Virus record (IMG/VR): IMGVR_UViG_3300048592_000418
Span: 38,005 to 102,004 of that record
DNA length: 64,000 nt
Reading direction: 5' to 3' (one strand)
Source: a virus
In this document: piece after piece, positions 1 through 64,000 of the stretch
How positions within the stretch are numbered: the stretch's first letter is position 1
Layout of the letters: every line of letters begins with the position of its first letter
Translations under genes and position numbers: made by a program
Notes under the pieces: model-generated
The model's input: only the letters and a program-made list of their open reading frames with translations
What the model was told of the DNA's origin: nothing
The model's database searches: none

Positions 1-1
1 T

Positions 2-418
2 TCTGATTATTACAACGGTTACAAAAGCCGGGACACGTTCCGGCGCTCCGTCCAGTTCAAGCACAACGGCACGCACAACGCTTACGAGGCGACGGAAGTG
101 AAGATCGATGTCGCAGCGCTGCGCGAAAAACTTTCCGAAGTCATGACATTCGCCGAGCACAACGAAGCGCGGCTGGCGCAACGGCGCGAGACGCTGACGG
201 CCGCGGAGCATCACGCGAAAGAGCGCGCGCGGAATTTCAAAGACCGGCTGATCGCGGAAGGCTTGGAAAAATTCCCGGTCAGTCCGTCTGATCTGTGCAT
301 AGAACTGGATCACGACGCGAAGAAGGACATGGATCGGCCGGTGAAAATCGCGCTGCGCATGGACGACGATGACGCGATTCAGGTGATCGCGCTTGTGAAT
401 AAACTGCTGAAAAAATAG
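2..418 (+). CDS. Hypothetical protein, 5' truncated by the window edge
   Basis: Frame of ORF 98..418 stays open back to position 2. Confidence 0.7.
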   Translation, partial: SDYYNGYKSRDTFRRSVQFKHNGTHNAYEATEVKIDVAALREKLSEVMTFAEHNEARLAQRRETLTAAEHHAKERARNFKDRLIAEGLEKFPVSPSDLCIELDHDAKKDMDRPVKIALRMDDDDAIQVIALVNKLLKK

Positions 419-420
419 GC

Positions 421-455
421 TTGCACGCGTCGCGGCGGGAACCATGAATGGTTCC
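421..455 (+). promoter_or_regulatory. Putative promoter with dyad GGAACC-ATGAAT-GGTTCC (438-455) upstream of the helicase
   Basis: TTGCAC at 421-426 in an intergenic gap; same dyad arms as 10 other sites. Confidence 0.75.
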
Positions 456-497
456 GCGACACGAAAAAATCGAATTCAGCGGAGAACCCGCTAACCC

Positions 498-2651
498 ATG
501 ACGACGAACTTAGACGATAAATTCAACCGGCCGGATCCTGTCTTCCGCGCTCCCATTGCGACGGCGCCAGTCTCGAAGGACAAAAACCCGCCGGTCTGGC
601 CGGAGAAATTCCGCGCCGTGCTGTCCGTGCTGAAGTGGGACGAAGAAGATCTGGAAGTCCCGACGAAATACGGTCCGCGGCTGCTGCGGAAGGCATTCCC
701 GACACCGCAGTTTTACGAGCTTTGGCGCGACGAAAAGCCGGCGCTGAAAGAGCTGGGGATCTCGCTCGGACGCAATCCGCGAACGGACGAGTGGGAAGTT
801 TGCCTGTGGCGCGAACTCCCGAAGGAACGCACTGCCGAGCGCGAAGCGGCGAAGGCGGCAAGCCGCGCGACGGATGCCGTGATCGATGTTCCGAAGCCGG
901 ACGGGCTGGAATATCTCGGCTATCAGCGCGCGGGGATCGCGTTTGGCATGCACCGGCCGGCGACGCTGATCGGCGATGAAATGGGACTGGGGAAGACGAT
1001 TCAGGCAATCGGCATCATGAATGTCGACACGGCCGCGAAGCGGATTCTCGTCCTTTGCCCGGCGTCGCTGAAGCTGAACTGGCACCGCGAGCTGACGAAA
1101 TGGCTCGTTCGGAAGCGCATCATTTTCGTCGGCGACTCGAAGGTTTGCCCGGATCTCGCCGACGGGATCGTGATCATCAATTACGACGTGCTGCACAAGC
1201 ACGCGGACTTCCTGCATTCCGTCGTTTGGGACATCGTTGTTGCGGACGAAGCGCACTACCTGAAGAACCGGAAGGCGCGCCGCTCGGAAATGGTTTTCGG
1301 TTACAAGCCGACGAAGAAGGAAGCGTTCAACGGCGCCGTCGAAAAGCCGGCGATTCAGGCGAAGCGGAAGATCTTCCTGACGGGAACGCCGATTGCGAAC
1401 CGCACCGCGGAGCTGTTTCCGATCATTCACTATCTGGATCCGGTTTCATGGCCGACCTTCTTCGGCTACGCGCGGCGCTATTGCGCGGCGACGCAGGGCG
1501 CGCACGGCTGGGACTTTTCCGGCGCGTCGAATCTGGAAGAGCTTCAGGACAAACTTCGGCAAACGATCATGGTTCGCCGGCTGAAAAAAGACGTGCTGAA
1601 GGAACTCCCGCCGAAGCGGCGCCAGATCATCGAAATCCCCGCGGAAAAAGACATGGTTGCGGACATTCGCGCGGAAATGGACGCGTATGATCGCGCCATG
1701 AGCGGCGAGGGGATCGAACAGCTCGAAGTTGAAGCCGAGCTGGCGAAGGCGTCCGACGATCCGGAGGTTTACAAGCGGGCCGTTGAAAAGCTGAAGAAGG
1801 CCGGACAGGCGGCGTTCACGATGATCAGCGCGGTCCGCGCGGCGACGGCGGAGCGCAAGATCCGGATGCAGGCTGTCCGCGATCATCTCGAAGAAGCCGT
1901 TGAGAACAGCGGGAAGGTGATCATTTTCGCGCATCACAAAACCGTCGTTGCCGCGATTCTGGAACAGTTCGGCAACGCGGCCGTGGCAATCGTCGGCGAC
2001 ACGCCGATGAAGGATCGGCAAGACAACGTTGACCGCTTTCAAAAGGATCCGACGTGCAAGGTGATCGTCGGCTCGTTCGGCGCGATGGGAGTCGGGCACA
2101 CGCTGACGGCTTCGAGTCACGTGATCATGGTGGAACTCGACTGGGTTCCCGGCAACGTGACGCAGGCGGAGGATCGCGCGCACCGTATCGGGCAACTGGA
2201 AAACGTGCTCGTGCAACACTTGGTTCTCGAAGGTTCGCTGGACGCGCGGATCGCGAACAAGATCGTCGAAAAGCAGGACATCATTGATCGCGCGCTGGAC
2301 AAAATCACGCTCGCCGCGGCGCCGATCAGCGTTCGGCCGAAGCGGAAGAGCGATGACGCAGCGACGGCCGGCGCGACGCCGGACAAGCTCGCCGAAGTCG
2401 GCGCGAAGCTGACGAACGACCAGATCGCCATGATTCACGAAGGGCTGAAGCGGCTCGCCGGAGTCTGCAACGGCGCCGTGGACTGGGACGGGATGGGTTT
2501 CAGCAAAATCGACACGATGATCGGAAAGTCGCTCGCGTTCTCTGCGTTCCTGTCCCGGAAACAGGCGGCGCTCGGAATGCGCCTGTGCATCAAATACCGC
2601 GGGCAGCTCGGCGACGGCATGATCGCGCGCATCAAAGGGGACATGGTATGA
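498..2651 (+). CDS. SNF2-family (SMARCAL1/HARP-like) helicase/ATPase
   Basis: GDEMGLGKT, DEAH, LTGTPIAN and QAEDRAHRIGQ motifs. Confidence 0.93.
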   Translation: MTTNLDDKFNRPDPVFRAPIATAPVSKDKNPPVWPEKFRAVLSVLKWDEEDLEVPTKYGPRLLRKAFPTPQFYELWRDEKPALKELGISLGRNPRTDEWEVCLWRELPKERTAEREAAKAASRATDAVIDVPKPDGLEYLGYQRAGIAFGMHRPATLIGDEMGLGKTIQAIGIMNVDTAAKRILVLCPASLKLNWHRELTKWLVRKRIIFVGDSKVCPDLADGIVIINYDVLHKHADFLHSVVWDIVVADEAHYLKNRKARRSEMVFGYKPTKKEAFNGAVEKPAIQAKRKIFLTGTPIANRTAELFPIIHYLDPVSWPTFFGYARRYCAATQGAHGWDFSGASNLEELQDKLRQTIMVRRLKKDVLKELPPKRRQIIEIPAEKDMVADIRAEMDAYDRAMSGEGIEQLEVEAELAKASDDPEVYKRAVEKLKKAGQAAFTMISAVRAATAERKIRMQAVRDHLEEAVENSGKVIIFAHHKTVVAAILEQFGNAAVAIVGDTPMKDRQDNVDRFQKDPTCKVIVGSFGAMGVGHTLTASSHVIMVELDWVPGNVTQAEDRAHRIGQLENVLVQHLVLEGSLDARIANKIVEKQDIIDRALDKITLAAAPISVRPKRKSDDAATAGATPDKLAEVGAKLTNDQIAMIHEGLKRLAGVCNGAVDWDGMGFSKIDTMIGKSLAFSAFLSRKQAALGMRLCIKYRGQLGDGMIARIKGDMV

Positions 2652-3058
2652 CGATCACGGCGGAAATGCAGCGCGCAATTGAACGCGCTCGGCACAACGG
2701 CGGAAAGCTGAAGCGGCTTGTCGGCGGCTACTGGATCGGCGTGAACGATTCGGTTTCCGGCGGACACTTCAGCACGCGCACCGTTGAAGCGCTCGTGTCT
2801 CGCGGAGTCATGATCTACTCGGCGAAGCGCAGCGGCCGGAACGGCGAGTTCCCCGTTGAAGCTACGCTGAAGGAAATCGCGCAGAAGGTGGGCGCCGAGC
2901 CGGTGATCGGAACGCGGCGGGCCGGCGCGGCACGGTTCAGCAAGGGCGCGCGGGAAGCCATTGCCGACTTGCGCGGCGTCACGGACGAGACGCCGGCGCG
3001 AAGCATCGAACGCGAGCCGAAGCGAATCGGGGATTTGCTTCCCGGACTGGACGCATGA
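2648..3058 (+). CDS. Hypothetical protein
   Basis: ATGA overlaps at both ends. Confidence 0.7.
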   Translation: MTITAEMQRAIERARHNGGKLKRLVGGYWIGVNDSVSGGHFSTRTVEALVSRGVMIYSAKRSGRNGEFPVEATLKEIAQKVGAEPVIGTRRAGAARFSKGAREAIADLRGVTDETPARSIEREPKRIGDLLPGLDA

Positions 3059-3519
3059 GCAAGCCGCGAATGAACGAGCAAACGTCTCGGCTTTCCGAGA
3101 CGCTGCTTCACATGGCACCGGGCGAATGCGGAGTGTGCAAGCGCACGGCGAGCGATCCGGACGTGAAGCGCATGGAACTTTGGCAGGAACACGATCACAA
3201 CGATAAGCCGGAACAGCGGTTCGTTTGGTTGTGCGACACGTGCGCAGGACATATTATCGATCCGCATCCGCGGCTTTACGCGCGACTGGATCCGAACGCG
3301 CCGGCGCCGGGCGCAATGGAGATTTGCCGGAAGTGCGTCCATCGCCGCGGCTGGAAATGCACGCAGACAAAGGCGAGCGGCGGGCCGGGGATCGTCGTGA
3401 ACGCAACGAAGGGGATGACGGTTCACATTGACGGCACGAAGAACGGGAAGCGATTCGGATTCTGGCACACGACATTTCCCGCTCCGCCGAGCGGATGCAC
3501 CGGACGAAAGGAACGATGA
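3055..3519 (+). CDS. Cys-rich (CxxC) putative zinc-binding protein
   Basis: CGVC, CDTC, CRKC; ATGA overlaps. Confidence 0.65.
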   Translation: MSKPRMNEQTSRLSETLLHMAPGECGVCKRTASDPDVKRMELWQEHDHNDKPEQRFVWLCDTCAGHIIDPHPRLYARLDPNAPAPGAMEICRKCVHRRGWKCTQTKASGGPGIVVNATKGMTVHIDGTKNGKRFGFWHTTFPAPPSGCTGRKER

Positions 3520-3881
3520 AAACGATCAGCGATCATTTTGACAAAGCGCTTCAGGGCTGGGGCGGGACGCCGGTGGCAACGTGTCAATGCGGCCGGATTC
3601 ACTTCGCGGAGAGCGGCGAAAACATGGATCCCGGCGAGCTGGACGCGCTGAAGGCGAAGCGCAAGGCGGACCCGAGCAAATACATCACAGCGGAAGGCGA
3701 TGGCGTCGGCGTGATCACCTTCAACGGCGTCACGCACGTCTGGAATTGTCCGTGCGAATCGCTCGCGCGGATCGAAGAATGGATTTGGGCGCATCGCGAG
3801 ACGATCACGCGTTACCTGCGCGCGCGACTGGACGCCGAAGCGAAGGCGGCAACGGAACAGGCGGAGCGGCTGAAGCTATGA
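3516..3881 (+). CDS. Hypothetical protein
   Basis: ATGA-coupled; CQCG and CPC motifs. Confidence 0.7.
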   Translation: MKTISDHFDKALQGWGGTPVATCQCGRIHFAESGENMDPGELDALKAKRKADPSKYITAEGDGVGVITFNGVTHVWNCPCESLARIEEWIWAHRETITRYLRARLDAEAKAATEQAERLKL

Positions 3882-4222
3882 TTCCCGACGCCGATTCATT
3901 CCTGAAGCTGATTTCAAATCGCGAGCAAGTGATCGCCGCGATCCTCGCGGACATGGATTCATGCGCGAAGAACGCCGAAGCGTTCGCGAAGCTGTGCGAG
4001 CTGTTCGACGCGGGAAAGGAAGTCAGCACGGAAAAGGCGTTGAAGGCGGCGGCGAAGTCGCTGCGGCACTCGAACGAGGTAAACCGGCGCATGATGTTTC
4101 TGCTGCTGGTTTACGTCAGCGGAAGTCACTTCACCGGCGACGCGGCCGGCATCATGGTAAAGCTCGGACGCGGGGAAGAAGCGCTGAAGGCCGTTTTCGA
4201 CCAAAAGCTGAAGGGCCGCTGA
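3878..4222 (+). CDS. Hypothetical protein
   Basis: ATGA-coupled, typical codon usage. Confidence 0.7.
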   Translation: MIPDADSFLKLISNREQVIAAILADMDSCAKNAEAFAKLCELFDAGKEVSTEKALKAAAKSLRHSNEVNRRMMFLLLVYVSGSHFTGDAAGIMVKLGRGEEALKAVFDQKLKGR

Positions 4223-4327
4223 TGGTCGCGATTCGTGAACAGTTCAGTCCGCCGAGCGAAACGCGCCGAGCATGGCGCCGGTTCGTGCAAGCGCTCGCGC
4301 GTTTGTGTTGGCGCCTGAAATTAGGGC

Positions 4328-4363
4328 TTTACTTGTGCTCACGCTGGAACCATTCATGGTTCC
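4328..4363 (+). promoter_or_regulatory. Putative promoter with dyad GGAACC-ATTCAT-GGTTCC (4346-4363) upstream of the SSB operon
   Basis: Exact reverse complement of the 438-455 site; followed by ACGAAACGAAA-ATG. Confidence 0.7.
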
Positions 4364-4379
4364 GAATTACGAAACGAAA

Positions 4380-4817
4380 ATGAAAACGACACCGATTATC
4401 GCTCAAGTTTGGGCGACAGCGTTCGCCGGCGCGCCGTCAGAATGGCCGGAATGGTTCGCGCTTTGGTATGACACGAACACGCCGATTCCGCGTTGCACGG
4501 AGCCGAGCGCGAACATTCTCGAATCACTCGCGGAAGAATTCCGCGAAGGCGATGAAGCGGCCGGCGAGGTTCGCGCGACATGCCTGAACTGGCAGCGCGA
4601 TCCGTGCTTCGATCTGACGGAATATGATCACGTCGCGAAATGGATCGGTTCGCGTGCGTGGACTGCCGTTCATCAGTGGGAAGACGCTTGGCAAACCTAC
4701 TGGCAGCAAAAGAAGGCTCGCGGCGAGGAAGTCGCTCGCGAAATGTTTTTTCACTGGCGCGAGACATTCGCCAACGAAGCCGTCGCGCGCTTCCTCAAAA
4801 ACGCAAAGCATCCGTCA
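4380..4817 (+). CDS. Trp-rich hypothetical protein; no stop here, frame stays open to 6479
   Basis: Protein-like sequence MKTTPII...NAKHPS, then low-complexity read-through over ssb. Confidence 0.55.
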
Positions 4818-4819
4818 TC

Positions 4820-5302
4820 ATGGCATCATTCGACAAAACGATCCTCATCGGGAATCTCGTCCGGGATCCCGAACTCCGCGTCACGCCGAAAGGCACCCCG
4901 ATCTGTCAGTTCGGGATCGCCATCAATCACACGTATCAGCTCGAAAGTGGAGAAAAGCGCGAAGAAGTCGTCTTTCTCGACTGCGAATGCTGGGGAAAGC
5001 GTGGCGAGACAATCGCGAAATACTTCACGAAAGGAAAACCGATCCTTGTCGAGGGCCGGCACAAGCTCGAACAGTGGGAAGACAAAAACACGAAGCAAAA
5101 GCGCAGCCGGATCAAAATCGTCGTTGAACAGTTCCGCTTCGTTGACTCCGCTCGTTCACGCGAAGACGGCGACGGCGGCGGCGACGAAGACGACGATCAC
5201 CGGACGCCGGCGCGCAGTTCTGGCGGGAGCGCTCCCGGCCGCGGATCAGGCGCGTCTAGACCCGCAAGCAACGAAAATCTCGACGAAGACGTTCCCTTCT
5301 GA
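4820..5302 (+). CDS. ssb: Single-stranded DNA-binding protein
   Basis: LIGNLVRDPELR, VEGR, acidic tail DEDVPF. Confidence 0.96.
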   Translation: MASFDKTILIGNLVRDPELRVTPKGTPICQFGIAINHTYQLESGEKREEVVFLDCECWGKRGETIAKYFTKGKPILVEGRHKLEQWEDKNTKQKRSRIKIVVEQFRFVDSARSREDGDGGGDEDDDHRTPARSSGGSAPGRGSGASRPASNENLDEDVPF

Positions 5303-5304
5303 TC

Positions 5305-5586
5305 ATGGATCCAAACGCAACGACGGTGGAGATCGAAGCGGCGCGCCTGTCGCGGGAACAGTCGCTTCAGATCGGGACGACTCACGACGCGCTGACGCGA
5401 GTCATGCGGGTTCTGGATTGCACGCCGGCGACGGCCGCGGGACTTCTGCGGCAAGCCTTCCTTCGGGACATGGCGAAACCGCCGGCGCAACGGGAAGGGC
5501 TGGCGAACTCGCTCGCGGCCGTGATGGCAGCGCGGTTCCCGCTGCTGATGCGGGACAAAAACGGCCGGCTGACGCTGGCGCGCTGA
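5305..5586 (+). CDS. Hypothetical protein
   Basis: Tightly spaced after ssb, typical codon usage. Confidence 0.65.
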   Translation: MDPNATTVEIEAARLSREQSLQIGTTHDALTRVMRVLDCTPATAAGLLRQAFLRDMAKPPAQREGLANSLAAVMAARFPLLMRDKNGRLTLAR

Positions 5587-5589
5587 TCC

Positions 5590-6171
5590 ATGAACCCGGA
5601 AGCATGGAAACCGATAAACCCGGAGCCGCCGGGCGAGCCGATGATCGTTCACAAGGGCCGGAGCACGGGGAAAAGCGTGCTGATGGTGGGCGCGAACTTC
5701 GGCAAATCGGAAACGCTGCGGCAGCAAGTCGCGGCGCTGCTGGCAGCGGATCACCGGCTGTTCGTGGTTCCGCAGAACCCGCCGGCGGAAGTGCTCGAAG
5801 CGCTGCGGGCGGAGCGCGCGAGGGAAGCGGAGCACTGGATCTTCCGGGACGAGCTGAAGACGCCGGCGGAAATCCGGGCGCTGCTGGGTCGCGAAGTGGT
5901 GATCGTGGCGCACGAAGCAAACCCGATGATCACGGCGGAAAGCATCCTCGCGGCGAAAGAAAAACTGATGCAGGAACCGCCGGCGTTTCAAAAGATCGTC
6001 GCGGAGCGGATCCCGATCAGCGCGGACACAAACGCAACCGAACCTTGGCCGGAGCCGTCGGACAAGCCGGCGAAACGGCCGCGGGGATTCGCGAAGGCGA
6101 AGGGCTGGAAGGCAAAGCAGCGGGCGAAGCGAAAGGCGCAACGTCGGGCAAGGCAGCGCGCGCGCGGCTGA
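5590..6171 (+). CDS. Hypothetical protein with basic C-terminus
   Basis: Tight spacing, typical codon usage. Confidence 0.65.
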   Translation: MNPEAWKPINPEPPGEPMIVHKGRSTGKSVLMVGANFGKSETLRQQVAALLAADHRLFVVPQNPPAEVLEALRAERAREAEHWIFRDELKTPAEIRALLGREVVIVAHEANPMITAESILAAKEKLMQEPPAFQKIVAERIPISADTNATEPWPEPSDKPAKRPRGFAKAKGWKAKQRAKRKAQRRARQRARG

Positions 6172-6479
6172 AGTGGGAATTCGAGGCGCCGCTTTACACC
6201 GGCGACGAACGAGCGCGGGGCGCATGCATCAAAGCGACGGACGCGGCCGGGAAGCTCGTTCACTGGATCCCGCTCGGCGCCTATCCGTCGGACTCGCATC
6301 AGGCGAGCGCGCGCGAAATGGTCCGGCTGCTGAACGACGCGGAAGACATGCGGGCGCCGGTTCCGGAGCTGGAAGGCTCGTTTCCGCTCGTCCTTTACTT
6401 CGGCAGTCAGGCGGACGCGGACGAGTTCACGCGCATCGCGCAGGCGGCACAACCCGGATTGACGGCGAAGCAGCTATGA
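6168..6479 (+). CDS. Hypothetical protein (CTG start, or C-terminal part of the 4380 frame)
   Basis: Protein-like KWEFEAPLYTG...; CTGA sits where an ATGA overlap is expected. Confidence 0.5.
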   Translation: MKWEFEAPLYTGDERARGACIKATDAAGKLVHWIPLGAYPSDSHQASAREMVRLLNDAEDMRAPVPELEGSFPLVLYFGSQADADEFTRIAQAAQPGLTAKQL

Positions 6480-6721
6480 CGGAAGCCGAACCTGTCCTTC
6501 GCATGCCGGAACACCGGGCGCGCGTCCATCGCTACCGGCGCGCCGGCGGAACGCGTCAGGAATGGCGCTGTGCGGCCGGCTGCGGCTTTCACGCGGCCGG
6601 AAGCACGGAAGGCGATGCACTGTTTAACATGCGCCAGCATTTCGACGGGAAAACGTGCTGCGCTCTCACAACGGGCATGAAGGCGACGGGCCGATTTATG
6701 CCACCCGCGAGCTTCCAATGA
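6476..6721 (+). CDS. Small hypothetical protein, possible zinc finger
   Basis: ATGA overlaps at both ends; CAAGC...H. Confidence 0.55.
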   Translation: MTEAEPVLRMPEHRARVHRYRRAGGTRQEWRCAAGCGFHAAGSTEGDALFNMRQHFDGKTCCALTTGMKATGRFMPPASFQ

Positions 6722-7224
6722 AGAACGAGTGCGTTTTTTCACCGTGCCGCGGCTGGCGTTACACGCTCGAACACGTGATCGAAGAAGCTCCGCCGCTGAT
6801 CGCCGCTCGGCGCATGCAATGGATCGGGCTGAATCCGAGCACGGCGGACGAGAACGAGCTGGACAACACGCTTCGTCGCGTCCGCGCGTTCTCACTCGCG
6901 GCCGGATTCGGCGGGTTCATCATGACGAACGTGTTCGCATGGCGCGCGACGAAGCCGGCGGACATGAAGAAGCAGCCGGATCCCATCGGGCCGGAGAACG
7001 ACGCTTGGCTGATGCGCGTCGCCGAGCGCTGCGAAGCTCACGTTGCATGCTGGGGAGGCATCGCGAATTTCCCGCGCGCTCTCCGGCCGCGGGCGGCGAC
7101 TGTGCGGCTGATGTTCTCGCGCGCGAATCGGCCGTTGCTGTGCCTGAAGATTGCCGCGGACGGATCGCCGTGGCATCCGCTTTACGTTGACGGCGACACG
7201 CCGCTTAAACCCTACGTGATATGA
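6718..7224 (+). CDS. DUF1643-family protein
   Basis: WRYTL, IGLNPSTAD, NVFAWRAT, GPENDAWL, WG, HPLY. Confidence 0.88.
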   Translation: MKNECVFSPCRGWRYTLEHVIEEAPPLIAARRMQWIGLNPSTADENELDNTLRRVRAFSLAAGFGGFIMTNVFAWRATKPADMKKQPDPIGPENDAWLMRVAERCEAHVACWGGIANFPRALRPRAATVRLMFSRANRPLLCLKIAADGSPWHPLYVDGDTPLKPYVI

Positions 7225-7469
7225 AAACGGTGAAGATCCTTTCGTCTCGAAGCACGATGGACGGCGAAGAACGTCGCGCGCTCGCACTCGCCGAAGCGCT
7301 CGGCGTCGTTGCGACGAAGGCGAGGAAAAAGGCGCGCGACATAATTCCGATTGCGTGCGTTGAAGTCGCGAAGCGCTTCCCGGCCGGGACTGATTTCAGG
7401 AAGGATCTCACGTCGCGAGCTGAAGCGCGTCAGCTTGTCGAACAGCTTCAACGCGCGACAAAATCATGA
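7221..7469 (+). CDS. Hypothetical protein
   Basis: ATGA-coupled at both ends. Confidence 0.6.
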   Translation: MKTVKILSSRSTMDGEERRALALAEALGVVATKARKKARDIIPIACVEVAKRFPAGTDFRKDLTSRAEARQLVEQLQRATKS

Positions 7470-7999
7470 TGAACGAAAACGAACACTTGCTGACCGTGCT
7501 CGGCGAAGAAGGCGGCGAAGTCGCCAAAGAATGCGCGAAGGCGCTGCGCTTCGGCATTGCCGACAAGCTGACGCTGGATCCGGAAGGGCCGCGCGGGACG
7601 GAAGGTCCGACGAACGCGGAAAAGATCGTTGCCGAGCTGAACGACTTGCTCGGCGTCGCGCGCATGCTTGTTTCCCGCGGCGTCATCCCGGCGGGCTGGG
7701 AAAGCGAGGCGCGCCAGCAGCGGAAGATCCGGCGCGTGATCCAATACATGAATTACGCTGTCAGGGTGGACGCGCTCCGCGATTTTACGGTTCGCGACGC
7801 AATCGAAGTTGAAGCGCTTCCCATCGCGCCGGGCGCGTTGACGACGCGGACCGGCGACAAGATCACGCACGTCGGAATGGACGTGCTCGGCATTCATGCC
7901 GGCGAAGACGATTGCGCATGCATCGCGGACACGAACGGCACGCACTGGGCAACGGGCGACAAAGACGGCCGCAAGGTCCGCGTGCGCGTTCAGAACTGA
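7466..7999 (+). CDS. MazG-like nucleotide pyrophosphohydrolase
   Basis: LGEEGGEV...KALRFG...ELNDLL (EExxE/ExxD). Confidence 0.72.
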   Translation: MMNENEHLLTVLGEEGGEVAKECAKALRFGIADKLTLDPEGPRGTEGPTNAEKIVAELNDLLGVARMLVSRGVIPAGWESEARQQRKIRRVIQYMNYAVRVDALRDFTVRDAIEVEALPIAPGALTTRTGDKITHVGMDVLGIHAGEDDCACIADTNGTHWATGDKDGRKVRVRVQN

Positions 8000-8009
8000 G
8001 TTTTTCACC

Positions 8010-8228
8010 ATGAACACAATCGCAAAGCAGCTTGTCGCGGACATGGGCGCCGCGTTGATCGGCCGTGAGATTCACACGATTCCGTTCGGCGCATATCCCG
8101 GCGGAGTCGCGAAGGTGACGGAGCTGACGCCGGATCCGCAGGCGCCGGAAATCGTCATGCAAGTCGAACACCCGACGTTCGGATCCATCGGCGTGTTCGA
8201 GGACGAACCCGTTGAACTCGCTTCATGA
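8010..8228 (+). CDS. Hypothetical protein
   Basis: Typical codon usage, ATGA overlap downstream. Confidence 0.65.
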   Translation: MNTIAKQLVADMGAALIGREIHTIPFGAYPGGVAKVTELTPDPQAPEIVMQVEHPTFGSIGVFEDEPVELAS

Positions 8229-9142
8229 AGTCTGAAACGGGCGGGAAGAAGGTCGCGGAATTCGTTTTCGCATACAAGGGACCGGAGACGCAGCGCGCGC
8301 CGGAAGGCGAGCACGCGGAACCCGATGAAGACAGGAAGCCGCTTCCGCTCGTCCGCGATCAGAAATGCCGGATCGCCGTTTACGTCGTCTCGAAGCTGAA
8401 GGAAACGGATTCGCCACCCCATGAAACCGGCGAGTCATATTTCCGTCTGGAATGCGACGCGCCGAAGATGCGGCTCGAAGGAACGGACATCGAACTTTTG
8501 AGGAAGGAAGCGTTCGGCCGGTGCAATGAGCATTACGCGACGAAATGGGAACCCTACTTCATCGTTGAAGTTCGGCGCATCGGATTCTCGAACGGCTACG
8601 GGACGGATCTGGATTTTTGCTATCGCGAATGCTGGAAGGGAACCGCGCATGACGGGACGCTTTTACTGAAGGATCGCCACTGGGGAGAGCGTGACGAAAA
8701 GATCAGCGCATGGCCGGGCGAATTCCGGGACCGCGAAGGCAAGGTGATCGCGTGCATCCCGAAGACGCCGGCGAACAAGGTCGCGCTGGAACAGTTCACC
8801 GCGAAGATTGATCAGATTCGCGGCGCGCTCGCCGACATGCTGCGGCCGGAACTGATCATGCATACGCTTTTGAATCAGAATCAGCTCGCGCTTCGCGCGC
8901 CGAAGACGGCGCCGGCCGAATACGTGACGCACGCGCCAGTTCCGAACGAGATCACGGAGGAAATGATCGCACAGGTGACGGAGGCGATCCGCACTTCGGG
9001 GAAGGCGCACATTCACACGGCATTCGTTCAGCGGCGTTTGAAAATCGGATGGCTGCGCGGTCAGCGCGTGATTGAAGAGCTGAAGAAGCGATCCATTCTC
9101 GGCGACGAAACAGCGGCCGGTTTTATTATTCTTGCATCATGA
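8225..9142 (+). CDS. Protein with C-terminal FtsK-gamma-like winged helix
   Basis: TAFVQRRLKIGWLRGQRVIEELKKRSILG resembles S.LQRRLRIGYNRAARLI..LE..GI.G. Confidence 0.7.
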   Translation: MKSETGGKKVAEFVFAYKGPETQRAPEGEHAEPDEDRKPLPLVRDQKCRIAVYVVSKLKETDSPPHETGESYFRLECDAPKMRLEGTDIELLRKEAFGRCNEHYATKWEPYFIVEVRRIGFSNGYGTDLDFCYRECWKGTAHDGTLLLKDRHWGERDEKISAWPGEFRDREGKVIACIPKTPANKVALEQFTAKIDQIRGALADMLRPELIMHTLLNQNQLALRAPKTAPAEYVTHAPVPNEITEEMIAQVTEAIRTSGKAHIHTAFVQRRLKIGWLRGQRVIEELKKRSILGDETAAGFIILAS

Positions 9143-9414
9143 AGACGAAAAAACATCCCGAACCCGTCGTTGATCTTCGCGATTGTCCGCTGTGCGGCGC
9201 CGGCAATGCCGACGGCGAAAACAACGTGCGATTTAGCGCGCAGGTTTTCGGCACGATTCACAGCCGGCCGACGCATTCGGACATTGATCCGCCGAATCAC
9301 TTCTTCCAAGCCTGTCAAATGGTCCGGTGCAACGTCTGCGGAATCACGCTGATCGATACGCGTGATGCGAAGAAGGAATGGAACGAAGGGCGCGGCCGTT
9401 ACTCGCGAAAATGA
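9139..9414 (+). CDS. Lar/restriction-alleviation-like zinc-ribbon protein
   Basis: LRDCPLCGA...VRCNVCG...AKKEWN. Confidence 0.55.
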   Translation: MKTKKHPEPVVDLRDCPLCGAGNADGENNVRFSAQVFGTIHSRPTHSDIDPPNHFFQACQMVRCNVCGITLIDTRDAKKEWNEGRGRYSRK

Positions 9415-9701
9415 AGCGCGTGACACTTCACGAAGCCGAACGCCAGATCGTCGCCGGCACGATTGACCGGCTGACGCAGTGCATGGGAAACCCGGATGGG
9501 TGGACGCCGGGCGATCAGGCGTTGCTCGAATCAGCGCTGGAAATCCTTGGCGTTCGGCCGCGCGGATTCGGCGGCAAGGCAACCCCGGAGGAAATGATCG
9601 GATCGGGGAAACCGCCGGCGGCTCCGGAGGAATTCAAAACCGGATGGGCGCCGGAAAACGATGCGGACGATGAAGACGAAATGGACGATCCTTCCCACTG
9701 A
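9411..9701 (+). CDS. Hypothetical protein, acidic tail
   Basis: ATGA-coupled. Confidence 0.6.
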   Translation: MKRVTLHEAERQIVAGTIDRLTQCMGNPDGWTPGDQALLESALEILGVRPRGFGGKATPEEMIGSGKPPAAPEEFKTGWAPENDADDEDEMDDPSH

Positions 9702-10182
9702 TCGCTTTCTCGAAATCCACGAAGCGGAGCTGAACGCGAAGACGGCCGCGGAGCTGAAGCGGGACGCATGGGCCGGCGACGCGCTGCTTCGCGCGGCCGT
9801 CACGATTATCGTGATCGCGCTCGAACCGAAGGACGCGCAGCGGCGGAACTGGATCGTTTGCCAAGCCGTGAGCAATGAACACATGGCGATTTGTTGCCGC
9901 TCGTTCATGCCGCGCTCGCCGGCGGGACTGAAGCAGAGCACGGCGTAAAACCGCTATCGCGAAGACGTTCACCGACACGGGACGCGGCTCGAAGCGGCTG
10001 TGCTTTACGAATACCGGCGCCGCGGCGGGGCGGAACACGGCGGCATCACGGCCGCGATTGAGATTGCGCGATTCCTGATCTCGAAGACGTGCTTTGCCCG
10101 GACGAACGAAGCGGTAACTGTCCCGATTGACAACACGGCTTTGGCTGCTCTGACTGCCGTGCATGACGCCGAAACGAGCTGA
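9670..10182 (+). pseudogene. RNase III (Mini-III-like) domain protein interrupted by in-frame TAA at 9946-9948
   Basis: AWAGDALL and AVSNEHMA before the stop; GTRLEAAVLYEY after it in the same frame. Confidence 0.62.
10127..10162 (+). promoter_or_regulatory. Putative promoter of the ParB/methyltransferase cluster
   Basis: TTGACA at 10127; TTGACAACACG shared with the 43167 site; ATG at 10163. Confidence 0.5.
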
Positions 10183-10801
10183 CGGAATTCCAGTCCACTG
10201 CGCGCACTCGAAGCTGGTTGAGATCGGCACGTTAAAGCCGCATCCGAAGAATCCCAACACACATCCCGAGCGGCAAGTGAAGTTGCTCGCGAAGGTGATC
10301 AAGCTGAACGGATGGCGTCGCGCCATCGTCGTGTCAGACCGGAGCGGATACATCGTGAAGGGACACGGCACGCTGATGGCCGCGCAGCTCGCGAAGCTGA
10401 AGGAAGTCCCCGTTGACGTTCAGCACTACGAAGACGACGAAGCGGAGATCCGCGATCTGATCGCCGACAACCGGATCCCGGAATTGTCCTATCGTGAAAA
10501 CCGCAGTGTCGTCGCGCTGCTTCAGCAGCTCGAAGCGAAGGGACAGGACATCGAATCGGCCGGCTACGCGAACGACGAACTTCAGGCATTGATCGCGACG
10601 CTCGAAGCGAACGTGACGGACGGCGCGCAACGCGCGGGCCGGCGCACGCACAACGAAGCGGACACGATGCTAGTTCTCGGACCGTATCGCGTGAAGATCC
10701 CGCGGGCGGATTTCGCGAGCTGGCACGAAAAGATCCGTCAGCAAGTCGGCTTCAAAGCTGAAGACGTTCACGCGGAAATCCGGCGCCGGCTGTCCCTCTG
10801 A
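10163..10801 (+). CDS. ParB/Srx N-terminal-domain protein
   Basis: LKPHPKNPNTH, GW..AIVV, IVKGHG, LIADNR. Confidence 0.85.
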   Translation: MTPKRADGIPVHCAHSKLVEIGTLKPHPKNPNTHPERQVKLLAKVIKLNGWRRAIVVSDRSGYIVKGHGTLMAAQLAKLKEVPVDVQHYEDDEAEIRDLIADNRIPELSYRENRSVVALLQQLEAKGQDIESAGYANDELQALIATLEANVTDGAQRAGRRTHNEADTMLVLGPYRVKIPRADFASWHEKIRQQVGFKAEDVHAEIRRRLSL

Positions 10802-12327
10802 TGAAGCTCGTTCCCGTCAAACTGCTGACGCCGGCGGCATACAATCCGCGCGTCGTTGATCCCGAACGGCTGGCAATGGTCCGGCTGTCGCTGCGGAAGC
10901 TGGGCTGGCTTCTTCCCGTGTTCGCGACGGAGGAAGGCGAGATCCTGAGTGGGCATCAGCGCACGCACGAAGCCGCGGCGCTCGGATACACGCAAGTTCC
11001 CGTTCGGCCGCTCCCACCCATGGCGACGGGGAAGCTGAAGGCGCTGAACATCCTGTTCAATCGTTCCACGAACGACATGGACATTGACGCCGTTCCGGCG
11101 GAGCTGAAGGCGCGCATTTCCGCGGAGGACGTGCGCAAGCTCGCCGCGGCGCTCCCGGATCACCCGATCAGCTCGTTCCCGTGCATGCACGCAAACCGGG
11201 TGGAGATCGGGCCGCTCGTGAAGGCGAACGCCGGCCGCTGGATTCCCTACGCATACACGGTCGCGAAGTCGCTCGCCGCGCAGGGGATCACGATGCCGTT
11301 GATCGTGGGGCCGGATGACGTGGTGATCAACGGCATCGGCCGGTTGCAAATGCTCGCCGAGCGGAAGGAAGAAACGGCGGAAGCGATTTACCTGCGCGCG
11401 GAGCAAGCGGAGTTCGCGCGGCTGATGCTGAACTTCCTTTCGATGGATTTCGACCTGAAGGCGAAATATGCGGATCTTCTGCGTTACGGCAGTTTTCGCC
11501 GGCTGCGGCGGCAGCGCACCGAACTGGGACGCGGCTTCGTCTTCGCGATCACCGGGAACCGGGCCGCGCGTCATTTCGACATCACGGACGCGGCATCGCG
11601 CGAGCGCTGGATCGCCGAGCACGGCCGCAACGTGCTGGACTTCGGCGCCGGACACCTGACGGAAACGAACCTGCTTCGCGCCGTTGGCGTGGAATGCACG
11701 CCGTTCGAGCCGTATCGCGTGAACCCGGACCGGGAGGAAATCGACAAGGCGGAATCGCTGCGCGTCGTCCGCGAATTCCTCGCCGCAGTGGAGAGCAAGC
11801 GCGAGTTCAGCAGCATCTTCATCAGCTCCGTCCTGAACTCCGTTCCGTTCGAGGAAGATCGGCGCGCCATCGTGACGATTCTGCGCGCATGCGCCGGCCG
11901 GCGGACGAAGGTTTACGCCGTCGCCAGCAGCGATCAGCAACGCGGGTTGAAAAACATGGGGAAGAAGTTCCTGAATCAGCGTTCGGAGCAATACGGCTTC
12001 ATGCTCGCGGGTTACGAACCGAACGTGATCGTCGGCGAGCTGGCGACGAAGCCGAAAGCGCAGAAATACCACACGCCGGACGAGTTCCACGCGCTGTTCC
12101 GGACCGGATTCGGCCGCGTGTCCGTGAAGTATGACGGGGAAGGCGGCGCGAACATCAGCGCGATTGCCTGCGACCCGATGCCGTTCCGCTCGAAGGCCGA
12201 TTTCGCGCAGCTCGCCGCGGCGCTGGCGTTCGAGTTTGATCTTCCATACCCGGACGGCTCGCGCATGGGCATGGCGGAGGAAGCGAAGGCGGCGTTCGGC
12301 GAACGGCTGGGGCAGATCATCGCATGA
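10801..12327 (+). CDS. Tandem ParB-N domains fused to a class I SAM-dependent methyltransferase
   Basis: PAAYNPR, ILSGHQR, VINGIGRL; VLDFGAG; SSVLNSVPF. Confidence 0.8.
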   Translation: MKLVPVKLLTPAAYNPRVVDPERLAMVRLSLRKLGWLLPVFATEEGEILSGHQRTHEAAALGYTQVPVRPLPPMATGKLKALNILFNRSTNDMDIDAVPAELKARISAEDVRKLAAALPDHPISSFPCMHANRVEIGPLVKANAGRWIPYAYTVAKSLAAQGITMPLIVGPDDVVINGIGRLQMLAERKEETAEAIYLRAEQAEFARLMLNFLSMDFDLKAKYADLLRYGSFRRLRRQRTELGRGFVFAITGNRAARHFDITDAASRERWIAEHGRNVLDFGAGHLTETNLLRAVGVECTPFEPYRVNPDREEIDKAESLRVVREFLAAVESKREFSSIFISSVLNSVPFEEDRRAIVTILRACAGRRTKVYAVASSDQQRGLKNMGKKFLNQRSEQYGFMLAGYEPNVIVGELATKPKAQKYHTPDEFHALFRTGFGRVSVKYDGEGGANISAIACDPMPFRSKADFAQLAAALAFEFDLPYPDGSRMGMAEEAKAAFGERLGQIIA

Positions 12328-12475
12328 ACACGAGCTTCCGCATTCCCGGATGGAGTTTTCACGTTCCGATCCCAGTGGGAACGCGCGCAAGCGTCTGCAT
12401 CGTCCGCACGAAGAAGCAGAAGCCGAAAATCTATCTGGACGGGAAGCCGGTGAAGGCGCGCGTCCGGCGCACGAC

Positions 12476-12703
12476 ATGACCCCGGCCGCAACGCATTTCT
12501 GGCGATGGAAGACGCGGCTCCCGGAGCGCAAGGGAACCGGCTGCATCATGCTCGCGCGGGGCCGGCTGAATTCATGCCTGATCCAGTTCGTCGCCGACGG
12601 CTGGAAGGTGATCACGTCACGCAATGCCGTTCGCAAAGTCGTCGACACGGACAAGCGAAAACAGAACAACGACTTGCACGCCAAAACATCCGCAAAACTG
12701 TGA
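12476..12703 (+). CDS. Small hypothetical protein
   Basis: ATGA/GTGA overlaps; preceded by short ORF 12324..12479. Confidence 0.55.
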   Translation: MTPAATHFWRWKTRLPERKGTGCIMLARGRLNSCLIQFVADGWKVITSRNAVRKVVDTDKRKQNNDLHAKTSAKL

Positions 12704-13428
12704 ATTCGTCGACACCCGAAGCCGAAACAGGCGTTCCCGCTCCGCGCGGGCGCTGGGAATTCAACACAGCCGTCGCCGAAAAGTTCGACGAACACGTTCG
12801 GAAGAGCGTTCCGGATTACGAGGCGATCCAGTTCACGGCCGCGGCGCTGTGCGATTGGTTCGCACCGGCCGGCGGAACCGTCATGGACTTTGGATGCGCG
12901 ACGGGGCAGACGTTGGGCATGATCGCCGGCACGAATGCCGGGAAATCGCTCCGGCTGGTGGGTTACGATGGCAGCGAAGCCATGATCACGAAGGCGCAGA
13001 ACATGCGCGCGAAGGGCATCACGTGGCAACAGGGCTGGCTTCCCGGCTGTCTCGAAATCGGCCGCGATCAGCCGATCAACTTCGCGCTGTTCCTTTACAC
13101 GCTGCAATTCCTGACGCCGGAGGACAGGGCGCGCACGCTGAAAGCGGCGGCGGACCGGCTGGCGCCGGGCGGCGCTCTGTTCGTGGTGGAAAAGGTCTTC
13201 GGCAGCACGCCAGCGTTCCACGATCTGACGAGTCAGCTATACGCGGAAATGAAGCTGACGAACGGGCTGACGCCGGATGAAGTGCAGGCGAAGGCGCGCA
13301 GCCTGCGCGGCGTGATGCATCCGCTGACCGTGGCGGAGAACGAGGCAGCATTCCGCGCGGCCGGGCTGACCCGGCACGAACTGATTTACCGGCGGCTGTC
13401 GTTCGCCGGATGGATCGTGACGAAATAA
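12700..13428 (+). CDS. cmoA: CmoA-like carboxy-S-adenosylmethionine synthase
   Basis: WEF...VAEKFDEHVRKSVPDY, DFGCATG, YTLQFL, GGALFVVEK, K..NG, SLRGVM track E. coli CmoA over the full length. Confidence 0.82.
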   Translation: MNSSTPEAETGVPAPRGRWEFNTAVAEKFDEHVRKSVPDYEAIQFTAAALCDWFAPAGGTVMDFGCATGQTLGMIAGTNAGKSLRLVGYDGSEAMITKAQNMRAKGITWQQGWLPGCLEIGRDQPINFALFLYTLQFLTPEDRARTLKAAADRLAPGGALFVVEKVFGSTPAFHDLTSQLYAEMKLTNGLTPDEVQAKARSLRGVMHPLTVAENEAAFRAAGLTRHELIYRRLSFAGWIVTK

Positions 13429-13440
13429 CCCCCGCACCGC

Positions 13441-13725
13441 ATGAAAGACGAAAATCCACCCTCCGAACCGCCGAAGCCGGCGGCGCCGATCACCATGCTC
13501 GAACTCGAAGAATACCTGTTCGCGCAAACCGCGTCCGACTTCGCGAAACGTTCGAGCGCGGAGCACGCACACGCGCACATCCGGGAATCCTTCCGGATGC
13601 ACCGCTTCTTCGTCTTCACGTGGCTGATGCAGAACGGCGTCTCCATCCCCGTGCATCTCGTCGCGGACGGCGCGCATCCGCCGGTGGGACAGCAGGCGCC
13701 GGACAAACCCGTTTCCCCGTCATGA
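13441..13725 (+). CDS. Hypothetical protein
   Basis: Typical codon usage, ATGA overlap. Confidence 0.6.
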   Translation: MKDENPPSEPPKPAAPITMLELEEYLFAQTASDFAKRSSAEHAHAHIRESFRMHRFFVFTWLMQNGVSIPVHLVADGAHPPVGQQAPDKPVSPS

Positions 13726-14153
13726 GCGAATTCCGAAACAATTTGCGAAAGGGTGATCGCGTCGTTCACGCGGACACGAAGCGGCCGGGAAGCGTGGCAT
13801 TCACGCCAAAGGGCCGGCAGACGGCCGTCACGTGGCAGGGAACGAAGGTTCCCAGTTATTGCGACGTGATGACGCTGCGGCTCGTTCTGGACGATAAAGG
13901 CACGCTGGACGACGTTCCACCCGTTGACGGGGAACCGCCGGCGCTGGAAGGCACGGCCGCGAAGCGCGGGCACGCCGGAAGCATCCCGAAGGCTCCCGCG
14001 GCGCCGGCGAGCGCGCTGGACGCGCTGAAAGCCGAGCGCGACGGCATCGCCGCACGGATGCGAGCGCTCGAAGACGAGTTCCGCGGGCTGAAGCAGCGGC
14101 GCGAAAAGCTGGATCAGGCGATCACCGTCCTGACGGCGCCGGCGGGTGGGTGA
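13722..14153 (+). CDS. Hypothetical protein with C-terminal coiled coil
   Basis: ATGA-coupled; heptad-like tail. Confidence 0.65.
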   Translation: MSEFRNNLRKGDRVVHADTKRPGSVAFTPKGRQTAVTWQGTKVPSYCDVMTLRLVLDDKGTLDDVPPVDGEPPALEGTAAKRGHAGSIPKAPAAPASALDALKAERDGIAARMRALEDEFRGLKQRREKLDQAITVLTAPAGG

Positions 14154-14156
14154 ACC

Positions 14157-14852
14157 ATGGCCGAAGAAGCGACAGTAAAACCGCCGATTGAACTGACGGC
14201 CGCGCAGGCGCGCACCGTCCTGAAGGCGAATCGCGCCAACATCCCGAAGCACACGGCCGCGCTGCTGTCCAAGGTCGCGCGGAACAAACCCCTGACGGAC
14301 CGCGAGCGCGGACTGTTGGAAGGCGTTATTGTGAACGCAGAACGGAAACGGCGCGAGGGACAAAACGGGACAAAACGGCGCGCAGGCGCGGACAGAATGG
14401 GCCGGACGGAGCGGGATTTTGCCGTCGCTGTGCGTCGCCGGCGCGTTCTCGAATGCCGGATGCGCATGCTTCCCGTCCGGGACATCGCCGCAGAGCTGGG
14501 AATCGACAAAAAGACCGTCTGCGCGGATCTGAAGGCGCTGGAAAAGGAGTTCGCAGCGTTCGCGCCGACGGAGAACCGGGCGTTGCTCGCACAGCAGATC
14601 GCGCAAATGGACATCCTGATCGGCGAAAACACGGCGATGGCCGCGAAGTTCACGGCGCCGTCGGCGAAGGCGGCGTTCCTGCGCAACGCAGCGCAGGCGA
14701 TGCAGGACAAGACGCGGCTGCTGGAAAACGTCGGCGTGATCAAAGTCGTCCCGAAGGTGATTCACGCGGCCGGGCCGAACGACGGGCCGATCCCCATCGA
14801 AACGACGGCGAAGATCGTGCTTCTGCCGGCGCTGGAAGAAGGGAAGCAGTGA
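14157..14852 (+). CDS. Terminase small subunit (putative)
   Basis: HTH VRDIAAELGIDKKTV; C-terminal GPNDGPI motif typical of TerS. Confidence 0.7.
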   Translation: MAEEATVKPPIELTAAQARTVLKANRANIPKHTAALLSKVARNKPLTDRERGLLEGVIVNAERKRREGQNGTKRRAGADRMGRTERDFAVAVRRRRVLECRMRMLPVRDIAAELGIDKKTVCADLKALEKEFAAFAPTENRALLAQQIAQMDILIGENTAMAAKFTAPSAKAAFLRNAAQAMQDKTRLLENVGVIKVVPKVIHAAGPNDGPIPIETTAKIVLLPALEEGKQ

Positions 14853-15124
14853 GCGGGATCAACGCCATGATTGACCGGGCGTGCGGCGTGACGCCGGAAA
14901 TGCGGTCGCAATGGGCGCGCGACGCTGCGGCGCCGAAAATCGTGCTCGCGTGCCAGCGTTGCGGCGCGGAGAAATCGACGACACGGGATCCGGTTTGGCC
15001 GAAGTCTGCGGCGTTCTGTTTGTTCCCGTGCTCGGACTGCATTACGCGCGAGGAACGGCGGAATCTGATTCTGGCGCCGCTGGAATTTTTCGACGCGCTC
15101 GGCGTGCGGATCCCGTTTCCATGA
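14849..15124 (+). CDS. Small CxxC protein
   Basis: CQRC, CSDC; GTGA/ATGA overlaps. Confidence 0.55.
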   Translation: MSGINAMIDRACGVTPEMRSQWARDAAAPKIVLACQRCGAEKSTTRDPVWPKSAAFCLFPCSDCITREERRNLILAPLEFFDALGVRIPFP

Positions 15125-15303
15125 ACCAAAAACGGTTCAACCCGATGCGGTTTGCCGTTGCATGCGCGGCGCTTGGCGCTTTGCTGGCGCTCGTCTTCTT
15201 CACTTGCTGCGGCGAACGCCTGTGCGCATGGCTGACCGATTGGATCGATCTGCGCATTGATCGCGTTGGCCGATGGCTGAACAACGAACCCAAACGAAAA
15301 TGA
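15121..15303 (+). CDS. Small membrane protein
   Basis: Hydrophobic stretch FAVACAALGALLALVFF. Confidence 0.5.
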   Translation: MNQKRFNPMRFAVACAALGALLALVFFTCCGERLCAWLTDWIDLRIDRVGRWLNNEPKRK

Positions 15304-17045
15304 ACGGAATGCACATCGACACGAGGCGCGAGGGATTTCAGATGACGCGCGAACGCCGGCGCTCGAACGCGGAATGGCCGGCATGGCTGAACGCAGCATG
15401 GAACACCCCGATTGACGAACCGGGCGCGGTTTACCCGGACCCGAATGATCCGGATCGCTCGAACGGGCGCGTTTGCGTCAATGTCCACCCGGACGGCTGT
15501 TCGCGGCAGATAGTCGAATGGAACGAATGGATCATTCGCGAGGCTGACGGCCGGCTGTGGGTGACGGACAGCAGCGATCCGACGATTGCGAACATCGAAA
15601 TCGCGGCCGGTCAGGAGCTGAAGCAAGAGCGGCGCGCATACATCGCCGAGAAATTGCTTCAAACGGCGCCGGAATTGGCCGCTGAACTGGACACGCTCCG
15701 CGCCGAGTTGGCCGAAGCAAAATCGAATTACATCGGCGCATGCCAGACAATCGCGGCGATGCATGCCGCGGCCGTGGGTGGAATTCGGGGACCGAACCGC
15801 GGCGTCGTTGAAGACGTGGCAGACGTTGCCGAGCGGCTTCGCTTGCTCGAACTCTCGCGCACCGATCCCGAAAAAAGTCTCGCCGCGCACGCGATCCAGT
15901 TGAACGCGACGCTGCGCAAGACGCAGGAAGAACTTCAGACCGCGAACGCGCTGCTGGACGGGCTGAAACGGCCGAACCCGGCGGCAATCGATCAAGTCGT
16001 GGAACGGCTTTGGGGGAAGGCTGGCACGAACACGCCGGACACATTCCGGGATGAAGCGCGGCGGATCCTGCGCGAGCACTTCGGCGAGTTCGGCACGAAT
16101 GATCGCGCCGAGCTGGAAAAGCTCCGCGGCTACTATCGCCAGATCGGCGCGACGCTCGGCGATGACGCAGTGATCAGCCGAGTCCGGGCACAGGCGGACA
16201 CGATCAACCGGCTGCGCATGGAGCTTTCCGCGCTCGAAACGCTGAAGACGGACACTGAAGCGCACGCGGACAGGCTGGCGTCTGCGCTCGGATGGCTCGC
16301 GAGCACGTGCGGGACGCAGGTTCCGGCCGTGGTGGACGCGCTGCGAGCGCACGCCATGCGACGCGGCGCCGATTTTCAGGACGCCGGGCCGATCCAGTCG
16401 CCGGCGCTGATTCCCGCGCGAAAGCTCCCGGAGGGAACGGCGTTGCTGTATCCGGGCGTTCATCAGGTTCGCGGCGTTATCTGCGCGCGTGACGTGATCG
16501 TGACGCCGGCGAAGATTCCGGACCGGACGAAGCTCGTGATCTTCGATGGCGTGCTTTTCCACGTCTGGCAGGCGTTCGCGACGGACGCCGGGACTGTGCT
16601 GCTCGCGGCGCCGGATTCTGCCGTGATGGAAACGGACGACGAAGCGGACGCAGCGGAGGCAATGCGGCTCGCGGGAATGGCTGCGACGGATGAACACGTG
16701 ATCGCGCGGCTGCGCGCGTTCCCGCGTCCGCGGCACGTCGGCATTCAGCCGAAGCCGCTCCCGACGCATCCGGTTGACGCGATGAAGGCGATCGGCATTC
16801 CCATGGATCCGGACGTGGAACGCGATCTTCGTGCGCACTGCGACGCACCTGTTGACGTTTCGGCGATGGACGGCGGGCCGAAGCGAATCGGCGACGTGCT
16901 CGAACAGTGCGGCCGGGAACACGCGGAGGCGATGCAGCGGATTGAAATTCAGCGCGCGCAGTTGAACCCGAACCCGCCGGCGGAACTGGCTCGGCAGGCG
17001 ATGGCGAAAGCGCGCGATATAGTCAGCGAAGGGAATCACCCATGA
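15300..17045 (+). CDS. Large multidomain hypothetical protein with coiled coils
   Basis: Long ORF, ATGA-coupled. Confidence 0.75.
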   Translation: MNGMHIDTRREGFQMTRERRRSNAEWPAWLNAAWNTPIDEPGAVYPDPNDPDRSNGRVCVNVHPDGCSRQIVEWNEWIIREADGRLWVTDSSDPTIANIEIAAGQELKQERRAYIAEKLLQTAPELAAELDTLRAELAEAKSNYIGACQTIAAMHAAAVGGIRGPNRGVVEDVADVAERLRLLELSRTDPEKSLAAHAIQLNATLRKTQEELQTANALLDGLKRPNPAAIDQVVERLWGKAGTNTPDTFRDEARRILREHFGEFGTNDRAELEKLRGYYRQIGATLGDDAVISRVRAQADTINRLRMELSALETLKTDTEAHADRLASALGWLASTCGTQVPAVVDALRAHAMRRGADFQDAGPIQSPALIPARKLPEGTALLYPGVHQVRGVICARDVIVTPAKIPDRTKLVIFDGVLFHVWQAFATDAGTVLLAAPDSAVMETDDEADAAEAMRLAGMAATDEHVIARLRAFPRPRHVGIQPKPLPTHPVDAMKAIGIPMDPDVERDLRAHCDAPVDVSAMDGGPKRIGDVLEQCGREHAEAMQRIEIQRAQLNPNPPAELARQAMAKARDIVSEGNHP

Positions 17046-17863
17046 TCGCACTCACATTCACTCGCACCGAATGGGCGGCGTTCGGCATGGGCGCCGGCGT
17101 CGTCATTCTTCTGTTCCTGATCGCGGCCGGTCTGCTGTTCTGGCACTGGGGAAGAACGATCCCGCCGGAGTTTCGCGAGAAACCGCCGGGACCGCCGGAG
17201 CATCAGAACTGCCGATGCGTGCCGCGGCCGGAGCTGACGCCGGACGAGCGGGATCGGATGACTCACGGCCGATTTGAGAACACCCCGGATCCGAAACGTG
17301 ACACGCTGGGGCTGATTCTGGCGCGAATGTTCATCTTCGTCCCGACGGAAGGGCCGGCGGCGAACACGCGACGGCTGATCGATGGCGCCGAAGCGCAGGC
17401 GATGGCGCTCGGCGTTTACAAGGAACCGGCGACGGTGATCCGCATGCTCTCGAACCTTCAGCGCGGGGAATGCGCGTGCGTCAGTGTCGCCGGCGGCATG
17501 CTCGAACGGCCGCGCAAGCTCGGCGAGGTTCCGCATCCGACGCCGGGACGGGACAACGTGTCCCCGCTGCGCAATCACCCGGAACTCGCGGAGGATCCGC
17601 AATACATCCGGCAATGCCTGCGCTCGCGGGACATGGCGGAGGACTACGCAGCGCGCACCGGACGCCGGCCGGAGCTGTTCGGCTTGCGCTCGGCGGCGGG
17701 AAGCGGGATCCTGCTGACGCGCAAGCGGGCCGTGGAATTCGCTGCGAAGCATTATCCGCCGTCCGGCGCCGAAGACATCATTGCCAGTCTCGCGCGCGGC
17801 GCATGCAGTCGCGTTGACGTTGGCAGCGGCACGATCACGAGGTTCGAGCTGACGGCGAGCTGA
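17042..17863 (+). CDS. Membrane-anchored hypothetical protein
   Basis: N-terminal TM segment; HQNCRC. Confidence 0.6.
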   Translation: MIALTFTRTEWAAFGMGAGVVILLFLIAAGLLFWHWGRTIPPEFREKPPGPPEHQNCRCVPRPELTPDERDRMTHGRFENTPDPKRDTLGLILARMFIFVPTEGPAANTRRLIDGAEAQAMALGVYKEPATVIRMLSNLQRGECACVSVAGGMLERPRKLGEVPHPTPGRDNVSPLRNHPELAEDPQYIRQCLRSRDMAEDYAARTGRRPELFGLRSAAGSGILLTRKRAVEFAAKHYPPSGAEDIIASLARGACSRVDVGSGTITRFELTAS

Positions 17864-18099
17864 TGCCGCTCGCGCGAATGCATGTCATCCCAGTCGGCGG
17901 AGCGGAGCCGGTTCACGTCGCTTCGCCGAACTGCTGGTGTTATCCCGCGGTGAAGACGCTCGAAAACCCGGCGCCGGCATATCATCCGGACATGATTGTT
18001 CACAACGCCGACGATAAGCGCGAGCGTTGGGAACAGGTGACAGGACGGCCGCGCGATCCCGGCGCGAAATGGGTGAACGTCTGCGAAGAAGTCCCGTGA
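17863..18099 (+). CDS. Hypothetical protein
   Basis: TGATG-coupled; H...CWC.P...HN..D.RE. Confidence 0.6.
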   Translation: MPLARMHVIPVGGAEPVHVASPNCWCYPAVKTLENPAPAYHPDMIVHNADDKRERWEQVTGRPRDPGAKWVNVCEEVP

Positions 18100-18890
18100 G
18101 GAACATCCGCCGGCACAATTTGGACGAACCCCGGCCGCGACACGTCGAAAAGGCCGCGCGATCACCCGAAACCGCCGCGCGACGGCCGGAAAAGGTCGCG
18201 CAACCCGTGGAAACGGCACCGCGAACGGCCGCGGAGCCGGTGCGATACCCTCCGGAATTCGTCGGACCGCCGGCGCTCGAAGGCTACGCTCGCGCGCATT
18301 TCACGCGCTGGGGATGGCGCACGGAGATCCCGCGGGACAGGTTCGCGCGGATCGGCAAATGGGGCGAAACCGGGATTCAGGGAATCGGGCCGAACGGCCG
18401 GATCCTGTGCCTGTGCGGCTGCGGCCGGGAAGTTCCCGTGTCGAAACGGCACACGACGAAGTTCCGGCCGGGCTGCTGGGAGGAATGGGCGAAGGTTCAC
18501 GACGCGAGCACGGTCCGACGGCACGTCTGGAAGCGGGACAAGGGCGTTTGCGCGGAATGCAGGGTGGACACCGAAGCGCTGAAGCGCGAGACGGCCGCGA
18601 AGCTCGGCGAAGACGTGCGGCGCAACTGGGACGGGAATTTTTACTTCGTCGGCTTCAGCCGCGCGGCGCGCCGGGCCCACCATATCCCGCCGGGATTCCC
18701 GGACGTTGATCGCGCATGGTGGGAAGCCGATCACCGCGTCCCGGTGATCGAAGGCGGCGGGCTGTGCTCACTCGAAGGCATGCGGACGCTGTGCATCCCC
18801 TGTCACAAAAAGGCGACGGCCGCGCTTGCTGCTAGACGCGCCGCGGCGCGCGTTCCACCCTCCGCGGAATGCCAGCTTCAACTTTCCTGA
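18096..18890 (+). CDS. HNH endonuclease
   Basis: RDKGVCAEC...WEADHRVPVIEGGG...RTLCIPCH. Confidence 0.85.
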   Translation: MRNIRRHNLDEPRPRHVEKAARSPETAARRPEKVAQPVETAPRTAAEPVRYPPEFVGPPALEGYARAHFTRWGWRTEIPRDRFARIGKWGETGIQGIGPNGRILCLCGCGREVPVSKRHTTKFRPGCWEEWAKVHDASTVRRHVWKRDKGVCAECRVDTEALKRETAAKLGEDVRRNWDGNFYFVGFSRAARRAHHIPPGFPDVDRAWWEADHRVPVIEGGGLCSLEGMRTLCIPCHKKATAALAARRAAARVPPSAECQLQLS

Positions 18891-19321
18891 GATCGCGCGA
18901 CTGGCGCGAAAAACTCGGCGGCGTTTCCATCGCCTATTTCTGGAACGAGACGTTCGGCTTCGGCGTTCTGACGTGTTGGCCGATCAACTTCGCGCAGTTC
19001 AAAACGATTGCGCGGCACTACGGCGTTGCGCGAGCTGACATCGCCGCACTGGGAACGACGGAGATCCGGAGCGCGCAGTATTTCTTTTTCCCGGAGCGCG
19101 AAACGCACGTGATCGCGTTCTCGAAGCGGGAAGTCGCGGCGCGTGACGTAGGCGTGATCGCGCATGAGTCGTTCCATTGCGTGCGGAATGCGCTGCGGCG
19201 CCGGGGAATCACGACGGACGGCGGCGACGGCGAGGAAGCGCACGCCTACGCGCTCGGATGGCTGACGAACAAGATCACGGACGCACGCGGGATCGTGCGT
19301 TACCGGGATCCGTCCAAGTAG
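18869..19321 (+). CDS. HExxH metallopeptidase-like protein
   Basis: VIAHESFH...EEAHAY. Confidence 0.6.
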   Translation: MPASTFLRSRDWREKLGGVSIAYFWNETFGFGVLTCWPINFAQFKTIARHYGVARADIAALGTTEIRSAQYFFFPERETHVIAFSKREVAARDVGVIAHESFHCVRNALRRRGITTDGGDGEEAHAYALGWLTNKITDARGIVRYRDPSK

Positions 19322-19339
19322 AATCTAATTGGATTCCCG

Positions 19340-19380
19340 AAAAAAGTGCTTGCAAAGGAACCAAACATGGTTCCTAGTGC
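19340..19380 (+). promoter_or_regulatory. Repeated promoter-operator unit, copy A
   Basis: A-tract, TTGCAA 19350, GGAACCAAACATGGTTCC 19357-19374, TAGTGC. Confidence 0.88.
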
Positions 19381-19402
19381 AGTCCACGAAACGAACCCGA
19401 AC

Positions 19403-19993
19403 ATGAAAACATTCCAATTCGTCACTGACATCGCGAAGAACAATTCCGTTGATCCGGAGTTCATCGCGTCCGAACTCGGACACGCCGGGCCGAACGCGGC
19501 AAACGGCGCTTTGCTTGCCGTGCGTCGCGTCTGCGATGGCGGCGAAGTTCGCCGCGTGTTCCAGCTCGGCAACGGCCGCAAGGTTCTCCGGGTAGAGAGC
19601 TACGGCCGCACGATCAGCATTTACGAAAACGCGGAAGACATTCCCGCGGCGCCGCAGACGCTTCCCGTCGGCACGGTGATCGCCGGCTTCACGTATTCGA
19701 CGAGCCGGAAGGATGGACTCCCGACGGCGTTCGCGTCGCGCGACTGCGAAACGTCGTTCAAGATCGAAGACGTGCGCGAGTGGCACGTGTCGCGGGAATA
19801 CGGCAGCGCGATCTATCGGCTCGGCGCGACGCTCGCCGACGGCCGGCTTGTGTTCGTCGTCCGCTCGCAGCTTCCGAATTACATCGCCGATCCGCTCGGC
19901 AAGATCGCGGAAGCCGTGCGGCGGAACACCGTCCGGCACAGCGGCGGAAGCCGTTCGATCCAGTTCTGGCACGGGCCGGCGCTGAAAACCTGA
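19403..19993 (+). CDS. Hypothetical protein (cassette A)
   Basis: ATG after ACGAAACGAACCCGAAC leader. Confidence 0.7.
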   Translation: MKTFQFVTDIAKNNSVDPEFIASELGHAGPNAANGALLAVRRVCDGGEVRRVFQLGNGRKVLRVESYGRTISIYENAEDIPAAPQTLPVGTVIAGFTYSTSRKDGLPTAFASRDCETSFKIEDVREWHVSREYGSAIYRLGATLADGRLVFVVRSQLPNYIADPLGKIAEAVRRNTVRHSGGSRSIQFWHGPALKT

Positions 19994-20033
19994 AAAAATG
20001 TCTTGCAAAGGAACCAAACATGGTTCCTACTGT
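19993..20033 (+). promoter_or_regulatory. Repeated promoter-operator unit, copy B
   Basis: TTGCAA 20003, dyad 20010-20027, TACTGT, ATG 7 nt later. Confidence 0.88.
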
Positions 20034-20040
20034 GCGCACG

Positions 20041-20445
20041 ATGAACACGAACACGACGCAGGGAACCCGGATCGCGGAAGCCTTCGTGATTGAAGGCGAT
20101 CTTTACGCAGGCGTGAACGGCTGGGGCGAGCCGTTCGAGACGTTCAACGCTCAAGTCGGCGTCACGACGGCGGACGGCCGCAAGCTCGTCCATCGCGAAT
20201 TTTGCGCCGTCGGCGTCGTTCACACGGATGAAGGCGATTTCGTCGCTCCGTCTCGCCGTCGCGCTCGCGCTTTCGCGGATCGCGTTGCTGCGGCCGGCGT
20301 GATCGATGAAGCGCGCTGGGAACCGATGGAAGAACCGGAAGCGCTCGAAGTGCGGCTTCATCGTGAATTTCTGCGCGAGGAAGCGGAGCGTCACGGCACG
20401 CAGCCGGCCGGCGCCGCGGCTTATGCTCGCATGCTGGCGCGGTGA
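20041..20445 (+). CDS. Hypothetical protein (cassette B)
   Basis: MNTNTT start directly after the promoter. Confidence 0.7.
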   Translation: MNTNTTQGTRIAEAFVIEGDLYAGVNGWGEPFETFNAQVGVTTADGRKLVHREFCAVGVVHTDEGDFVAPSRRRARAFADRVAAAGVIDEARWEPMEEPEALEVRLHREFLREEAERHGTQPAGAAAYARMLAR

Positions 20446-20587
20446 TGACTCGAAGCGAAGTCTCGAAACTGACGCACGCGAAGCGGCGAATCCGCCGGCA
20501 TTGGCCGCGGCGCTCGAACCCGCGCGTTCGCGAGTGGATTCGCCGCGACATCGCCGTCATTCGATTTCTGAAAACTGGAAGCTGGGA

Positions 20588-20803
20588 ATGAAGCTCGAAC
20601 CGAAACAGATCACGCGCATGTCGCGACGGCGGAACCCGCGCGTCAAAGGCGGCGACGTTTTGCTTGCCGAGCACGGCGGGAAATGGGTTCGGATTTCAAC
20701 GGCGACGTGGATCCGCGCAATCGAAGCGGGCGTTCCGTGGGATCACACTGGCGAATGGGCCGGCGCTCGCGTTCCCGGAGCGACGGGAGATCCGCCTAAG
20801 TAG
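20588..20803 (+). CDS. Small hypothetical protein
   Basis: ATGA-coupled to short ORF 20445..20591. Confidence 0.5.
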   Translation: MKLEPKQITRMSRRRNPRVKGGDVLLAEHGGKWVRISTATWIRAIEAGVPWDHTGEWAGARVPGATGDPPK

Positions 20804-20958
20804 GCGCACGAAGGTTGACAGGCTCGGCATCCGCCGGCGTTCTCTCACGAGACGCCGGCGGCGTCATTTATGCGCGGCGCGCGAACCATACATGACGAAA
20901 TGATCACGAGAACCGAAGCGAACGCGTGCGCGTTCGAGTCATCCGCGCATCCTGTCTG

Positions 20959-22341
20959 ATGGTGGCACATGCGCCAATTTCGACGGAGCCGGTGACGGTC
21001 TGGAAGCCGAACAGCGGTCCGCAATACAAGTTTCTTGCGTGCGCTGCGCGTGAAGTGCTTTACGGCGGAGCCGCCGGCGGCGGGAAAACTGACGGGCTGC
21101 TGATGGGAGCGATCCGCTTCCGCGAGAACCCGAACATGCGGGCAATCGTGTTTCGGAAAACGTTCCCGATGCTGTCAAAGATCATCGACAGATCGAAGGC
21201 GCTTTATCCGCACCTCGGCGCGCGTTACAACGAATCGAAGCACGTCTGGCGCTTCCCGGCCGGCGGATTCGTGCGCTTCGGCAATCTCGACAAACCCGGC
21301 GCGGAAGAGAACTACCAAGGCGAAGACTTCACTTACATCGCGTTTGACGAGCTGACGCAGTGGGCAACGGCGAAGCAATACACGTATCTGCGATCACGTC
21401 TGCGTTCGAGCGCGGGAAGCGGGATCTCGCACCTGATGATTCGCGGCGCGTGCAATCCCGGCGGGCGCGGGCATGGGTGGGTGAAGTTGCACTTCGGGAT
21501 CGATGACGCCGGCAACGCGGCCGATTTCATTGACACCGGCACGCCGGATCAGCCGGGAACCGGATTCCGTCGCGTGTTCATCCCCGCTCGGCTGCGCGAC
21601 AATCCGTTTTTGTCCGGCACGGATTACGAGCGCGAGCTGATGGCGCTCCCGCACGATCTGCGCGTCGCGCTGTTAGATGGCCGCTGGGATGTCGTCGCCG
21701 GCGCCGTGTTCGGGCATCACTGGAACCCGCGGCTTTGGGATGACAAAGACACGCCGGGCAACGTCTGCGACGCGTTCGAGATTCCGCAGCACTGGAAGAT
21801 CTGGCGCGGAGCTGACGACGGCTTCAATGCGCCGGCGTGCTGTCTATGGTTCGCGCAGAACGATGATCGGATCTTCGTGGTGGATGAACTTTACCGGGAA
21901 GGCATGTCCCCGGAAGCATTCGCGGAAGAAGTCCTGAAGCGGGACAATCAGCTTCGGGCCGGCGGCAGGATCACGGGCGTCATTGATCCGGGCGCGTTCG
22001 CAAAGACGGGCATCACGCACAAGCAAGGGCAGTCCCGCGGGCAAATCATGAACGCGTGCGGCTGTCACTGGGAGGAAGCCGAGAAAGGGCCGCATTCGCG
22101 CGTGAATGACGTTTCGCTTGTCGCAACGTCGCTCTCGAAGGTTTTACCGGACGGCCGGCGGAAAGTGATCGTGTTCCGGCGCTGCAAAAACCTGATCCGA
22201 ACGATTCCGGTTCTCCCGCGTGACGACGTGAACCCGGAAGACGTGGACAGCGATTCGGAAGATCACGCTTATGACGCTTTTCGTTACGGGTTGCAATGGC
22301 GCCGGCGGGAGATCAAACAGGGGAAGCTCTCCGGTCTGTAA
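20959..22341 (+). CDS. terL: Terminase large subunit
   Basis: YGGAAGGGKT Walker A, FDELTQ Walker B, CNPGG, EDHAYDAFRY. Confidence 0.96.
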   Translation: MVAHAPISTEPVTVWKPNSGPQYKFLACAAREVLYGGAAGGGKTDGLLMGAIRFRENPNMRAIVFRKTFPMLSKIIDRSKALYPHLGARYNESKHVWRFPAGGFVRFGNLDKPGAEENYQGEDFTYIAFDELTQWATAKQYTYLRSRLRSSAGSGISHLMIRGACNPGGRGHGWVKLHFGIDDAGNAADFIDTGTPDQPGTGFRRVFIPARLRDNPFLSGTDYERELMALPHDLRVALLDGRWDVVAGAVFGHHWNPRLWDDKDTPGNVCDAFEIPQHWKIWRGADDGFNAPACCLWFAQNDDRIFVVDELYREGMSPEAFAEEVLKRDNQLRAGGRITGVIDPGAFAKTGITHKQGQSRGQIMNACGCHWEEAEKGPHSRVNDVSLVATSLSKVLPDGRRKVIVFRRCKNLIRTIPVLPRDDVNPEDVDSDSEDHAYDAFRYGLQWRRREIKQGKLSGL

Positions 22342-22355
22342 ACCGCTTCCCGAAA

Positions 22356-24023
22356 ATGCCTGTTTCAACCTTTCATCCGCTATACATGAAGGCCGTTCCG
22401 AAGTGGGAACGGATTCGCACGGTTCTCGAAGGCGAAGACAAAGTGAAGGAAGCCGGCGACAAGTATTTGCCGCGGCTGTCCGCGCAGACTGATGACGAAT
22501 ACAACGCTTACAAAATGCGCGCGCAGTTCTTCAATGCGACCGGGCGCACGCATGGCGGTTTGCTGGGGCTGATTTTCGGACAGGATCCGAACGTGATCGT
22601 CCCGAAGGACATCGAAGAATGGCTGGACGACGTGACGCTGACGGGGATGACGTTCTTCGGATTCTCGAAGCACGTCACCGATCAGATTCTCGGACCCGGC
22701 CGCTTCGGGATCTACGTGGATTTTGATCAGGACGCCGGCCGGTCATACTTGGTCGGATACACGACGGAACAGATCATCAACTGGCGCACGGAGCGGCGGA
22801 AGGGGAAGCAGTTCGTGACGATGGTCGTTCTGAAGGAATCCGTCGAATCGGTTCAGGCGGATCCGTTCGTCGCCGAAGTTCAGGAACGTTATCGCGTGCT
22901 TTTGCTCGAACCCGCGGACGGCGGGAACGGCAAGCCGATCTTCAAAGTGCGGCTGTATCAGAAGCGGCCGAACGCGGCGCCGGGGAAGGAATCGCCGACG
23001 AAGCGGGCGCGCACAGCTCGAACGGCGCGACTCGGCAACGATGACGAGCTGATGAAGGAAGCCGCGGCGGCGGCGAAAAAGCCGTCAGAAGTTCCGACGG
23101 AAGGCGACTTCGAGATCACGGAGATCGTCCCGGTGATCCGCGGAACACCGCTCGAATTTATTCCGTTCACGTTCGTCGGCGTGACGCGCAACGAAGCGGA
23201 TCCGGAGCGTCCACCCTTGGAAGACGTGGCAACGGTGAACCTGTCCCACTATCGGACGAGCGCGGATCTCGAACACGGCCGGCACTTCACCGGACTGCCG
23301 ACGGCATGGGTTGCGGGATTTGACACGGACGAAGAGCTTCGGATCGGCAGCGGCACGGCATGGATCAGCAAGGATGCGAGCGCGAAGGCCGGCTTTCTCG
23401 AATTCACCGGGCAAGGGCTGAAGGCGCTCGAAGTCGCGCTGGAACAGAAAGAGAAGCAAATGGCCGTTCTCGGCGCGCGCTTGCTCGAACAGCAGAAGAA
23501 GGAAGCCGAGACGGCCGAAACGCTGAAGCTGCGGCAGGCTGGCGAATCGTCCGTGCTCGCGTCCATCGCAACGACGGTAGGCGAAGCGCTGACAATGGCG
23601 CTGCGGTTTCTCGACTACTGGCGCACGGGCGGCGCGCTCGAAACCGATCCGCAGAAGATCAGCGCGGAAATGAACACCGAATTCATTGACGCGTCGCTGA
23701 CTTCGCAGGAAGTCACCGCGCTCGTTTCGGCGTGGCAGGGCAAAGCGATCTCGCATCTCACCTTGCTTCACAATTTCGCGCGCACCGGAATTCTCCCGCC
23801 GGACATTTCGCCGGAAGACGAGCAAGCTCGGATCGATGACGAAGCTCCGTCGCTTACCGGCGACGCGTTGCCGCTGGATCCCGATGACGGCACTGTTCCG
23901 GCGACGCAGCGCGACGCGCAGACGGCCGCGGCGAAGAAAAAGGCCGCGGACGAAGAAAACGAACGCATGATGCGCGAAAAGGAAATGCAGATGAAGGCGA
24001 AGCCGGGCGCATTCAAAAAGTAG
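22356..24023 (+). CDS. Portal protein (DUF4055-type)
   Basis: YLPRL...Y..RAQFFNAT, IPFTF, HYRTSAD; position after TerL. Confidence 0.9.
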   Translation: MPVSTFHPLYMKAVPKWERIRTVLEGEDKVKEAGDKYLPRLSAQTDDEYNAYKMRAQFFNATGRTHGGLLGLIFGQDPNVIVPKDIEEWLDDVTLTGMTFFGFSKHVTDQILGPGRFGIYVDFDQDAGRSYLVGYTTEQIINWRTERRKGKQFVTMVVLKESVESVQADPFVAEVQERYRVLLLEPADGGNGKPIFKVRLYQKRPNAAPGKESPTKRARTARTARLGNDDELMKEAAAAAKKPSEVPTEGDFEITEIVPVIRGTPLEFIPFTFVGVTRNEADPERPPLEDVATVNLSHYRTSADLEHGRHFTGLPTAWVAGFDTDEELRIGSGTAWISKDASAKAGFLEFTGQGLKALEVALEQKEKQMAVLGARLLEQQKKEAETAETLKLRQAGESSVLASIATTVGEALTMALRFLDYWRTGGALETDPQKISAEMNTEFIDASLTSQEVTALVSAWQGKAISHLTLLHNFARTGILPPDISPEDEQARIDDEAPSLTGDALPLDPDDGTVPATQRDAQTAAAKKKAADEENERMMREKEMQMKAKPGAFKK

Positions 24024-24045
24024 CGATTTAGCGTAAAGCGCTAAA

Positions 24046-25173
24046 ATGCCGACGAAACGAAACCTTCACGAAAAGCTCGCGGACAAGATCACCGCGCATC
24101 AGATCACGCTCGAACGGCTGAAGGCCGGCGAAAAGCAGAGCGTGATCGCCATGCTGCGCGATCTCGAAAAGTCGCTGATTCTCGAACTCGAAAAGTTGGA
24201 CGTTACCGGCGCGGCGTCTCGCTACCATCAGGCGCGGCTCGCGAAGCTGCTTCAGTTCGCGAAGGAAACCATTCGCGGATCGTATCGAGGAATCCGTGAC
24301 GATCAGCGGGAAGCGCTGCAAGGGCTGGCGAAGCTGGAAGACAGCTTCGTTCGCCGGGCCGTGAACGGGACAATCGGCGTTGATCTGATGACGGTGACGC
24401 TTTCGGCCGAAACGCTGAAGACGCTCGCGAGTGATACGCTGATCATGAAGGCGCCGTCTGCCGAATGGTGGAGCCGGCAAGCCGGGGACACGCTTCAGCG
24501 CTTCACGGATAACATGCGCGACGGCGTTTTGCGCGGCGAACCCACCACGGAGCTTGTGCGGCGCGTGCGCGGCCGGCGGGAAAATCAATTTGCCGACGGC
24601 ATCATGCAAACGAGCTATCGGAACGCCGAAGCGCTCGTTCGGACATCCGTTCAGACCGTCGCGAATGAAGCGCGACTGGAAACCTACGCGGCGAACGCCG
24701 ACGTGATCAACGGGACGCAATGGGTTTCGACGCTGGACAGGCGCACAACGAAGATCTGCATCGCACTCGACGGGAAGGTTTGGGATCGCGAGCTGAAACC
24801 CATCGGACACAAGCACAAGTTCCCCGGTCCAACGGCGCACTGGGGATGCCGGAGCACTCAGATCCCCGTGATGAAAACGTTTCAGGAACTCGCCGGCGCG
24901 AAGGAAACGCGTTCGTTGGTGGAGCAAGCGACGGAACAGAGGAAGGACATGCTTCGCGCGTCCATGGACGGACAGGTCGCCGGCGTCCAGACGTTCGACG
25001 AATTCCTGAAGCGGAAGGATGGCAAATATCAGGATCAGCTTTTGGGTCGCGAGCGCGCGAAGCTCTGGCGCGACGGCAAGATCACTGCGGACGATCTGAC
25101 GAATCAGGACAATCGGCCGCTGACCGTGAAGCAGCTTCAGAAGCTCGCCGAGCGGAGAACGGGCGGCGGATGA
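24046..25173 (+). CDS. MuF/SPP1 gp7-like minor head protein
   Basis: AEALVRT, WVSTLDRRTT.IC..LDGK, HWGCRST. Confidence 0.9.
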   Translation: MPTKRNLHEKLADKITAHQITLERLKAGEKQSVIAMLRDLEKSLILELEKLDVTGAASRYHQARLAKLLQFAKETIRGSYRGIRDDQREALQGLAKLEDSFVRRAVNGTIGVDLMTVTLSAETLKTLASDTLIMKAPSAEWWSRQAGDTLQRFTDNMRDGVLRGEPTTELVRRVRGRRENQFADGIMQTSYRNAEALVRTSVQTVANEARLETYAANADVINGTQWVSTLDRRTTKICIALDGKVWDRELKPIGHKHKFPGPTAHWGCRSTQIPVMKTFQELAGAKETRSLVEQATEQRKDMLRASMDGQVAGVQTFDEFLKRKDGKYQDQLLGRERAKLWRDGKITADDLTNQDNRPLTVKQLQKLAERRTGGG

Positions 25174-25271
25174 ACGCGAAACGGAAACGGAAGCTCGAAG
25201 CGGCTGGCTGGAAGGTCGGCACTGCGAAAGAATTTTTGCGCAGAGCGCGCAGGAAGCGAAAGGCGAAATGA
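25170..25271 (+). CDS. 33-aa peptide resembling the N-terminus of XRE/HigA-type antitoxins
   Basis: MNAKRKRKLEAAGWKVGTAKEFL; ATGA overlaps at both ends. Confidence 0.45.
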   Translation: MNAKRKRKLEAAGWKVGTAKEFLRRARRKRKAK

Positions 25272-25435
25272 AGGCGCCGGCGTTCGCTGTCCTGCTTCGC
25301 GCCATCGTCGCGGCCGTTATTCCGGCGCGAATCCGGACCGCTTGGCGCGTGCGTTATCTCGGCATCAGGTGAATCGCGCCGCGGCCGGCGCAATAGGGTT
25401 GACGACTACTTCGCGGTTCGGGTTTTTTCTGTGTC

Positions 25436-25696
25436 GTGTCCGGCACGAAACGCAGTCGCGAACAGCTCGAAGAAATGATCGCGGAAGCGCAGCGGCTTCA
25501 CGCAGCGCGCGGCGGCATCCATGACATGAACGCAGCGCTTCACATCCTGACTTCGCTGCGGTTCCTCTTTGAATGCGGCGAGGAATGGCGCATTCGCTGG
25601 GATCGCGCGGATCGGCTGCTGGCGAACATGCGCGTTTGCTTCGCGACTGGATTTTACCCGAAGCATCTCGCGAGCGCTCAACCTGTTTTCGCATGA
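25436..25696 (+). CDS. Hypothetical protein
   Basis: GTG start downstream of TTGACG (25399). Confidence 0.55.
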   Translation: MSGTKRSREQLEEMIAEAQRLHAARGGIHDMNAALHILTSLRFLFECGEEWRIRWDRADRLLANMRVCFATGFYPKHLASAQPVFA

Positions 25697-26217
25697 ACCC
25701 GGAGCGCTGGAATCGGCCGAAGCAGACAATCTTCACGACGGAAACGACGGATGGCGATTGCTGGCGTTGCTGCATCGCCGCGATCCTGAACGTTCCCGCG
25801 GAGAGCGTCCCGCACTTCGGAGCCGATCCGCACTGTGACGCAGAAACGCAAAAATGGCTGAACGCTCGCGGCTACGTGATGATCCAAGTTGAGGGCGGCG
25901 GATTCTATCCGCCGATCCGTTTCCCGCAGTGGGGCAAGCCGGTTCAGGACAAGACGCCGAACACGGCGGTTTATCCGATCATCGCGTGCGGTCCCACCAT
26001 CCGCACGAAGAAGCCGGGCGATCATCATGCCGTCGTTTGGCTGGATCGCCGCGTCGTTTACGATCCGCATCCGAGCTAAGCCGGGCTGATCTGGATTGCT
26101 GAGGCTTACGCCATTGTTCCCGCGTTTGAATTTAAGGCTGAAGCAGGGCCAATCGATCCGGCGGCGATCATGGAAGCTGTGAAGCATAATCACGAAAAGC
26201 CGCTTCGTTTGGACTGA
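25693..26217 (+). pseudogene. C39/papain-like peptidase paralog 1, in-frame TAA at 26077-26079
   Basis: Q...GDCWRCCIA, HAVV, YDPHPS*AGL; frame continues to a TGATG overlap at 26217. Confidence 0.6.
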
Positions 26218-26612
26218 TGATCCGGCACGTTTCACAGCACGGCTTCCCGACGGCATGCCAGCAGAGCGTGATCGCCATGCTCGCCGGCGTCGAACTCCGC
26301 GACGTGATCGCGCTGTTCGGCTTCGGGCCGATGTCGTGTTCCGAGCGCGTGAAGGCGTGCGATCACTTCGGGATCGTGCTGGGGGATCGCGTGCTGATCG
26401 AAGGCTACGGGAACGAGACGCTGACTTGCCTGATGGACAGGCACCGCGCGCTGTTCCTTTCGGTTTCCGAGCATGGGAACCCGCAGTTCAGGCACTGCGT
26501 CCTTTGGCATGGTGGGACGCTTTACGATCCGGCGCTCGGCGTGAACCCCGCTTGGCCGTGGCGTTATCACGTGACGATTGCGCAGATCGTCGCCGGCGCT
26601 CCCGCTTTATGA
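26217..26612 (+). CDS. C39/papain-like peptidase paralog 2
   Basis: VSQ...AC...IAMLAG, HCVLW, YDP. Confidence 0.62.
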   Translation: MIRHVSQHGFPTACQQSVIAMLAGVELRDVIALFGFGPMSCSERVKACDHFGIVLGDRVLIEGYGNETLTCLMDRHRALFLSVSEHGNPQFRHCVLWHGGTLYDPALGVNPAWPWRYHVTIAQIVAGAPAL

Positions 26613-27283
26613 TCCGAGTTTTTCAGCAAGTTATCGACAAGAAAAACGGCGATTGCTGGCGCGCGTGCATCGCTTCGATTCTCGAAATGAAGGCGGACGA
26701 CGTGCCGAACTTCGTCGGACTCGCGGGGAAGAAGTTCGGCGAGGATCCGCACGCGCTCGCGCTCGAATGGCTGCGCGCTCGCGGCGTCGCGTTGCTCGAA
26801 TGTCACGGCCGCGATCCGAAGGACGCGTTCAACTGGCGAATGCTTCCCGGCGTGTTCTGCATCCTTTCCGTTCCATCGCAGAAGTTCCCGAAGGAATGCA
26901 CGCATGCCGTGGTGGGGCAATGGCGCGAACATCCGGAAAACCCGGATTGCACGCAGATCGTGATCGTTCACGATCCGAATCCGGGGAACGTGCCTTATCC
27001 GGTGGACGTGAAGATCAACGGGATCACGTATCTCGTCCCGATGCGGCCGAAGCTCGGACAGCGAATCGACGCGATGCTTCCCGACGGGAAATCCCCATAC
27101 AGCGCGAAGCGCGAGCCGGAACACGGCCGGGCGGCGGAAATACTCGCCGCGGCCGGAGTTCAAAGCAGCTCGCACAGAGGGAAAATTCCCACGAAAACAG
27201 AGGGCGGAAGCAGTGACAGCAAAAGCGCATGCCATAACAAACCCGCGAGCGTGAAACCGGGGCCGAAAAAAACCCGAAAATAG
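26609..27283 (+). CDS. C39/papain-like peptidase paralog 3
   Basis: Q...GDCWRACIAS, HAVV, HDPNP. Confidence 0.65.
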   Translation: MIRVFQQVIDKKNGDCWRACIASILEMKADDVPNFVGLAGKKFGEDPHALALEWLRARGVALLECHGRDPKDAFNWRMLPGVFCILSVPSQKFPKECTHAVVGQWREHPENPDCTQIVIVHDPNPGNVPYPVDVKINGITYLVPMRPKLGQRIDAMLPDGKSPYSAKREPEHGRAAEILAAAGVQSSSHRGKIPTKTEGGSSDSKSACHNKPASVKPGPKKTRK

Positions 27284-27317
27284 TGCTTGCAAAGGAACCA
27301 AACATGGTTCCTAGTGT
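27276..27317 (+). promoter_or_regulatory. Repeated promoter-operator unit, copy C
   Basis: TTGCAA 27287, dyad 27294-27311, TAGTGT, ATG 7 nt later. Confidence 0.88.
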
Positions 27318-27324
27318 TCGCACG

Positions 27325-27678
27325 ATGACGACAACGACGAACACGAACCGGGAAACGCAAATCGCGCAGGCGAACGAAATCGCGCGCCAGATCGGCAATC
27401 GCGCCTTCTTCATGATGGGAGCGAAGAACCTGATGGCGACGGAGCACGAAGGGAAAGCGGCGCTGACGTTCAAGATCGCGCGCAATGACAACGGCGTGAC
27501 GCACGTCCGCGTTGTTCTGGAACCCTCGGACACTTACACCGTGCAATTCCTGAAGGTCCGCAATCCGAGCGCGCGCAGCGCTGGCGGGATCTTCACCGTC
27601 TCGGAAGCTGACATGGTTTACTCGGACAGCCTGAACACCTGCATCGAAGCGCACACCGGCTTGCGCCTTTCGCTGTGA
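27325..27678 (+). CDS. Conserved phage hypothetical protein (cassette C)
   Basis: I..QIG..F.M.GAKN...DTY.V.F...TGL..SL pattern recalled from many phages. Confidence 0.7.
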   Translation: MTTTTNTNRETQIAQANEIARQIGNRAFFMMGAKNLMATEHEGKAALTFKIARNDNGVTHVRVVLEPSDTYTVQFLKVRNPSARSAGGIFTVSEADMVYSDSLNTCIEAHTGLRLSL

Positions 27679-28334
27679 ATATCTTCGGCGGCGTCACTTT
27701 CGGGCCGGATGACGTGCGGACGCTCGCGGCCGGCGGCGAGCAAATGCGATGCGTGAAGTTCGCGATCCTCACGTCGCAGACGTGCGGGGAAGCGTGCTGG
27801 CACGCGGCGGAAGAGGTTTGCCGCTGTTCGTGCGGCGGGCGCAATCACGGATGCCTGAAGAGCGCGGACGGCGTGCGGCCGGTGCGAACGGCGAAGATTT
27901 CCGGGCATCGTTACAAGCTCGCGGCCGTTGGCATGCGCTCGGACGTGATGCCGGCCGCAACCGCACTGAACGGCCGGCAATGGCGCGCTGTGATGCCGGC
28001 CGAACTCGTGATCGATGGCATCGGACAGGGGAAGGACTGGACGCCGGCCACCCTTGCCGCGGCACGCGCGGCCGGGAAAGAGGCTTGGATCTCGCAATAC
28101 CGTTACCATTGGACGGAAACGGAAGACGGCGCGCCGGCTCGCGTGAAGTATGCGACGCGCGATCAAGTCGCGCGCTGGGAAGAGCTGAAGGCATGGCGCG
28201 GCACGCCGGACGAACGGAACGTTTGCCTTCTGTGGGAACTCGAAGTGATGCCGGCGGCGCCGACGATCAAGATCGTCAGCAAACAGACGGGCGAACCGCT
28301 CGCGAATCAGTCACCGCTCGGCGAACAGATTTGA
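27675..28334 (+). CDS. Cys-rich hypothetical protein
   Basis: C...C..A....CRCSCGGRNHG. Confidence 0.65.
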   Translation: MNIFGGVTFGPDDVRTLAAGGEQMRCVKFAILTSQTCGEACWHAAEEVCRCSCGGRNHGCLKSADGVRPVRTAKISGHRYKLAAVGMRSDVMPAATALNGRQWRAVMPAELVIDGIGQGKDWTPATLAAARAAGKEAWISQYRYHWTETEDGAPARVKYATRDQVARWEELKAWRGTPDERNVCLLWELEVMPAAPTIKIVSKQTGEPLANQSPLGEQI

Positions 28335-28360
28335 TCAGGAATCCACGAACACGAAATGCC

Positions 28361-28792
28361 ATGACGGACAAAGAACATATCAAACTCGTCAGCGTCGGGA
28401 ACCGCTTTTGGGCGAAGTTCTCGCGCATCGTTGCGGAAGCGCTCGCCGAACTTCCCGCCGGCCGGGAAGACGAGTTCATTCCCTATCTTCAGGACAAAAC
28501 ATCGATCTACGGTTCGACGTATTCGGAAGAGCTGGCGAAGATCGCGAAGCACGGAACGCAGCAGTCGGCCGCGGAGCGATGGACGAAAACGCGTCCGACG
28601 CAGCCGGGGCTTTATCTCGTTCAGTTCCTTTGCGACGCCTTCCCGAAAGGCGATCCGAACAACGTCTGTCATCAGCTCGTGAACGTCGTTCACGACGGCC
28701 GGGTTTTGCATGACGGCCGGTTTCGCGATGAAGCCGAGCTGAAAGGGTGGATTTGGGCGCGCGTTACGCCGGCAAAAGATTTTTCAAAATAG
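28361..28792 (+). CDS. Hypothetical protein
   Basis: ACGAACACGAA leader; stop inside the next repeat. Confidence 0.65.
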   Translation: MTDKEHIKLVSVGNRFWAKFSRIVAEALAELPAGREDEFIPYLQDKTSIYGSTYSEELAKIAKHGTQQSAAERWTKTRPTQPGLYLVQFLCDAFPKGDPNNVCHQLVNVVHDGRVLHDGRFRDEAELKGWIWARVTPAKDFSK

Positions 28793-28826
28793 CGCTTGCA
28801 AAGGAACCAAACATGGTTCCTAGTGT
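28786..28826 (+). promoter_or_regulatory. Repeated promoter-operator unit, copy D
   Basis: TTGCAA 28796, dyad 28803-28820, TAGTGT. Confidence 0.88.
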
Positions 28827-28865
28827 TCGTGTCAGCAACGAAAACGAACCCAAACGAACACGAAA

Positions 28866-30945
28866 ATGGAAACGCTCATCACTGAAGTCCTGAAAAGCGA
28901 AATCGCGACTTACGTCACCGCGACGTGCGACAAAACGACGGCGACGGTTGTGATCGACAAGCCGGCCGCAGCTTATCCCCGCGTTCAGGTGATTTGCCAA
29001 AACGCTTCGCATCGCGTTTGGCGCCGGTCCGGCCGGTTCTTCGCGAACACGGAAGAAGCGCTGAACGGTTACAAGTCCGGCGCGATGAAGGCGATCATCA
29101 TGGCCGCGGCCGGCGCCGCGTTGGCGTCCTGAACCCGGAGGATCCCACGATGCATCCGAAGATCGAATTCACGGTTCACCCGAACGCGCCGGTTGTGATC
29201 AACCGATACGTCGAACGCAACGGCCGGAGGACTTACAACCGGAACGCATGGCGCGCGAAGTATTCGAGCCGCGAGAACGCGCAATGGCTTTGTGACACGA
29301 TGAACCGGACGGCCGGCGACGGCGGAACGGTTTGGTATGTCGCAGGCGAGGGAACGCTTCGCGCTCCGCTCGGAAACACGCCGACGGCCGCGGCGCCCAC
29401 CACGGCGCCGGCCGGCGTCTGCGTCACCTACGCGAACGGCGCGCGCTCGTTCCATCCCGGCTTCAGCATGAAGGCCGGGCACGCGTTCGCGCGCTCCCGG
29501 TCCGACGTGTCCAGCGTCCGCGACTTCGAGATCCGCAACGGCCGGCGCGTGATCATCGCCTGAACATTCTCCACCATGGCAACGCTACTGAAAAAACCCG
29601 TTACGCGCGTCACGAATTCCGCGCTGGACGGATGTTTCGGAAAAGATCGGAATCGGCGGATCGTGATCACGCTGATTCCCGGAACGGACACCGTTCCCGA
29701 TTTGATTCAGCTCCGGCCGCACGGCACGCGCCGCGCGGAGTCCATCGCCGCGATTGACGTTTACCGCATCGCGATCACGCGCCGCGTGAACTGCGAGCGG
29801 CTGAAGAAGGCGAACGAGCGGAAGGAAAAGATCCGCGAGCGTCGCGCGCGCGCACGCATCGCCGCGGCCGATTATCGGATGAAGAAGCAGCTTCAGCGGG
29901 AGAACTCCGGCGCATGAAGAAGGCGAAGCGACGCTTCCCGCCGGGACTGGCAACGGATCCCGTCCACCCTCCGGAGCTGCGCGGCTGGACGCGCGAGCGG
30001 CGTCTGGACTGCTGGATTTACACGCGTGACGCCGGCGAAGTCATCATGCACTTCCCGAAGGGTGGAAAATGGAAGGCCGTCCGCGGGAACGCCGACGGCG
30101 TTGCGGTCGCGAGCGCGGAGGAAGCGGCGGCGCTGTTCGAGCCATGAACGCGAGAACGAGACGGCTTTTGACGGACGTTTCGCGGATGCTGTCCGCGGGA
30201 TTCATGACATGGGACGGAGAAGCGCGCGGCGTTGAAATCCCTGCAACGGAAGCGAAGCGCATGCTCCGCCGAGTGAACGCGGCGCTTCAGCGCGAGACGA
30301 AGCCGACGCCGGCGCCAGTGCCGAAGCGCGTGCGCATTTTTTCGCTAGGGCCGGAGCATTTGCCGGCGGATCCGGTCGGGGAATCTGTGCAATGAGCGCA
30401 AGCACGCAAAAGGCGATGGCCGGAACGCGGGCCGCAGTTGCCGCGACGCATGCGCGCTGCGCGGAAGCCGTGCGGCGGTTTGACGCGGCGAAGACTGGCG
30501 CCGATGTCGCGGCCGTGCTGACGTGGGCGCGCGGGCAAAGCTGGTTTTGGCGAAGCTCGGACGATGATCGGGCGATGCGGGAAGCGCACGCGCGAGCGCG
30601 CGAGCGGACAAAATGAAATCGCCGCGCATGCTCGAAATCGAAGCTCGCCGGAACGAGCTGACGGCCGCGGCGGACGCACGGCGCGAGCAAGCCGGGCCGG
30701 ACATGCGCGGACTTCTGCCGACGGCGCATGACTGGATGACGCCGGCGGAACGCTGGGAAGATCACGCGCTCGCGCTCGAAGCCGTCGCGCTCGAACGTGG
30801 ATGGTGGGGAATTCCGGCGGAGCGAATCGCGCTGAAACGGCAGCTCCGCGCGGCCGGCGCAACCTTCGAGCTGGACGCACCGATCCGCGTGCTCCGCGAA
30901 ATTCTCGACAATAGTGCTTGCGTCGGAACCAAACATGGTTCCTAA
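28866..30945 (+). other. Cassette D: small hypothetical ORFs 28866-29132, 29150-29563, 29576-29917, 29914-30147, 30144-30395, 30392-30616, 30613-30945
   Basis: Chain of tightly spaced or ATGA-coupled ORFs. Confidence 0.7.
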
Positions 30946-30949
30946 CTGT
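30908..30949 (+). promoter_or_regulatory. Repeated promoter-operator unit, copy E
   Basis: TTGCGT 30918, dyad 30925-30942, TAACTG. Confidence 0.85.
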
Positions 30950-30970
30950 TCGCGACGATACGAAACGAAC

Positions 30971-33900
30971 ATGAATATGACAACCGCTCCGCTGTCCGAA
31001 ACTCAGATTCAGCAACTCGAAGCGCGGGTTTCCGCGCTCTGCAATTCCGTGATGCACGCCGTTGCGGCCGGCATCCGGAACGCCAAGCGCAAGCCGCGCG
31101 ACTTGGATCAAGTCGTTGCCGTGATGCGCGAGGAACTGAAGGCGTTCATCTTCGGCGACAGCTACGCCGCGGAGCGCGAAGCCGTGCTGATGCGCAGCGT
31201 CGGCGACGGTTACATTGTGGGCAGCATCGCCGCGAGCTGCATCAGCCGGATCGAATTCGCCGAATGACACGGCGCCAGCAGCGCGCGATCCTCCGGTCGC
31301 TGGACGCGATCAATCAGGGGATCGCGCGCGGCGAGTATGCGCAGGAAGACTTTTCGCACATGGCACAACCGAAAAACATCCCGAAGGCGTCACCGGCTGA
31401 CGCGGAATTCATCCTGAAGAACCGCGACATCGGCGTGACGAAGATCGCCGAAAAGCTGACGCACCTGACGACGGATCAGATCCGCGGCGTGCTGAAGCGC
31501 GGCGGCGTTCCGAACCTGAAATTCAACCGGCACGCGGCGCGGCGCTTGCATGGCGCGCCGGGGCCGAAATTCACGAAGGAATGAACGCGGCCGAATTCCT
31601 CCCGGCGCCGGAGCCGAAGCGCGGCGTGATGTTCCTTCATCGGCGCATCATTTATCCGGACACGAAGACGCCGGCGAAAATGATCGTTACGGCCGTCCGC
31701 AAGGGCTGCGTTTATTATCGGTTTTTCGGCGGCGGCGGGCATGAGTTCGCCACCCGCGAGCGTTGGCCGCAGATCGCCGCAGCAATTCCCGAAGCATGAA
31801 AACCCTGATCATCCCTCCGGCGGAAACGAAGCTCGGCTTCGTCGTCTGCGAATGCAACTCGACAGGCGGAGCGCTCGAAGAAGTCGCGCGGAAAGACGCC
31901 GCGGCCGAAGCGCTGAATCTGGCGCGCCAGCTCGCCGCGATGGACGAGCACGTTCGCGTTTTCCATGAAATCGCGCTGACGGTTGACCCGTCGGACGTGC
32001 GCGCGACGGCGCCGCAATCGACGCAGCCGCGCGCGGACGCTCGCGACGTGCTGATTCGCCGTCTCGTGAACTGCGTCAATCGCGCGGGGATCGAAGTGCT
32101 CGCCGAGCGGATGCCGTCGCTGATCGAAATCACCGAAGCACTGATCGAAGCGAAGGCGCTCGGATACACGCCAGACGGCGCGGCTCCGGCGATCAAATAT
32201 CCGGACACGCCGGCCGGTCGCGAGCTGCGTTCGCTTCACGAACGCCAGCGTGCCGAATTGCGGCGGATTCAGGACGCGGAGCGCGCGAACTTCCGATGAC
32301 ACGCACGCAGGACAAGGATCGCGAGGCGTCGGAATCGTTTCGGCTGCATCACGACGCGCTGATCGCGACGATTCAGACGGAGTTCCCGCCGGGCCGGCGC
32401 GTGAAGTGGCGAACGTATGCGCGCGGCGGAAAAGGCGTTCATTGGCATCACGGCCGCGTTGAAGAGACGGCGCGCTTCGGAACGAGCGTTCGAGTCCGCA
32501 ACACGAAGACGCAGACCGTTCAGGACAAGGAAGCGAAGGATCTCGAACTGGACGAGCCGATCACCGCTCCGCCGGACCCGCTGACGCCGGAAATCGACGC
32601 GGCCGGATATTCGCTCGGCGATTTGCATACGGCATTGATCACCGGCCGGCTTTCGCTTCCGCTCTGGATTCGCTCCGGCCGGTCGCGACATCGCGTCACA
32701 CTCGAAACCCGTGACGCGTTTTGCCGCGGTTTGCTGCTGGCGCTCGAAATGAATTCACCATGAACGACGAAGCGATCACGAACCCGAAACTGAACACGCT
32801 GACCGGATTCCGGACGGAAAACATCGGCGCGCCGGATGAAAACACGCGCGCGCTTGTCGTGCAATTCGACGGCGGCGGCATTTCGATCACCGTCTCGAAG
32901 GGCGATCAGATCCCGCGCGTCGTCCAGCAGTTCGAGCTTGTCGCAGCGCACCTTCGCGCGATCTACCTCGGCGAAAAGCAATTCAGCGATCAGCCGGCGA
33001 CGCTGGCGCCGCACGAAACGACGCTGGAAGAGCTGAAGCGGCGAATCACCTATTGCGTCCGACAGCTCGCCGCTGCGCGTTGCGTCATGAGCGTCGCGCA
33101 GCTTCAGGACGAAGTTCAGCGCGTGCTAACGCAGGCGGAGCTTTGCGCGCATGACGTGGAATTCCTGATCGCGGGGATGAAGCGATGAACACGGCGTTCC
33201 GCGGGAACCTTGTCGCGCTCGGCACGCCGACGGGAGAGACGCAGCCGCGCGCGCTGATTCATTGCACGCAGCAGGAAATTCAATCGCTGAAGTTCCTCGC
33301 GCTCGGCGCCGTGATCGTGGTGGGCGAATCCGAGCTGAAGAACACGCTCGCCGAGCTGGAACGCCGGCTGAAATACATCGCGGACACGCTGATCACGACG
33401 CCGGAGCCGAAGCAGGACGTGATCGAAAAACTCTGTCACAACGTCGGGCTGTGCGTGCATGACGTGCTTTTCCTGAAGGGCGAAAAATGAAACCCGACGA
33501 ACCGAAGAAACCGGAGCCGGCGCCGATGGACGGGATCCGCGTTGGCGCGCACCTGATCAGCATGAAGCAGATCCGCGAATCGCTCGCGGCCGAAGAAATG
33601 CGAACGCGCGGATGCACCTACGATCACGCGATGAAAATTCTCGGCATTGGATCGGCCGCGGTTCAGATCCGCGCATACCGGATGCTGAAGAAGCTCCCCG
33701 AAAAATGATTCACGAAGGCACAGTGAACGGCGAGCCGGCGCTGATTGAAAACGAACAGGGCCGCGGCGGGGACGCGACACGCGTCGCGATCATTCCGCGG
33801 GAACATAGTTTGCGACGCACTGGGGACGGTCAGATCGTCGGCGTGATTGACAGGACCGGCCGGACGCCGAAGCGCTTCGATCCCGTCTGGCGCGAAGTCA

Positions 33901-34207
33901 CGCTGAACGACAGGATCCAGATCGTGAAGCAGAGCTGGAATCAATCGTCATGGCTGTGACGCGCTACCGGAACCCATGGCACCGGCCGGAGGATAGGAAC
34001 AGCGGGCCGGAGTATTACGAGACGGACGCACGGCCGCGCATGGTGGCGGGGCTGGCGATTTACAAGCGCTTGCCGAACTGCTGGGACATCGTGCGGGACG
34101 GCGTTTGCATTTGCCAGCGTGCCGGGCCGAAGGGCGCGAAGGAAGCAGCCGAGCGGCTGGGGAACTCTCGGAAACTGAAGCGAAAAACGGCGCCGAAAGA
34201 TTTTTGA
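30971..34207 (+). other. Cassette E: ORFs 30971-31267, 31264-31584, 31581-31799, 31796-32299, 32296-32763, 32760-33188, 33185-33490, 33487-33708, 33705-33959, 33950-34207
   Basis: Nearly continuous ATGA-coupled chain. Confidence 0.72.
33487..33708 (+). CDS. Small sigma70 region-4-like HTH protein
   Basis: GCTYDHAMKILGIGSAAVQIRAYRMLKKL resembles G.SY.EIA..LGIS..AV..R..R..KKL. Confidence 0.5.
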   Translation: MKPDEPKKPEPAPMDGIRVGAHLISMKQIRESLAAEEMRTRGCTYDHAMKILGIGSAAVQIRAYRMLKKLPEK

Positions 34208-34247
34208 AAATAGATCTTGCGCGGGAACCATGTTTGGTTCCTAGTCC
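34206..34247 (+). promoter_or_regulatory. Repeated promoter-operator unit, copy F (core inverted)
   Basis: TTGCGC 34217, GGAACC-ATGTTT-GGTTCC 34224-34241, TAGTCC. Confidence 0.85.
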
Positions 34248-34252
34248 GTGAC

Positions 34253-36447
34253 ATGGAAACGAACACGATGACGAACGCGGCGAAAACGACGGTGCAAAAT
34301 TTCTGGCCTGAAATGGGCCGAGCGAATCCGAACGCTCAATGCGAGATCCGGAGCGGCTTCGAGAAAATGACGGTCTGGACGCGTAAGACGTTCCCGGCGA
34401 TGCGCGGCGTGAAGCTCGTTCGCGTGCTGCAATCCGCGGATCTCGTTCCGCAGTCGCAGCGCCGGATCGGAACCAACGAATACACCGTGACGGCCGCGGC
34501 GCTCGAAGTGCTCCGCTCGAAGGGTTTCACGTTCCAGCGCGAATGCCTGCTGGACTGAGGCACGGGCGACAATTTCAACCACGAAACGAATACGAACATG
34601 AATCACGCGAATCCCCATCAGGAAAAAGCGATGTCGCCGGATCAGGCGGCATTTTTCAAAAAGCACGGCTTCGAGCGCGGACCGGCCGGCGGCGTCGTGC
34701 TGCGCACGTGCCAGATCGCCGTTTACGTTGTCGAAAGCCGCGGTGACATCCGCAGCAGCTTCGGCGTTTACGTGCGGCACGGCGAAGCGGCCGGCGCGTT
34801 CTGGCGCGACGTTGAACCCATCGTTCGGAAGGACTCACTCGCCGAAGCGATCAACGTCGGCGCCGGCATCCTCGGGATCGTCGGATGCGAGCGCTTCGTG
34901 AAGGTGATCACCGCGGACGGTTCCAGCCTGTCGGGCTGGCGCGTTGACGAGACGGAAACGAATCCGCTGAAGGGCGAGCCGGTGACGCGCTCGCCGAAAT
35001 CGAACACCGTTCCAGTTCGCGAAGTCCCCGTGAAGCTCGCCGCGCTCCGTGAATTGCACGCGGCCGGCAAGGGCGCCGATTATTACGATCTGGCGCACGC
35101 GCTGCATAACACCGCGGACAAGCTGACGCGCGAGCACACGGCGTTCAGCGGCATCGAAGACATGGTGGCGAGCGCTGCGGATCATGGTTACAAGCCGAGC
35201 GTCCAGACGAGCAAGCATCCGAGCCGGACCGCGCTCGCGGATCTGTTCGATGCGATTTGCGAACTGCGCGGCATCGCGTCGCGGGCGTATCGTTACTGAC
35301 CAATGCCGCAAGAACTCGCATCAATGACGCTCGCGCAGCTTCGCGAGGAACACGATCACGGCCGCGGCGGACTGAAGATCTACGCGGAAACCGCGTGGGG
35401 ATGGTCCGAGCTGAAAGTTGCGCCGTTCCTGAAGCAGCTCGAACGTGACGACGGCAGCGAAGATCTCCCTGTCGTGCTGGCGATCATGACGATTCGTCGC
35501 GGCGGTTCCGCCACCCTGAAGATTCCACGCCGCGCATGATCATCCCGGAAGAAATGGACGCGAAAGCAGTCCGCGCGATCAACGCGGCCGGCGAGTGCAA
35601 TTTCTCCGGCTGGATCGTTGACCGTGCTCGAATCCGGGAAGGCGTGTTTGAAGTAAGGATTCGCGAAATGCCTTGGCACAAAGAAAAGGAATGGATGGGA
35701 GTGCGAGGCTGGATCAGAGCGCTGTATGCGCCGGAAGATTTTGCGGACGCGCTGCGCGGAGCATTCACCAAAGACGGGGACCGATTCGACGTTTGGGCAC
35801 CGCAAAAACCATGAACGAGCAATCCGAGCTTCCGCTGGAACGTTGGCTTAACTCCGGCCGTGACAGGCCGAAGGATCTCACGATCCGGCATTGGCTGGAT
35901 CTGCTGGCGCTGATCGTTCACGGCGCCGGCGTCAGGTTTACGGAAGGCGACATGCTGGCGGATTTGCACGCGTCCGTTCCGTCCGCGAAGGGGATCACTC
36001 GTCTTGCCGATTTGGACTCCGTAACGGCGACGCATTGGCGCTGGCACTGGGAAATGAAGCGGCCGGACATCGCGCGGGAAGTCGAACGGAGACGGGAGGA
36101 AAAAAAGAATGAACTTCACGACTGAAACCGCACTGCGCGAGCTGTCGCCGGAAGCCGCGGACGCCGAAGCGGCGAAGTTCTTCCCGCTCTCCGATGCTGA
36201 AAAAGACGACGTGCGGCGCCGGGCCGCGCTGAACCTGTGCCGGAAAATGGATCGGTGCATCGCGTCGTTCATTCTCGGCGAGTCCAGCAAGCGCGACGTG
36301 AACCGATGGCTGAAGGAAGAGATCGAACAGCTCACGCGCTGGCAGCAGGCGGAGAAATGGCGCGCCGCAGCCTGTGCGACGTTCGACAATCACCGGCACG
36401 CATACATTGCGAACCGGCGGCTGATTCGGGCGCCGAAAAATTCCTGA
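34253..36447 (+). other. Cassette F: ORFs 34253-34558, 34598-35299, 35303-35539, 35536-35814, 35811-36125, 36109-36447
   Basis: Tightly spaced + strand ORFs. Confidence 0.7.
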
Positions 36448-36487
36448 AAATAGATCTTGCAAAGGAACCAAACATGGTTCCCAGTGT
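36446..36487 (+). promoter_or_regulatory. Repeated promoter-operator unit, copy G
   Basis: TTGCAA 36457, dyad 36464-36481, CAGTGT, ATG 7 nt later. Confidence 0.88.
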
Positions 36488-36494
36488 TGGAACG

Positions 36495-39431
36495 ATGACG
36501 ACAACGAACACGATTTCAGAGCTGATCAAACAGGCGAACGCGCTCGGCGCCGACGCCTTCGCGACGGGCGGCAAGCGCGCACCGGCCGCGAGCGTGAAGT
36601 TTGACGGGCTGATGAAGGCGAACCGCGAGCTGTTCAACGCGAACGCGCTCGCCGTGCTGGATGCCTTTTTGAATGGATGGGACGCCGCGAATCTGGCGAA
36701 CCCGGTTCCTTCGGAGCTGATGGCGCGGGCGACGGATGCGCACAGCCAAACCCGCCGCGAAAAGAACCGCGTGACGCTGACGGCCGCGTTCCGGGCCGGT
36801 TTCACGCACTGCGCGATCCTCGGCGAGTATTACCATTTTTTCCGCAGCGAATCCGATCTGAACGAGTTCCTGAAGCTCCCGAACGTCGTGAAGGCGGATC
36901 CCGTCAACGGCGCGCTTCGCGTTGATCACTCGAACAATCTCGCTTTTTTCGACTGATGAACGCCGCGATTATTCCCCCGGACGTAGCGGCATACCTGATC
37001 GCCGCGGCTCGCGAGCTGATGGCTGAACAGCAGTTCGAGCCGAACGCCGAGCGCGATCTGAAAACTTGGCTGCAATGCGAGCGCGTCAGGATTTGCGAGC
37101 GCGCGCTGGAAAAAATGCACGGGCTGATCGAGTCCGTTCTATGCCACCCGGAGCGGAAGCGCGCTGTCTGCGAGCATATCGGCGCGCAGGTTTGGCAACG
37201 GCTGCGGGACACGATCCCCGCGGACGCTCCGCAGCGGTTCCAGCCGCGTTTCGTGGCGTATGCCGCGAGTCAGGGGATGACGCCGGCCGAAGTGCTGAAG
37301 CGTGACGTGAACATGACGAATTTCATTTGCTGGGCACACTCTAACCCGTCGAAACGATGAATCACACGAACCTGATGGATCTCGAACTCGTGAATCCCCG
37401 CCGGCCGGGGAAAGCGATCTATGTCGAAACCAAAGTTCTCGGCGGAAAACTGTTTTTCATCTTCGAGCGCATGCGCTGGGATGACACAACGCAGGACAAC
37501 GTTTCGGAATCGACGCATCAGATCGCGCCGGCGGACTTCACGAAGCGCTGGCGCGTGCTCGAACGTGCGGGCTGGCGCGTCAGCGTGCCGAAGAAGGCGC
37601 CGGAAGTCGTGCGCGGCCGTTACGTCGCGCCGTCGCACTGCGATTGCCACCCGCTCCCGAAAACCGTCGGCAAACCGCTGAAGCTATGATGACGACGATC
37701 TTCGTCACCCTGTTAATTCTCGCGCTCTTTTGCCTGTTTGGATTTTGGATCCTAGTTTGGGCGGCGAAGATCATCGGCTTCACGATTGGCCTATTCATTT
37801 CCCTGTTCAGAGATCTATTCACGAAACGAAAATGAGAATCCCGTTCACGCTCGCCGAAAACGGCTATCGCATCGATCCGGAGAATCCATCCGGCGCGCTT
37901 CATCAGCACGCGCGGACATCCGTTCTATCCCGTCGCCTATGGTGGCGATCAGCATCGCAACGCCGGCGAGCACGTGAAGGACATGCTCGAAGCTGCGCAC
38001 GCGGCCGGGCTGGACGCCGGCAAGGCTTACGGCGTCGGCTTCGCTGCGGCCGAAATCATTCGCCAGTCCGGCGACGTGGAAAGCGCGCGCGGACTGCTGC
38101 GCGTCTGGACGTGCGAGGCTTCGCGAGCCGATCCGGAAGATCTGAAAGTGCTTCGCGAGCACAAGCTGATCCCGTGAAGCGCACCGTTCACAAGCTCCGC
38201 GAGTTCGCCGCGCTCCCGGAGTTCGAGGGGACGCAGACGGCCGCGCTGATGATCGCTGCGGCGGATGAACTGGACGCCGAGCGCGCGAAGGCCGCGAAGG
38301 TTTCCCGCTGGATCCTGCGCGAGCGCGCACGGCTGACAGTCGGCGAGACGGACGAACAGCGCGCGGAGAAAATGCGTTCCCCGCTCCCGGTCCGGCTTTG
38401 GATGATCGCCGGAGAGCTGACGGACGATCTGACGGCGCGCATCGCGTCGGACGAAATATGCAACGAACAGCGTCGAAAATTAGGGGTGCCGGCCGCTCCG
38501 CCGGACCCGATGATCGCGCTACTCCATGGAACCCCGCGATGACAGCAACCGATCAAATGCTCTGGCTCAACGGCGAGCCGTATTCGAGCGCGAAGCGATT
38601 CGGCTTCGCTGACGGAGGCGTTTTCATCGCGGAACTCGTTCCGCCCATCGCCAGCGACGGCGAGACAGTCACGGTTTCCCTCACGCTCTCGAAGCGTGAA
38701 ACCCGCGAGCGCATCGGCGGCACGGCCGCGCGTGCGACGCTGGACGCTCCGCACCGGCTGACGATCTTCGATGACTTCGGCACGCCGCACGAAGTTGCCG
38801 GCGAAACCGGGTTCATCGCGCGCTTGTCGGACGAGCTGCGCGCGCAAGGCTTGGTCGGACCGGAGCGCGCGATCCATCGCTTCGGCGACTATCGCACGGA
38901 ACTGAAATACGTTCCGGGGCCGGGCGCTGAAATTTTCCGCATCATTTCCAGCAAGACGGTGGGACCGTGGGCACGCTCGAAGGCGCTTGCTTGGAAAGGA
39001 TACAAGCGCAAGCGTAAGGGACAGCCGATGCCGCACGAAGAACTGATGCGGCGTCAGCTTGCTCCCGTATGAAAACGAAAACGAAAAATCCCACAATGGC
39101 GCGCGTCGAACGGCGCGTGACTGAACTTGCGCACCGGCGGGACATCGCTGTCCCGCCGCGTTCGCTCCCGAAGATGAAAGGGCCGATCACAAGCCGGTTT
39201 TGGGCTTGGCCGAATCACCTGAATGAAGGCCGGATCGTCTATCTCGATCACAAACGCGTCAGCAAAGGCCGCGAGCGCGTCGCGCTCGTTCGCATCAGGA
39301 ACCCGGCGCGAGTGATTGCACGCGGCGCCGCGGCGCTCCGCCGGCGCGGATACGCGACGAAGGCGAACGCGGACACGATTGCGCGCGCAGTGCTCGAAGG
39401 CGTCGGCGTGCTCTGGCGTCCGCGCGAGTAA
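36495..39431 (+). other. Cassette G: ORFs 36495-36956, 36956-37360, 37357-37689, 37686-37835 (TM), 37832-38177 (frameshifted), 38174-38542, 38539-39072, 39069-39431
   Basis: ATGA/GTGA/TGATG-coupled chain. Confidence 0.7.
37832..38177 (+). pseudogene. Hypothetical gene with apparent +1 frameshift near 37886
   Basis: Removing one C from AATCCATCCG joins MRIPF...DPEN to HPARF...KLIP; 4-bp overlaps at both ends. Confidence 0.5.
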
Positions 39432-39437
39432 GGCGCG

Positions 39438-39479
39438 AAAAAAAGTGCTTGCACTGGGAACCAAAAAGGGTTCCAGTGC
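39438..39479 (+). promoter_or_regulatory. Repeated promoter-operator unit, copy H (divergent)
   Basis: TTGCAC 39449, GGAACC-AAAAAG-GGTTCC 39457-39474; dyad extends to GCACTGG...CCAGTGC. Confidence 0.82.
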
Positions 39480-39486
39480 TCGCACG

Positions 39487-41789
39487 ATGACGAACACGAA
39501 AACACCCGAAGCGCTGGCAACGTTGCCGAATGCGCGCCTAATGCGCCGGCATGATGCCGTTTTATCTGTCTGGCGGAATACGAAATCCGCGAACACCGCT
39601 CGCCGTTGCGAGTGCCGCCTTTCTGTGATTCGCACTGCGGCGCAACTTCAGGACTTCAGCCGATGAACGCCGCGACGATGAAGATCACGCGGATCATCCG
39701 GATCGAAGATACGCGCCAGTATGAAGAAGGGCCGGATGATCGTTGGTATCCCATTCCCGGTTCAGGCGTCGAAAATCAGTGTGCGCGCTGCGGCCGGATG
39801 CATGAAGTTCACGCGCTCGTCGAACTCGAAGACAATACGTCCGCCGTGGTGGGAACCGGCTGCGCTCGCGGCGACGATTTGATCAAGTGCGCGCAGTTCG
39901 CCAGCGCTGCGAATGCGGCGAAGCGGCTGCGGGGACTCCGCGCGAAGTTGGCGAAGGCGGAAGCGAACGCCGCGATCTACTCCGAAGCGCTCCGCGTGGT
40001 GGACGCACTGACTCCGCCGGCCGCGGTCTGGACGAAGGCGCCGAACAAATGCAGCGCGGGCGATCATCACGTGATCGCCGTCGGCGAGGGGAAGGCGTAT
40101 TCGTATCAGCCGGGCGAACTTTCTCCGTCGGATCGGCGCGAGCGTGAAGACTGCGCGCGCAACGGGTGGAGAGCGGCGCGCATGACGGAAGCGCTCCCGG
40201 CCGGCTTCAAAGGCGCCGCGTGCGGTTACTCGTTCAAATACGAAGCCGAGCGGCTGAAGCAGGACATCGCCAAAGTTGAAAAGCGACTTGCCGCGCTGAT
40301 GGCGCCGGCCGTTGCGGTCTGAATTTATGTCCCCTGACGAAATCCGCGCGGCAATCGCGCAAGTGAAGGAACATCCGGCGGCGCTTTACGAGTTCCGCAA
40401 AACGTGCGCGATGCACAACCTCGCGGCTATGCTCGCGGGGAATTACGCGAACCCGTCGGACGGCTGCGGATCGCTGTCCGAGAAATCGGCAGCGCGGGCC
40501 GTGAAGCACGCGGACGACTTGATCGCCGCGCTCGGCTTGCAACTCGAACCGCCGGCCGCGGAAGCGGCATCGGAGGAACCGCCACCCGTTATCACGCCGA
40601 AGGAATGGCGCGATCCGCGTGAAATCGTCGTTTGGGACGAAGCGAAAGCGCTGCAATGGGGCGAGCGCGGGAAGAATGGCGAAGTTTACGCGACGGACAT
40701 CGATCAGCAGGTTCGCGCCGCAATCATTCGCCAGATCGAATCCGGCGAAGACAGCGGCAGCGTTGACGTTCTCGGCATCCTTTACCGCTTCAGCTTCACG
40801 CCATGATCCCCGCATACATCCGAGTTTTCATCCTGCGTCCCGGCGAGCTGATGGACGCCAGCAAGCGGCCGGCGGACGAACCGCGGCCGAACGAGATCAC
40901 AATGATCGGCGATCATGAACACGACGGCTTCGCGATGGTGGAGAGCGACGGCCGCGCGATCTACTCCGTCGAACGCGGAATTCGGCTGAAGGACGAATGG
41001 AAGGGGAAGGCGCGCGTGACGGCGCTCGAACAGATCCAGATCGATCTTTTCGGCCGGCTCGCGGAAACGCTGCTGTGCATCGAATCCGTGACGGAGCTTC
41101 CGGACGCGGCGCTTTTGCACGCGGACGGATCGGATCCGTTTTGGCTTCACAGCACGCTTTCGGAATGCGGCTGGGACTTGCTGTCCGATGCCGATCTTCA
41201 GGCGATTCACGAAGACGCGGCGAAGCTGATCGCGCATGAAGCCGCGCAAGCGCTCGAACGCGCCGGCCGCGCTCCCGATGAAATGCGCGCGCGAATCGAC
41301 GCGCAAACGAACATCACCGTTTCATGGCCGTGCTTCTTTACCGTTGAAACGTCGCGCGACTGGGAAACGAGTCACACGGACATCGAAGCGATCAACTACG
41401 CCGGCGCCGCGACACTCGTGAACGCTGACATCGCTGGACAGCTCGCCGCGGCCGAAATCGCGCACAAGGCCGTTGCGCACACGCTCGGCGCAATCTGCGA
41501 CGATCCGCGGAAGTTTTACCTGATGGGACCGCTGACCGGCTCGCGCGAAACGCTGCTGAAGGCATGGGCCGCGAAGCACGGGAAGACGGAAGACGAAGCG
41601 GATGAATTCTGGCAGGTTCATGATCGCGAGCGATACAAGCGGCATTGCTCGGAAATCGAACTGTGCGAACAACTGCTTCAGGCGTATCGTGACGGCCGGA
41701 TCGGCATGCCGGAACACGAAGCGCGCGCCGTCGGCTTCAGCGAAGAAGCGGCGGCACGACTCGCCGCGGTTCACGAAAAAAGGCGCTGA
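39487..41789 (+). other. Cassette H: ORFs 39487-39666, 39663-40322 (CxxC), 40327-40806, 40803-41789
   Basis: Coupled ORFs after the promoter. Confidence 0.7.
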
Positions 41790-41831
41790 ACCCATGTCGA
41801 AACGGCGGAAATCCGGGACTGCATTTTCCCG

Positions 41832-41873
41832 AAAAAAAGTGCTTGCAAAGGAACCAAACATGGTTCCTAGTGC
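41832..41873 (+). promoter_or_regulatory. Repeated promoter-operator unit, copy I
   Basis: TTGCAA 41843, dyad 41850-41867, TAGTGC. Confidence 0.88.
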
Positions 41874-41877
41874 TCGC

Positions 41878-42659
41878 ATGAAGACGAACACGAACGAAAT
41901 CCTCCCGGTGAACCCGCTGACGGAATGCGGCTGCAAAAACGCTCGCACGCTTCACGCGATGTTCGGCGAGCTGATAGCGCTGAAGTGGATTCGTCAGATC
42001 ACGAACGTTGACTTGCTCCGCGCGAAGAACGCGCTCGCGGACATTCTGGCGAATGAAAGCTGGACGTATCCGCACGCGAAAGCGGATCTGAACGACCGGG
42101 AGCTTCCCCGCGGCGTGCGTCGCGTCGCGCTTCCGAGCGGATGGGCAATGTTCATCGGCTCAACTCGGATTTCCTGATTTTCACGATCATGAACACGAAC
42201 ACGAAAAACGACACGCGCGGGACGAAGCTGAATCAGCTCGTTTCGAGTTGGGTGAACATCGGACGGCCGGAGTCTTTCGGCTGTCGCGAGCATTACATGA
42301 AGGCGGACGGGCACGAAGTCCGTTGCAGCGGAACGTTCGTCGTCCTGCGTTCGAGTCTGCCGGCCGAAGCGCTCGAAGCTCTGCCTGATGATCGCGAACT
42401 GTGCGTTTGGGCGCAGAGCGAGAACGGCAAGCGCTCGCTTGTGATCGGCTACGGCGTCGCCGGCGATCTTTACGGCTGCGTGCGCATCACGGATCTTCCG
42501 CTCGGCGTGTTCTGGCCGCATCCGTATCGCATGGCTTACGAGGAAACGCGCGAGTTCCGCCGATTCGCCGAATACGGCGAGATCTTCGGCTGGGGAAAAA
42601 TGATCCAGTCGGACAATCAGAAAAAACTTTCCGCGGTCACTCCCGCAAGTGCGGGCTGA
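41878..42659 (+). other. Cassette I: ORFs 41878-42177 and 42189-42659
   Basis: MKTNTN and MNTNTK starts. Confidence 0.68.
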
Positions 42660-42688
42660 TGCGCGTTCGTTAGTTCGTAAATCGTCAC

Positions 42689-42722
42689 AATCCCCGGCTG
42701 GAAACGGCCGGGGATTCGTGTT
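42689..42722 (+). terminator. Hairpin closing the cassette array
   Basis: AATCCCCGGCTG-GAAA-CGGCCGGGGATT; weak U-tract. Confidence 0.6.
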
Positions 42723-42756
42723 GTGAACCGGCCGCGCGCGTCCACCATCCGACGGC

Positions 42757-43170
42757 ATGGCAGACGAGATCAAAGGCGTCGCGGTTCTGGATGATCGTCC
42801 GGGCGTGCCGCAACGTCTGTTCGTTGTGTGCTGTTCCGGGCACTACGGGCCGGGCCGCGGACCGCACAACTTCATTTGTGCGATTGCGTGTCACTCACAC
42901 GACGCGCCGCGCTCGCGCGATCCGGAATGGACGTATCGCATCGAAGGGAACCTGATGCACCTGTTCCCGTCGCTGCATGTCACGTCGCCGAGCTGGAACG
43001 AGCGCGATCAACTTTTCAACGGTCCGCCGGAAACGCTTTTTCACAACGGTTACAACTGGACGATCCCGTTCGTGCGATGGACTGAGAGCGGACGGCCGGA
43101 CACCGAAGACGAATTTCGCGGCGGACGCTGGAACCTGTGCCACGATCTGAACGCTGCGCTGCTGGGTTGA
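42757..43170 (+). CDS. Hypothetical protein
   Basis: Typical codon usage; stop overlaps TTGACA. Confidence 0.6.
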   Translation: MADEIKGVAVLDDRPGVPQRLFVVCCSGHYGPGRGPHNFICAIACHSHDAPRSRDPEWTYRIEGNLMHLFPSLHVTSPSWNERDQLFNGPPETLFHNGYNWTIPFVRWTESGRPDTEDEFRGGRWNLCHDLNAALLG

Positions 43171-43269
43171 CAACACGCCGAAGCGGGTCTGAGAGTCGCG
43201 GCGTTGCGCGTCCCGGTGGGCACGCACAAAAAACCAAACGCAGATCGCGCCGGCGGCGCACATCACAAA

Positions 43270-44079
43270 ATGAAGCTGAAACGAGTATATGACACCCAAG
43301 CCGAGATCCCGAAAGAATACCTCGCGCTTTACGAGGAACGGGAAGGCAAATGGCACCTGAAGCTCGAATTCGAGGGCTTGGCGCCGAAAGAGAAAGTTGA
43401 CGAGTTCCGCGACAACAACGTCAAGCTGACGAAGGAACTCGAAGATCTGAAAAAGCAATACGGCGACGTGACGCCGGAGAAGCTGAAGCAGATCCAGAAG
43501 GAAGCGCAGGACGCGAAAGACGCGGCGCGAAAAAAGGAAGAAGAAGCCGCGATCAAGGAAGGGAAGATCGATCAGGTTCTCGCGTCCCGGACGCAGGAAA
43601 TGAAATCCGGATACGAGCAAAAAGTCGCCGAGCTGGAAAAGACAGTGAAGCAGCGCGACGCCGAGCTTGAACGGATCATCGTCGAACGCGGGATCGCCGA
43701 AGCGGCGGCGAAAAAGAAAGTTCTTCCGACGGCCGTTGAAGACGTGATCATGCGCGGCAAGACGGTCTGGAAGCTGAAAGACGGTCAGCCGGTTCCCGTC
43801 GAACAGAAGGACGGCAAGGAAGAGCTGCGTTATGGCAAGGATGGTAAAGTGTTGACTTTCGAGACGTGGCTGGATCAGCTCTCGACATCGGCACCTCATC
43901 TTTTCGAGGCGTCCGCTGGAAGCGGTGCTTCCGGCAAAGGTGGCGGAGCTACCGGAGCACAAGCGAACCCTTGGAAAAAGGAGACGTTCAATCTCACGCG
44001 GCAGGGCGAGATCGCGCGCAATAATCCGGAGCTGGCAAGAAAGTTGGCGGCGGAAGCGGGCGCGAAGATCAACCTCTGA
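43270..44079 (+). CDS. Capsid scaffolding protein
   Basis: Coiled coil; APHLF..S.GSGA, NPWKKETFNLT.Q; directly upstream of MCP. Confidence 0.88.
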   Translation: MKLKRVYDTQAEIPKEYLALYEEREGKWHLKLEFEGLAPKEKVDEFRDNNVKLTKELEDLKKQYGDVTPEKLKQIQKEAQDAKDAARKKEEEAAIKEGKIDQVLASRTQEMKSGYEQKVAELEKTVKQRDAELERIIVERGIAEAAAKKKVLPTAVEDVIMRGKTVWKLKDGQPVPVEQKDGKEELRYGKDGKVLTFETWLDQLSTSAPHLFEASAGSGASGKGGGATGAQANPWKKETFNLTRQGEIARNNPELARKLAAEAGAKINL

Positions 44080-44124
44080 AGCACAATCCCTTCAGAACCG
44101 TTTTTCGTTTAGCTTCACACTCCC

Positions 44125-45108
44125 ATGTCAACCACCAAAGTCGCGGACGTTATCGTCCCGGAAGTTTTCCAGCCCTACGTGATCAATCGCACGATGGAGC
44201 TGTCCGAACTCGTCACGAGCGGCATCGTCGCGAATGATGCCGTGTTCGACGAAAAGGCCAACGGCGGCGGTCAGACCGTCAACATGCCGTTCTGGAACGA
44301 TCTGACCGGCGATGACGAAGTGCTGTCCGACAGCGCGGGTCTGACGCCGGGCAAGATCACGGCGTCCAGCGACGTTGCGGTTATCATGAACCGCGGCCGT
44401 GCGTGGGGCGCGAACGATCTCGCGAAGTGGCTCGCCGGTGACGATCCGATGGCCGCAATCGGCACGCTGGTCGGCGCCTACTGGGCGCGCCGGCTGCAAG
44501 CGACCGTTCTCGCGATCCTGAAGGGCATCTTCACGATTGCGAGCATGGCCGGCAATCTTCATGACATCGCCGCGGCGAACGTCACGAACCCGGCCGACAA
44601 GATCCTGATGGACGGCAACGTCATGATCGATGCGCTCGGCAAGCTCGGCGACGCGGCCGGCGGTCTGACCGCGATGATCGTTCACTCCGCCGTCGAACAG
44701 GGCATGCGGAAGAAGGATCTGATCGACGACATCCCGGACAGCGAAGGCAAGGGCAAGATCGCGACGTATCAGGGCCGGCGCGTCATCGTTGACGACGGCA
44801 TGCCGAAGGCGGCTGTCACCGGCGGGTTCAAATACACGAGCTATCTGTTCGGCGCCGGCGCCTTCGCGCTCGGCAACGCGACGCTGGATCCGAACGAGGC
44901 TGTCGAGACGGACCGCGATTCGCTCGCCGGCGAGGATTATCTCGTGAACCGCAAGCGCTCGATCCTGCATCCGCGTGGCGTGAAATGGCTCGGCGCTTCG
45001 ATGGCCGGCACGTCGCCGACGAACGCGGAGTTCGAGACGACGGCGAACTGGCTGCGCGTGTTCGAGGCGAAGCAAGTCCGCATCGTCGCCGTCACGACGA
45101 ACGGCTAA
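44125..45108 (+). CDS. Major capsid protein (SPP1 gp13-like)
   Basis: TKVADVIVPEVF.PY, NMPFWNDLTG, HPRGVKW, NW.RV. Confidence 0.93.
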   Translation: MSTTKVADVIVPEVFQPYVINRTMELSELVTSGIVANDAVFDEKANGGGQTVNMPFWNDLTGDDEVLSDSAGLTPGKITASSDVAVIMNRGRAWGANDLAKWLAGDDPMAAIGTLVGAYWARRLQATVLAILKGIFTIASMAGNLHDIAAANVTNPADKILMDGNVMIDALGKLGDAAGGLTAMIVHSAVEQGMRKKDLIDDIPDSEGKGKIATYQGRRVIVDDGMPKAAVTGGFKYTSYLFGAGAFALGNATLDPNEAVETDRDSLAGEDYLVNRKRSILHPRGVKWLGASMAGTSPTNAEFETTANWLRVFEAKQVRIVAVTTNG

Positions 45109-45131
45109 ACCGGAAACGGTTCGCATTCTCG

Positions 45132-45170
45132 AAGCCGGGCGAAGGGCGCTGACCCCGCCCGGCTTTTTTT
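45132..45170 (+). terminator. Rho-independent terminator after MCP
   Basis: AAGCCGGGCG...CGCCCGGCTT followed by a T run. Confidence 0.85.
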
Positions 45171-45238
45171 GTCAGCTCGTTCTTTTCTCTCTCTGTCCGC
45201 ACTCAAAACGTTAGCTCGATTCGGAGGCTCGAAAAATC

Positions 45239-45670
45239 ATGATCATCCTTAACTACTTCGCCCGCGGTCAGCGCTCGTTCGAGCGTCTGAACGAACTCGT
45301 CTTGGCGCTTTTGCGCGGTGCGCGCGCACCCGCTGCGGCTGCAACAAATGTCACGACGGCCGCTGACGTGACTTTCACGGCCGCGCAGTTGAAAACCGGA
45401 TTCATTACGCGCGATCCCGCCGGCGGCGCGCGCGCTGATTTGGTGGATACGGCCGCAAACCTGATCGCCGCGGCCGGTCTGAACCTCGCGGCGAATGGGC
45501 AGGCGGCGCAGTGCTTGATCCAGAACACGGCGGACGCAGCCGAAACGATCACGCTGACGGCGAACACTGGCGTAACACTGAAGGGCACGATCACGATTGA
45601 GCAGGATTGCGCGATTCGGATTGAGATCGTGCGGACGAGCGCAACAACGGTCTGCGTCCGTCAGGTCTAA
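45239..45670 (+). CDS. Putative capsid decoration protein
   Basis: Ala/Thr-rich beta-type protein after MCP. Confidence 0.55.
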   Translation: MIILNYFARGQRSFERLNELVLALLRGARAPAAAATNVTTAADVTFTAAQLKTGFITRDPAGGARADLVDTAANLIAAAGLNLAANGQAAQCLIQNTADAAETITLTANTGVTLKGTITIEQDCAIRIEIVRTSATTVCVRQV

Positions 45671-45714
45671 AAATCCGCGCTCCCGGCGCACAACTCACGA
45701 AAGGACTCCGAATC

Positions 45715-46137
45715 ATGGGACTCGCCGCATTCAATCTGAAACGCCGTCAACTCGCAGCCGCAGCCGAAGCGGCGGCTGCAAAGCTCACGCCGACGCCGAA
45801 GCCGGCCGCGAATCTGAACCCGGAGCCGCTGAAGCCGGCGGCGCCGGCCGCGATCAGCAACCCGGCCGTTACCACTGCCGACGTTGCCGGAACGCAGGAA
45901 ACGAAGCCGGACGGCGCCGCAGCGGGCGCGCAGACGAGCGGCGCGACGGCCGAAGGCGGCACGCTTCCGCCGGCGGCTGACGGCGGCGGCGAGCCGAACG
46001 TTGCGGAAATGACGATTCCGGAAGTCATCGAAGCCGTGAAGTCCGGTAAGGTCAGCCGGGAGCGGGCGGCGGAACTCGAAGCGGCCGGGAAGAACCGTCA
46101 GACGTTGATCAAGCGGCTGACGGAAGAGCTGGACTGA
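45715..46137 (+). CDS. Head-associated hypothetical protein
   Basis: MGLAAFN start; E..GKNR.TLI C-terminus. Confidence 0.6.
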   Translation: MGLAAFNLKRRQLAAAAEAAAAKLTPTPKPAANLNPEPLKPAAPAAISNPAVTTADVAGTQETKPDGAAAGAQTSGATAEGGTLPPAADGGGEPNVAEMTIPEVIEAVKSGKVSRERAAELEAAGKNRQTLIKRLTEELD

Positions 46138-46302
46138 TGCCGAGTCGAAAAAAGTCATCCCGCGAGCCGGCTGCGAAACTGTCGCGGCCGGCTCGCGTGC
46201 GTTATGCACAGCGGCGCAATCACTGGCGCCGGGATCGCCGTTTGCTGCTGAACGGCGGTTCCCCGTTACTCTTCAGCGGCGTCGCGCTGAAATTCTGAAG
46301 TC

Positions 46303-46734
46303 ATGAGCGTCCCCGGAACCGAATTCCAAGATCTGACCGCGCTGTCTGGCAACGTGCTGGACTCCGACGAAATCATTGTGGTGCGCGGCGGCGTGCCATA
46401 CCGCGGCACGGGCGCACAGGTTTTCGCGTCAACGCCGAACGCGCAGACGGACAGTTACACGCTCGTTCTCGCCGACGCTCGCAAGACCGTCACGATCAAC
46501 AAAGCGACGGCCGTGAACCTAACGGTTCCGCCGAACGCGGATGTCGCGTTCCCCATCGGGACGAAGATCCCCGTCGAACAGCTCGGCGCCGGTCAGATCA
46601 CCTTCGTCGCAGGGACGGGCGTGACAATCAATTCGCTCGCGGGGAACCTGAAGATCTCCGGTCAGTATGGCGCGGCCGTGCTGACGAAGCACGCAACGAA
46701 CGTCTGGACACTCTCCGGAAATCTCGCAGCCTGA
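46303..46734 (+). CDS. Virion fibre/decoration-like protein
   Basis: YTLVLAD...TVPPN..VAFPIGT...GAGQ...W.L.GNL. Confidence 0.65.
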   Translation: MSVPGTEFQDLTALSGNVLDSDEIIVVRGGVPYRGTGAQVFASTPNAQTDSYTLVLADARKTVTINKATAVNLTVPPNADVAFPIGTKIPVEQLGAGQITFVAGTGVTINSLAGNLKISGQYGAAVLTKHATNVWTLSGNLAA

Positions 46735-46826
46735 CGCCATGGCACAGGCGACGACAGCGAAGACGTTCAAACGGAAACGCGCGGTCAAAAAGCCGCGGCT
46801 GATTCCGAACCCGAAAGTGAACTGAC

Positions 46827-47339
46827 ATGCCGATCACGGTCACAGTCGAAGACGGAAGCGGAAAGACGGACGCGAACAGCTACGTCAGCGTTGCGGACGC
46901 GACGGCGATTCTCGCGCTGGATCCGCACGTCACGAATTGGCCGGCGGCGCTGACGGCCGATCAGAAATCGCAATACGTGATCAAGGCGACGGCGCTGATC
47001 GATGCCCATTTTGATTTTCGCGGCCGTCGGGTCTGGAAGGAACAGGCGCTTGCATGGCCGCGCAGCGGAGCGCAGGACAACGACGGCGTTGAAATTCTGG
47101 AAAACGAAATGCCGGCCGTGCTCGCGAAAGCGGCGGCAACTCTCGCGTCGCTGATCATCGAAGAAAACCCTGAAGCCGTTGACGACACACGCGGCTTCAC
47201 GCGGATCAAGGCGGACACGGTTGAACTGGACATCGATCCGAACGACCGGAAACCCGTGATGCCTGATCAGATCTCCGCGATGCTTCGCAGCATCGGGAGC
47301 CGCAAGGGAAGCACTGTGCGCAAACTCGTTCGCGCGTGA
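46827..47339 (+). CDS. Head-tail adaptor (DnaT-like family)
   Basis: VEDGSG..DANSYVSVADA, QALAWPR. Confidence 0.85.
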   Translation: MPITVTVEDGSGKTDANSYVSVADATAILALDPHVTNWPAALTADQKSQYVIKATALIDAHFDFRGRRVWKEQALAWPRSGAQDNDGVEILENEMPAVLAKAAATLASLIIEENPEAVDDTRGFTRIKADTVELDIDPNDRKPVMPDQISAMLRSIGSRKGSTVRKLVRA

Positions 47340-47342
47340 GTC

Positions 47343-47939
47343 ATGGGACTGAAAAGCGTAATTCAGCGCGCGGCAGTGACCGCGTTCCGTGCCATCGGCG
47401 ACATTCCGAAGGCCGCAACGCTCGTTTGCAAAAACGTCCGCGAGTATGATCCCGAAGCCGGCGGGAACCTCGCGCTCGCGCTGGTTTCCGACGCTGCGCA
47501 GGACGCGACGCTAACCGCCGGGAACGGCGAAAGTCTCGCGGCGCCGTATCCGACTTTCCGGATGACGGTGGACGAGCGCGAACCCGTCGGCGTTGTCCCG
47601 GCGACGCCGGCCGTCACCGTGCTTTCGGCGATCACGGAAACCGCGGACGAAATCAGCTTCACGTTTGGCGCCGACAACACGCTTCAGGAAGTGACGGTTC
47701 AGCTCGAAAGCGCCATGTTCGGCAATTTCGACGCACAGGAAATCAGCCGGGCGATTCAGCGCGGCGACGAACTGCTTTCGACGGATCGCAAGATCACGAT
47801 CCCTCGGCTGTTCCTCGGCGGGATTCAGCCGCAGAAGGGGGACAGGATCACGGCCGCGGATGAAGACTGGATCGTTTCCGGCGTCGTCTCGAAGGATCCG
47901 GCCGCTGCGCTCGTGACACTGGCAGGACGAAAACCCTGA
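47343..47939 (+). CDS. Head closure/neck protein
   Basis: Position; YDP..G, DRK, DPAA. Confidence 0.65.
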   Translation: MGLKSVIQRAAVTAFRAIGDIPKAATLVCKNVREYDPEAGGNLALALVSDAAQDATLTAGNGESLAAPYPTFRMTVDEREPVGVVPATPAVTVLSAITETADEISFTFGADNTLQEVTVQLESAMFGNFDAQEISRAIQRGDELLSTDRKITIPRLFLGGIQPQKGDRITAADEDWIVSGVVSKDPAAALVTLAGRKP

Positions 47940-48484
47940 TGGCCGAATACACGCGAAGTCTGAAGCTGTTCAATGCAGACATCGCGCGCTTTTCCGAAAA
48001 GTCCGCGGTTCAGGTTGAACTTTTAGTTCGGCGTCTCGCGATTGAAATTTACACGCGTATCACGCTGAAGACTCCCGTTGACACGGGCCGCGCGCGCGCG
48101 AGCTGGAATCTCGCACGCGGCGCGCCGGATCTTACCGTCGCGCCGGAGCGCGCGAAGTTCGCCGAGAAAGTCGTTTGGAAGGGCAGCGCGACAAGCGGCA
48201 TACAAACGCCGTCGCGGATCATCACCGTCGAACAGCAGCGCGGCGCCATGAACAAGCGATTCGCGGCAAATCAATCGGCGAAGATCGGCGCGCTGAAGGG
48301 CGCAAAACTTGTCGGCAAGTTCAATCTCGCGACGGTCTGGCTAGTCGAACCCGCGTTCATCACGAACAATCTGGATTACGTGATCTATCTCGAACACGGC
48401 AGCAGCAAACAGGCGCCGAACGGCATGGTCGCGATTTCGCTGATGGAAGTTGAAGCTGGCGTGCGGCGCGCGCTCGCCGCATAG
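47939..48484 (+). CDS. HK97 gp10-like neck protein
   Basis: TPVDTGRARASW, NNLDYV.YLEHGSSKQAP.GMV. Confidence 0.88.
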   Translation: MAEYTRSLKLFNADIARFSEKSAVQVELLVRRLAIEIYTRITLKTPVDTGRARASWNLARGAPDLTVAPERAKFAEKVVWKGSATSGIQTPSRIITVEQQRGAMNKRFAANQSAKIGALKGAKLVGKFNLATVWLVEPAFITNNLDYVIYLEHGSSKQAPNGMVAISLMEVEAGVRRALAA

Positions 48485-48495
48485 AAAGGGACATC

Positions 48496-48909
48496 ATGGC
48501 AGGATTCGACAAAGAGCGGGAAACGCTGGAAGCCTACTTCAAAGCACAGTTCAAAGCTGTGTCGGATTGGCCGGTGCAATATCAGAACATTCCGTTCACG
48601 GAGCCGGCTGACGGAAAGTTTGTGCGCTTCACGATCCTGAACGGCGAAAGCACGCGGCGGAGTCTCGGCGAGAACCCGAACCGCCGGCATCCGGGCGCCG
48701 TGATGATCCAGATCTTCGTGCCGGACGGCGGCGGCACGAAGTCCGCGCGTGAGATCGCCGACAAGATCGAACCGCTGTTTGCGGACAAATCCATTCAGTC
48801 CGGGACGAGCTGGATTTCATTCGATGACGTGAGCATTGTTCCGGTCGGAAAAGTGGAGAACGGCCGGTTTCAGCTTAACGTGTCCGCGCCGTTCCTGCGC
48901 GATGATTAA
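48496..48909 (+). CDS. Tail terminator (DUF4128-like)
   Basis: G...IQIF.P...GT, FQ.NVSAPF; precedes the tube gene. Confidence 0.78.
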   Translation: MAGFDKERETLEAYFKAQFKAVSDWPVQYQNIPFTEPADGKFVRFTILNGESTRRSLGENPNRRHPGAVMIQIFVPDGGGTKSAREIADKIEPLFADKSIQSGTSWISFDDVSIVPVGKVENGRFQLNVSAPFLRDD

Positions 48910-48968
48910 CTTTGACCGTTCCGGCGGAGCGGTTCACAACACACATGCAGCCTTAACCCGTTACCGTC

Positions 48969-50129
48969 ATGCCTGAAGCCATCACAAATCGCACGAATCT
49001 TTATTTCGCGGAAGAAACGGTTTTCAACGAAACGCCGGCGACTCCGCAGTTGATCGAACTCCCGTTTACGGGCGAGTCGCTGAAGCACAACAAGGCCACT
49101 GACACGAGCGCCGAAATCGATCCGAATCGGAACATTGAAGATTTGGTCGAGATCGGCGTGGACACGAACGGACAGATCAACTTCGAGCTTCAGCATTCGG
49201 CGTATGACAAGTTTTTCGAGTCCGCGTTTTGCAGCACGTTCCTTGCGGACACCGTTGCGGCCGTGACGTGCGCAATCGCGACGGCCGGTCAGACGATCAC
49301 CCGCAACACTGGCACGTTCAGCGCGCAGCAGCAGGGCGCGAAATACGTGAAGGTGGCGGGCGCCGCTACGCCGGCGAACAACGGGATCAAGCGCGTCGTG
49401 AGCTGGTCAGATACCGTCATCACGTGCGCGGCCGGATCGTTCACGGCAATCGAAGCGACGCCTTCGCTTACGCTGACGACGAAATACATTCGGAACGGCG
49501 TCAGTCCGAAATCATTTCTGATCGAAAAGAAGTTTGGGGACATCGCGCAGTTCATTCACTACCGCGGGCAAATCGTGAACGCGTTCGCGCTGGAAGTTAC
49601 GGCAAAGCAAAAGATCAACGGCAACTTCGCGTTCATCGGAGCGAAGGGCGTGACGCCGAGCGGAACGACAATCGGCAACGGCTCGCCGACGGCGAAGACG
49701 ACGGATCCAATCTTCCGGGCCGGCGCCAACGTGGGCGCGTTACTCGCCGACGGCACCGCGATCAGCTCCGGCATTCGCGCGCTGAATCTCGCCGTCGGAA
49801 ACAATTTCCGCGGCCGGGACGTGATCAACTCGAAGGAATGGGCGTCGCTCGGCATGGGCGATTTCGACGTGACGGGCGCGATCAACGCCTACTTTGTGGA
49901 TGCGGCTTTGCTCGCGAAATACTACGCGCACACGGCGCTGGCGCTGCACACGGGCTTCGTTGACGATCTGTCGCAGTTGATCGCGTTCACGTATCCGAAG
50001 ATCTATTTCACCGAAGGCGACCCGGAAATCTCCGCGAAAAACGAAGACGTGATGCTGAACCTTCCTTTCCGCGCTGTTTACGGCGGCGCGTCGAATCCAT
50101 TCACGCTTCAGATGGATTATCTGAAGTAA
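48969..50129 (+). CDS. Major tail tube protein
   Basis: E..F..TP.TP, FTGESL, S.EI...R, G.F.VTG.I.AYF. Confidence 0.85.
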   Translation: MPEAITNRTNLYFAEETVFNETPATPQLIELPFTGESLKHNKATDTSAEIDPNRNIEDLVEIGVDTNGQINFELQHSAYDKFFESAFCSTFLADTVAAVTCAIATAGQTITRNTGTFSAQQQGAKYVKVAGAATPANNGIKRVVSWSDTVITCAAGSFTAIEATPSLTLTTKYIRNGVSPKSFLIEKKFGDIAQFIHYRGQIVNAFALEVTAKQKINGNFAFIGAKGVTPSGTTIGNGSPTAKTTDPIFRAGANVGALLADGTAISSGIRALNLAVGNNFRGRDVINSKEWASLGMGDFDVTGAINAYFVDAALLAKYYAHTALALHTGFVDDLSQLIAFTYPKIYFTEGDPEISAKNEDVMLNLPFRAVYGGASNPFTLQMDYLK

Positions 50130-50153
50130 TTCCGAAACCAATACGATCCCGCC

Positions 50154-50396
50154 ATGAATCCACCGCTCGAAGTCATCATGTTCGTCAACGACCGCGGCGA
50201 AAGCGCTCCCCAGCCGGGCACGCCGACGCAACGCGTGAACCTGATTCCCGTTCAGGGCCAAAACTCGGATCTCGTTCCCGTGTCCGCGCAGGGGAATCTT
50301 TCCGGCAACGTCAACTTTAGCAACCTGACGCCGGAAGCGGCGGCGTTGCTCCCCGGAGGAAAAAAGTTCAGGGTCACGTTCGAGGAAATCCCGTAA
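50154..50396 (+). CDS. Hypothetical protein
   Basis: Between tube gene and terminator. Confidence 0.6.
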   Translation: MNPPLEVIMFVNDRGESAPQPGTPTQRVNLIPVQGQNSDLVPVSAQGNLSGNVNFSNLTPEAAALLPGGKKFRVTFEEIP

Positions 50397-50433
50397 CGGG
50401 GATCGGGCTGCAATTTGGGTTTGGGGTTTCAGT

Positions 50434-50473
50434 CCCGCCGGGCGTAGCGCATGCGCTCGGCGGGTTTTTTATT
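50434..50473 (+). terminator. Rho-independent terminator
   Basis: CCCGCCGGGCG...CGCTCGGCGGG-TTTTTT. Confidence 0.85.
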
Positions 50474-50536
50474 GCCGCGCGGCCGGCGCCGGCGCACAAC
50501 ACGATCCGAACAGAACCAAAACGAAAGCGAATCACC

Positions 50537-51303
50537 ATGGATCTTCGAGCAATTGAAAAACGCGAGGAACGCGAACGCGAAGGCGTTTGGATCCCGCTGC
50601 ACAGTGGCGTTTCCGATGACAAAGCCGAAGTGCTCGTGATCGGGCTGGATTCCCCGAAATACACGCAGACGCTTTACACGCGCATGATGCCGCTGCGGGC
50701 GAAATACGGGAAAGACGAACTTCCCGAATCGGAAATGAACACGCTGATTTCCGACGTGACCGTTGACATCGTGCTTTTGAATTGGCGCGGGATCGAACTG
50801 GACGGAAAGCCGCTCGAATTCTCGAAGGAAATCGCGCGCGAATGGATGCGGAAGAGCGATCACTTCCGGGACATGGTTTCATCCGCGGCGATCCGCGCGT
50901 CGCGCATGCTGAAGGAAGAGTTCGAGAAGGACGTTGCCGCGCTAAAAAAAGTCTCCGCGCCAGTCTCGACGCAACCGAGCATTCCGGCGAAGTAAATTGG
51001 CTTGCCGAGCTGGCGCGGGAACAGGGCAAGGATCCCGCCGAATTTCCCATGGTCCGGAAGGCGATGGCCGCAGCGGGCGAGCTGTCCGTTCCGGCGCATT
51101 TGCTTCCCGTGTGGGACGCGTTCGATCTGCTGTGCCGCGGCCGAATGCTCGGATTCACTTCGATTCAGCGCATTCCAATTTCCGAAATCGAAGCGTGTCG
51201 GCGAATGCTCGACATCACCGGCGGTCTGCGTTTCTGTCGGCTTGTTCAGGCGATGGACGACGTTTACATTTCGGCGTTCATCGAAAGCCGGCCGAAACGT
51301 TGA
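50537..51303 (+). CDS. Tail assembly chaperone G (50537-50995) and -1 frameshift product GT (to 51303)
   Basis: A AAA AAA at 50944-50950; overlapping -1 ORF; upstream of TMP. Confidence 0.82.
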
Positions 51304-51306
51304 CGC

Positions 51307-54300
51307 ATGGATCTCGCAGTTCTCGGAGTTAAAATTGACCCGACGGCAGCAAAGGCCGGCGGGAGGCAAGCTGAAGACGCCTTCGAGCGAATGAAGGCGA
51401 AGGCGAAGTCATCGCTCGACACGATTGACCGGCACGTCAACGCGCTGCGTTCGACGATGTTCAACGTTCAGAACGCCGTGATTGCACTCGGCGCGACGTT
51501 TGCGGCGACGCAGGGGATCCGAGTGTTCGCCGGCTTCGAGCGCGAAATGTCTAACGTCAAAGCGCTGACGAATGCGACAGAGCAGGAAATGGCTGAACTT
51601 ACGATGGCCGCGCGGGAACTCGGCGCGACTACTGAGTTCACCGCGCGGCAAGCTGGCGAGGCGATGCGATACCTCGGACAAGCCGGATTCAGCACGAATC
51701 AAATTCTCGCGGCGACGCCGGCGGCGCTGGATCTGGCGATGGCCGCGAGCATTGATCTCGGGCGCGCGGCCGGAGTCACGGCAAACATCATGGCCGCGTT
51801 CGGAAAGGACGCGAGCAAGACGCGCGAAATCGTTGACGTTCTCGCCGTCGCAGCTTCGTCGTCACAGACGGACATTCAGCAGCTCGCCGACGCGATGAAA
51901 TACGCGGGTCCGGTGGCAAGTTCGCTCGGCATTTCGATCAACGATGCAGCCGCGGCAATGGGCGTTCTGTCGAACAACGGTCTGCAAGGCAGCATGGCCG
52001 GCACAGGACTGCGGCGCGTGCTGTCCGAGCTTGCGGATCCGTCGCGCGAAGCGGAGATCGCGATTCAGTCACTCGGATTGACGCTGCAAGATCTGAACCC
52101 GCAGACGAACAGCGTGCTCGAAATTATTTCGCGTCTCGCGCTCGCCGGACTGGACGCCGGGAAGGCGTTCACGATTTTCGGGGACCGCGGCGCGCCGGCG
52201 ATTCTGGCGCTGACGCGCAGCGTTCCGAAGCTCGCGGAATTGACGGCGAAGATGCAGGACACGACGGGCGCCGCGAAGCGAATGTCAGACACGATGCACG
52301 ACAATCTGATCGGCGACTTCCGAACGTTGATCTCCGTCGTTGAAGAAGTCGCAATCCGGTTTGGGACAAACGGACTCGGCGGATCGCTTCGTTCCATCGT
52401 TCAGGAAACGACGGCCGTGATTCAGGCGTTCGCCGGCATGTCCGATCCGCTGGACGAAGCGAATCGCGGCGCCTACGAAATGGTTGAAAACCTGAAGTTG
52501 CTCGGCGCAGTCGCGGCCGGCTTCGTCGCTGCGAAGCTCGCGTTTCACCTGATCAGCATCGGAACCGCGGCCGTTCAGGCGGCAATCGCGATGCGTTCGC
52601 TGAACCTGATCATCGCCGCGAATCCCATCGGGATCATTGCGACCGGAATCGGACTGGCGACGGCCGCGCTGATCGCGCATTCGACGCAGACGACGGAAGC
52701 CGAGCGGAAGCAAAAGGCATACAACGAGACGCTGGAAAAACACCGCAAGCTGATGGACGACGGCGCCGAAGCCGGCGAAGCCGCGCTGAAGCGTTCGATG
52801 ATGGATCTTCGGCAGCGCGGCATTCAGGCGCATCTCGAAATTCAATCGCTCGAAGAAAAGATCGGAATTCAGAAGAAGCTCGCCGCGGTGGAAAAAGAGC
52901 GCGTTGACGCCGAGTCCATCGCTGACGAGCGGAATCGGCGCGTTCACCGCCGGCCGGAGCGGGACAAACTTTCCGCGCTCGAAAGCGAACTCGCCGCGAC
53001 GAAAAAGGCTTACGCCGAGATCGTGAAAGCGCGTGAGCAAGCAGGGGCGCAGCTCGAAGATCTTCAGATGGAACAACTGGCGCGCGAAGCCGGGATCAGC
53101 GAGAAGATCGAAGCTGAATATCAGTCGTTGCGGCAGAAAACAATTGAGCGCTGGCAGGGTCAGCCGGAGAAATTACAGCGTGCTCTCGACGCGCTGGATG
53201 CGCGGTTCAAGCGGATCAAGGAAAACGCGCCAATTGATAACGAAGGGCTGTCCAAGCTGGAGGAGTTCGTTCGCACCTTGGACATTGGCAGCTCGAAGGC
53301 GCAAAACCTCTCGCTCTTCACTGGGAATCTCGAACAGGCGATAAAAAAACTTGGGCTGTCGCAGGAAGAAGCGAACGAGGCGCTGATCATGGCGCGTTAC
53401 AGTCTCACGGCTACGCCGATCCAGCGCTACGCGGACGGGCTGGACGTTGCCAGTTCCCACACTCGCTTACTCACACGCGAAACCGAGCTGATGGATCTCG
53501 CGCTGAAGAAAAATCTGATCACGCAAGAGGAATACAACGAAGTTCTGAACGAGCTGAAACGCGCATTGTCGCGCGGCGGGCCGCTTCAGCAATACGTTGA
53601 CAGTCTCGACATCGCCGAGTCGCGCGTGAAGGCAATCCGGATCGAACAGCAGAAATTGAACGAGGCGCTGAAGTCTGGCGTCATCAGCATCTCCGGATAC
53701 GATGAAGCGATGCGAGCGCTGAACGACGCGCTGCGAACCTCGCAGTCGCTTATGATGCGCACGAACGATTCGCTGATTCAGGACATCGCGAACGAGCGCG
53801 TGCTGTCCGACGAAAAGGGGCGGATCCGTGACGAGCTGAACCGCCGGATCGAACGCGGTGACGTGACGCAGACGGAGGCGTTCAAAGCCGGCGTTGCCGA
53901 TCAGATCGCGACATGGGGCAACGCGCAGCAAAGAATGATGGAACTCGGCCGCGGAACCGCGCAGGCGTTGGAAAACGACTTCGGAACGTTCTTCGATGCA
54001 CTGATCGATGACATCGGCAGCGCTGGCGACGCGTTCAAAAACCTTGTCTCGTCCATCCTGAAGGACATGGCGCGGCTGATCGCGCAGGAACAGCTAACGA
54101 AGCCGCTTCTTTCCGCGCTGTTCGCCGGATTCGGCGGCATCGGCGGGAAAAGTCCGATCCCGGCGAGCGCAGGTTTCGGCGATGGCGTCAGCGCTGGCGC
54201 GTCTGTCGGACTGGCGCACACGGGCGGAGTGATCGGCCGCGATGCGCTCGCGGCGCGAAACGTCAGCATGGACATTTTCCGCGGCGCTCCGCGCTTCCAT

Positions 54301-54588
54301 GGCGGCGGCATCGCCGGCGACGAAGTTCCGATCATCGCGAAGCGCGGCGAAGGCGTGTTCACGCCGGAGCAAATGAAGGCGCTCGGCTCCGCCGGCGGCA
54401 ATCAGATCAGCGTTCAGAACACGATCATCGTGAATCGCGACGGGACGACGAAGCAGAAGAGCACGGCAACGGGGATGGAGGATCCCGCGATGGCTCGGAA
54501 GCTCGCCGAATTCATTGACAATCGCACGCGTCAGACGGTGATCGCCATGGCGGCGCCGGGCGGGCCGCTTTATCAATCACGCGTTTAA
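51307..54588 (+). CDS. Tape measure protein (TP901-type core)
   Basis: ARELGATTEFTA, MKYAGPVA, GSMAGTGLR; C-terminal RFHGGG...EVPII..RGE.V. Confidence 0.95.
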   Translation: MDLAVLGVKIDPTAAKAGGRQAEDAFERMKAKAKSSLDTIDRHVNALRSTMFNVQNAVIALGATFAATQGIRVFAGFEREMSNVKALTNATEQEMAELTMAARELGATTEFTARQAGEAMRYLGQAGFSTNQILAATPAALDLAMAASIDLGRAAGVTANIMAAFGKDASKTREIVDVLAVAASSSQTDIQQLADAMKYAGPVASSLGISINDAAAAMGVLSNNGLQGSMAGTGLRRVLSELADPSREAEIAIQSLGLTLQDLNPQTNSVLEIISRLALAGLDAGKAFTIFGDRGAPAILALTRSVPKLAELTAKMQDTTGAAKRMSDTMHDNLIGDFRTLISVVEEVAIRFGTNGLGGSLRSIVQETTAVIQAFAGMSDPLDEANRGAYEMVENLKLLGAVAAGFVAAKLAFHLISIGTAAVQAAIAMRSLNLIIAANPIGIIATGIGLATAALIAHSTQTTEAERKQKAYNETLEKHRKLMDDGAEAGEAALKRSMMDLRQRGIQAHLEIQSLEEKIGIQKKLAAVEKERVDAESIADERNRRVHRRPERDKLSALESELAATKKAYAEIVKAREQAGAQLEDLQMEQLAREAGISEKIEAEYQSLRQKTIERWQGQPEKLQRALDALDARFKRIKENAPIDNEGLSKLEEFVRTLDIGSSKAQNLSLFTGNLEQAIKKLGLSQEEANEALIMARYSLTATPIQRYADGLDVASSHTRLLTRETELMDLALKKNLITQEEYNEVLNELKRALSRGGPLQQYVDSLDIAESRVKAIRIEQQKLNEALKSGVISISGYDEAMRALNDALRTSQSLMMRTNDSLIQDIANERVLSDEKGRIRDELNRRIERGDVTQTEAFKAGVADQIATWGNAQQRMMELGRGTAQALENDFGTFFDALIDDIGSAGDAFKNLVSSILKDMARLIAQEQLTKPLLSALFAGFGGIGGKSPIPASAGFGDGVSAGASVGLAHTGGVIGRDALAARNVSMDIFRGAPRFHGGGIAGDEVPIIAKRGEGVFTPEQMKALGSAGGNQISVQNTIIVNRDGTTKQKSTATGMEDPAMARKLAEFIDNRTRQTVIAMAAPGGPLYQSRV

Positions 54589-54591
54589 CCC

Positions 54592-54942
54592 ATGGCCGCA
54601 GACGAATTCACTTGGACGCCTTCAAACAGTTCCCGCGTGACGCGCGAACCGCGCGTGGTGGGCGTGCAATACGGCGACGGCTACGCGCAGGAATCGCCGG
54701 ACGGGATCAACAACAACCCGCTCGTTTTGGATCTCGTGTTCCGGAACGTGAATCAGACGGACATTGCGGGGCCGATTGACACGTTCCTGTCATCGAAAAA
54801 GGGCAGCATTTCGTTTTTGTGGACACCGCCGGCGCCGTTCGCCACCCAGCGACGTTTCAAGTGCAAGGCGTGGGATTTCGTTTGGGAAGGCGGCGTGATC
54901 ATGGGAGTCACCGCAAGGTTCGCGGAAGCGTTCCAGTTGTGA
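54592..54942 (+). CDS. Lambda gpM-like minor tail protein
   Basis: FTWTP, YGDGYAQ..PDGIN, SFLWTPP. Confidence 0.9.
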   Translation: MAADEFTWTPSNSSRVTREPRVVGVQYGDGYAQESPDGINNNPLVLDLVFRNVNQTDIAGPIDTFLSSKKGSISFLWTPPAPFATQRRFKCKAWDFVWEGGVIMGVTARFAEAFQL

Positions 54943-55532
54943 TCCGCGCAGCGTTCATGCTCGCGGCCGTGACGATGGCGCCGACGGCCGCGGCGCTGGA
55001 CGTGGAACGGACGATTGACGCGATCCGCGTTGTGGAAAACTCGTCCGTCGGCCGCATCGGCGACGCCGGCGAGCGCAGTCCGTGGCAGTTCATGCCGGGC
55101 ACATGGCGCCAGTTCTCGAAGAAGCCGTTCGCGTGGGCATCGCTCCGCGGCGAACCCTACGAAACCGAACAGCGGCGCGTTGCGCGCGCGCATGCGAGCT
55201 GGATTCTCGAACGATTGCCGCGGCTGCGGCTCCCGCAGACGGCGCGATCCGTCGGACTCGTCTGGAACGCAGGTTACGGCGCCGTGCGAGCCGGCCGCAT
55301 CGCGGCACGGCATCGGGATTACGCGCAGCGGGTTCAGAACGTCTATGATTCCGGCGCCGGGTTGACACTCCATTCCCGCGGGTTCAGATCGTTCACACGA
55401 TGGGAATACGCGCCGACATTCAGCTTTTGGAGGTGGACGCCGAAGTCTCGCTGTTCACCTTGGACGCGACGATCAAGGGCGGCGACGTTTTTCGCTGGCA
55501 CAACGAACAGGCGCTTAACGGCTCGAATCTGA
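54939..55532 (+). CDS. Signal-peptide lysozyme-like/lytic transglycosylase protein
   Basis: Signal-like N-terminus; AIRVVE, WQFMPGTW, WNAG, YAQRVQN. Confidence 0.65.
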   Translation: MIRAAFMLAAVTMAPTAAALDVERTIDAIRVVENSSVGRIGDAGERSPWQFMPGTWRQFSKKPFAWASLRGEPYETEQRRVARAHASWILERLPRLRLPQTARSVGLVWNAGYGAVRAGRIAARHRDYAQRVQNVYDSGAGLTLHSRGFRSFTRWEYAPTFSFWRWTPKSRCSPWTRRSRAATFFAGTTNRRLTARI

Positions 55533-56242
55533 CGGGGGAACTCGTCTGGCAGGGCGTCACGTATCAGCCGCGGCCGATCACCGTTGAAGGGCTGGAAATC
55601 AAAAGCACGGGCGAAAAGAACCGCCCGAAGCTGAAGATCTCGAACATTGAAGCGCTCGTCACGGGGCTGATCATTGATTACGATGACATGATCGGCGTGA
55701 AGGTGACGCGGAAGCGCACGCTCGCGAAGTATCTGGACGGCGAGCCGGGCGCGGATCCCGCGGAGCGGTTCGCGGATGACGTTTACTTCATCGTTCAGAA
55801 GGAAAGCGAATCGCGGATCGAAGTCGTGTTCGTGCTCGGCGACCCCAGCGATCTTCCCGGCAAGACAGTTCCCGGCCGCAAGGTCAGCGCGAACTTTTGC
55901 ATCGCGGAATATCGCGGGGAAGTGTGCCAATGGGCCGGCGGACCCGTCGCCGAGCTGAACGACGTTCCGATTGTCGGGCCGTTCGTTGATCGCGGCGCCT
56001 ATGACGAAAACGCGTCTTACGGCGCCGGCGATCAGGTGTTCGTCATCGATCCGATTGGCGTCCCGCACGTCTTCGTTGCGCGCGGCGGACTGGGGACATT
56101 CTCCGGCATTCATCCGAGCAATGGGGCTTACTGGATGGCGGATCGTTGCTCGAAGAAACTCAGCCGGTGCAAGCTAACGTTCGGCGAAGCGGAAGCGCTC
56201 CCGTTCGACGCGTTCGTTGCCGCGGCGCGGCTCCCGCAATGA
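55400..56242 (+). CDS. Lambda gpL-like minor tail protein
   Basis: VWQG..Y.P.PI, RKRTLAKYLD, C..EYRG..C, D.CSK.LS.C...FG. Confidence 0.92.
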   Translation: MGIRADIQLLEVDAEVSLFTLDATIKGGDVFRWHNEQALNGSNLTGELVWQGVTYQPRPITVEGLEIKSTGEKNRPKLKISNIEALVTGLIIDYDDMIGVKVTRKRTLAKYLDGEPGADPAERFADDVYFIVQKESESRIEVVFVLGDPSDLPGKTVPGRKVSANFCIAEYRGEVCQWAGGPVAELNDVPIVGPFVDRGAYDENASYGAGDQVFVIDPIGVPHVFVARGGLGTFSGIHPSNGAYWMADRCSKKLSRCKLTFGEAEALPFDAFVAAARLPQ

Positions 56243-56985
56243 CGCTGACGCCTGAGATCACGGCCGCGATTGCGGCGCACGCGGCCGAAGCGGCGCCGGC
56301 GGAATGCTGCGGCTTCGTCATCGCGACGAACCTGAAGCGGCTCGAAGTCATGCGCGCGCGGAACGTCGCGGCGAAGCCGCTCGTGAACTGGCGCATTCAC
56401 GTTGACGATCAGCAAGCCGCGGAGGAAGCCGGCGAAATCATCGCCGTTTATCATTCGCACGTGAACGCGCGCGCGATTGCCTCGGAAGCGGACAAAGTTT
56501 CGTGCGAGGCGAGCGGATACAAGTTCCTGATCTACTCGCATCCGCTCGGCGAGCTGACGGAAATTGTCCCGTGCGGATACCGGGCGCCGCTGATCGGCCG
56601 CGAGTTCGTTCACGGCGTCACGGACTGTTACGCGGCGATCCGTGACGACTACTTCGAGAACGACGGGATCGAACTCCCGGACTTTCATCGCGAAGATCGA
56701 TGGTGGGAGGATCCGAACGGGCCGGATCTTTACATGGAACACGTGAAGAACCCGGCGAACGGCTTCACGATCATCGGCACGGACTGGCGCAAGGCACGGC
56801 CGCGCGACTTGCTGCTGATGCGGCTTTTCTCGAAACACGGCCGCGTCAACCACTCCGCGATCCTACTCGACGGAATGCGCATCTTCCACCACGTTCCGAA
56901 TCGCCTTTCCGGCCGCGAGACGTTTTCGCAGTTCTGGCAGCAGTGCGTTGCATACGTGGCGCGGCATCAGAAGTTCAACCCATGA
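56239..56985 (+). CDS. Lambda gpK-like JAB + NlpC/P60 tail tip protein
   Basis: ECCG, HSH, S.AD, GVTDCY, NH. Confidence 0.92.
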   Translation: MTLTPEITAAIAAHAAEAAPAECCGFVIATNLKRLEVMRARNVAAKPLVNWRIHVDDQQAAEEAGEIIAVYHSHVNARAIASEADKVSCEASGYKFLIYSHPLGELTEIVPCGYRAPLIGREFVHGVTDCYAAIRDDYFENDGIELPDFHREDRWWEDPNGPDLYMEHVKNPANGFTIIGTDWRKARPRDLLLMRLFSKHGRVNHSAILLDGMRIFHHVPNRLSGRETFSQFWQQCVAYVARHQKFNP

Positions 56986-57680
56986 TGACGACGATCAATC
57001 TCCGCGGTGAAATGGGCCGGATGTTCACGAAAAAGCTGCGGCTGGACGTGAAGTCACCGGCGGAAGCGGCGCGCGCGATGGAAGCGAACTTCCCCGGCCG
57101 CTTTTTCAAGTATTTGTTCGAGGCACAAAAGCGCGGCGTCGCGTTTCAGGTGTTTGTCGGGAAGGAATCCATCCCGGAACACGAGCTGAAGACGAAGACG
57201 GTCGGGCAGACGATCACCTTCGCGCCAGTGCTTCAGGGCGCCAAGGAAGGCGGCTTGCTGAACGTGATCATCGGCGTCGTGATCATCGCTGCGGCAACGA
57301 TCATCTCGCAAGGCACGCTGACGGGCGCCGCGATCTCCGCGACATTCTCCGGCGGCGGCGTCGCAGCGTTCGCCGCAAACTTCGGCTTGGCGATGGCGCT
57401 CGGCGGCGTGGCAACGATGATCGCCGGCAAGCCAAAGGCCGCGACACCGAACGAGCGGCCGGAGAATCAGCCGAGTTACATTTTCGACGGGCCGAAGAAC
57501 CGGACGCGTCAGGGCAACGTTTATCCGCTCGTTTACGGTCACATGATGGTCGGATCGCAGCGCGTCAGCGCGAGCGTGCGGAATGAAGATTACGTTCCGG
57601 GCGGCGGCGATGGCAGCGGCGGCGATGGCGAATTTGATCCAAACCTCGGCGATGGATATGGCGGCTACGCTTCAAGCTAA
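56982..57680 (+). CDS. Lambda gpI-like tail assembly protein
   Basis: L.G.MG..F, SPAEA.RA, SY.FDG..N...QG...PL.YG...VGS. Confidence 0.92.
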   Translation: MMTTINLRGEMGRMFTKKLRLDVKSPAEAARAMEANFPGRFFKYLFEAQKRGVAFQVFVGKESIPEHELKTKTVGQTITFAPVLQGAKEGGLLNVIIGVVIIAAATIISQGTLTGAAISATFSGGGVAAFAANFGLAMALGGVATMIAGKPKAATPNERPENQPSYIFDGPKNRTRQGNVYPLVYGHMMVGSQRVSASVRNEDYVPGGGDGSGGDGEFDPNLGDGYGGYASS

Positions 57681-60600
57681 CCTTCGGAAATACCGCGCAC
57701 CGGCACGCTTTCGCACGCCGCGCGGAGATTTCTTCAATCTCGCCGGCGCCGGCGGCGGCAAGGGCGGCGGCGGGAGCACGCGCGCACCGCACGAAGCTCC
57801 GGACAGCGTGCGCTCGAAGGCATACGGACGCACGAAAGAAGTTGTTTCCGAAGGTCCGATTGTGGGGCCGATTGACGCGGACGGCGTTGCGCTCGCGGCG
57901 GAGAACTACGGCAAAGCGATCTTTTTCGACGAAACGCCGCTTCAGAATGCGGACGGCAGTTTCAATTTCAAAAACGTCACGGTTCACTTCGTTCCCGGCA
58001 CGGCCGATCAGGGACACATTCCCGGATTCGATTCGGAGGAAGCGGAAATTGCCGTCGGCGTCCGCGCCATCGAAGCCGGCGACGTAGTTGTTCGCAGCGT
58101 CACGAATCAGGACATTGACGCCGTGCGCGTCACAGTGCGGATCCCGGCGCTGATTAAACAGGATTCGAGCACGGGCGACATCACGGGATATTCGGTCGCG
58201 TTCGCGATTGACGTGAATGACAACGGCGCCGGCTGGGTGGAGAAGGTGAACCGCACCGTCTCGGACAAAATCAGTCAGGCGTATTTGACGAGTCACCGGA
58301 TCGATCTCGAAGGAACCGGGCCGTGGCAAATTCGCCTTCGCCGCATTTCCGCGAAGTCCAGCACAAGCGCGATCCAGAACGAGACATGGTTTGAATCGTA
58401 TTCGGAAATCATTGACGGGAAATTCCGCCATCCGTTCACGGCGATGTTCGGGCTGGAAATCGACGCGGAACAGTTCTCGCGGATCCCGAACGTCGCGTTC
58501 CGGCTCGGCGGGCGCATCATTCGCGTCCCGACGAACTACGATCCAGTTGCGCGCACGTATTCGGGAGTTTGGGACGGCACTTTCAAACTCGCATGGTCAA
58601 ATTGTCCGCCGTGGGTTTATTACGATCTGCTGACGAGCAAGCGCTACGGGCTTGGGAAGTGGATTGACGAAGACATTGTTGACAAGTGGGCGCTGTATGC
58701 AATCGGCGTTGTCTGTGACACAATGGTTCCGAACGGCCGCGGCGGCACGGAACCGCTTTACACGTGCAATCTGTGCGTCGAACAGGAAGTTGACGCTTAC
58801 CGCGCGCTGTATGATCTCGCGAGCGTCTTTCACGGGCTGGCGATTTGGGCCGGCGGTCAGTTCAGCGCGCTTCAGGACGCGCCGCGCGATGCCGTCGCGA
58901 TCTTCGGCAACGCGAACGTTGAAGGCGGGCTGTTTGAATACACCGGCACTTCAAAGGAAGCGCGGCATACCGTCTGCAATGTTTGGTGGAACAATCCCGC
59001 GAACTTCTATCGCCGGGAACCGCTATACGTTCCCGACGAAAAGGGGATTTTCGATTACGGGATCAATCCGACGGATCTGACCGCGTTCGGATGCACGAGC
59101 GAAGGACAGGCAGTCCGCCGCGGCCGTCATTTGTTGCTGTCCGAACAGCTCGCGAAGTCGGCTGTGACGTTCATCACCGGACAGGAAGGCGCATTTTTGC
59201 GGCCGAATCAGGTGTTCAAAGTGATGGACGCGGACAAGGCCGGGAAGCCGTTCTTCGGCCGGCTGAAGGCCGTCAATTCTACTTCCTCGCTTCAGCTTGA
59301 TCGCAGCGTCGTCATCGAAGCCGGCAAGACTTACAAGCTGACATGCGTGAAGCCGGACGGGACGCCGATGCAGTCGGACGTTTCCAATGCGCCGGGAACG
59401 ACGGACACGCTGACGCTTTCCGTCGCGTTTCCGACGGCGCCGCTCGTGTCCGGCGTTTGGCTACTGCAATCGAATTCACTCGTCCCGCAGGAATTCGAGT
59501 GCATCGGATGGAAGCCGGAGGGGAAGGGGAAATATCGGATCGCCGGCATTGCTTACAACGTCAGCAAGTTCGACGGGATCCTGAACGGCTGGCAATTGGA
59601 CACTCCGCCCGTTTCGGAGCTTCAGCCGGCGCGGCTCGTGAAACCGCCGGGCGCCGTCACGATCACGGAGGAATCGATCAGCAACCCGATCAGCTTCCGC
59701 ACGTTCCTGAACCTGTCATGGGTTCCGAGCGAAGACGCGTATCTTCGCGGGTATCGGGTTTATTGGCGTTACGAATCGGGCAACTGGCAACCGATGCCGG
59801 AAGTCAGCGCGCCGAATCAGCGGCTCGAAACAATCGGACTTGGCGTCTATGATTTCAAAGTCGTTGCGGTGAATTCGCTCGGCTTCGAGTCCGGGCCGTC
59901 GTCCGCGTCGCACACCGTTGAAGCCGATTCGCCGATTGAAAACGCGCGCGTGACGGGACTCGAAATCTTCGGGAAGGGCAACGATCAGACGTTCGAGGGA
60001 CGCGATTGCAAATTCGTTTGGCGGATGAACTCCGCGCTGTGGCACGAACTCGGCGAGGAACCGAACGGCGGCGATTCGGGTTTTGCCCACCCATTGTTCC
60101 GGGACTATCTCGTCACGGTTTATGATTGGCAGACTTCGGAGATTCTTCGTCAGGAATCCGTTCAGGATCCGTCATGGACATACACCTACGAAAAGAACGC
60201 TGAAGACGCGCTGCGCTACGCACAGCAGGGCGGGAGCACGTCCGCGCGCCGCAAGTTCCGGATCACAGTTCAGATTCGGGATCGGTTCAACAATCTGAGC
60301 GTGCCGGCGTCCCTGCTGGTGGAGAACCCGGCGCCGGCGGCTCCCGTGTTCACGCTGACGCCGGATCTCGCGGCCGTCGTTGTCCGCTTCACGCCGAGCG
60401 CGGATCTGGATTTCGTCGGCTTCGTCGTTCACGCTTCGCAGACGGCCGGATTCACTGTTAGCGATGCGAACAAGGTTTATGACGGGCCGGACACGCTGAC
60501 GCGGATCAAGCTGGATCCCGGCGTCACTTGGTATTTCCGGCTCGCAGCGTATGACGCTTTCGGGAAATCGGGGCTGAACTTTTCCGTTCAGCAAAGTGCG

Positions 60601-63600
60601 ATCCCTGCGATCACGCTGGACACGACTCCGCCGGCGGTTCCGACCGGCGTTGCGTTGACTTCCGAGCTGGTGAACGAGCAGGACGGCACGCAGCGGATCA
60701 AGCTGATCGGTTCGTGGACTGCGAACACGGAAGAAGATTTCTCGAAGTATCACTGGCGGATCAAGGAAGTCGCGGCCGGGCCGTTCGACTGGGTTCACGG
60801 CACAGCGTCAGGGAAGGATTCGACGCGGATCGAATTCACGGCGAAGGCGAACACGAATTACGAGCTTCAGGTTGCCGCTTCGGACCGCGATGAAAACAAG
60901 TCGGCTTACTCCGCGAGCGCGACGCACATCACGACGCGGGACACGACTCCGCCGGCCGTGCCGGTCTGGATCGCCGGGAACGCGAGCTTCAGGAACATTT
61001 TTCTCGCGTGGCAGAATCCGACAGACTCGGACTTCGATTCCGTCGAACTATACGAAAACACCGTCAACGACAGCGGGACGGCAACGCGCATTTTCCCCGC
61101 GGCCGATGATCAGCCGGGACTTCGCGGCACGTCGCACATTGTCAGCAAGCCGGCGACGGGCGACTTCACCGGCGCGACGTTTTATTATTGGCTGAAGTCG
61201 CGCGACACGTCCGGGAACCGCTCTGGATTTTCGCTCGTTCAGGCTGTCACAATGTCCGGCGTGCCGACGCCGACAGGGCTGACGCTTTCGACGGATCTCG
61301 TCACGAATCCGGACCGCACGCAAACGAGCTACCTGAACGCGAGCGTGGACACGTCGGGATTCGCCGAGTTCGGCGGCTTCACGTGGGAAGTCGAAAAGGT
61401 TGACGCTTCGATTGTCTGGCGCGGAGACACGAAGACGAATTCCATCCGGATCCCGGTTCCGGGGAACACGCTGCTTTTCGTCCGAGTGCGGATGAACGAT
61501 CAAAGCACGGGCCGCAGTGCGTTCACTGCGTTTTCGTCCATCGTCAGCGCGAAAGACACGACGGCGCCGGACGCACCGTCCGGATTCGTTGCGAATTCCG
61601 CAGTCGCGAGCGTGTTTCTCGAATGGACGATCCCGCCGGTGATCGATTGCGCGGAGATCTGGATCTATCGGAACACGACGGGAACACCGCCGACGCCGGG
61701 CGTGACGACGCCTTACAAAAAGCTCGGACGTGATTCCGGGTGGACGGATGACGGCGTGACGCAGGGCGTGACGTATTACTATTGGCTGACCGCTCGGGAC
61801 ACGTCGCAAAACGAGTCCGTTCTTTCGACGGTTCAGAGCACAACGCCGGGCAAGGTTCAGACGACGGACATCAATGACTATGCGGTGACGCTGACAAAGC
61901 GCTTCAACGCGACAATCGCGCTGTCCGGTGACGTTTGGTCAAACAACTCGCCGGGCGCCGGGAAAATCGCGTGGAACGCGCACACGCTGCATTTTCAGGG
62001 CACGGCGTATTCGATTTCCGCCGGCGACACGAACGCCATTGCCGGCGATGCGTGGGTTTACTGGGATCCGGCGACGCCGACGGTTTACCAAGTCAGCGCG
62101 ACGAACCCGACGCTGACGGATGCGCAGTTCATGATCGCGACGAATGTCGCAGGCGTTCACGATCTCGCGTGGAACGCGATGGCGAACGCGCTGATCGGGA
62201 CGGCATACATTGAAAATCTCGCCGTCACGAACGCGAAGATCCTTTCCCTCGCCGTGGACAAGCTCACGGCCGGGACGATCAACGCGAAAGAGATCATCAT
62301 TGCCGGCGGGACGGCGGGCATCATTCGCAGCGCTGACTATTCGGCCGGCTCCGCCGGGTGGGCGATCTGGCACGGCGGCGCGGAGTTCAACAACGTCACC
62401 GTTCGCGGTTCGATCACGGGTTCAACGATCAGCATCGGCGCCGGCGCGAACGACGTTTTCAAAGTTGATCTGTCCGGTAACATTTGGAGCGGACACGCGA
62501 ACTTCGCGAGCGCGCCGTTCAAAGTCTCGAACTCCGGCGTTCTCACGGCGACCGGCGCGACGATCAGCGGCAACGTTCAGGCGCGCAGCATCGAAGCCGG
62601 TCAGACCGTCGTGATCGGTTCGACGGGACTCGAAGCATCGTCCATCATTCAGAGCTTCGGCTTCAGCTCGGGAAGCACGGGCTGGCGCATCGTCGGGAAC
62701 GGGACCGGCGAATTCAATTCGCTGACGCTGCGCGGCGTCGCACTGATCACCGGCAGCATTTCCAACACCGCGACGATTGACGGCGCGAACGCGGGAACCG
62801 TTGCGACGGGCGGATCGCGCGCGGCGACCGCGTTGAACAGCTCGAACAATCTCGTGACGGCGTTCGCTCCGGGAAGCGTCGCGCCGGCGGCGGGAACCGG
62901 GCTGTTCCTCGGATCGGACAAACTCGGGTTTTATGACGCCGGCACGTGGAAAACTTACATGGACAACGCCGGCCGGTTCTATCTCGGCGGCACGTCCGGG
63001 AAGCTCCGCTGGGACGGCGCGGCACTGATCGTTGAAGGATCTATTCTCGCGGCGAGCACGATTGACGGCACGGCCGCAAGCACGGTGAAGGACGGCGCGG
63101 CGCGCGCGAACGCCGGTCTGGACAACGCGGGGAAGCTGATCACGGCCGTCCTTCCGGGCGCAACGGTTGGCGCGGCGCCGGCGACGAACGGCTTGTTCCT
63201 CGGATCGGATTACCTCGGCTATTACAACGCCGGTTGGAAGACGTTCATGGACAATTCCGGGAATTTCTACCTCGGCGGCACGGGGGGAAATCTCACATGG
63301 AGCGCGGGGACAAGCACGCTGACGATTCAGGGAACTTCGATCTTCAAAGGCTCCGTTGACATTGGAAGCGGGCTGAACCGTGTTGCCGTTGACAGCTCGA
63401 ACGGACTGCGCGTCGGCGATCTCAGCGGGAATCACACCGTCATTTGGAACAATGGAACTTACGGGCTGCTGAACATGGTTCACAGCGGGATTCCGCGCGT
63501 CACGCTCGGCTTCGGCGGCGGCGCGACGGCCTACGGAAGCGTTGGACTTTACGACGGCGCCGGCGGCGGAACGCTGCGCTGCGCCTTGCGCGCAACGACT

Positions 63601-63990
63601 ACGCCGGAATTGGAACTCGGATCCGGCGGCATCCTGCGATCCGACGGTGGGAACCAACTGAGCATTTACACGGCCGGGAGTCAGCGCTTCCGGGTGGACG
63701 CGACAGACATTCGCGCGTTCATGGACTTTTCCACGAACGGCAATCACAAGATCAAACTGAACGTTTCGGCGACATCCGTCGTTTACTCGGATGAAAACTG
63801 GGGATGGAACATCCATGGGGACGGAACGCATCCGCTCACGCTCGTTTCCTGCGCGCTGAAGCTGAACGGCGCCGGCAGCGGCGGCACTTACACCGCCGGC
63901 CGAATCTACTTCACGGATTCAGTTTACCTCTACGAAAGCGCTGGCGTGCTCTACCTGAATGACGGCAACGGAGACCGTGCTTTGACGTAG
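57658..63990 (+). CDS. Lambda gpJ-like central tail fibre with FN3 repeats and a long receptor-binding extension
   Basis: GGKGGG, SEGPI.G, VPTNYDP..R.Y.G.WDGTFK.AW; DTTPPAVP repeats; start uncertain (57583-57658). Confidence 0.93.
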   Translation: MAATLQANLRKYRAPARFRTPRGDFFNLAGAGGGKGGGGSTRAPHEAPDSVRSKAYGRTKEVVSEGPIVGPIDADGVALAAENYGKAIFFDETPLQNADGSFNFKNVTVHFVPGTADQGHIPGFDSEEAEIAVGVRAIEAGDVVVRSVTNQDIDAVRVTVRIPALIKQDSSTGDITGYSVAFAIDVNDNGAGWVEKVNRTVSDKISQAYLTSHRIDLEGTGPWQIRLRRISAKSSTSAIQNETWFESYSEIIDGKFRHPFTAMFGLEIDAEQFSRIPNVAFRLGGRIIRVPTNYDPVARTYSGVWDGTFKLAWSNCPPWVYYDLLTSKRYGLGKWIDEDIVDKWALYAIGVVCDTMVPNGRGGTEPLYTCNLCVEQEVDAYRALYDLASVFHGLAIWAGGQFSALQDAPRDAVAIFGNANVEGGLFEYTGTSKEARHTVCNVWWNNPANFYRREPLYVPDEKGIFDYGINPTDLTAFGCTSEGQAVRRGRHLLLSEQLAKSAVTFITGQEGAFLRPNQVFKVMDADKAGKPFFGRLKAVNSTSSLQLDRSVVIEAGKTYKLTCVKPDGTPMQSDVSNAPGTTDTLTLSVAFPTAPLVSGVWLLQSNSLVPQEFECIGWKPEGKGKYRIAGIAYNVSKFDGILNGWQLDTPPVSELQPARLVKPPGAVTITEESISNPISFRTFLNLSWVPSEDAYLRGYRVYWRYESGNWQPMPEVSAPNQRLETIGLGVYDFKVVAVNSLGFESGPSSASHTVEADSPIENARVTGLEIFGKGNDQTFEGRDCKFVWRMNSALWHELGEEPNGGDSGFAHPLFRDYLVTVYDWQTSEILRQESVQDPSWTYTYEKNAEDALRYAQQGGSTSARRKFRITVQIRDRFNNLSVPASLLVENPAPAAPVFTLTPDLAAVVVRFTPSADLDFVGFVVHASQTAGFTVSDANKVYDGPDTLTRIKLDPGVTWYFRLAAYDAFGKSGLNFSVQQSAIPAITLDTTPPAVPTGVALTSELVNEQDGTQRIKLIGSWTANTEEDFSKYHWRIKEVAAGPFDWVHGTASGKDSTRIEFTAKANTNYELQVAASDRDENKSAYSASATHITTRDTTPPAVPVWIAGNASFRNIFLAWQNPTDSDFDSVELYENTVNDSGTATRIFPAADDQPGLRGTSHIVSKPATGDFTGATFYYWLKSRDTSGNRSGFSLVQAVTMSGVPTPTGLTLSTDLVTNPDRTQTSYLNASVDTSGFAEFGGFTWEVEKVDASIVWRGDTKTNSIRIPVPGNTLLFVRVRMNDQSTGRSAFTAFSSIVSAKDTTAPDAPSGFVANSAVASVFLEWTIPPVIDCAEIWIYRNTTGTPPTPGVTTPYKKLGRDSGWTDDGVTQGVTYYYWLTARDTSQNESVLSTVQSTTPGKVQTTDINDYAVTLTKRFNATIALSGDVWSNNSPGAGKIAWNAHTLHFQGTAYSISAGDTNAIAGDAWVYWDPATPTVYQVSATNPTLTDAQFMIATNVAGVHDLAWNAMANALIGTAYIENLAVTNAKILSLAVDKLTAGTINAKEIIIAGGTAGIIRSADYSAGSAGWAIWHGGAEFNNVTVRGSITGSTISIGAGANDVFKVDLSGNIWSGHANFASAPFKVSNSGVLTATGATISGNVQARSIEAGQTVVIGSTGLEASSIIQSFGFSSGSTGWRIVGNGTGEFNSLTLRGVALITGSISNTATIDGANAGTVATGGSRAATALNSSNNLVTAFAPGSVAPAAGTGLFLGSDKLGFYDAGTWKTYMDNAGRFYLGGTSGKLRWDGAALIVEGSILAASTIDGTAASTVKDGAARANAGLDNAGKLITAVLPGATVGAAPATNGLFLGSDYLGYYNAGWKTFMDNSGNFYLGGTGGNLTWSAGTSTLTIQGTSIFKGSVDIGSGLNRVAVDSSNGLRVGDLSGNHTVIWNNGTYGLLNMVHSGIPRVTLGFGGGATAYGSVGLYDGAGGGTLRCALRATTTPELELGSGGILRSDGGNQLSIYTAGSQRFRVDATDIRAFMDFSTNGNHKIKLNVSATSVVYSDENWGWNIHGDGTHPLTLVSCALKLNGAGSGGTYTAGRIYFTDSVYLYESAGVLYLNDGNGDRALT

Positions 63991-64000
63991 CGGTTTCGGG

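Follow-up and report, generated by a model that had tools for sequence, protein, structure and literature searches.

Paralogues of CmoA are known to pair with unrelated transferases, namely CmoB, TglF, MccB's C-terminal domain and CmoX (PMC10491745, PMC12783734). In Synechococcus phage S-B43, the CmoA–CmoX(–CmoY) system gives rise to 5-carboxymethylcytosine (Yang et al. 2025, PMC12783734), which in the literature that we searched is the only known natural DNA modification that depends on carboxy-SAM (Cx-SAM). Yang et al. wrote that no carboxymethyltransferase of the N6 or N4 type had turned up in linkage with phage CmoA, and proposed that one would have to be engineered (PMC12783734). Our literature searches for carboxymethyl DNA bases (N6-, N4- or other) in phages, and for DNA modification in Samunavirus and in phages Evaa and HJ05, returned nothing relevant. 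A fused ParB-N domain is a typical feature of DNA methyltransferases in phages, and CmoX too has ParB proteins at its side (PMC12783734).

The locus described here lies in a 64,000-nucleotide stretch of viral DNA (the window). It resembles the S-B43 system in that a phage CmoA-family synthase gene adjoins a gene for a methyltransferase-fold protein, in that ParB-domain proteins are present and in the absence of CmoB. The transferase itself is unlike CmoX, as it has a ParB–ParB–class-I methyltransferase architecture with neither a PF00145 match nor a conserved Cys. We propose, with modest confidence, that the locus is a two-enzyme module for carboxymethylation, most likely of phage DNA, at a nucleophile other than cytosine C5. 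As a naturally occurring system, such a module would be a tangible candidate for a second Cx-SAM chemistry beside 5-carboxymethylcytosine.

Organization of the module

Five translationally coupled genes occupy positions 10163–13428 on the + strand, within a complete 102-kb phage genome:

10163–10801, + strand: stand-alone ParB-N-like protein, 212 aa, which opens the module (phrog_620, E = 7e-31)
10801–12327, + strand: ParB–ParB–methyltransferase, 508 aa (phrog_5475, E = 1.9e-98)
11554–12324, + strand: class-I methyltransferase domain of the fusion protein (Pfam Methyltransf_23, 24.7 bits)
12324–12479, + strand: small ORF, 51 aa (GC3 0.78; ATGA coupling at both ends)
12476–12703, + strand: small ORF, 75 aa (GC3 0.79; ATGA and GTGA coupling)
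12700–13428, + strand: CmoA-family protein, 242 aa, putative carboxy-SAM synthase (TIGR00740, phrog_4752, PDB 4gek/1im8)

An earlier, sequence-only reading of this DNA had described a ParB-N protein, a ParB–ParB–methyltransferase with the motifs VLDFGAG and SSVLNSVPF, and a CmoA homologue, all coupled and close to the small terminase gene (TerS). The three proteins and both motifs are present on the + strand. Coupling is borne out at every junction (in order TGATG, ATGA, ATGA and GTGA, the first being the overlap of the ParB stop with the methyltransferase start), but two small ORFs intervene, and the start codon of the CmoA gene is GTG 12700 rather than 12505. The extension at 12505–12699 has a GC3 of 0.45, compared with 0.80 for the gene, and is thus non-coding; the collection's own gene call likewise gives 242 aa. 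Of the packaging genes, TerL (20926–22341) and the portal (22296–24023) are clearly identified; the candidate position for TerS (14157–14852) has only a weak helix–turn–helix match.

The same reading had seen no CmoB, tRNA gene or C5 methyltransferase in the window, and this extends to the complete genome, which contains no PF00145, PF01555, PF00733, CmoB, CmoX or CmoY match and no tRNA genes. Searches of the complete genome by tblastn with SpCmoX and TurkishDelight gp123, and with E. coli CmoB, found no match. A C5 carboxymethyltransferase elsewhere, which had been considered as the possible real partner of the CmoA homologue, therefore has no candidate in the complete genome. The phage genome also differs from the S-B43 system in having no Asn-synthase-type ligase. 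It shares with the E. coli CmoA/CmoB pathway (tRNA cmo5U34) the end-to-end CmoA homology and the family motifs, but the phage has neither a CmoB homologue nor a tRNA gene, and the residue at the Arg199 column differs.

A putative carboxy-SAM synthase

CmoA is the best full-length match for the 12700–13428 protein in NCBIfam, PHROGs and the PDB, with TIGR00740 (E = 2.8e-29, 102.5 bits, model positions 13–238 of 239), phrog_4752 (E = 6e-54) and 4gek/1im8 (E ~5e-19). Its alignment with E. coli CmoA runs end to end at 27–28% identity (E ~1e-19 to 1e-21) and retains the family motifs KSVPDY (SVPxY), LYTLQFL (TLQF) and VVEKV (EK) as well as K198. The TIGR00740 score is on a par with that of the biochemically verified phage enzyme SpCmoA (115.6 bits), and both fall under the NCBIfam equivalog cut-off of 193.3 bits, which indicates that the cut-off delimits tRNA-pathway orthologues and not activity.

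Arg199 of E. coli CmoA binds the carboxylate of Cx-SAM (PMC4482062). The window protein reads K-A-R-S-L-R-G in this segment: the Arg199 column holds Ala, and Arg residues stand at +1 and at the E203 column. The sequence-only reading had entered a possible shift of the Arg by one residue (KARSL for E. coli KRSML) as a caveat. SpCmoA (K-E-K-E-L-R-D) also has no Arg at the 199 column and, like the window protein, has one at the E203 column, which would largely answer the caveat. These sequence comparisons make the CmoA homologue credible as a Cx-SAM synthase; by homology it would convert SAM and host prephenate to carboxy-SAM, as do E. coli CmoA and SpCmoA.

A ParB-fused methyltransferase

The 508-aa protein belongs to an uncharacterised phage family, phrog_5475 (residues 2–504 aligned to profile positions 4–457 of 458), and has at least 755 related protein clusters. 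It consists of a ParB-N domain (residues ~1–95), a degenerate second ParB-like repeat (~130–215, detected by internal-repeat BLAST matches and a weak PHROG match), a basic linker (RYxSFRR...LGRGF) and the methyltransferase domain. The ParB-N part carries the GxxR-type motif as SGHQR and matches PHROG ParB families (E = 1e-24). In an AF2 model of the full-length protein (pLDDT 89.9), residues 1–92 resemble CTP- and CDP-bound ParB with Z ~11 (VIA), including M. xanthus ParB with CDP (Z 11.1, rmsd 1.8, 90 residues); as modelled, the N-terminus is a ParB/Srx N-terminal domain. The stand-alone protein at 10163–10801 matches Pfam ParB_N under the cut-off (E = 2.8e-4) and is homologous to Evaa gp1; Evaa gp1 in turn shares 38–42% identity with ParB proteins of the TurkishDelight CmoX module. 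The stand-alone ParB is therefore common to modules of the S-B43 type and of the window type.

Motif I of the methyltransferase domain reads DFGAGH, FEPY contains the acidic residue that follows strand 2, and strand 4 (SIFIS) is followed by SSVLNSVPF..DR; the C-terminal segment FEFDLPYPDGS is specific to the family. Methyltransf_23 is the sole Pfam match. For a domain-only model (pLDDT 87.9), the leading matches in VIA were to 3sm3 (Z 12.7), Trm9 (12.0), GSMT/GNMT (11.8) and METTL6 (11.4). These structural neighbours belong to the generic class-I methyltransferases that act on small molecules and RNA, with no DNA methyltransferase among them, and the top 50 matches include no PF01555-, PF02086- or PF02384-type enzyme. 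The amino-type transferase of the sequence-only reading, making N6-carboxymethyl-A or N4-carboxymethyl-C, finds no support here: besides the generic neighbours, SVLNSVPF stands after strand 4 in place of a (D/N/S)PP(Y/F/W) motif IV. The observation in that reading that no C5 motif is present was upheld, as the domain has no PF00145 match, no SPPC or PC motif and no invariant Cys. CmoX, by comparison, is defined by the PF00145 fold, the catalytic Cys of SPPC and the carboxylate-binding R350, of which the fold and the Cys are lacking in the window protein. By its sequence, the ParB-fused methyltransferase falls outside the C5 enzymes.

The domain also lacks the PF08003-type domain with Lys91, Tyr200 and Arg315 that characterizes CmoB and TglF. 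We considered kinship to CmoB or CmoA and dropped it when hhalign aligned motif I alone (for CmoB, 14 columns at 35% probability). METTL6, a tRNA m3C enzyme, at first seemed a clue to the target, with Z 13.2 compared with ~11 for others in the full-length model; in the domain-only model, with all representatives, it falls within the plateau and the lead was abandoned. A domain profile searched against 1.84 billion representatives returned 542 representative clusters (at 50% identity), nearly all with the same ~500-aa architecture, and so yielded no informative fusions.

Two described architectures are also close. The ParB-N-fused phage DNA methyltransferases (for example phrog_498; ParBc + N6_N4_Mtase) share with the window protein an N-terminal GH(H/Q)R-type ParB-N, a SAM-fold enzyme and a position near packaging genes, but the window catalytic domain is not PF01555, has no DPPY/NPPY motif and is preceded by a second ParB-like repeat. 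In Bacillus amyloliquefaciens, MccS and the MccB C-terminal domain likewise combine a CmoA paralogue with a class-I methyltransferase that bears no relation to CmoB; this methyltransferase is also fused to another nucleotide-handling domain (PMC10491745). Compared by description alone, MccB differs in that its fusion partner is an adenylating/cytidylating enzyme, not ParB, and in that it acts on a peptide-nucleotide.

Linkage to CmoA and choice of acceptor

The sequence-only reading had proposed a survey of co-occurrence across phages, and its outcome favours a link between the two enzymes. A CmoA-family gene lies directly downstream and on the same strand in 78 of 79 assessable IMG/VR ParB–methyltransferase loci, and likewise in 20/20 assessable metagenome loci; one locus, L030, keeps the ParB–methyltransferase without a CmoA gene. 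Conversely, among 40 assessable CmoA-centred loci, found with a narrower CmoA alignment after an initial CmoA-wide one proved too divergent, 34 have the ParB–methyltransferase and 6 have CmoX, with exactly one of the two at every locus. The two transferases never occur together in the loci examined. This near-obligate synteny and the mutual exclusivity with CmoX support a functional link between the ParB–methyltransferase and the CmoA homologue.

In the CmoA tree, branches partnered with the ParB–methyltransferase and with CmoX are interleaved, with at least 6 partner changes. The CmoA of Evaa, whose partner is the methyltransferase, is placed as sister to that of TurkishDelight, whose partner is CmoX, at 100% support, and the window clade lies beside CmoX-linked CmoAs. 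The interleaving and this sister pair indicate that methyltransferase-linked CmoAs are not a separate functional clade. Among these, type B CmoAs retain the exact E. coli KR..LE pattern, whereas type C forms a large, highly divergent sub-clade with LMF for LQF, DK for EK, no Arg at columns 199/203, a TIGR00740 score of only 52 bits and a stem that measures 3.4 changes per column. Taken together, the 78/79 synteny, the either/or choice of partner and the interleaved tree make it very probable that the ParB–methyltransferase consumes carboxy-SAM as an alternative to CmoX.

The module is present on at least 358 IMG/VR contigs, and the same gene order occurs in the cultured phages Evaa (host Gordonia terrae), SM1 (Pseudomonas aeruginosa) and HJ05 (Aeromonas hydrophila). 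A HAD-like ORF stands between the methyltransferase and CmoA genes in 80/80 IMG/VR loci and in Evaa, and is missing from the window, SM1, HJ05 and loci L168 and L170. The HAD-like protein has no match in Pfam or in a PDB profile search, its sole hint being a weak match to a PHROG polynucleotide kinase family (E = 0.0094). Its presence in most modules may hint at a substrate that is phosphorylated or is a nucleotide.

DNA is proposed as the substrate because of the ParB fusion and the gene context. Points against the proposed module are the resemblance of the methyltransferase domain to small-molecule and RNA enzymes, the HAD-like gene of most related modules, locus L030 without CmoA, and the Ala at the Arg199 column; ParB-N folds also bind CTP, so that a nucleotide could be the substrate. 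We consider it unlikely, though worth weighing, that the pair uses carboxy-SAM on something other than DNA: a nucleotide bound in the ParB/Srx-type domain (for example CTP or dCTP, comparable to the carboxymethyl-cytidine of Bacillus microcin C), RNA or protein. The HAD-like phosphatase of most modules would then process a phosphorylated product. The small-molecule and tRNA methyltransferases among the structural neighbours, the match of ParB-N to CTP-/CDP-bound ParB, the near-constant HAD-like ORF and the MccB C-terminal domain, a Cx-SAM-specific transferase acting on cytidylate (PMC10491745), would all fit such an acceptor. However, the HAD-like gene is missing from five of these modules including the window's, the enzyme substitutes for CmoX in otherwise similar modules, and ParB-N domains are the usual fusion partners of phage DNA methyltransferases. 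The phage has no tRNA genes. Among 42 proteins scanned there is neither a nucleotide kinase nor a thymidylate-synthase-like enzyme, and this speaks against a modification made on nucleotides.

Independent roles for the two proteins seem improbable to us. The methyltransferase would then be an ordinary SAM-dependent enzyme, consistent with its standard SAM-binding motifs and with L030, and CmoA might, for example, feed host CmoB (tRNA cmo5U) or drain SAM against SAM-dependent host defences, a possible side role of phage CmoA raised by Yang et al. (PMC12783734). Such independence would not predict the exclusivity with CmoX, and it sits poorly with the same-strand adjacency, with the presence of exactly one of the two transferases at each assessable CmoA locus and with the translational coupling in the window. 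We give still less credence to the idea that the product of the CmoA homologue is a SAM derivative distinct from carboxy-SAM, or that the homologue is a methyltransferase in its own right, so that a different group is installed. Although the Ala at the Arg199 column and the divergence of type C could be read in this way, the verified SpCmoA has the Arg arrangement of the window protein, type B keeps the E. coli pattern and the window clade adjoins CmoX-linked CmoAs.

Under the preferred reading, carboxymethylation of phage DNA, the gene linkage suggests that the ParB–ParB–methyltransferase takes carboxy-SAM in place of SAM, filling the place that in other phages belongs to the C5 enzyme CmoX, alone or together with the amide ligase CmoY. 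The acceptor would be a non-C5 position, probably a ring or exocyclic N or O of a DNA base, modified after replication, and the two ParB-type domains and the stand-alone ParB may recruit the transferase to DNA. The packaging genes follow closely on the module. The modification would protect packaged DNA from host restriction or other DNA-sensing defences. More tentatively, phrog_5475 as a family may comprise natural DNA carboxymethyltransferases that act on a base N or O (for example N6-A, N4-C, N3-C or N7-G) with Cx-SAM supplied by the phage. If true, this would be a natural DNA modification that has yet to be described, spread over hundreds of phages whose hosts are Proteobacteria, Actinobacteria, Verrucomicrobia-like bacteria and others. 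Confirmation would add a base modification to the phage anti-restriction repertoire, assign a function to a large PHROG family, help to explain ParB domains fused to modification enzymes and make available a new enzyme with which DNA can be given a carboxylate handle. The cultured phages SM1, Evaa and HJ05 make the reading testable.

The 51-aa and 75-aa ORFs match no family and have no homologue in any locus compared; the metagenome relatives among these loci reach at most 60% identity, below the 74% of the closest relatives. A degenerate HAD-like gene in the window was considered and rejected, as the HMM found none genome-wide even at E = 10. The 75-aa ORF occupies the position at which most related modules have the HAD-like gene.

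Linkage of the ParB-methyltransferase to CmoA

The main result of the analysis is a gene linkage. The virus record is complete (102,004 bp, with direct terminal repeats), and the window covers its bases 38005-102004. At 10163-13428 of the window five plus-strand genes lie in a row, with stop and start codons overlapping at each junction (TGATG at 10799-10803, ATGA at 12324, ATGA at 12476 and GTGA at 12700).

Genes of the module and nearby packaging genes (window coordinates)
10163-10801, +, ParB-N-like protein, 212 aa (phrog_620, E = 7e-31)
10801-12327, +, ParB-methyltransferase, 508 aa (full-length match to uncharacterised phrog_5475, E = 1.9e-98)
12324-12479, +, small orphan ORF, 51 aa (GC3 0.78, translationally coupled)
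12476-12703, +, small orphan ORF, 75 aa (GC3 0.79, translationally coupled)
12700-13428, +, CmoA-family protein, 242 aa (TIGR00740, phrog_4752, 1im8/4gek)
20926-22341, large terminase (TerL), packaging gene
22296-24023, portal, packaging gene

The CmoA ORF of the sequence-only reading (12505-13428) was over-extended: its 65 extra codons have a GC3 of 0.45, homology begins at about residue 78 and the collection's own call is 242 aa. The same reading placed the module near a small terminase gene; the ORF at 14157-14852 gives weak HTH matches only, is followed by a 590-aa ORF (15273-17045) that matches nothing, and lies 6 kb short of the clear large terminase. Codon-position GC makes both small ORFs of the module look coding; they have no match in the family libraries and no homologue among the fetched loci, which come from relatives more distant than the nearest ones (74% identity).

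Three cultured phages with hosts from two phyla, Gordonia phage Evaa, Aeromonas phage HJ05 and Pseudomonas phage SM1, have their genes in the same order (ParB, ParB-methyltransferase, CmoA homologue), as do about a dozen phages closely related to SM1. Relatives of the ParB-methyltransferase occur in at least 358 IMG/VR stretches, from which we fetched 80 loci, 79 with room downstream; in 78 of these 79 a CmoA-family gene lies just downstream on the same strand. Metagenome contigs have the same arrangement in 20 of 20 loci with room; some of these contigs are also in the IMG/VR set, and the counts of loci contain near-duplicate contigs. The exception, locus L030 (1832-6135), has the ParB-methyltransferase and a HAD-like gene, no CmoA, and then directly a 625-aa large-terminase-like ORF; it may rely on carboxy-SAM (Cx-SAM, the product of CmoA) from the host.

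Taking CmoA genes of the window's kind as the centre instead, we assessed the 40 loci whose flanks reach at least 2.5 kb upstream and at least 1.5 kb downstream. A ParB-methyltransferase is present in 34 of the 40 and a homologue of CmoX, the phage cytosine C5-carboxymethyltransferase, in the other 6, 2 of these with a ligase resembling the amide ligase CmoY; no locus has both partners and none has neither. The two partner types do not form separate groups on a CmoA tree (63 homologues) but are interleaved; the partner changes at least six times, and well-supported branches force three to four of these changes. The CmoA of Evaa, partnered with the methyltransferase, has as its sister, at 100% support, the CmoA of Streptomyces phage TurkishDelight, the module of which consists of ParB, ParB, CmoX (PF00145, 37% identical to SpCmoX), an amidotransferase-ligase and CmoA. 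The stand-alone ParB of Evaa is related to that of the window and, at 38-42% identity, to the ParBs of TurkishDelight. The simplest reading of these sequence comparisons is that the ParB-methyltransferase and CmoX would stand in for each other, both drawing on one cofactor, in modules that otherwise resemble each other. The known phage CmoA-CmoX(-CmoY) pathway leads to 5-carboxymethylcytosine; the cofactor logic here would be the same, with a new transferase family. The authors who described that pathway reported ParB-domain proteins without explanation in many contigs (PMC12783734). Our literature searches returned no paper on a ParB-methyltransferase/CmoA module, on carboxymethyl bases of phage DNA other than the C5 type, or on modified DNA of Samunavirus, Evaa or HJ05.

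Further types of CmoA partner may exist. In the fetched flanks of CmoA in Alcaligenes phage Afa-NA1 and Erwinia phage Y3 (L006 and L008, respectively), CmoX and the ParB-methyltransferase are both absent. In Afa-NA1 a gene annotated as 'DNA adenine methylase' lies 2.5 kb from CmoA; in Y3 an Asn-synthase adjoins CmoA and a 'DNA methyltransferase' is 5 kb away.

CmoA homologues of the window and related loci

CmoA is the best full-length match of the 242-aa protein in three libraries: NCBIfam (TIGR00740, 102.5 bits over model positions 13-238 of 239, which is under the equivalog cut-off of 193 bits), PHROGs (phrog_4752, E = 6e-54) and solved structures (1im8 and 4gek, E about 5e-19). In E. coli CmoA, Arg199 is the sole contact to the Cx-SAM carboxylate (PMC4482062). 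The aligned segment reads K-R-S-M-L-E-N in E. coli, K-E-K-E-L-R-D in SpCmoA, the biochemically verified phage enzyme, and K-A-R-S-L-R-G in the window. A possible shift of this Arg had been raised as a caveat; SpCmoA likewise has no Arg in the 199 column. It has instead a basic residue two positions past the invariant Lys and an Arg in the column of E. coli Glu203, one helical turn beyond 199, and the window protein has both features. It also retains the remaining family motifs (SVPxY, TLQF, EK and Lys198). From this homology, we take it to be a probable Cx-SAM synthase.

The methyltransferase-linked CmoA homologues comprise several subtypes, including E. coli-like (KR..LE) and window-like forms and a very divergent clade without several of the family motifs. 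Homologues of this large divergent clade, type C (L011:3408-4091 and about 35 similar loci), were found, among the loci examined, only beside the ParB-methyltransferase. They have HVREQLPWYDL, LMF in place of LQF and DK in place of EK, lack Arg in both the 199 and 203 columns of E. coli, and match TIGR00740 at 52 bits over the N-terminal two-thirds only. The stem branch of the clade is 3.4 changes per column long. Their product may differ from that of other CmoAs.

The ParB-methyltransferase and its acceptor

The ParB-methyltransferase family is large and well conserved, with at least 755 clusters; full-length identity is typically about 50%. In an AlphaFold model of the 508-aa protein (pLDDT 89.9), the N-terminal 92 residues superpose on ParB with bound CTP or CDP, as well as on Noc, with a Z of about 11 and an rmsd of 1.8-1.9, and SGHQR occupies the position of ParB GERR. 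A second, degenerate ParB-like repeat (NGIGRLQ), recognized by internal-repeat BLAST matches and a weak PHROG match, is followed by a basic linker and, from about residue 255, by a C-terminal class-I methyltransferase domain. A profile of this domain alone found 542 representatives among 1.84 billion, nearly all of them proteins of about 500 aa that end in this domain; the domain is thus confined to the ParB-ParB-methyltransferase architecture.

Pfam gives the domain a sub-threshold match to Methyltransf_23 alone, and beyond motif I it shares nothing with CmoB or CmoA. Methylation at pyrimidine C5 requires covalent-Cys chemistry; the domain has no PC motif and no invariant Cys anywhere, which argues against such chemistry. 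There is also no (D/N/S)PP(Y/F/W) after strand 4. By conservation alone, the invariant basic residues H285, R354, K419, K422 and H424 are candidates for a position close to the cofactor. Foldseek and VIA-align group the domain with generic class-I enzymes that act on small molecules and RNA: CcbJ, ToxA and GSMT/GNMT are neighbours of the full-length model, and the domain-only model (pLDDT 87.9), compared with all representatives, gives a plateau of Z 12.7-9.4 that includes Trm9 and METTL6. The top 50 structural matches contain no DNA amino-methyltransferase or C5-methyltransferase, although distant kinship could fall outside these. The core idea of the sequence-only reading, Cx-SAM use by a ParB-fused non-C5 transferase, survives, whereas its amino-type proposal (N6-carboxymethyl-A or N4-carboxymethyl-C) finds no support in sequence or structure. 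The target atom is probably new too.

Three features point to DNA as the probable carboxymethyl acceptor: the fusion to ParB, an accessory ParB protein in common with the CmoX modules, and the location beside packaging genes (TerL and portal). A different acceptor is still a candidate, given that no DNA enzyme is among the structural neighbours of the catalytic domain and that most related modules have a conserved HAD-like ORF between the methyltransferase and CmoA. This ORF, of about 135 aa, is present in 80 of 80 IMG/VR loci (for example, L013:4151-4561) and in Evaa (gp4, L002:2633-3115, minus strand, annotated 'phosphatase'). It matches phrog_32036, has DLNxT, TARP and ESNP motifs and weakly matches a polynucleotide kinase family. 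It is missing from the whole genome of the window's virus, SM1, HJ05 and two further fetched stretches (L168 and L170). The two small ORFs of the window (12324-12479 and 12476-12703) stand where other modules have the HAD-like gene. A second HAD-like paralogue occurs about 2.5 kb upstream of the ParB-methyltransferase in some loci (L067:7445-7909, L083:6826-7329, L110, L117, L119, L121 and L185).

The remainder of the genome

Searches of the complete genome with PF00145, PF01555, PF00733 and tRNA gene models gave no match, and tblastn with SpCmoX, SpCmoY, E. coli CmoB and other ligase or methylase queries found nothing in it. The absence of CmoB, tRNA genes and a C5 methyltransferase, first noted for the window, thus extends to the complete genome, and PF00145 and SpCmoX searches give no C5 carboxymethyltransferase elsewhere in it that could be the real partner of CmoA. 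A Pfam inventory of 42 further proteins includes helicases, an ERF recombinase, a DnaA-like ATPase, a GIY-YIG endonuclease and a GNAT protein, among others, and contains no thymidylate-synthase-like enzyme or nucleotide kinase. This absence, as negative evidence only, fits modification of the polymer after replication rather than at the nucleotide level. Outside the window, at 19284-19742 of the genome (L166) and thus some 29 kb upstream, there is a gene for an acetyltransferase of the GNAT family (PF00583, E = 6e-11); the Mom protein of phage Mu has a fold of the acetyltransferase type (PMC7261163).

Follow-up and report, generated by a model that had tools for sequence, protein, structure and literature searches.

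The nine repeats that punctuate the small-gene array of this phage are probably copies of its standard transcription-start unit, in which a host-type promoter carries an embedded operator for one symmetric dimeric regulator. Most gene blocks, including the run of small genes lodged among the head-assembly genes, are predicted to start from such a unit; promoter activity, operator function and the sign of regulation are what we infer from its sequence. A promoter-operator layout is already known from other phages, and the sequence found here is new.

Within the window (the whole 64,000-nt stretch of DNA that was analysed), exact GGAACC-N6-GGTTCC dyads lie at 19357, 20010, 27294, 28803, 30925, 34224, 36464, 39457 and 41850, where a preliminary description had placed nine copies of an A-tract, CTTGCA, dyad and TAGTGY; each has an A-tract and CTTGC on its 5' side and YAGTGY on its 3' side. 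Two further exact dyads are found at 438 and 4346, and with at most one mismatch allowed the window holds 13 against 0.11 expected, a number attained in 0 of 100 shuffles. Scanning the entire 102-kb phage genome raised the count from the nine first described to 15 units, all on the coding strand and each 10-48 nt ahead of an ATG that opens an ORF of at least 45 aa. The upstream promoter motif has zero occurrences on the minus strand and, away from the dyad, just two matches, both within genes and with 3-4 mismatches. The consensus sequence extends the conserved unit to about 85 bp in place of the 45 bp or so originally proposed, while the description of the nine as direct repeats stands: all are oriented with the genes, although unit F carries its dyad as the exact reverse complement of the common 18-mer. 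Fourteen of the 15 units have identical dyad arms, the sole change being a G to T at g8713 that breaks a pair, whereas the -35 and -10 boxes vary. The six bases at the centre are A/T-rich and differ from unit to unit, those at 438 and 4346 being mutual reverse complements. A search of 185,579 species genomes with the common AAACAT core did not find the unit, nor did one with any core in a Lentisphaerales MAG and 201 other genomes from the same phylum, a result that rules out a host regulon within the genomes searched.

The unit comprises a pair of phased A-tracts resembling an UP element, a -35-like CTTGCA or CTTTAC, and the 18-bp dyad with its N6 core; a start codon follows at once or after a short leader of ACGAA repeats, in a genome that makes scant use of Shine-Dalgarno sequences. 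The dyad occupies one of two registers. In class I (11 units) it begins 1-2 nt past the -35-like box and fills a spacer of 19-20 nt, with a -10-like YAGTGY in all eleven, whereas in class II (4 units) it begins 11-12 nt past the box and covers the -10 position. Whichever the register, the leader begins roughly equally far from the -35 box, and in units B, C, G, H and that at g24676 the -35-to-ATG distance is constant at 32 nt while the dyad shifts by 1 nt within it; promoter frame and dyad are therefore separable parts. Against the E. coli consensus the boxes are weak, TTGCAA scoring 4/6 and TAGTGT 3/6 with a 19-nt spacer, and a consensus promoter scanner did not call the units. The ATG of units I and F falls just 4-5 nt past the -10-like hexamer, too close to sit easily with transcription starting 7 nt downstream.

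All nine units of the array are class I and lie on the plus strand. Unit A (19312-19402) runs from an A-tract through the -35 box TTGCAA, 1 nt, the dyad (19357-19374) and TAGTGC to an ACGAA-rich leader, and opens a 196-aa ORF with the ATG at 19403. Unit B (19965-20040), with its dyad at 20010-20027 and TACTGT, reaches an ATG at 20041, 13 nt past the dyad, and heads two small ORFs, TerL (20959-22341), portal (22386-24023), MuF (24046-25173) and four more small ORFs. Units C (27249-27324; dyad 27294-27311; ATG 27325), D (28758-28865; dyad 28803-28820; 45-nt ACGAA-rich leader; ATG 28866), E (30880-30970; -35 TTGCGT; dyad 30925-30942; ATG 30971), F (34179-34252; dyad 34224-34241 with inverted core ATGTTT; ATG 34253), G (36419-36494; dyad 36464-36481; CAGTGT; ATG 36495) and H (39412-39486; dyad 39457-39474, core AAAAAG, 2 nt past TTGCAC; ATG 39487) lead into three, seven, ten, six, eight and four ORFs, respectively, and unit I (41805-41877; dyad 41850-41867) into a 99-aa ORF at ATG 41878 and another ending at 42659. 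Each unit had been described as preceding 1-10 small unknown ORFs, about 45 in total; there are 47, and the exception is unit B, which also heads TerL, portal and MuF. Class I units also stand at g20571 and g24676, where they head operons of the non-structural genome arm. The class II units head the ERF/UvrD operon, a three-gene unit of unknown function directly before the helicase operon, the helicase operon itself (498-2651; unit 393-497, plus strand, -35 TTGCAC, 11 nt, dyad 438-455, core ATGAAT) and the SSB operon (unit 4300-4379, plus strand, -35 TTTACT, 12 nt, dyad 4346-4363, core ATTCAT).

Several upstream ORFs had been reported to end at or within the repeat, and they do. The ORFs with ends at 27283, 28792, 34207 and 36447 each stop at a TAG or TGA in TGAAAATAG, the one ahead of unit C at the TAG (27281-27283) within AAAATAGTG, and the ORF preceding unit E (30628-30945) extends through the whole dyad. 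Also as reported, there is no convincing plus-strand intrinsic terminator from 19340 to 42688, so transcription is proposed to add up along the block. The dyad is itself ruled out as a terminator, its 8-bp hairpin reaching -11.5 kcal/mol (z = -2.1) with no U-run, against up to -27 kcal/mol with a T6 run for genuine terminators at other places in the genome.

Between MuF and the scaffold gene (43270-44079), which together with the major capsid gene (44125-45108) forms the downstream edge of a split head module on the plus strand, about 18 kb (25174-43269, same strand) hold some 43 small ORFs with no known function, along with 7 promoter units, which are densest here (7 in 14.5 kb). The distance from MuF to capsid is 0.75-2.9 kb in 46 of 47 distant relatives but 18.95 kb here, so the cassette block, about 17 kb of lineage-restricted small genes, expands the head-gene module from within. 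Close relatives of the phage exist. Composition and codon use in the cassettes equal those of the rest of the genome and only two pairs of cassette ORFs are paralogous, so nothing points to recent import. No cassette ORF (0/47) has a credible Pfam match, PHROG matches are confined to four families, none with a known function, and two Atlas look-ups came back empty, leaving the suggestion of host-takeover or anti-defence genes without support.

In the proposed mechanism, host RNA polymerase would read the promoter part of the unit and one symmetric dimeric DNA-binding protein, probably phage-encoded, would occupy the dyad, so that all 15 units could be controlled together. Such a regulator would recognise double-stranded DNA symmetrically, in keeping with the fixed arms, variable core and use of both site orientations. 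Repression by occlusion, as negative feedback or a timed shut-off, would be the likeliest effect, since the dyad fills the class I spacer and covers the class II -10 position. The idea of a co-regulated promoter/operator survives on anatomical grounds, in that the units mark out transcription units that share one orientation and are probably regulated together; its restriction to the cassettes does not. Because the same unit stands at the TerL-portal-MuF, ERF/UvrD, helicase and SSB operons, it appears to be the phage's general promoter and not a cassette-specific platform, and with head and packaging genes using it, the label of early promoter is unsupported. Searches for MerR_1, HTH_17, HTH_3 and Sigma70_r2 had no match at E <= 1 anywhere in the phage genome, weak GerE and Sigma70_r4_2 matches both fell in a protein with a small-terminase-like fold (TerS-like), and the genome as a whole yielded no HTH, MerR or sigma family, which leaves the Aca-like autoregulation once envisaged without support and also weighs against the operator reading.

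Dispersed operator regulons include that of P1, whose C1 protein has scattered operators, and that of phiC31, with its conserved inverted repeats. The stoperators of cluster A mycobacteriophages are another (PMC9283540, PMC6550527). As in these systems, where a short protein-binding site recurs 15-30 times per genome and is tied to promoters or to transcription direction, repetition across the genome suggests that one protein controls many units. That said, those phages are temperate with known repressors, whereas no repressor, integrase or ParA was found here; P1 operators and stoperators are asymmetric, in contrast to a perfect dyad; and stoperators mostly act away from promoters, whereas every site here is inside one, in two fixed registers. 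Aca-controlled anti-CRISPR operons likewise have an inverted repeat in a phage promoter (a strong one) before small unknown genes, but they are single operons carrying their own HTH gene (PMC9410906), unlike 15 promoters genome-wide with no detectable HTH family in the 47 cassette ORFs and no known Acr. Lambdoid morons are comparable in that these additional genes too have a promoter of their own and lie between structural genes that relatives have side by side, as with MuF and scaffold-capsid; yet each moron is a single unit with its own terminator, mostly foreign in composition and prophage-expressed (PMC3594210), whereas this block has about 43 genes in 7 promoter-headed units, lacks terminators, is native in composition and uses the phage's own type of promoter.

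A recombinational origin for the island has a precedent in the promoter-early stem-loops (PeSLs) of the T4-type phages RB49/phi1, PST/T4 and nt-1/KVP40, in which an AT-rich upstream region, promoter and stem-loop mediate indels and mini-circles (PMC2839356, PMC4122927). The present units are likewise repeated, shorter than 100 bp and composed of an AT-rich upstream part, host-type promoter and dyad; they are co-oriented and dense among non-essential ORFans, and as direct repeats they could recombine. If they were PeSL-like, they would be both promoters and points of homologous recombination at which ORFan cassettes were inserted, deleted or swapped, building the 17-kb island. We consider this unlikely, even though direct repeats do flank lineage-restricted ORFans, 46 of 47 distant relatives lack the expansion, the phage has genes for an ERF-family annealing protein, an SMC/SbcC-like ATPase and a UvrD helicase, and exact runs between units, which range from 9 to 41 bp, reach 41 bp for A-I and 35-36 bp for A-C, C-D and C-I. 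Units E, F and H have at most 20 bp in common with the others, and the PeSL stem-loop is a tested terminator lying upstream of the promoter (PMC2839356, PMC4122927), whereas this dyad sits inside it (spacer or -10), folds weakly and lacks a U-run. Paralogy is scant, composition native, and conserved core operons start from the unit too. The internal evidence (run lengths, paralogy, uniform composition) is neutral on a recombination-boundary role, and such a role is compatible with the promoter-operator reading, to which it could be added.

MerR-type promoters have a 19-20-bp spacer with a centred dyad, and class I units, with their -35 box, 1-2 nt, 18-bp dyad, -10 box and 19-20-nt spacer, share that layout as well as having poor boxes; in class II the dyad is displaced by 10-11 bp, one helical turn, onto the -10 position. 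The same dimer might thus activate class I by realigning the over-long spacer and repress class II, lowering expression of the replication and recombination operons and raising that of the packaging and cassette operons, and class II units do head DNA-metabolism operons in 4 of 4 cases while class I units head TerL-portal-MuF and cassettes. Such a switch seems doubtful, since the phage has no MerR-family protein at E <= 1, four units place the dyad over the -10 unlike MerR-type promoters, class I units occur at g20571 and g24676 as well, and the correlation is weak (n = 11 versus n = 4). Activator-dependent MerR-type promoters also have a dyad centred in a 19-nt spacer, which counts against the promoter-operator explanation that we prefer. 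It is improbable that a phage-encoded polymerase or sigma-like factor, and not the host's main sigma factor, reads CTTGCA...YAGTGY: the boxes fit sigma-70 poorly yet are highly uniform, and several large proteins (g25225-27171, 648 aa; w15300-17045, 581 aa; g20756-21766, 336 aa) have no family or PDB match, but Sigma70_r2 has no match at E <= 1, the weak region-4-like match belongs to the TerS-like protein, only tail proteins reach the size of a single-subunit RNA polymerase, UP-like A-tracts and -35/-10 spacing are hallmarks of host polymerase promoters, and the first units must fire ahead of any phage protein. Least probable of all is a role in RNA, with the hairpin in read-through or 5' leader transcripts serving as processing site, stabiliser or translational operator. 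Lacking terminators between units, every dyad would be transcribed from those upstream, the 8-bp stem folds at -11.5 kcal/mol (z = -2.1) and the phage encodes a KH-domain protein; no compensatory changes were seen, however, the arms being fixed and their one substitution disruptive, the loops AAACAU/AUGUUU and AUGAAU/AUUCAU are different RNAs but the same double-stranded DNA site, dyad position is tied, in two discrete registers, to the -35 box and not to the start codon, and an Rfam search returned no match.

The hairpin noted earlier at 42689 is real and ends the promoter array (42689-42716, plus strand, ATCCCCGGCC...GGCCGGGGAT; -27.5 kcal/mol, z = -4.25); it has no clean T-run and could be a terminator, an attenuator or a stabiliser of an RNA 3' end.

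The repeat that heads the small-ORF cassettes of this phage is a unit of about 85 bp whose consensus runs from CGCCGAAAAATTCCTGAAAATAGTGCTTGCAAA through a dyad to TAGTGTTCGCACGATGACGAACACGAAC. Nine copies within the window (units A to I) had been described as sharing an 18-bp dyad, GGAACC-N6-GGTTCC, and at each of the nine positions (19357, 20010, 27294, 28803, 30925, 34224, 36464, 39457 and 41850) the sequence is indeed exact and in the same orientation throughout. Exact dyads are also found at window positions 438 and 4346, and with up to one mismatch allowed the window contains 13 matches versus 0.11 expected, a number that none of 100 shuffles equalled. A motif scan of the whole genome located 15 units, from genome position 8713 to 79854, with none in the tail and late region; the dyad lies within a promoter-like unit in all 15 of these widely spread copies. 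The genome itself, a record of 102,004 bp whose positions 38005-102004 make up the window, has terminal repeats of 127 bp and a G+C content of 62%, and is that of a siphovirus-type phage with essentially all genes on the + strand. Genes were called with our own codon-usage caller, so that start codons are approximate, and include those for TerL (window position 20959), portal (22386), MuF (24046), scaffold (43270), the major capsid protein (44125), tape measure (51307) and a J-like tip protein of 2135 aa (57583).

All of the units carry a double A-tract together with -35-like and -10-like boxes, which are weak by the standard of the E. coli consensus (7 of 12 positions) and have a spacer of 19-20 nt. 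An upstream promoter motif, GAAAATAGTGCTTGCA, when searched with up to four mismatches, occurs on the + strand only and is always paired with the dyad, except for two weak intragenic matches. The position of the dyad divides the units into two classes. In class I (n = 11; genome positions 20571 and 24676, and units A to I) the dyad begins 1-2 nt after the -35-like hexamer and is followed by YAGTGY, a -10-like hexamer in which the A at the second position is invariant. In class II (n = 4; genome positions 8713 and 37106, window positions 438 and 4346) it lies 11-12 nt after the -35-like hexamer, over the -10 position. Five units (B, C, G, H and the one at genome position 24676) keep exactly 32 nt between -35 box and ATG, while the dyad shifts by 1 nt inside this frame, so the promoter frame and the dyad are separable parts. 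A half-dyad-like sequence, GGAACCAAAAAAGGCG, which resembles the dyad core of unit H (AAAAAG), was seen twice, at genome position 20527 (locus L011, 527-542), just upstream of the unit at genome position 20571, and at genome position 27965 (L011, 7965-7980), before the gene at genome position 27988.

The preliminary description had treated the repeat as a device of the small-ORF cassettes. It does head them, but it is not specific to them, as units across the genome also stand before core operons. Class II units are found ahead of an operon encoding ERF, SMC-like and UvrD proteins, of the helicase operon (dyad at window 438-455), of a three-gene unit of unknown function that immediately precedes the latter, and of the SSB operon (dyad at 4346-4363). 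Among the class I units, two stand before operons in the non-structural arm and the others before the TerL-portal-MuF genes and the ORFan cassettes. The unit is therefore the putative general promoter of the phage. All told, seven of the 15 units lie inside an 18-kb block of ORFans (window 25174-43269), with the remaining eight counted at packaging, replication and recombination operons. The reported overlap between upstream ORFs and the repeat was borne out: the ORFs with ends at 27283, 28792, 34207 and 36447 take their TAG or TGA stop from within TGAAAATAG, and the ORF at 30628-30945 runs through unit E. So too was the lack of terminators between cassettes, as there is no convincing + strand terminator in 19340-42688, where terminator-like matches do not exceed those in shuffles, and the hairpin noticed at 42689-42716 is a strong one (-27.5 kcal/mol). 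Intrinsic terminators with T-runs are found in the late region, at window positions 45144 and 50434, and near genome position 5640. The terminator-like hairpins of the late region lie at 44075-44096 (between scaffold and capsid), 45144-45160 (after the capsid gene) and 50434-50464 (after the gene at 50396), so that intrinsic termination appears to be used there but not among the cassettes.

A dyad of this kind could act as DNA or as a hairpin in the transcript. Its arms are invariant in 14 of the 15 units even as the -35 and -10 boxes vary, and its A/T-rich core differs from unit to unit. Unit F carries the common 18-mer exactly reverse-complemented, and the same relation holds between the cores at window positions 438 (ATGAAT) and 4346 (ATTCAT), implying that the dyad works in either orientation. 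This is to be expected if a symmetric dimer reads double-stranded DNA, but not of an RNA loop. No compensatory changes in the arms occur among the 15 units, and the repeat element has no match in Rfam. As RNA the dyad would fold at -11.5 kcal/mol and is not followed by a U-run, versus -27 kcal/mol and a T6 run for a genuine terminator in the same genome; on folding energy and the missing U-run an intrinsic terminator was rejected. We conclude from the sequence comparisons that the dyad is a predicted operator inside a predicted promoter. Two other readings of the promoter boxes were set aside, an ECF-type one (GGAAC-N17-GTT) because only some 4 of 11 units have the GTT, and a sigma-54 one because there is no GG at -24. 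The double phased A-tract resembles an UP element, which argues for transcription by the host polymerase. Three large proteins of no assigned family, considered as possible phage RNA polymerases, had no match among PDB sequences.

A putative dimer bound to the dyad would most likely repress by occlusion. The rival is activation of the class I promoters in the manner of MerR. In promoters of the MerR type a dyad sits midway between the -35 and -10 boxes, inside a spacer of 19-20 bp, and MerR activates promoters with such overlong spacers. All eleven class I units have this layout, with the 18-bp dyad set 1-2 nt past the -35 box and YAGTGY behind it, but class II, with its four units, departs from it, and the MerR_1 profile PF13411, run against all six frames of the phage genome, gave no match at E <= 1. 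Nor did HTH_17, HTH_3 or Sigma70_r2 match anywhere in the genome at E <= 1, a search that a divergent small HTH could escape, and Pfam scans of about 140 proteins found no regulator. A more elaborate scheme would have one dimer read the dyad in two helical registers, activating the eleven spacer-type promoters as MerR does and repressing the four with the dyad over -10, so that a single protein would shift expression from DNA metabolism to packaging and accessory genes; the near-identical units would also be the recombination points that assembled a roughly 17-kb island of lineage-specific genes in the head module, in a phage of an uncultured host that does without Shine-Dalgarno sequences. 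We regard this combination as decidedly unlikely, and repression by occlusion remains the preferred sign of control.

Two proteins were considered as possible regulators. Weak matches to GerE and Sigma70_r4_2 both fall in a 231-aa protein with a central HTH (window 14157-14852), which has four homologues at 67-74% identity; JGI names a homologue 'predicted transcriptional regulator'. Together with the four homologues, the protein resembles in fold the small terminases of P74-26 and G20c by Foldseek (probability 0.95-0.99, E 0.14), and on this small-terminase-like fold it was rejected as the regulator of the dyad. Its gene lies 6 kb before TerL, with a 581-aa protein of no assigned function, an HNH protein and two promoter units in between. 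A 73-aa protein of cassette E (33487-33708) has by eye the look of sigma region 4 or a LuxR-type HTH, and its model is a beta-hairpin with three helices (pLDDT 80). Fold searches with it returned Foldseek E values of 1.5 or worse and weak VIA matches, to ANTAR proteins, with Z of 4.5 or less; its sole homologue among 1.84 billion cluster representatives is 83% identical.

One operator-bearing promoter repeated throughout a genome is known from P1 and phiC31. As in the dispersed-operator regulons of P1 C1 and phiC31 CIR, many operator copies overlap predicted promoters here (15 units). Those systems have an identified phage repressor; profile searches detected no regulator family in this phage. 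Likewise, Aca-acr operons have an inverted repeat in the promoter, much as the 18-bp dyad lies between or over the boxes in all of the units. They include the HTH gene aca; the 47 cassette ORFs have no credible Pfam match, though a divergent small HTH could escape such a search. The PeSLs of T4-type phages combine a sigma-70-like host promoter with an AT-rich stretch upstream, favour hyperplastic regions, where they flank ORFans, and mark the ends of indels or replacements among close relatives, with mini-circles also formed. They differ from the present units in placing a stem-loop upstream of the promoter, where it terminates incoming transcription; here the dyad is downstream of -35, inside the promoter, with a non-terminator fold. 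A moron is additional DNA lying between two genes that are neighbours in related phages, as is the block between MuF and capsid, but is an autonomous unit with its own promoter and terminator, whereas this block has promoter-like units and no + strand terminator in 19340-42688. Cluster A mycobacteriophages also repeat an operator design across the genome (PMC9283540, PMC6550527).

Given these precedents in P1, phiC31, mycobacteriophages and the PeSLs of T4-type phages, the value of another repeated promoter-operator design is incremental; here the repeat sequence is new, the dyad takes up two registers, the start of translation is joined to the promoter and the ORFan island lies in the head module. 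If confirmed, the 15 units would constitute a complete transcription map of an uncultured 102-kb phage whose host barely uses Shine-Dalgarno sequences, and the 18-bp site would be a bait for a master regulator. With one dyad in two registers, the phage is also a clean natural test of how the place of an operator affects the sign or strength of its control.

The cassettes had been proposed to encode early host-takeover or anti-defence functions. Pfam searches of all 47 cassette ORFs gave no credible match (the best, to an EGF-type domain, had an E of 0.0015), PHROGs matched at most five of them to four function-less families, and Atlas look-ups of cassette proteins of 328 and 233 aa gave no usable match. 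GC3 (0.74-0.77) and codon score in the cassettes are the same as in the rest of the genome, and on this native composition a foreign origin was rejected. The null matches and uniform composition therefore provide no evidence for or against the proposed functions, and no sign of recent import. Tandem duplication of cassettes was likewise rejected, as there are only two paralogue pairs among them. The clear pair (25693-26079 and 26609-27283, 40% identical over 62 aa) appears to belong to phrog_5845, a family without known function.

The placement of the cassettes is a new result. Among 47 distant relatives with both genes, 46 have 0.75-2.9 kb between the end of MuF and the start of the capsid gene, versus 18.95 kb here, so the block is an expansion of about 17 kb inside the head module; in Citromicrobium phage RXM the genes for portal, scaffold and capsid form an unbroken run. 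With seven promoter-headed units and no terminators, this island is a place to seek accessory or counter-defence genes, though no such role is indicated so far. The further proposal that the repeats are recombination boundaries has a precedent in the PeSLs (PMC2839356, PMC4122927), and since units share exact runs of 9-41 bp and the phage encodes an ERF-type annealing protein, exchange between units is conceivable. Close relatives exist (capsid 90-93%, MuF 80-84%, TerS 67-74% and cassette E protein 83% identical), among them a Logan contig of 78,833 bp (TerS 73%, capsid 93%), an ENA contig of 39,667 bp (MuF 80%, capsid 90%) and JGI contigs of 19,717 and 14,596 bp. A megablast comparison with 50,697 phage records gave no match to the region, and IMG/VR and metagenome contigs, when scanned with portal, capsid and MuF, returned relatives at <=59% identity only. 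The unit with the common AAACAT core, searched as TTGC-N3-GGAACCAAACATGGTTCC, had no match in IMG/VR, metagenome contigs or 185,579 species genomes, and the dyad is absent from 160 loci of distant relatives.

The single-stranded DNA-binding protein SSB (4820-5302) has a sole match among 185,579 species genomes, at 49% identity in an uncultured Lentisphaerales MAG, a weak hint from sequence at a host of the PVC group; neither that MAG nor 201 genomes from its phylum gave a match to a free-core form of the unit. Shine-Dalgarno motifs precede 16 of 152 starts. Repeats of the form ACGAA(A/C)ACGAA flank start codons, before or after, at 28 sites (for example 28838-28868, 34581-34600 and 42189-42215), and many proteins begin M-T/N-T-N-T-K. 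These repeats are probably a Shine-Dalgarno-independent initiation signal, informative on the host. An ATG 16 nt past the dyad at window position 4346 starts a 699-codon frame (4380-6479), which differs from the frame of the overlapping SSB gene and has coding-like GC3 in its first ~420 nt only. Elsewhere, a stretch of 661 bp at genome positions 29910-30570 (L011, 9910-10570) holds no ORF with the coding signature of the genome and may serve as an origin or encode non-coding RNA.
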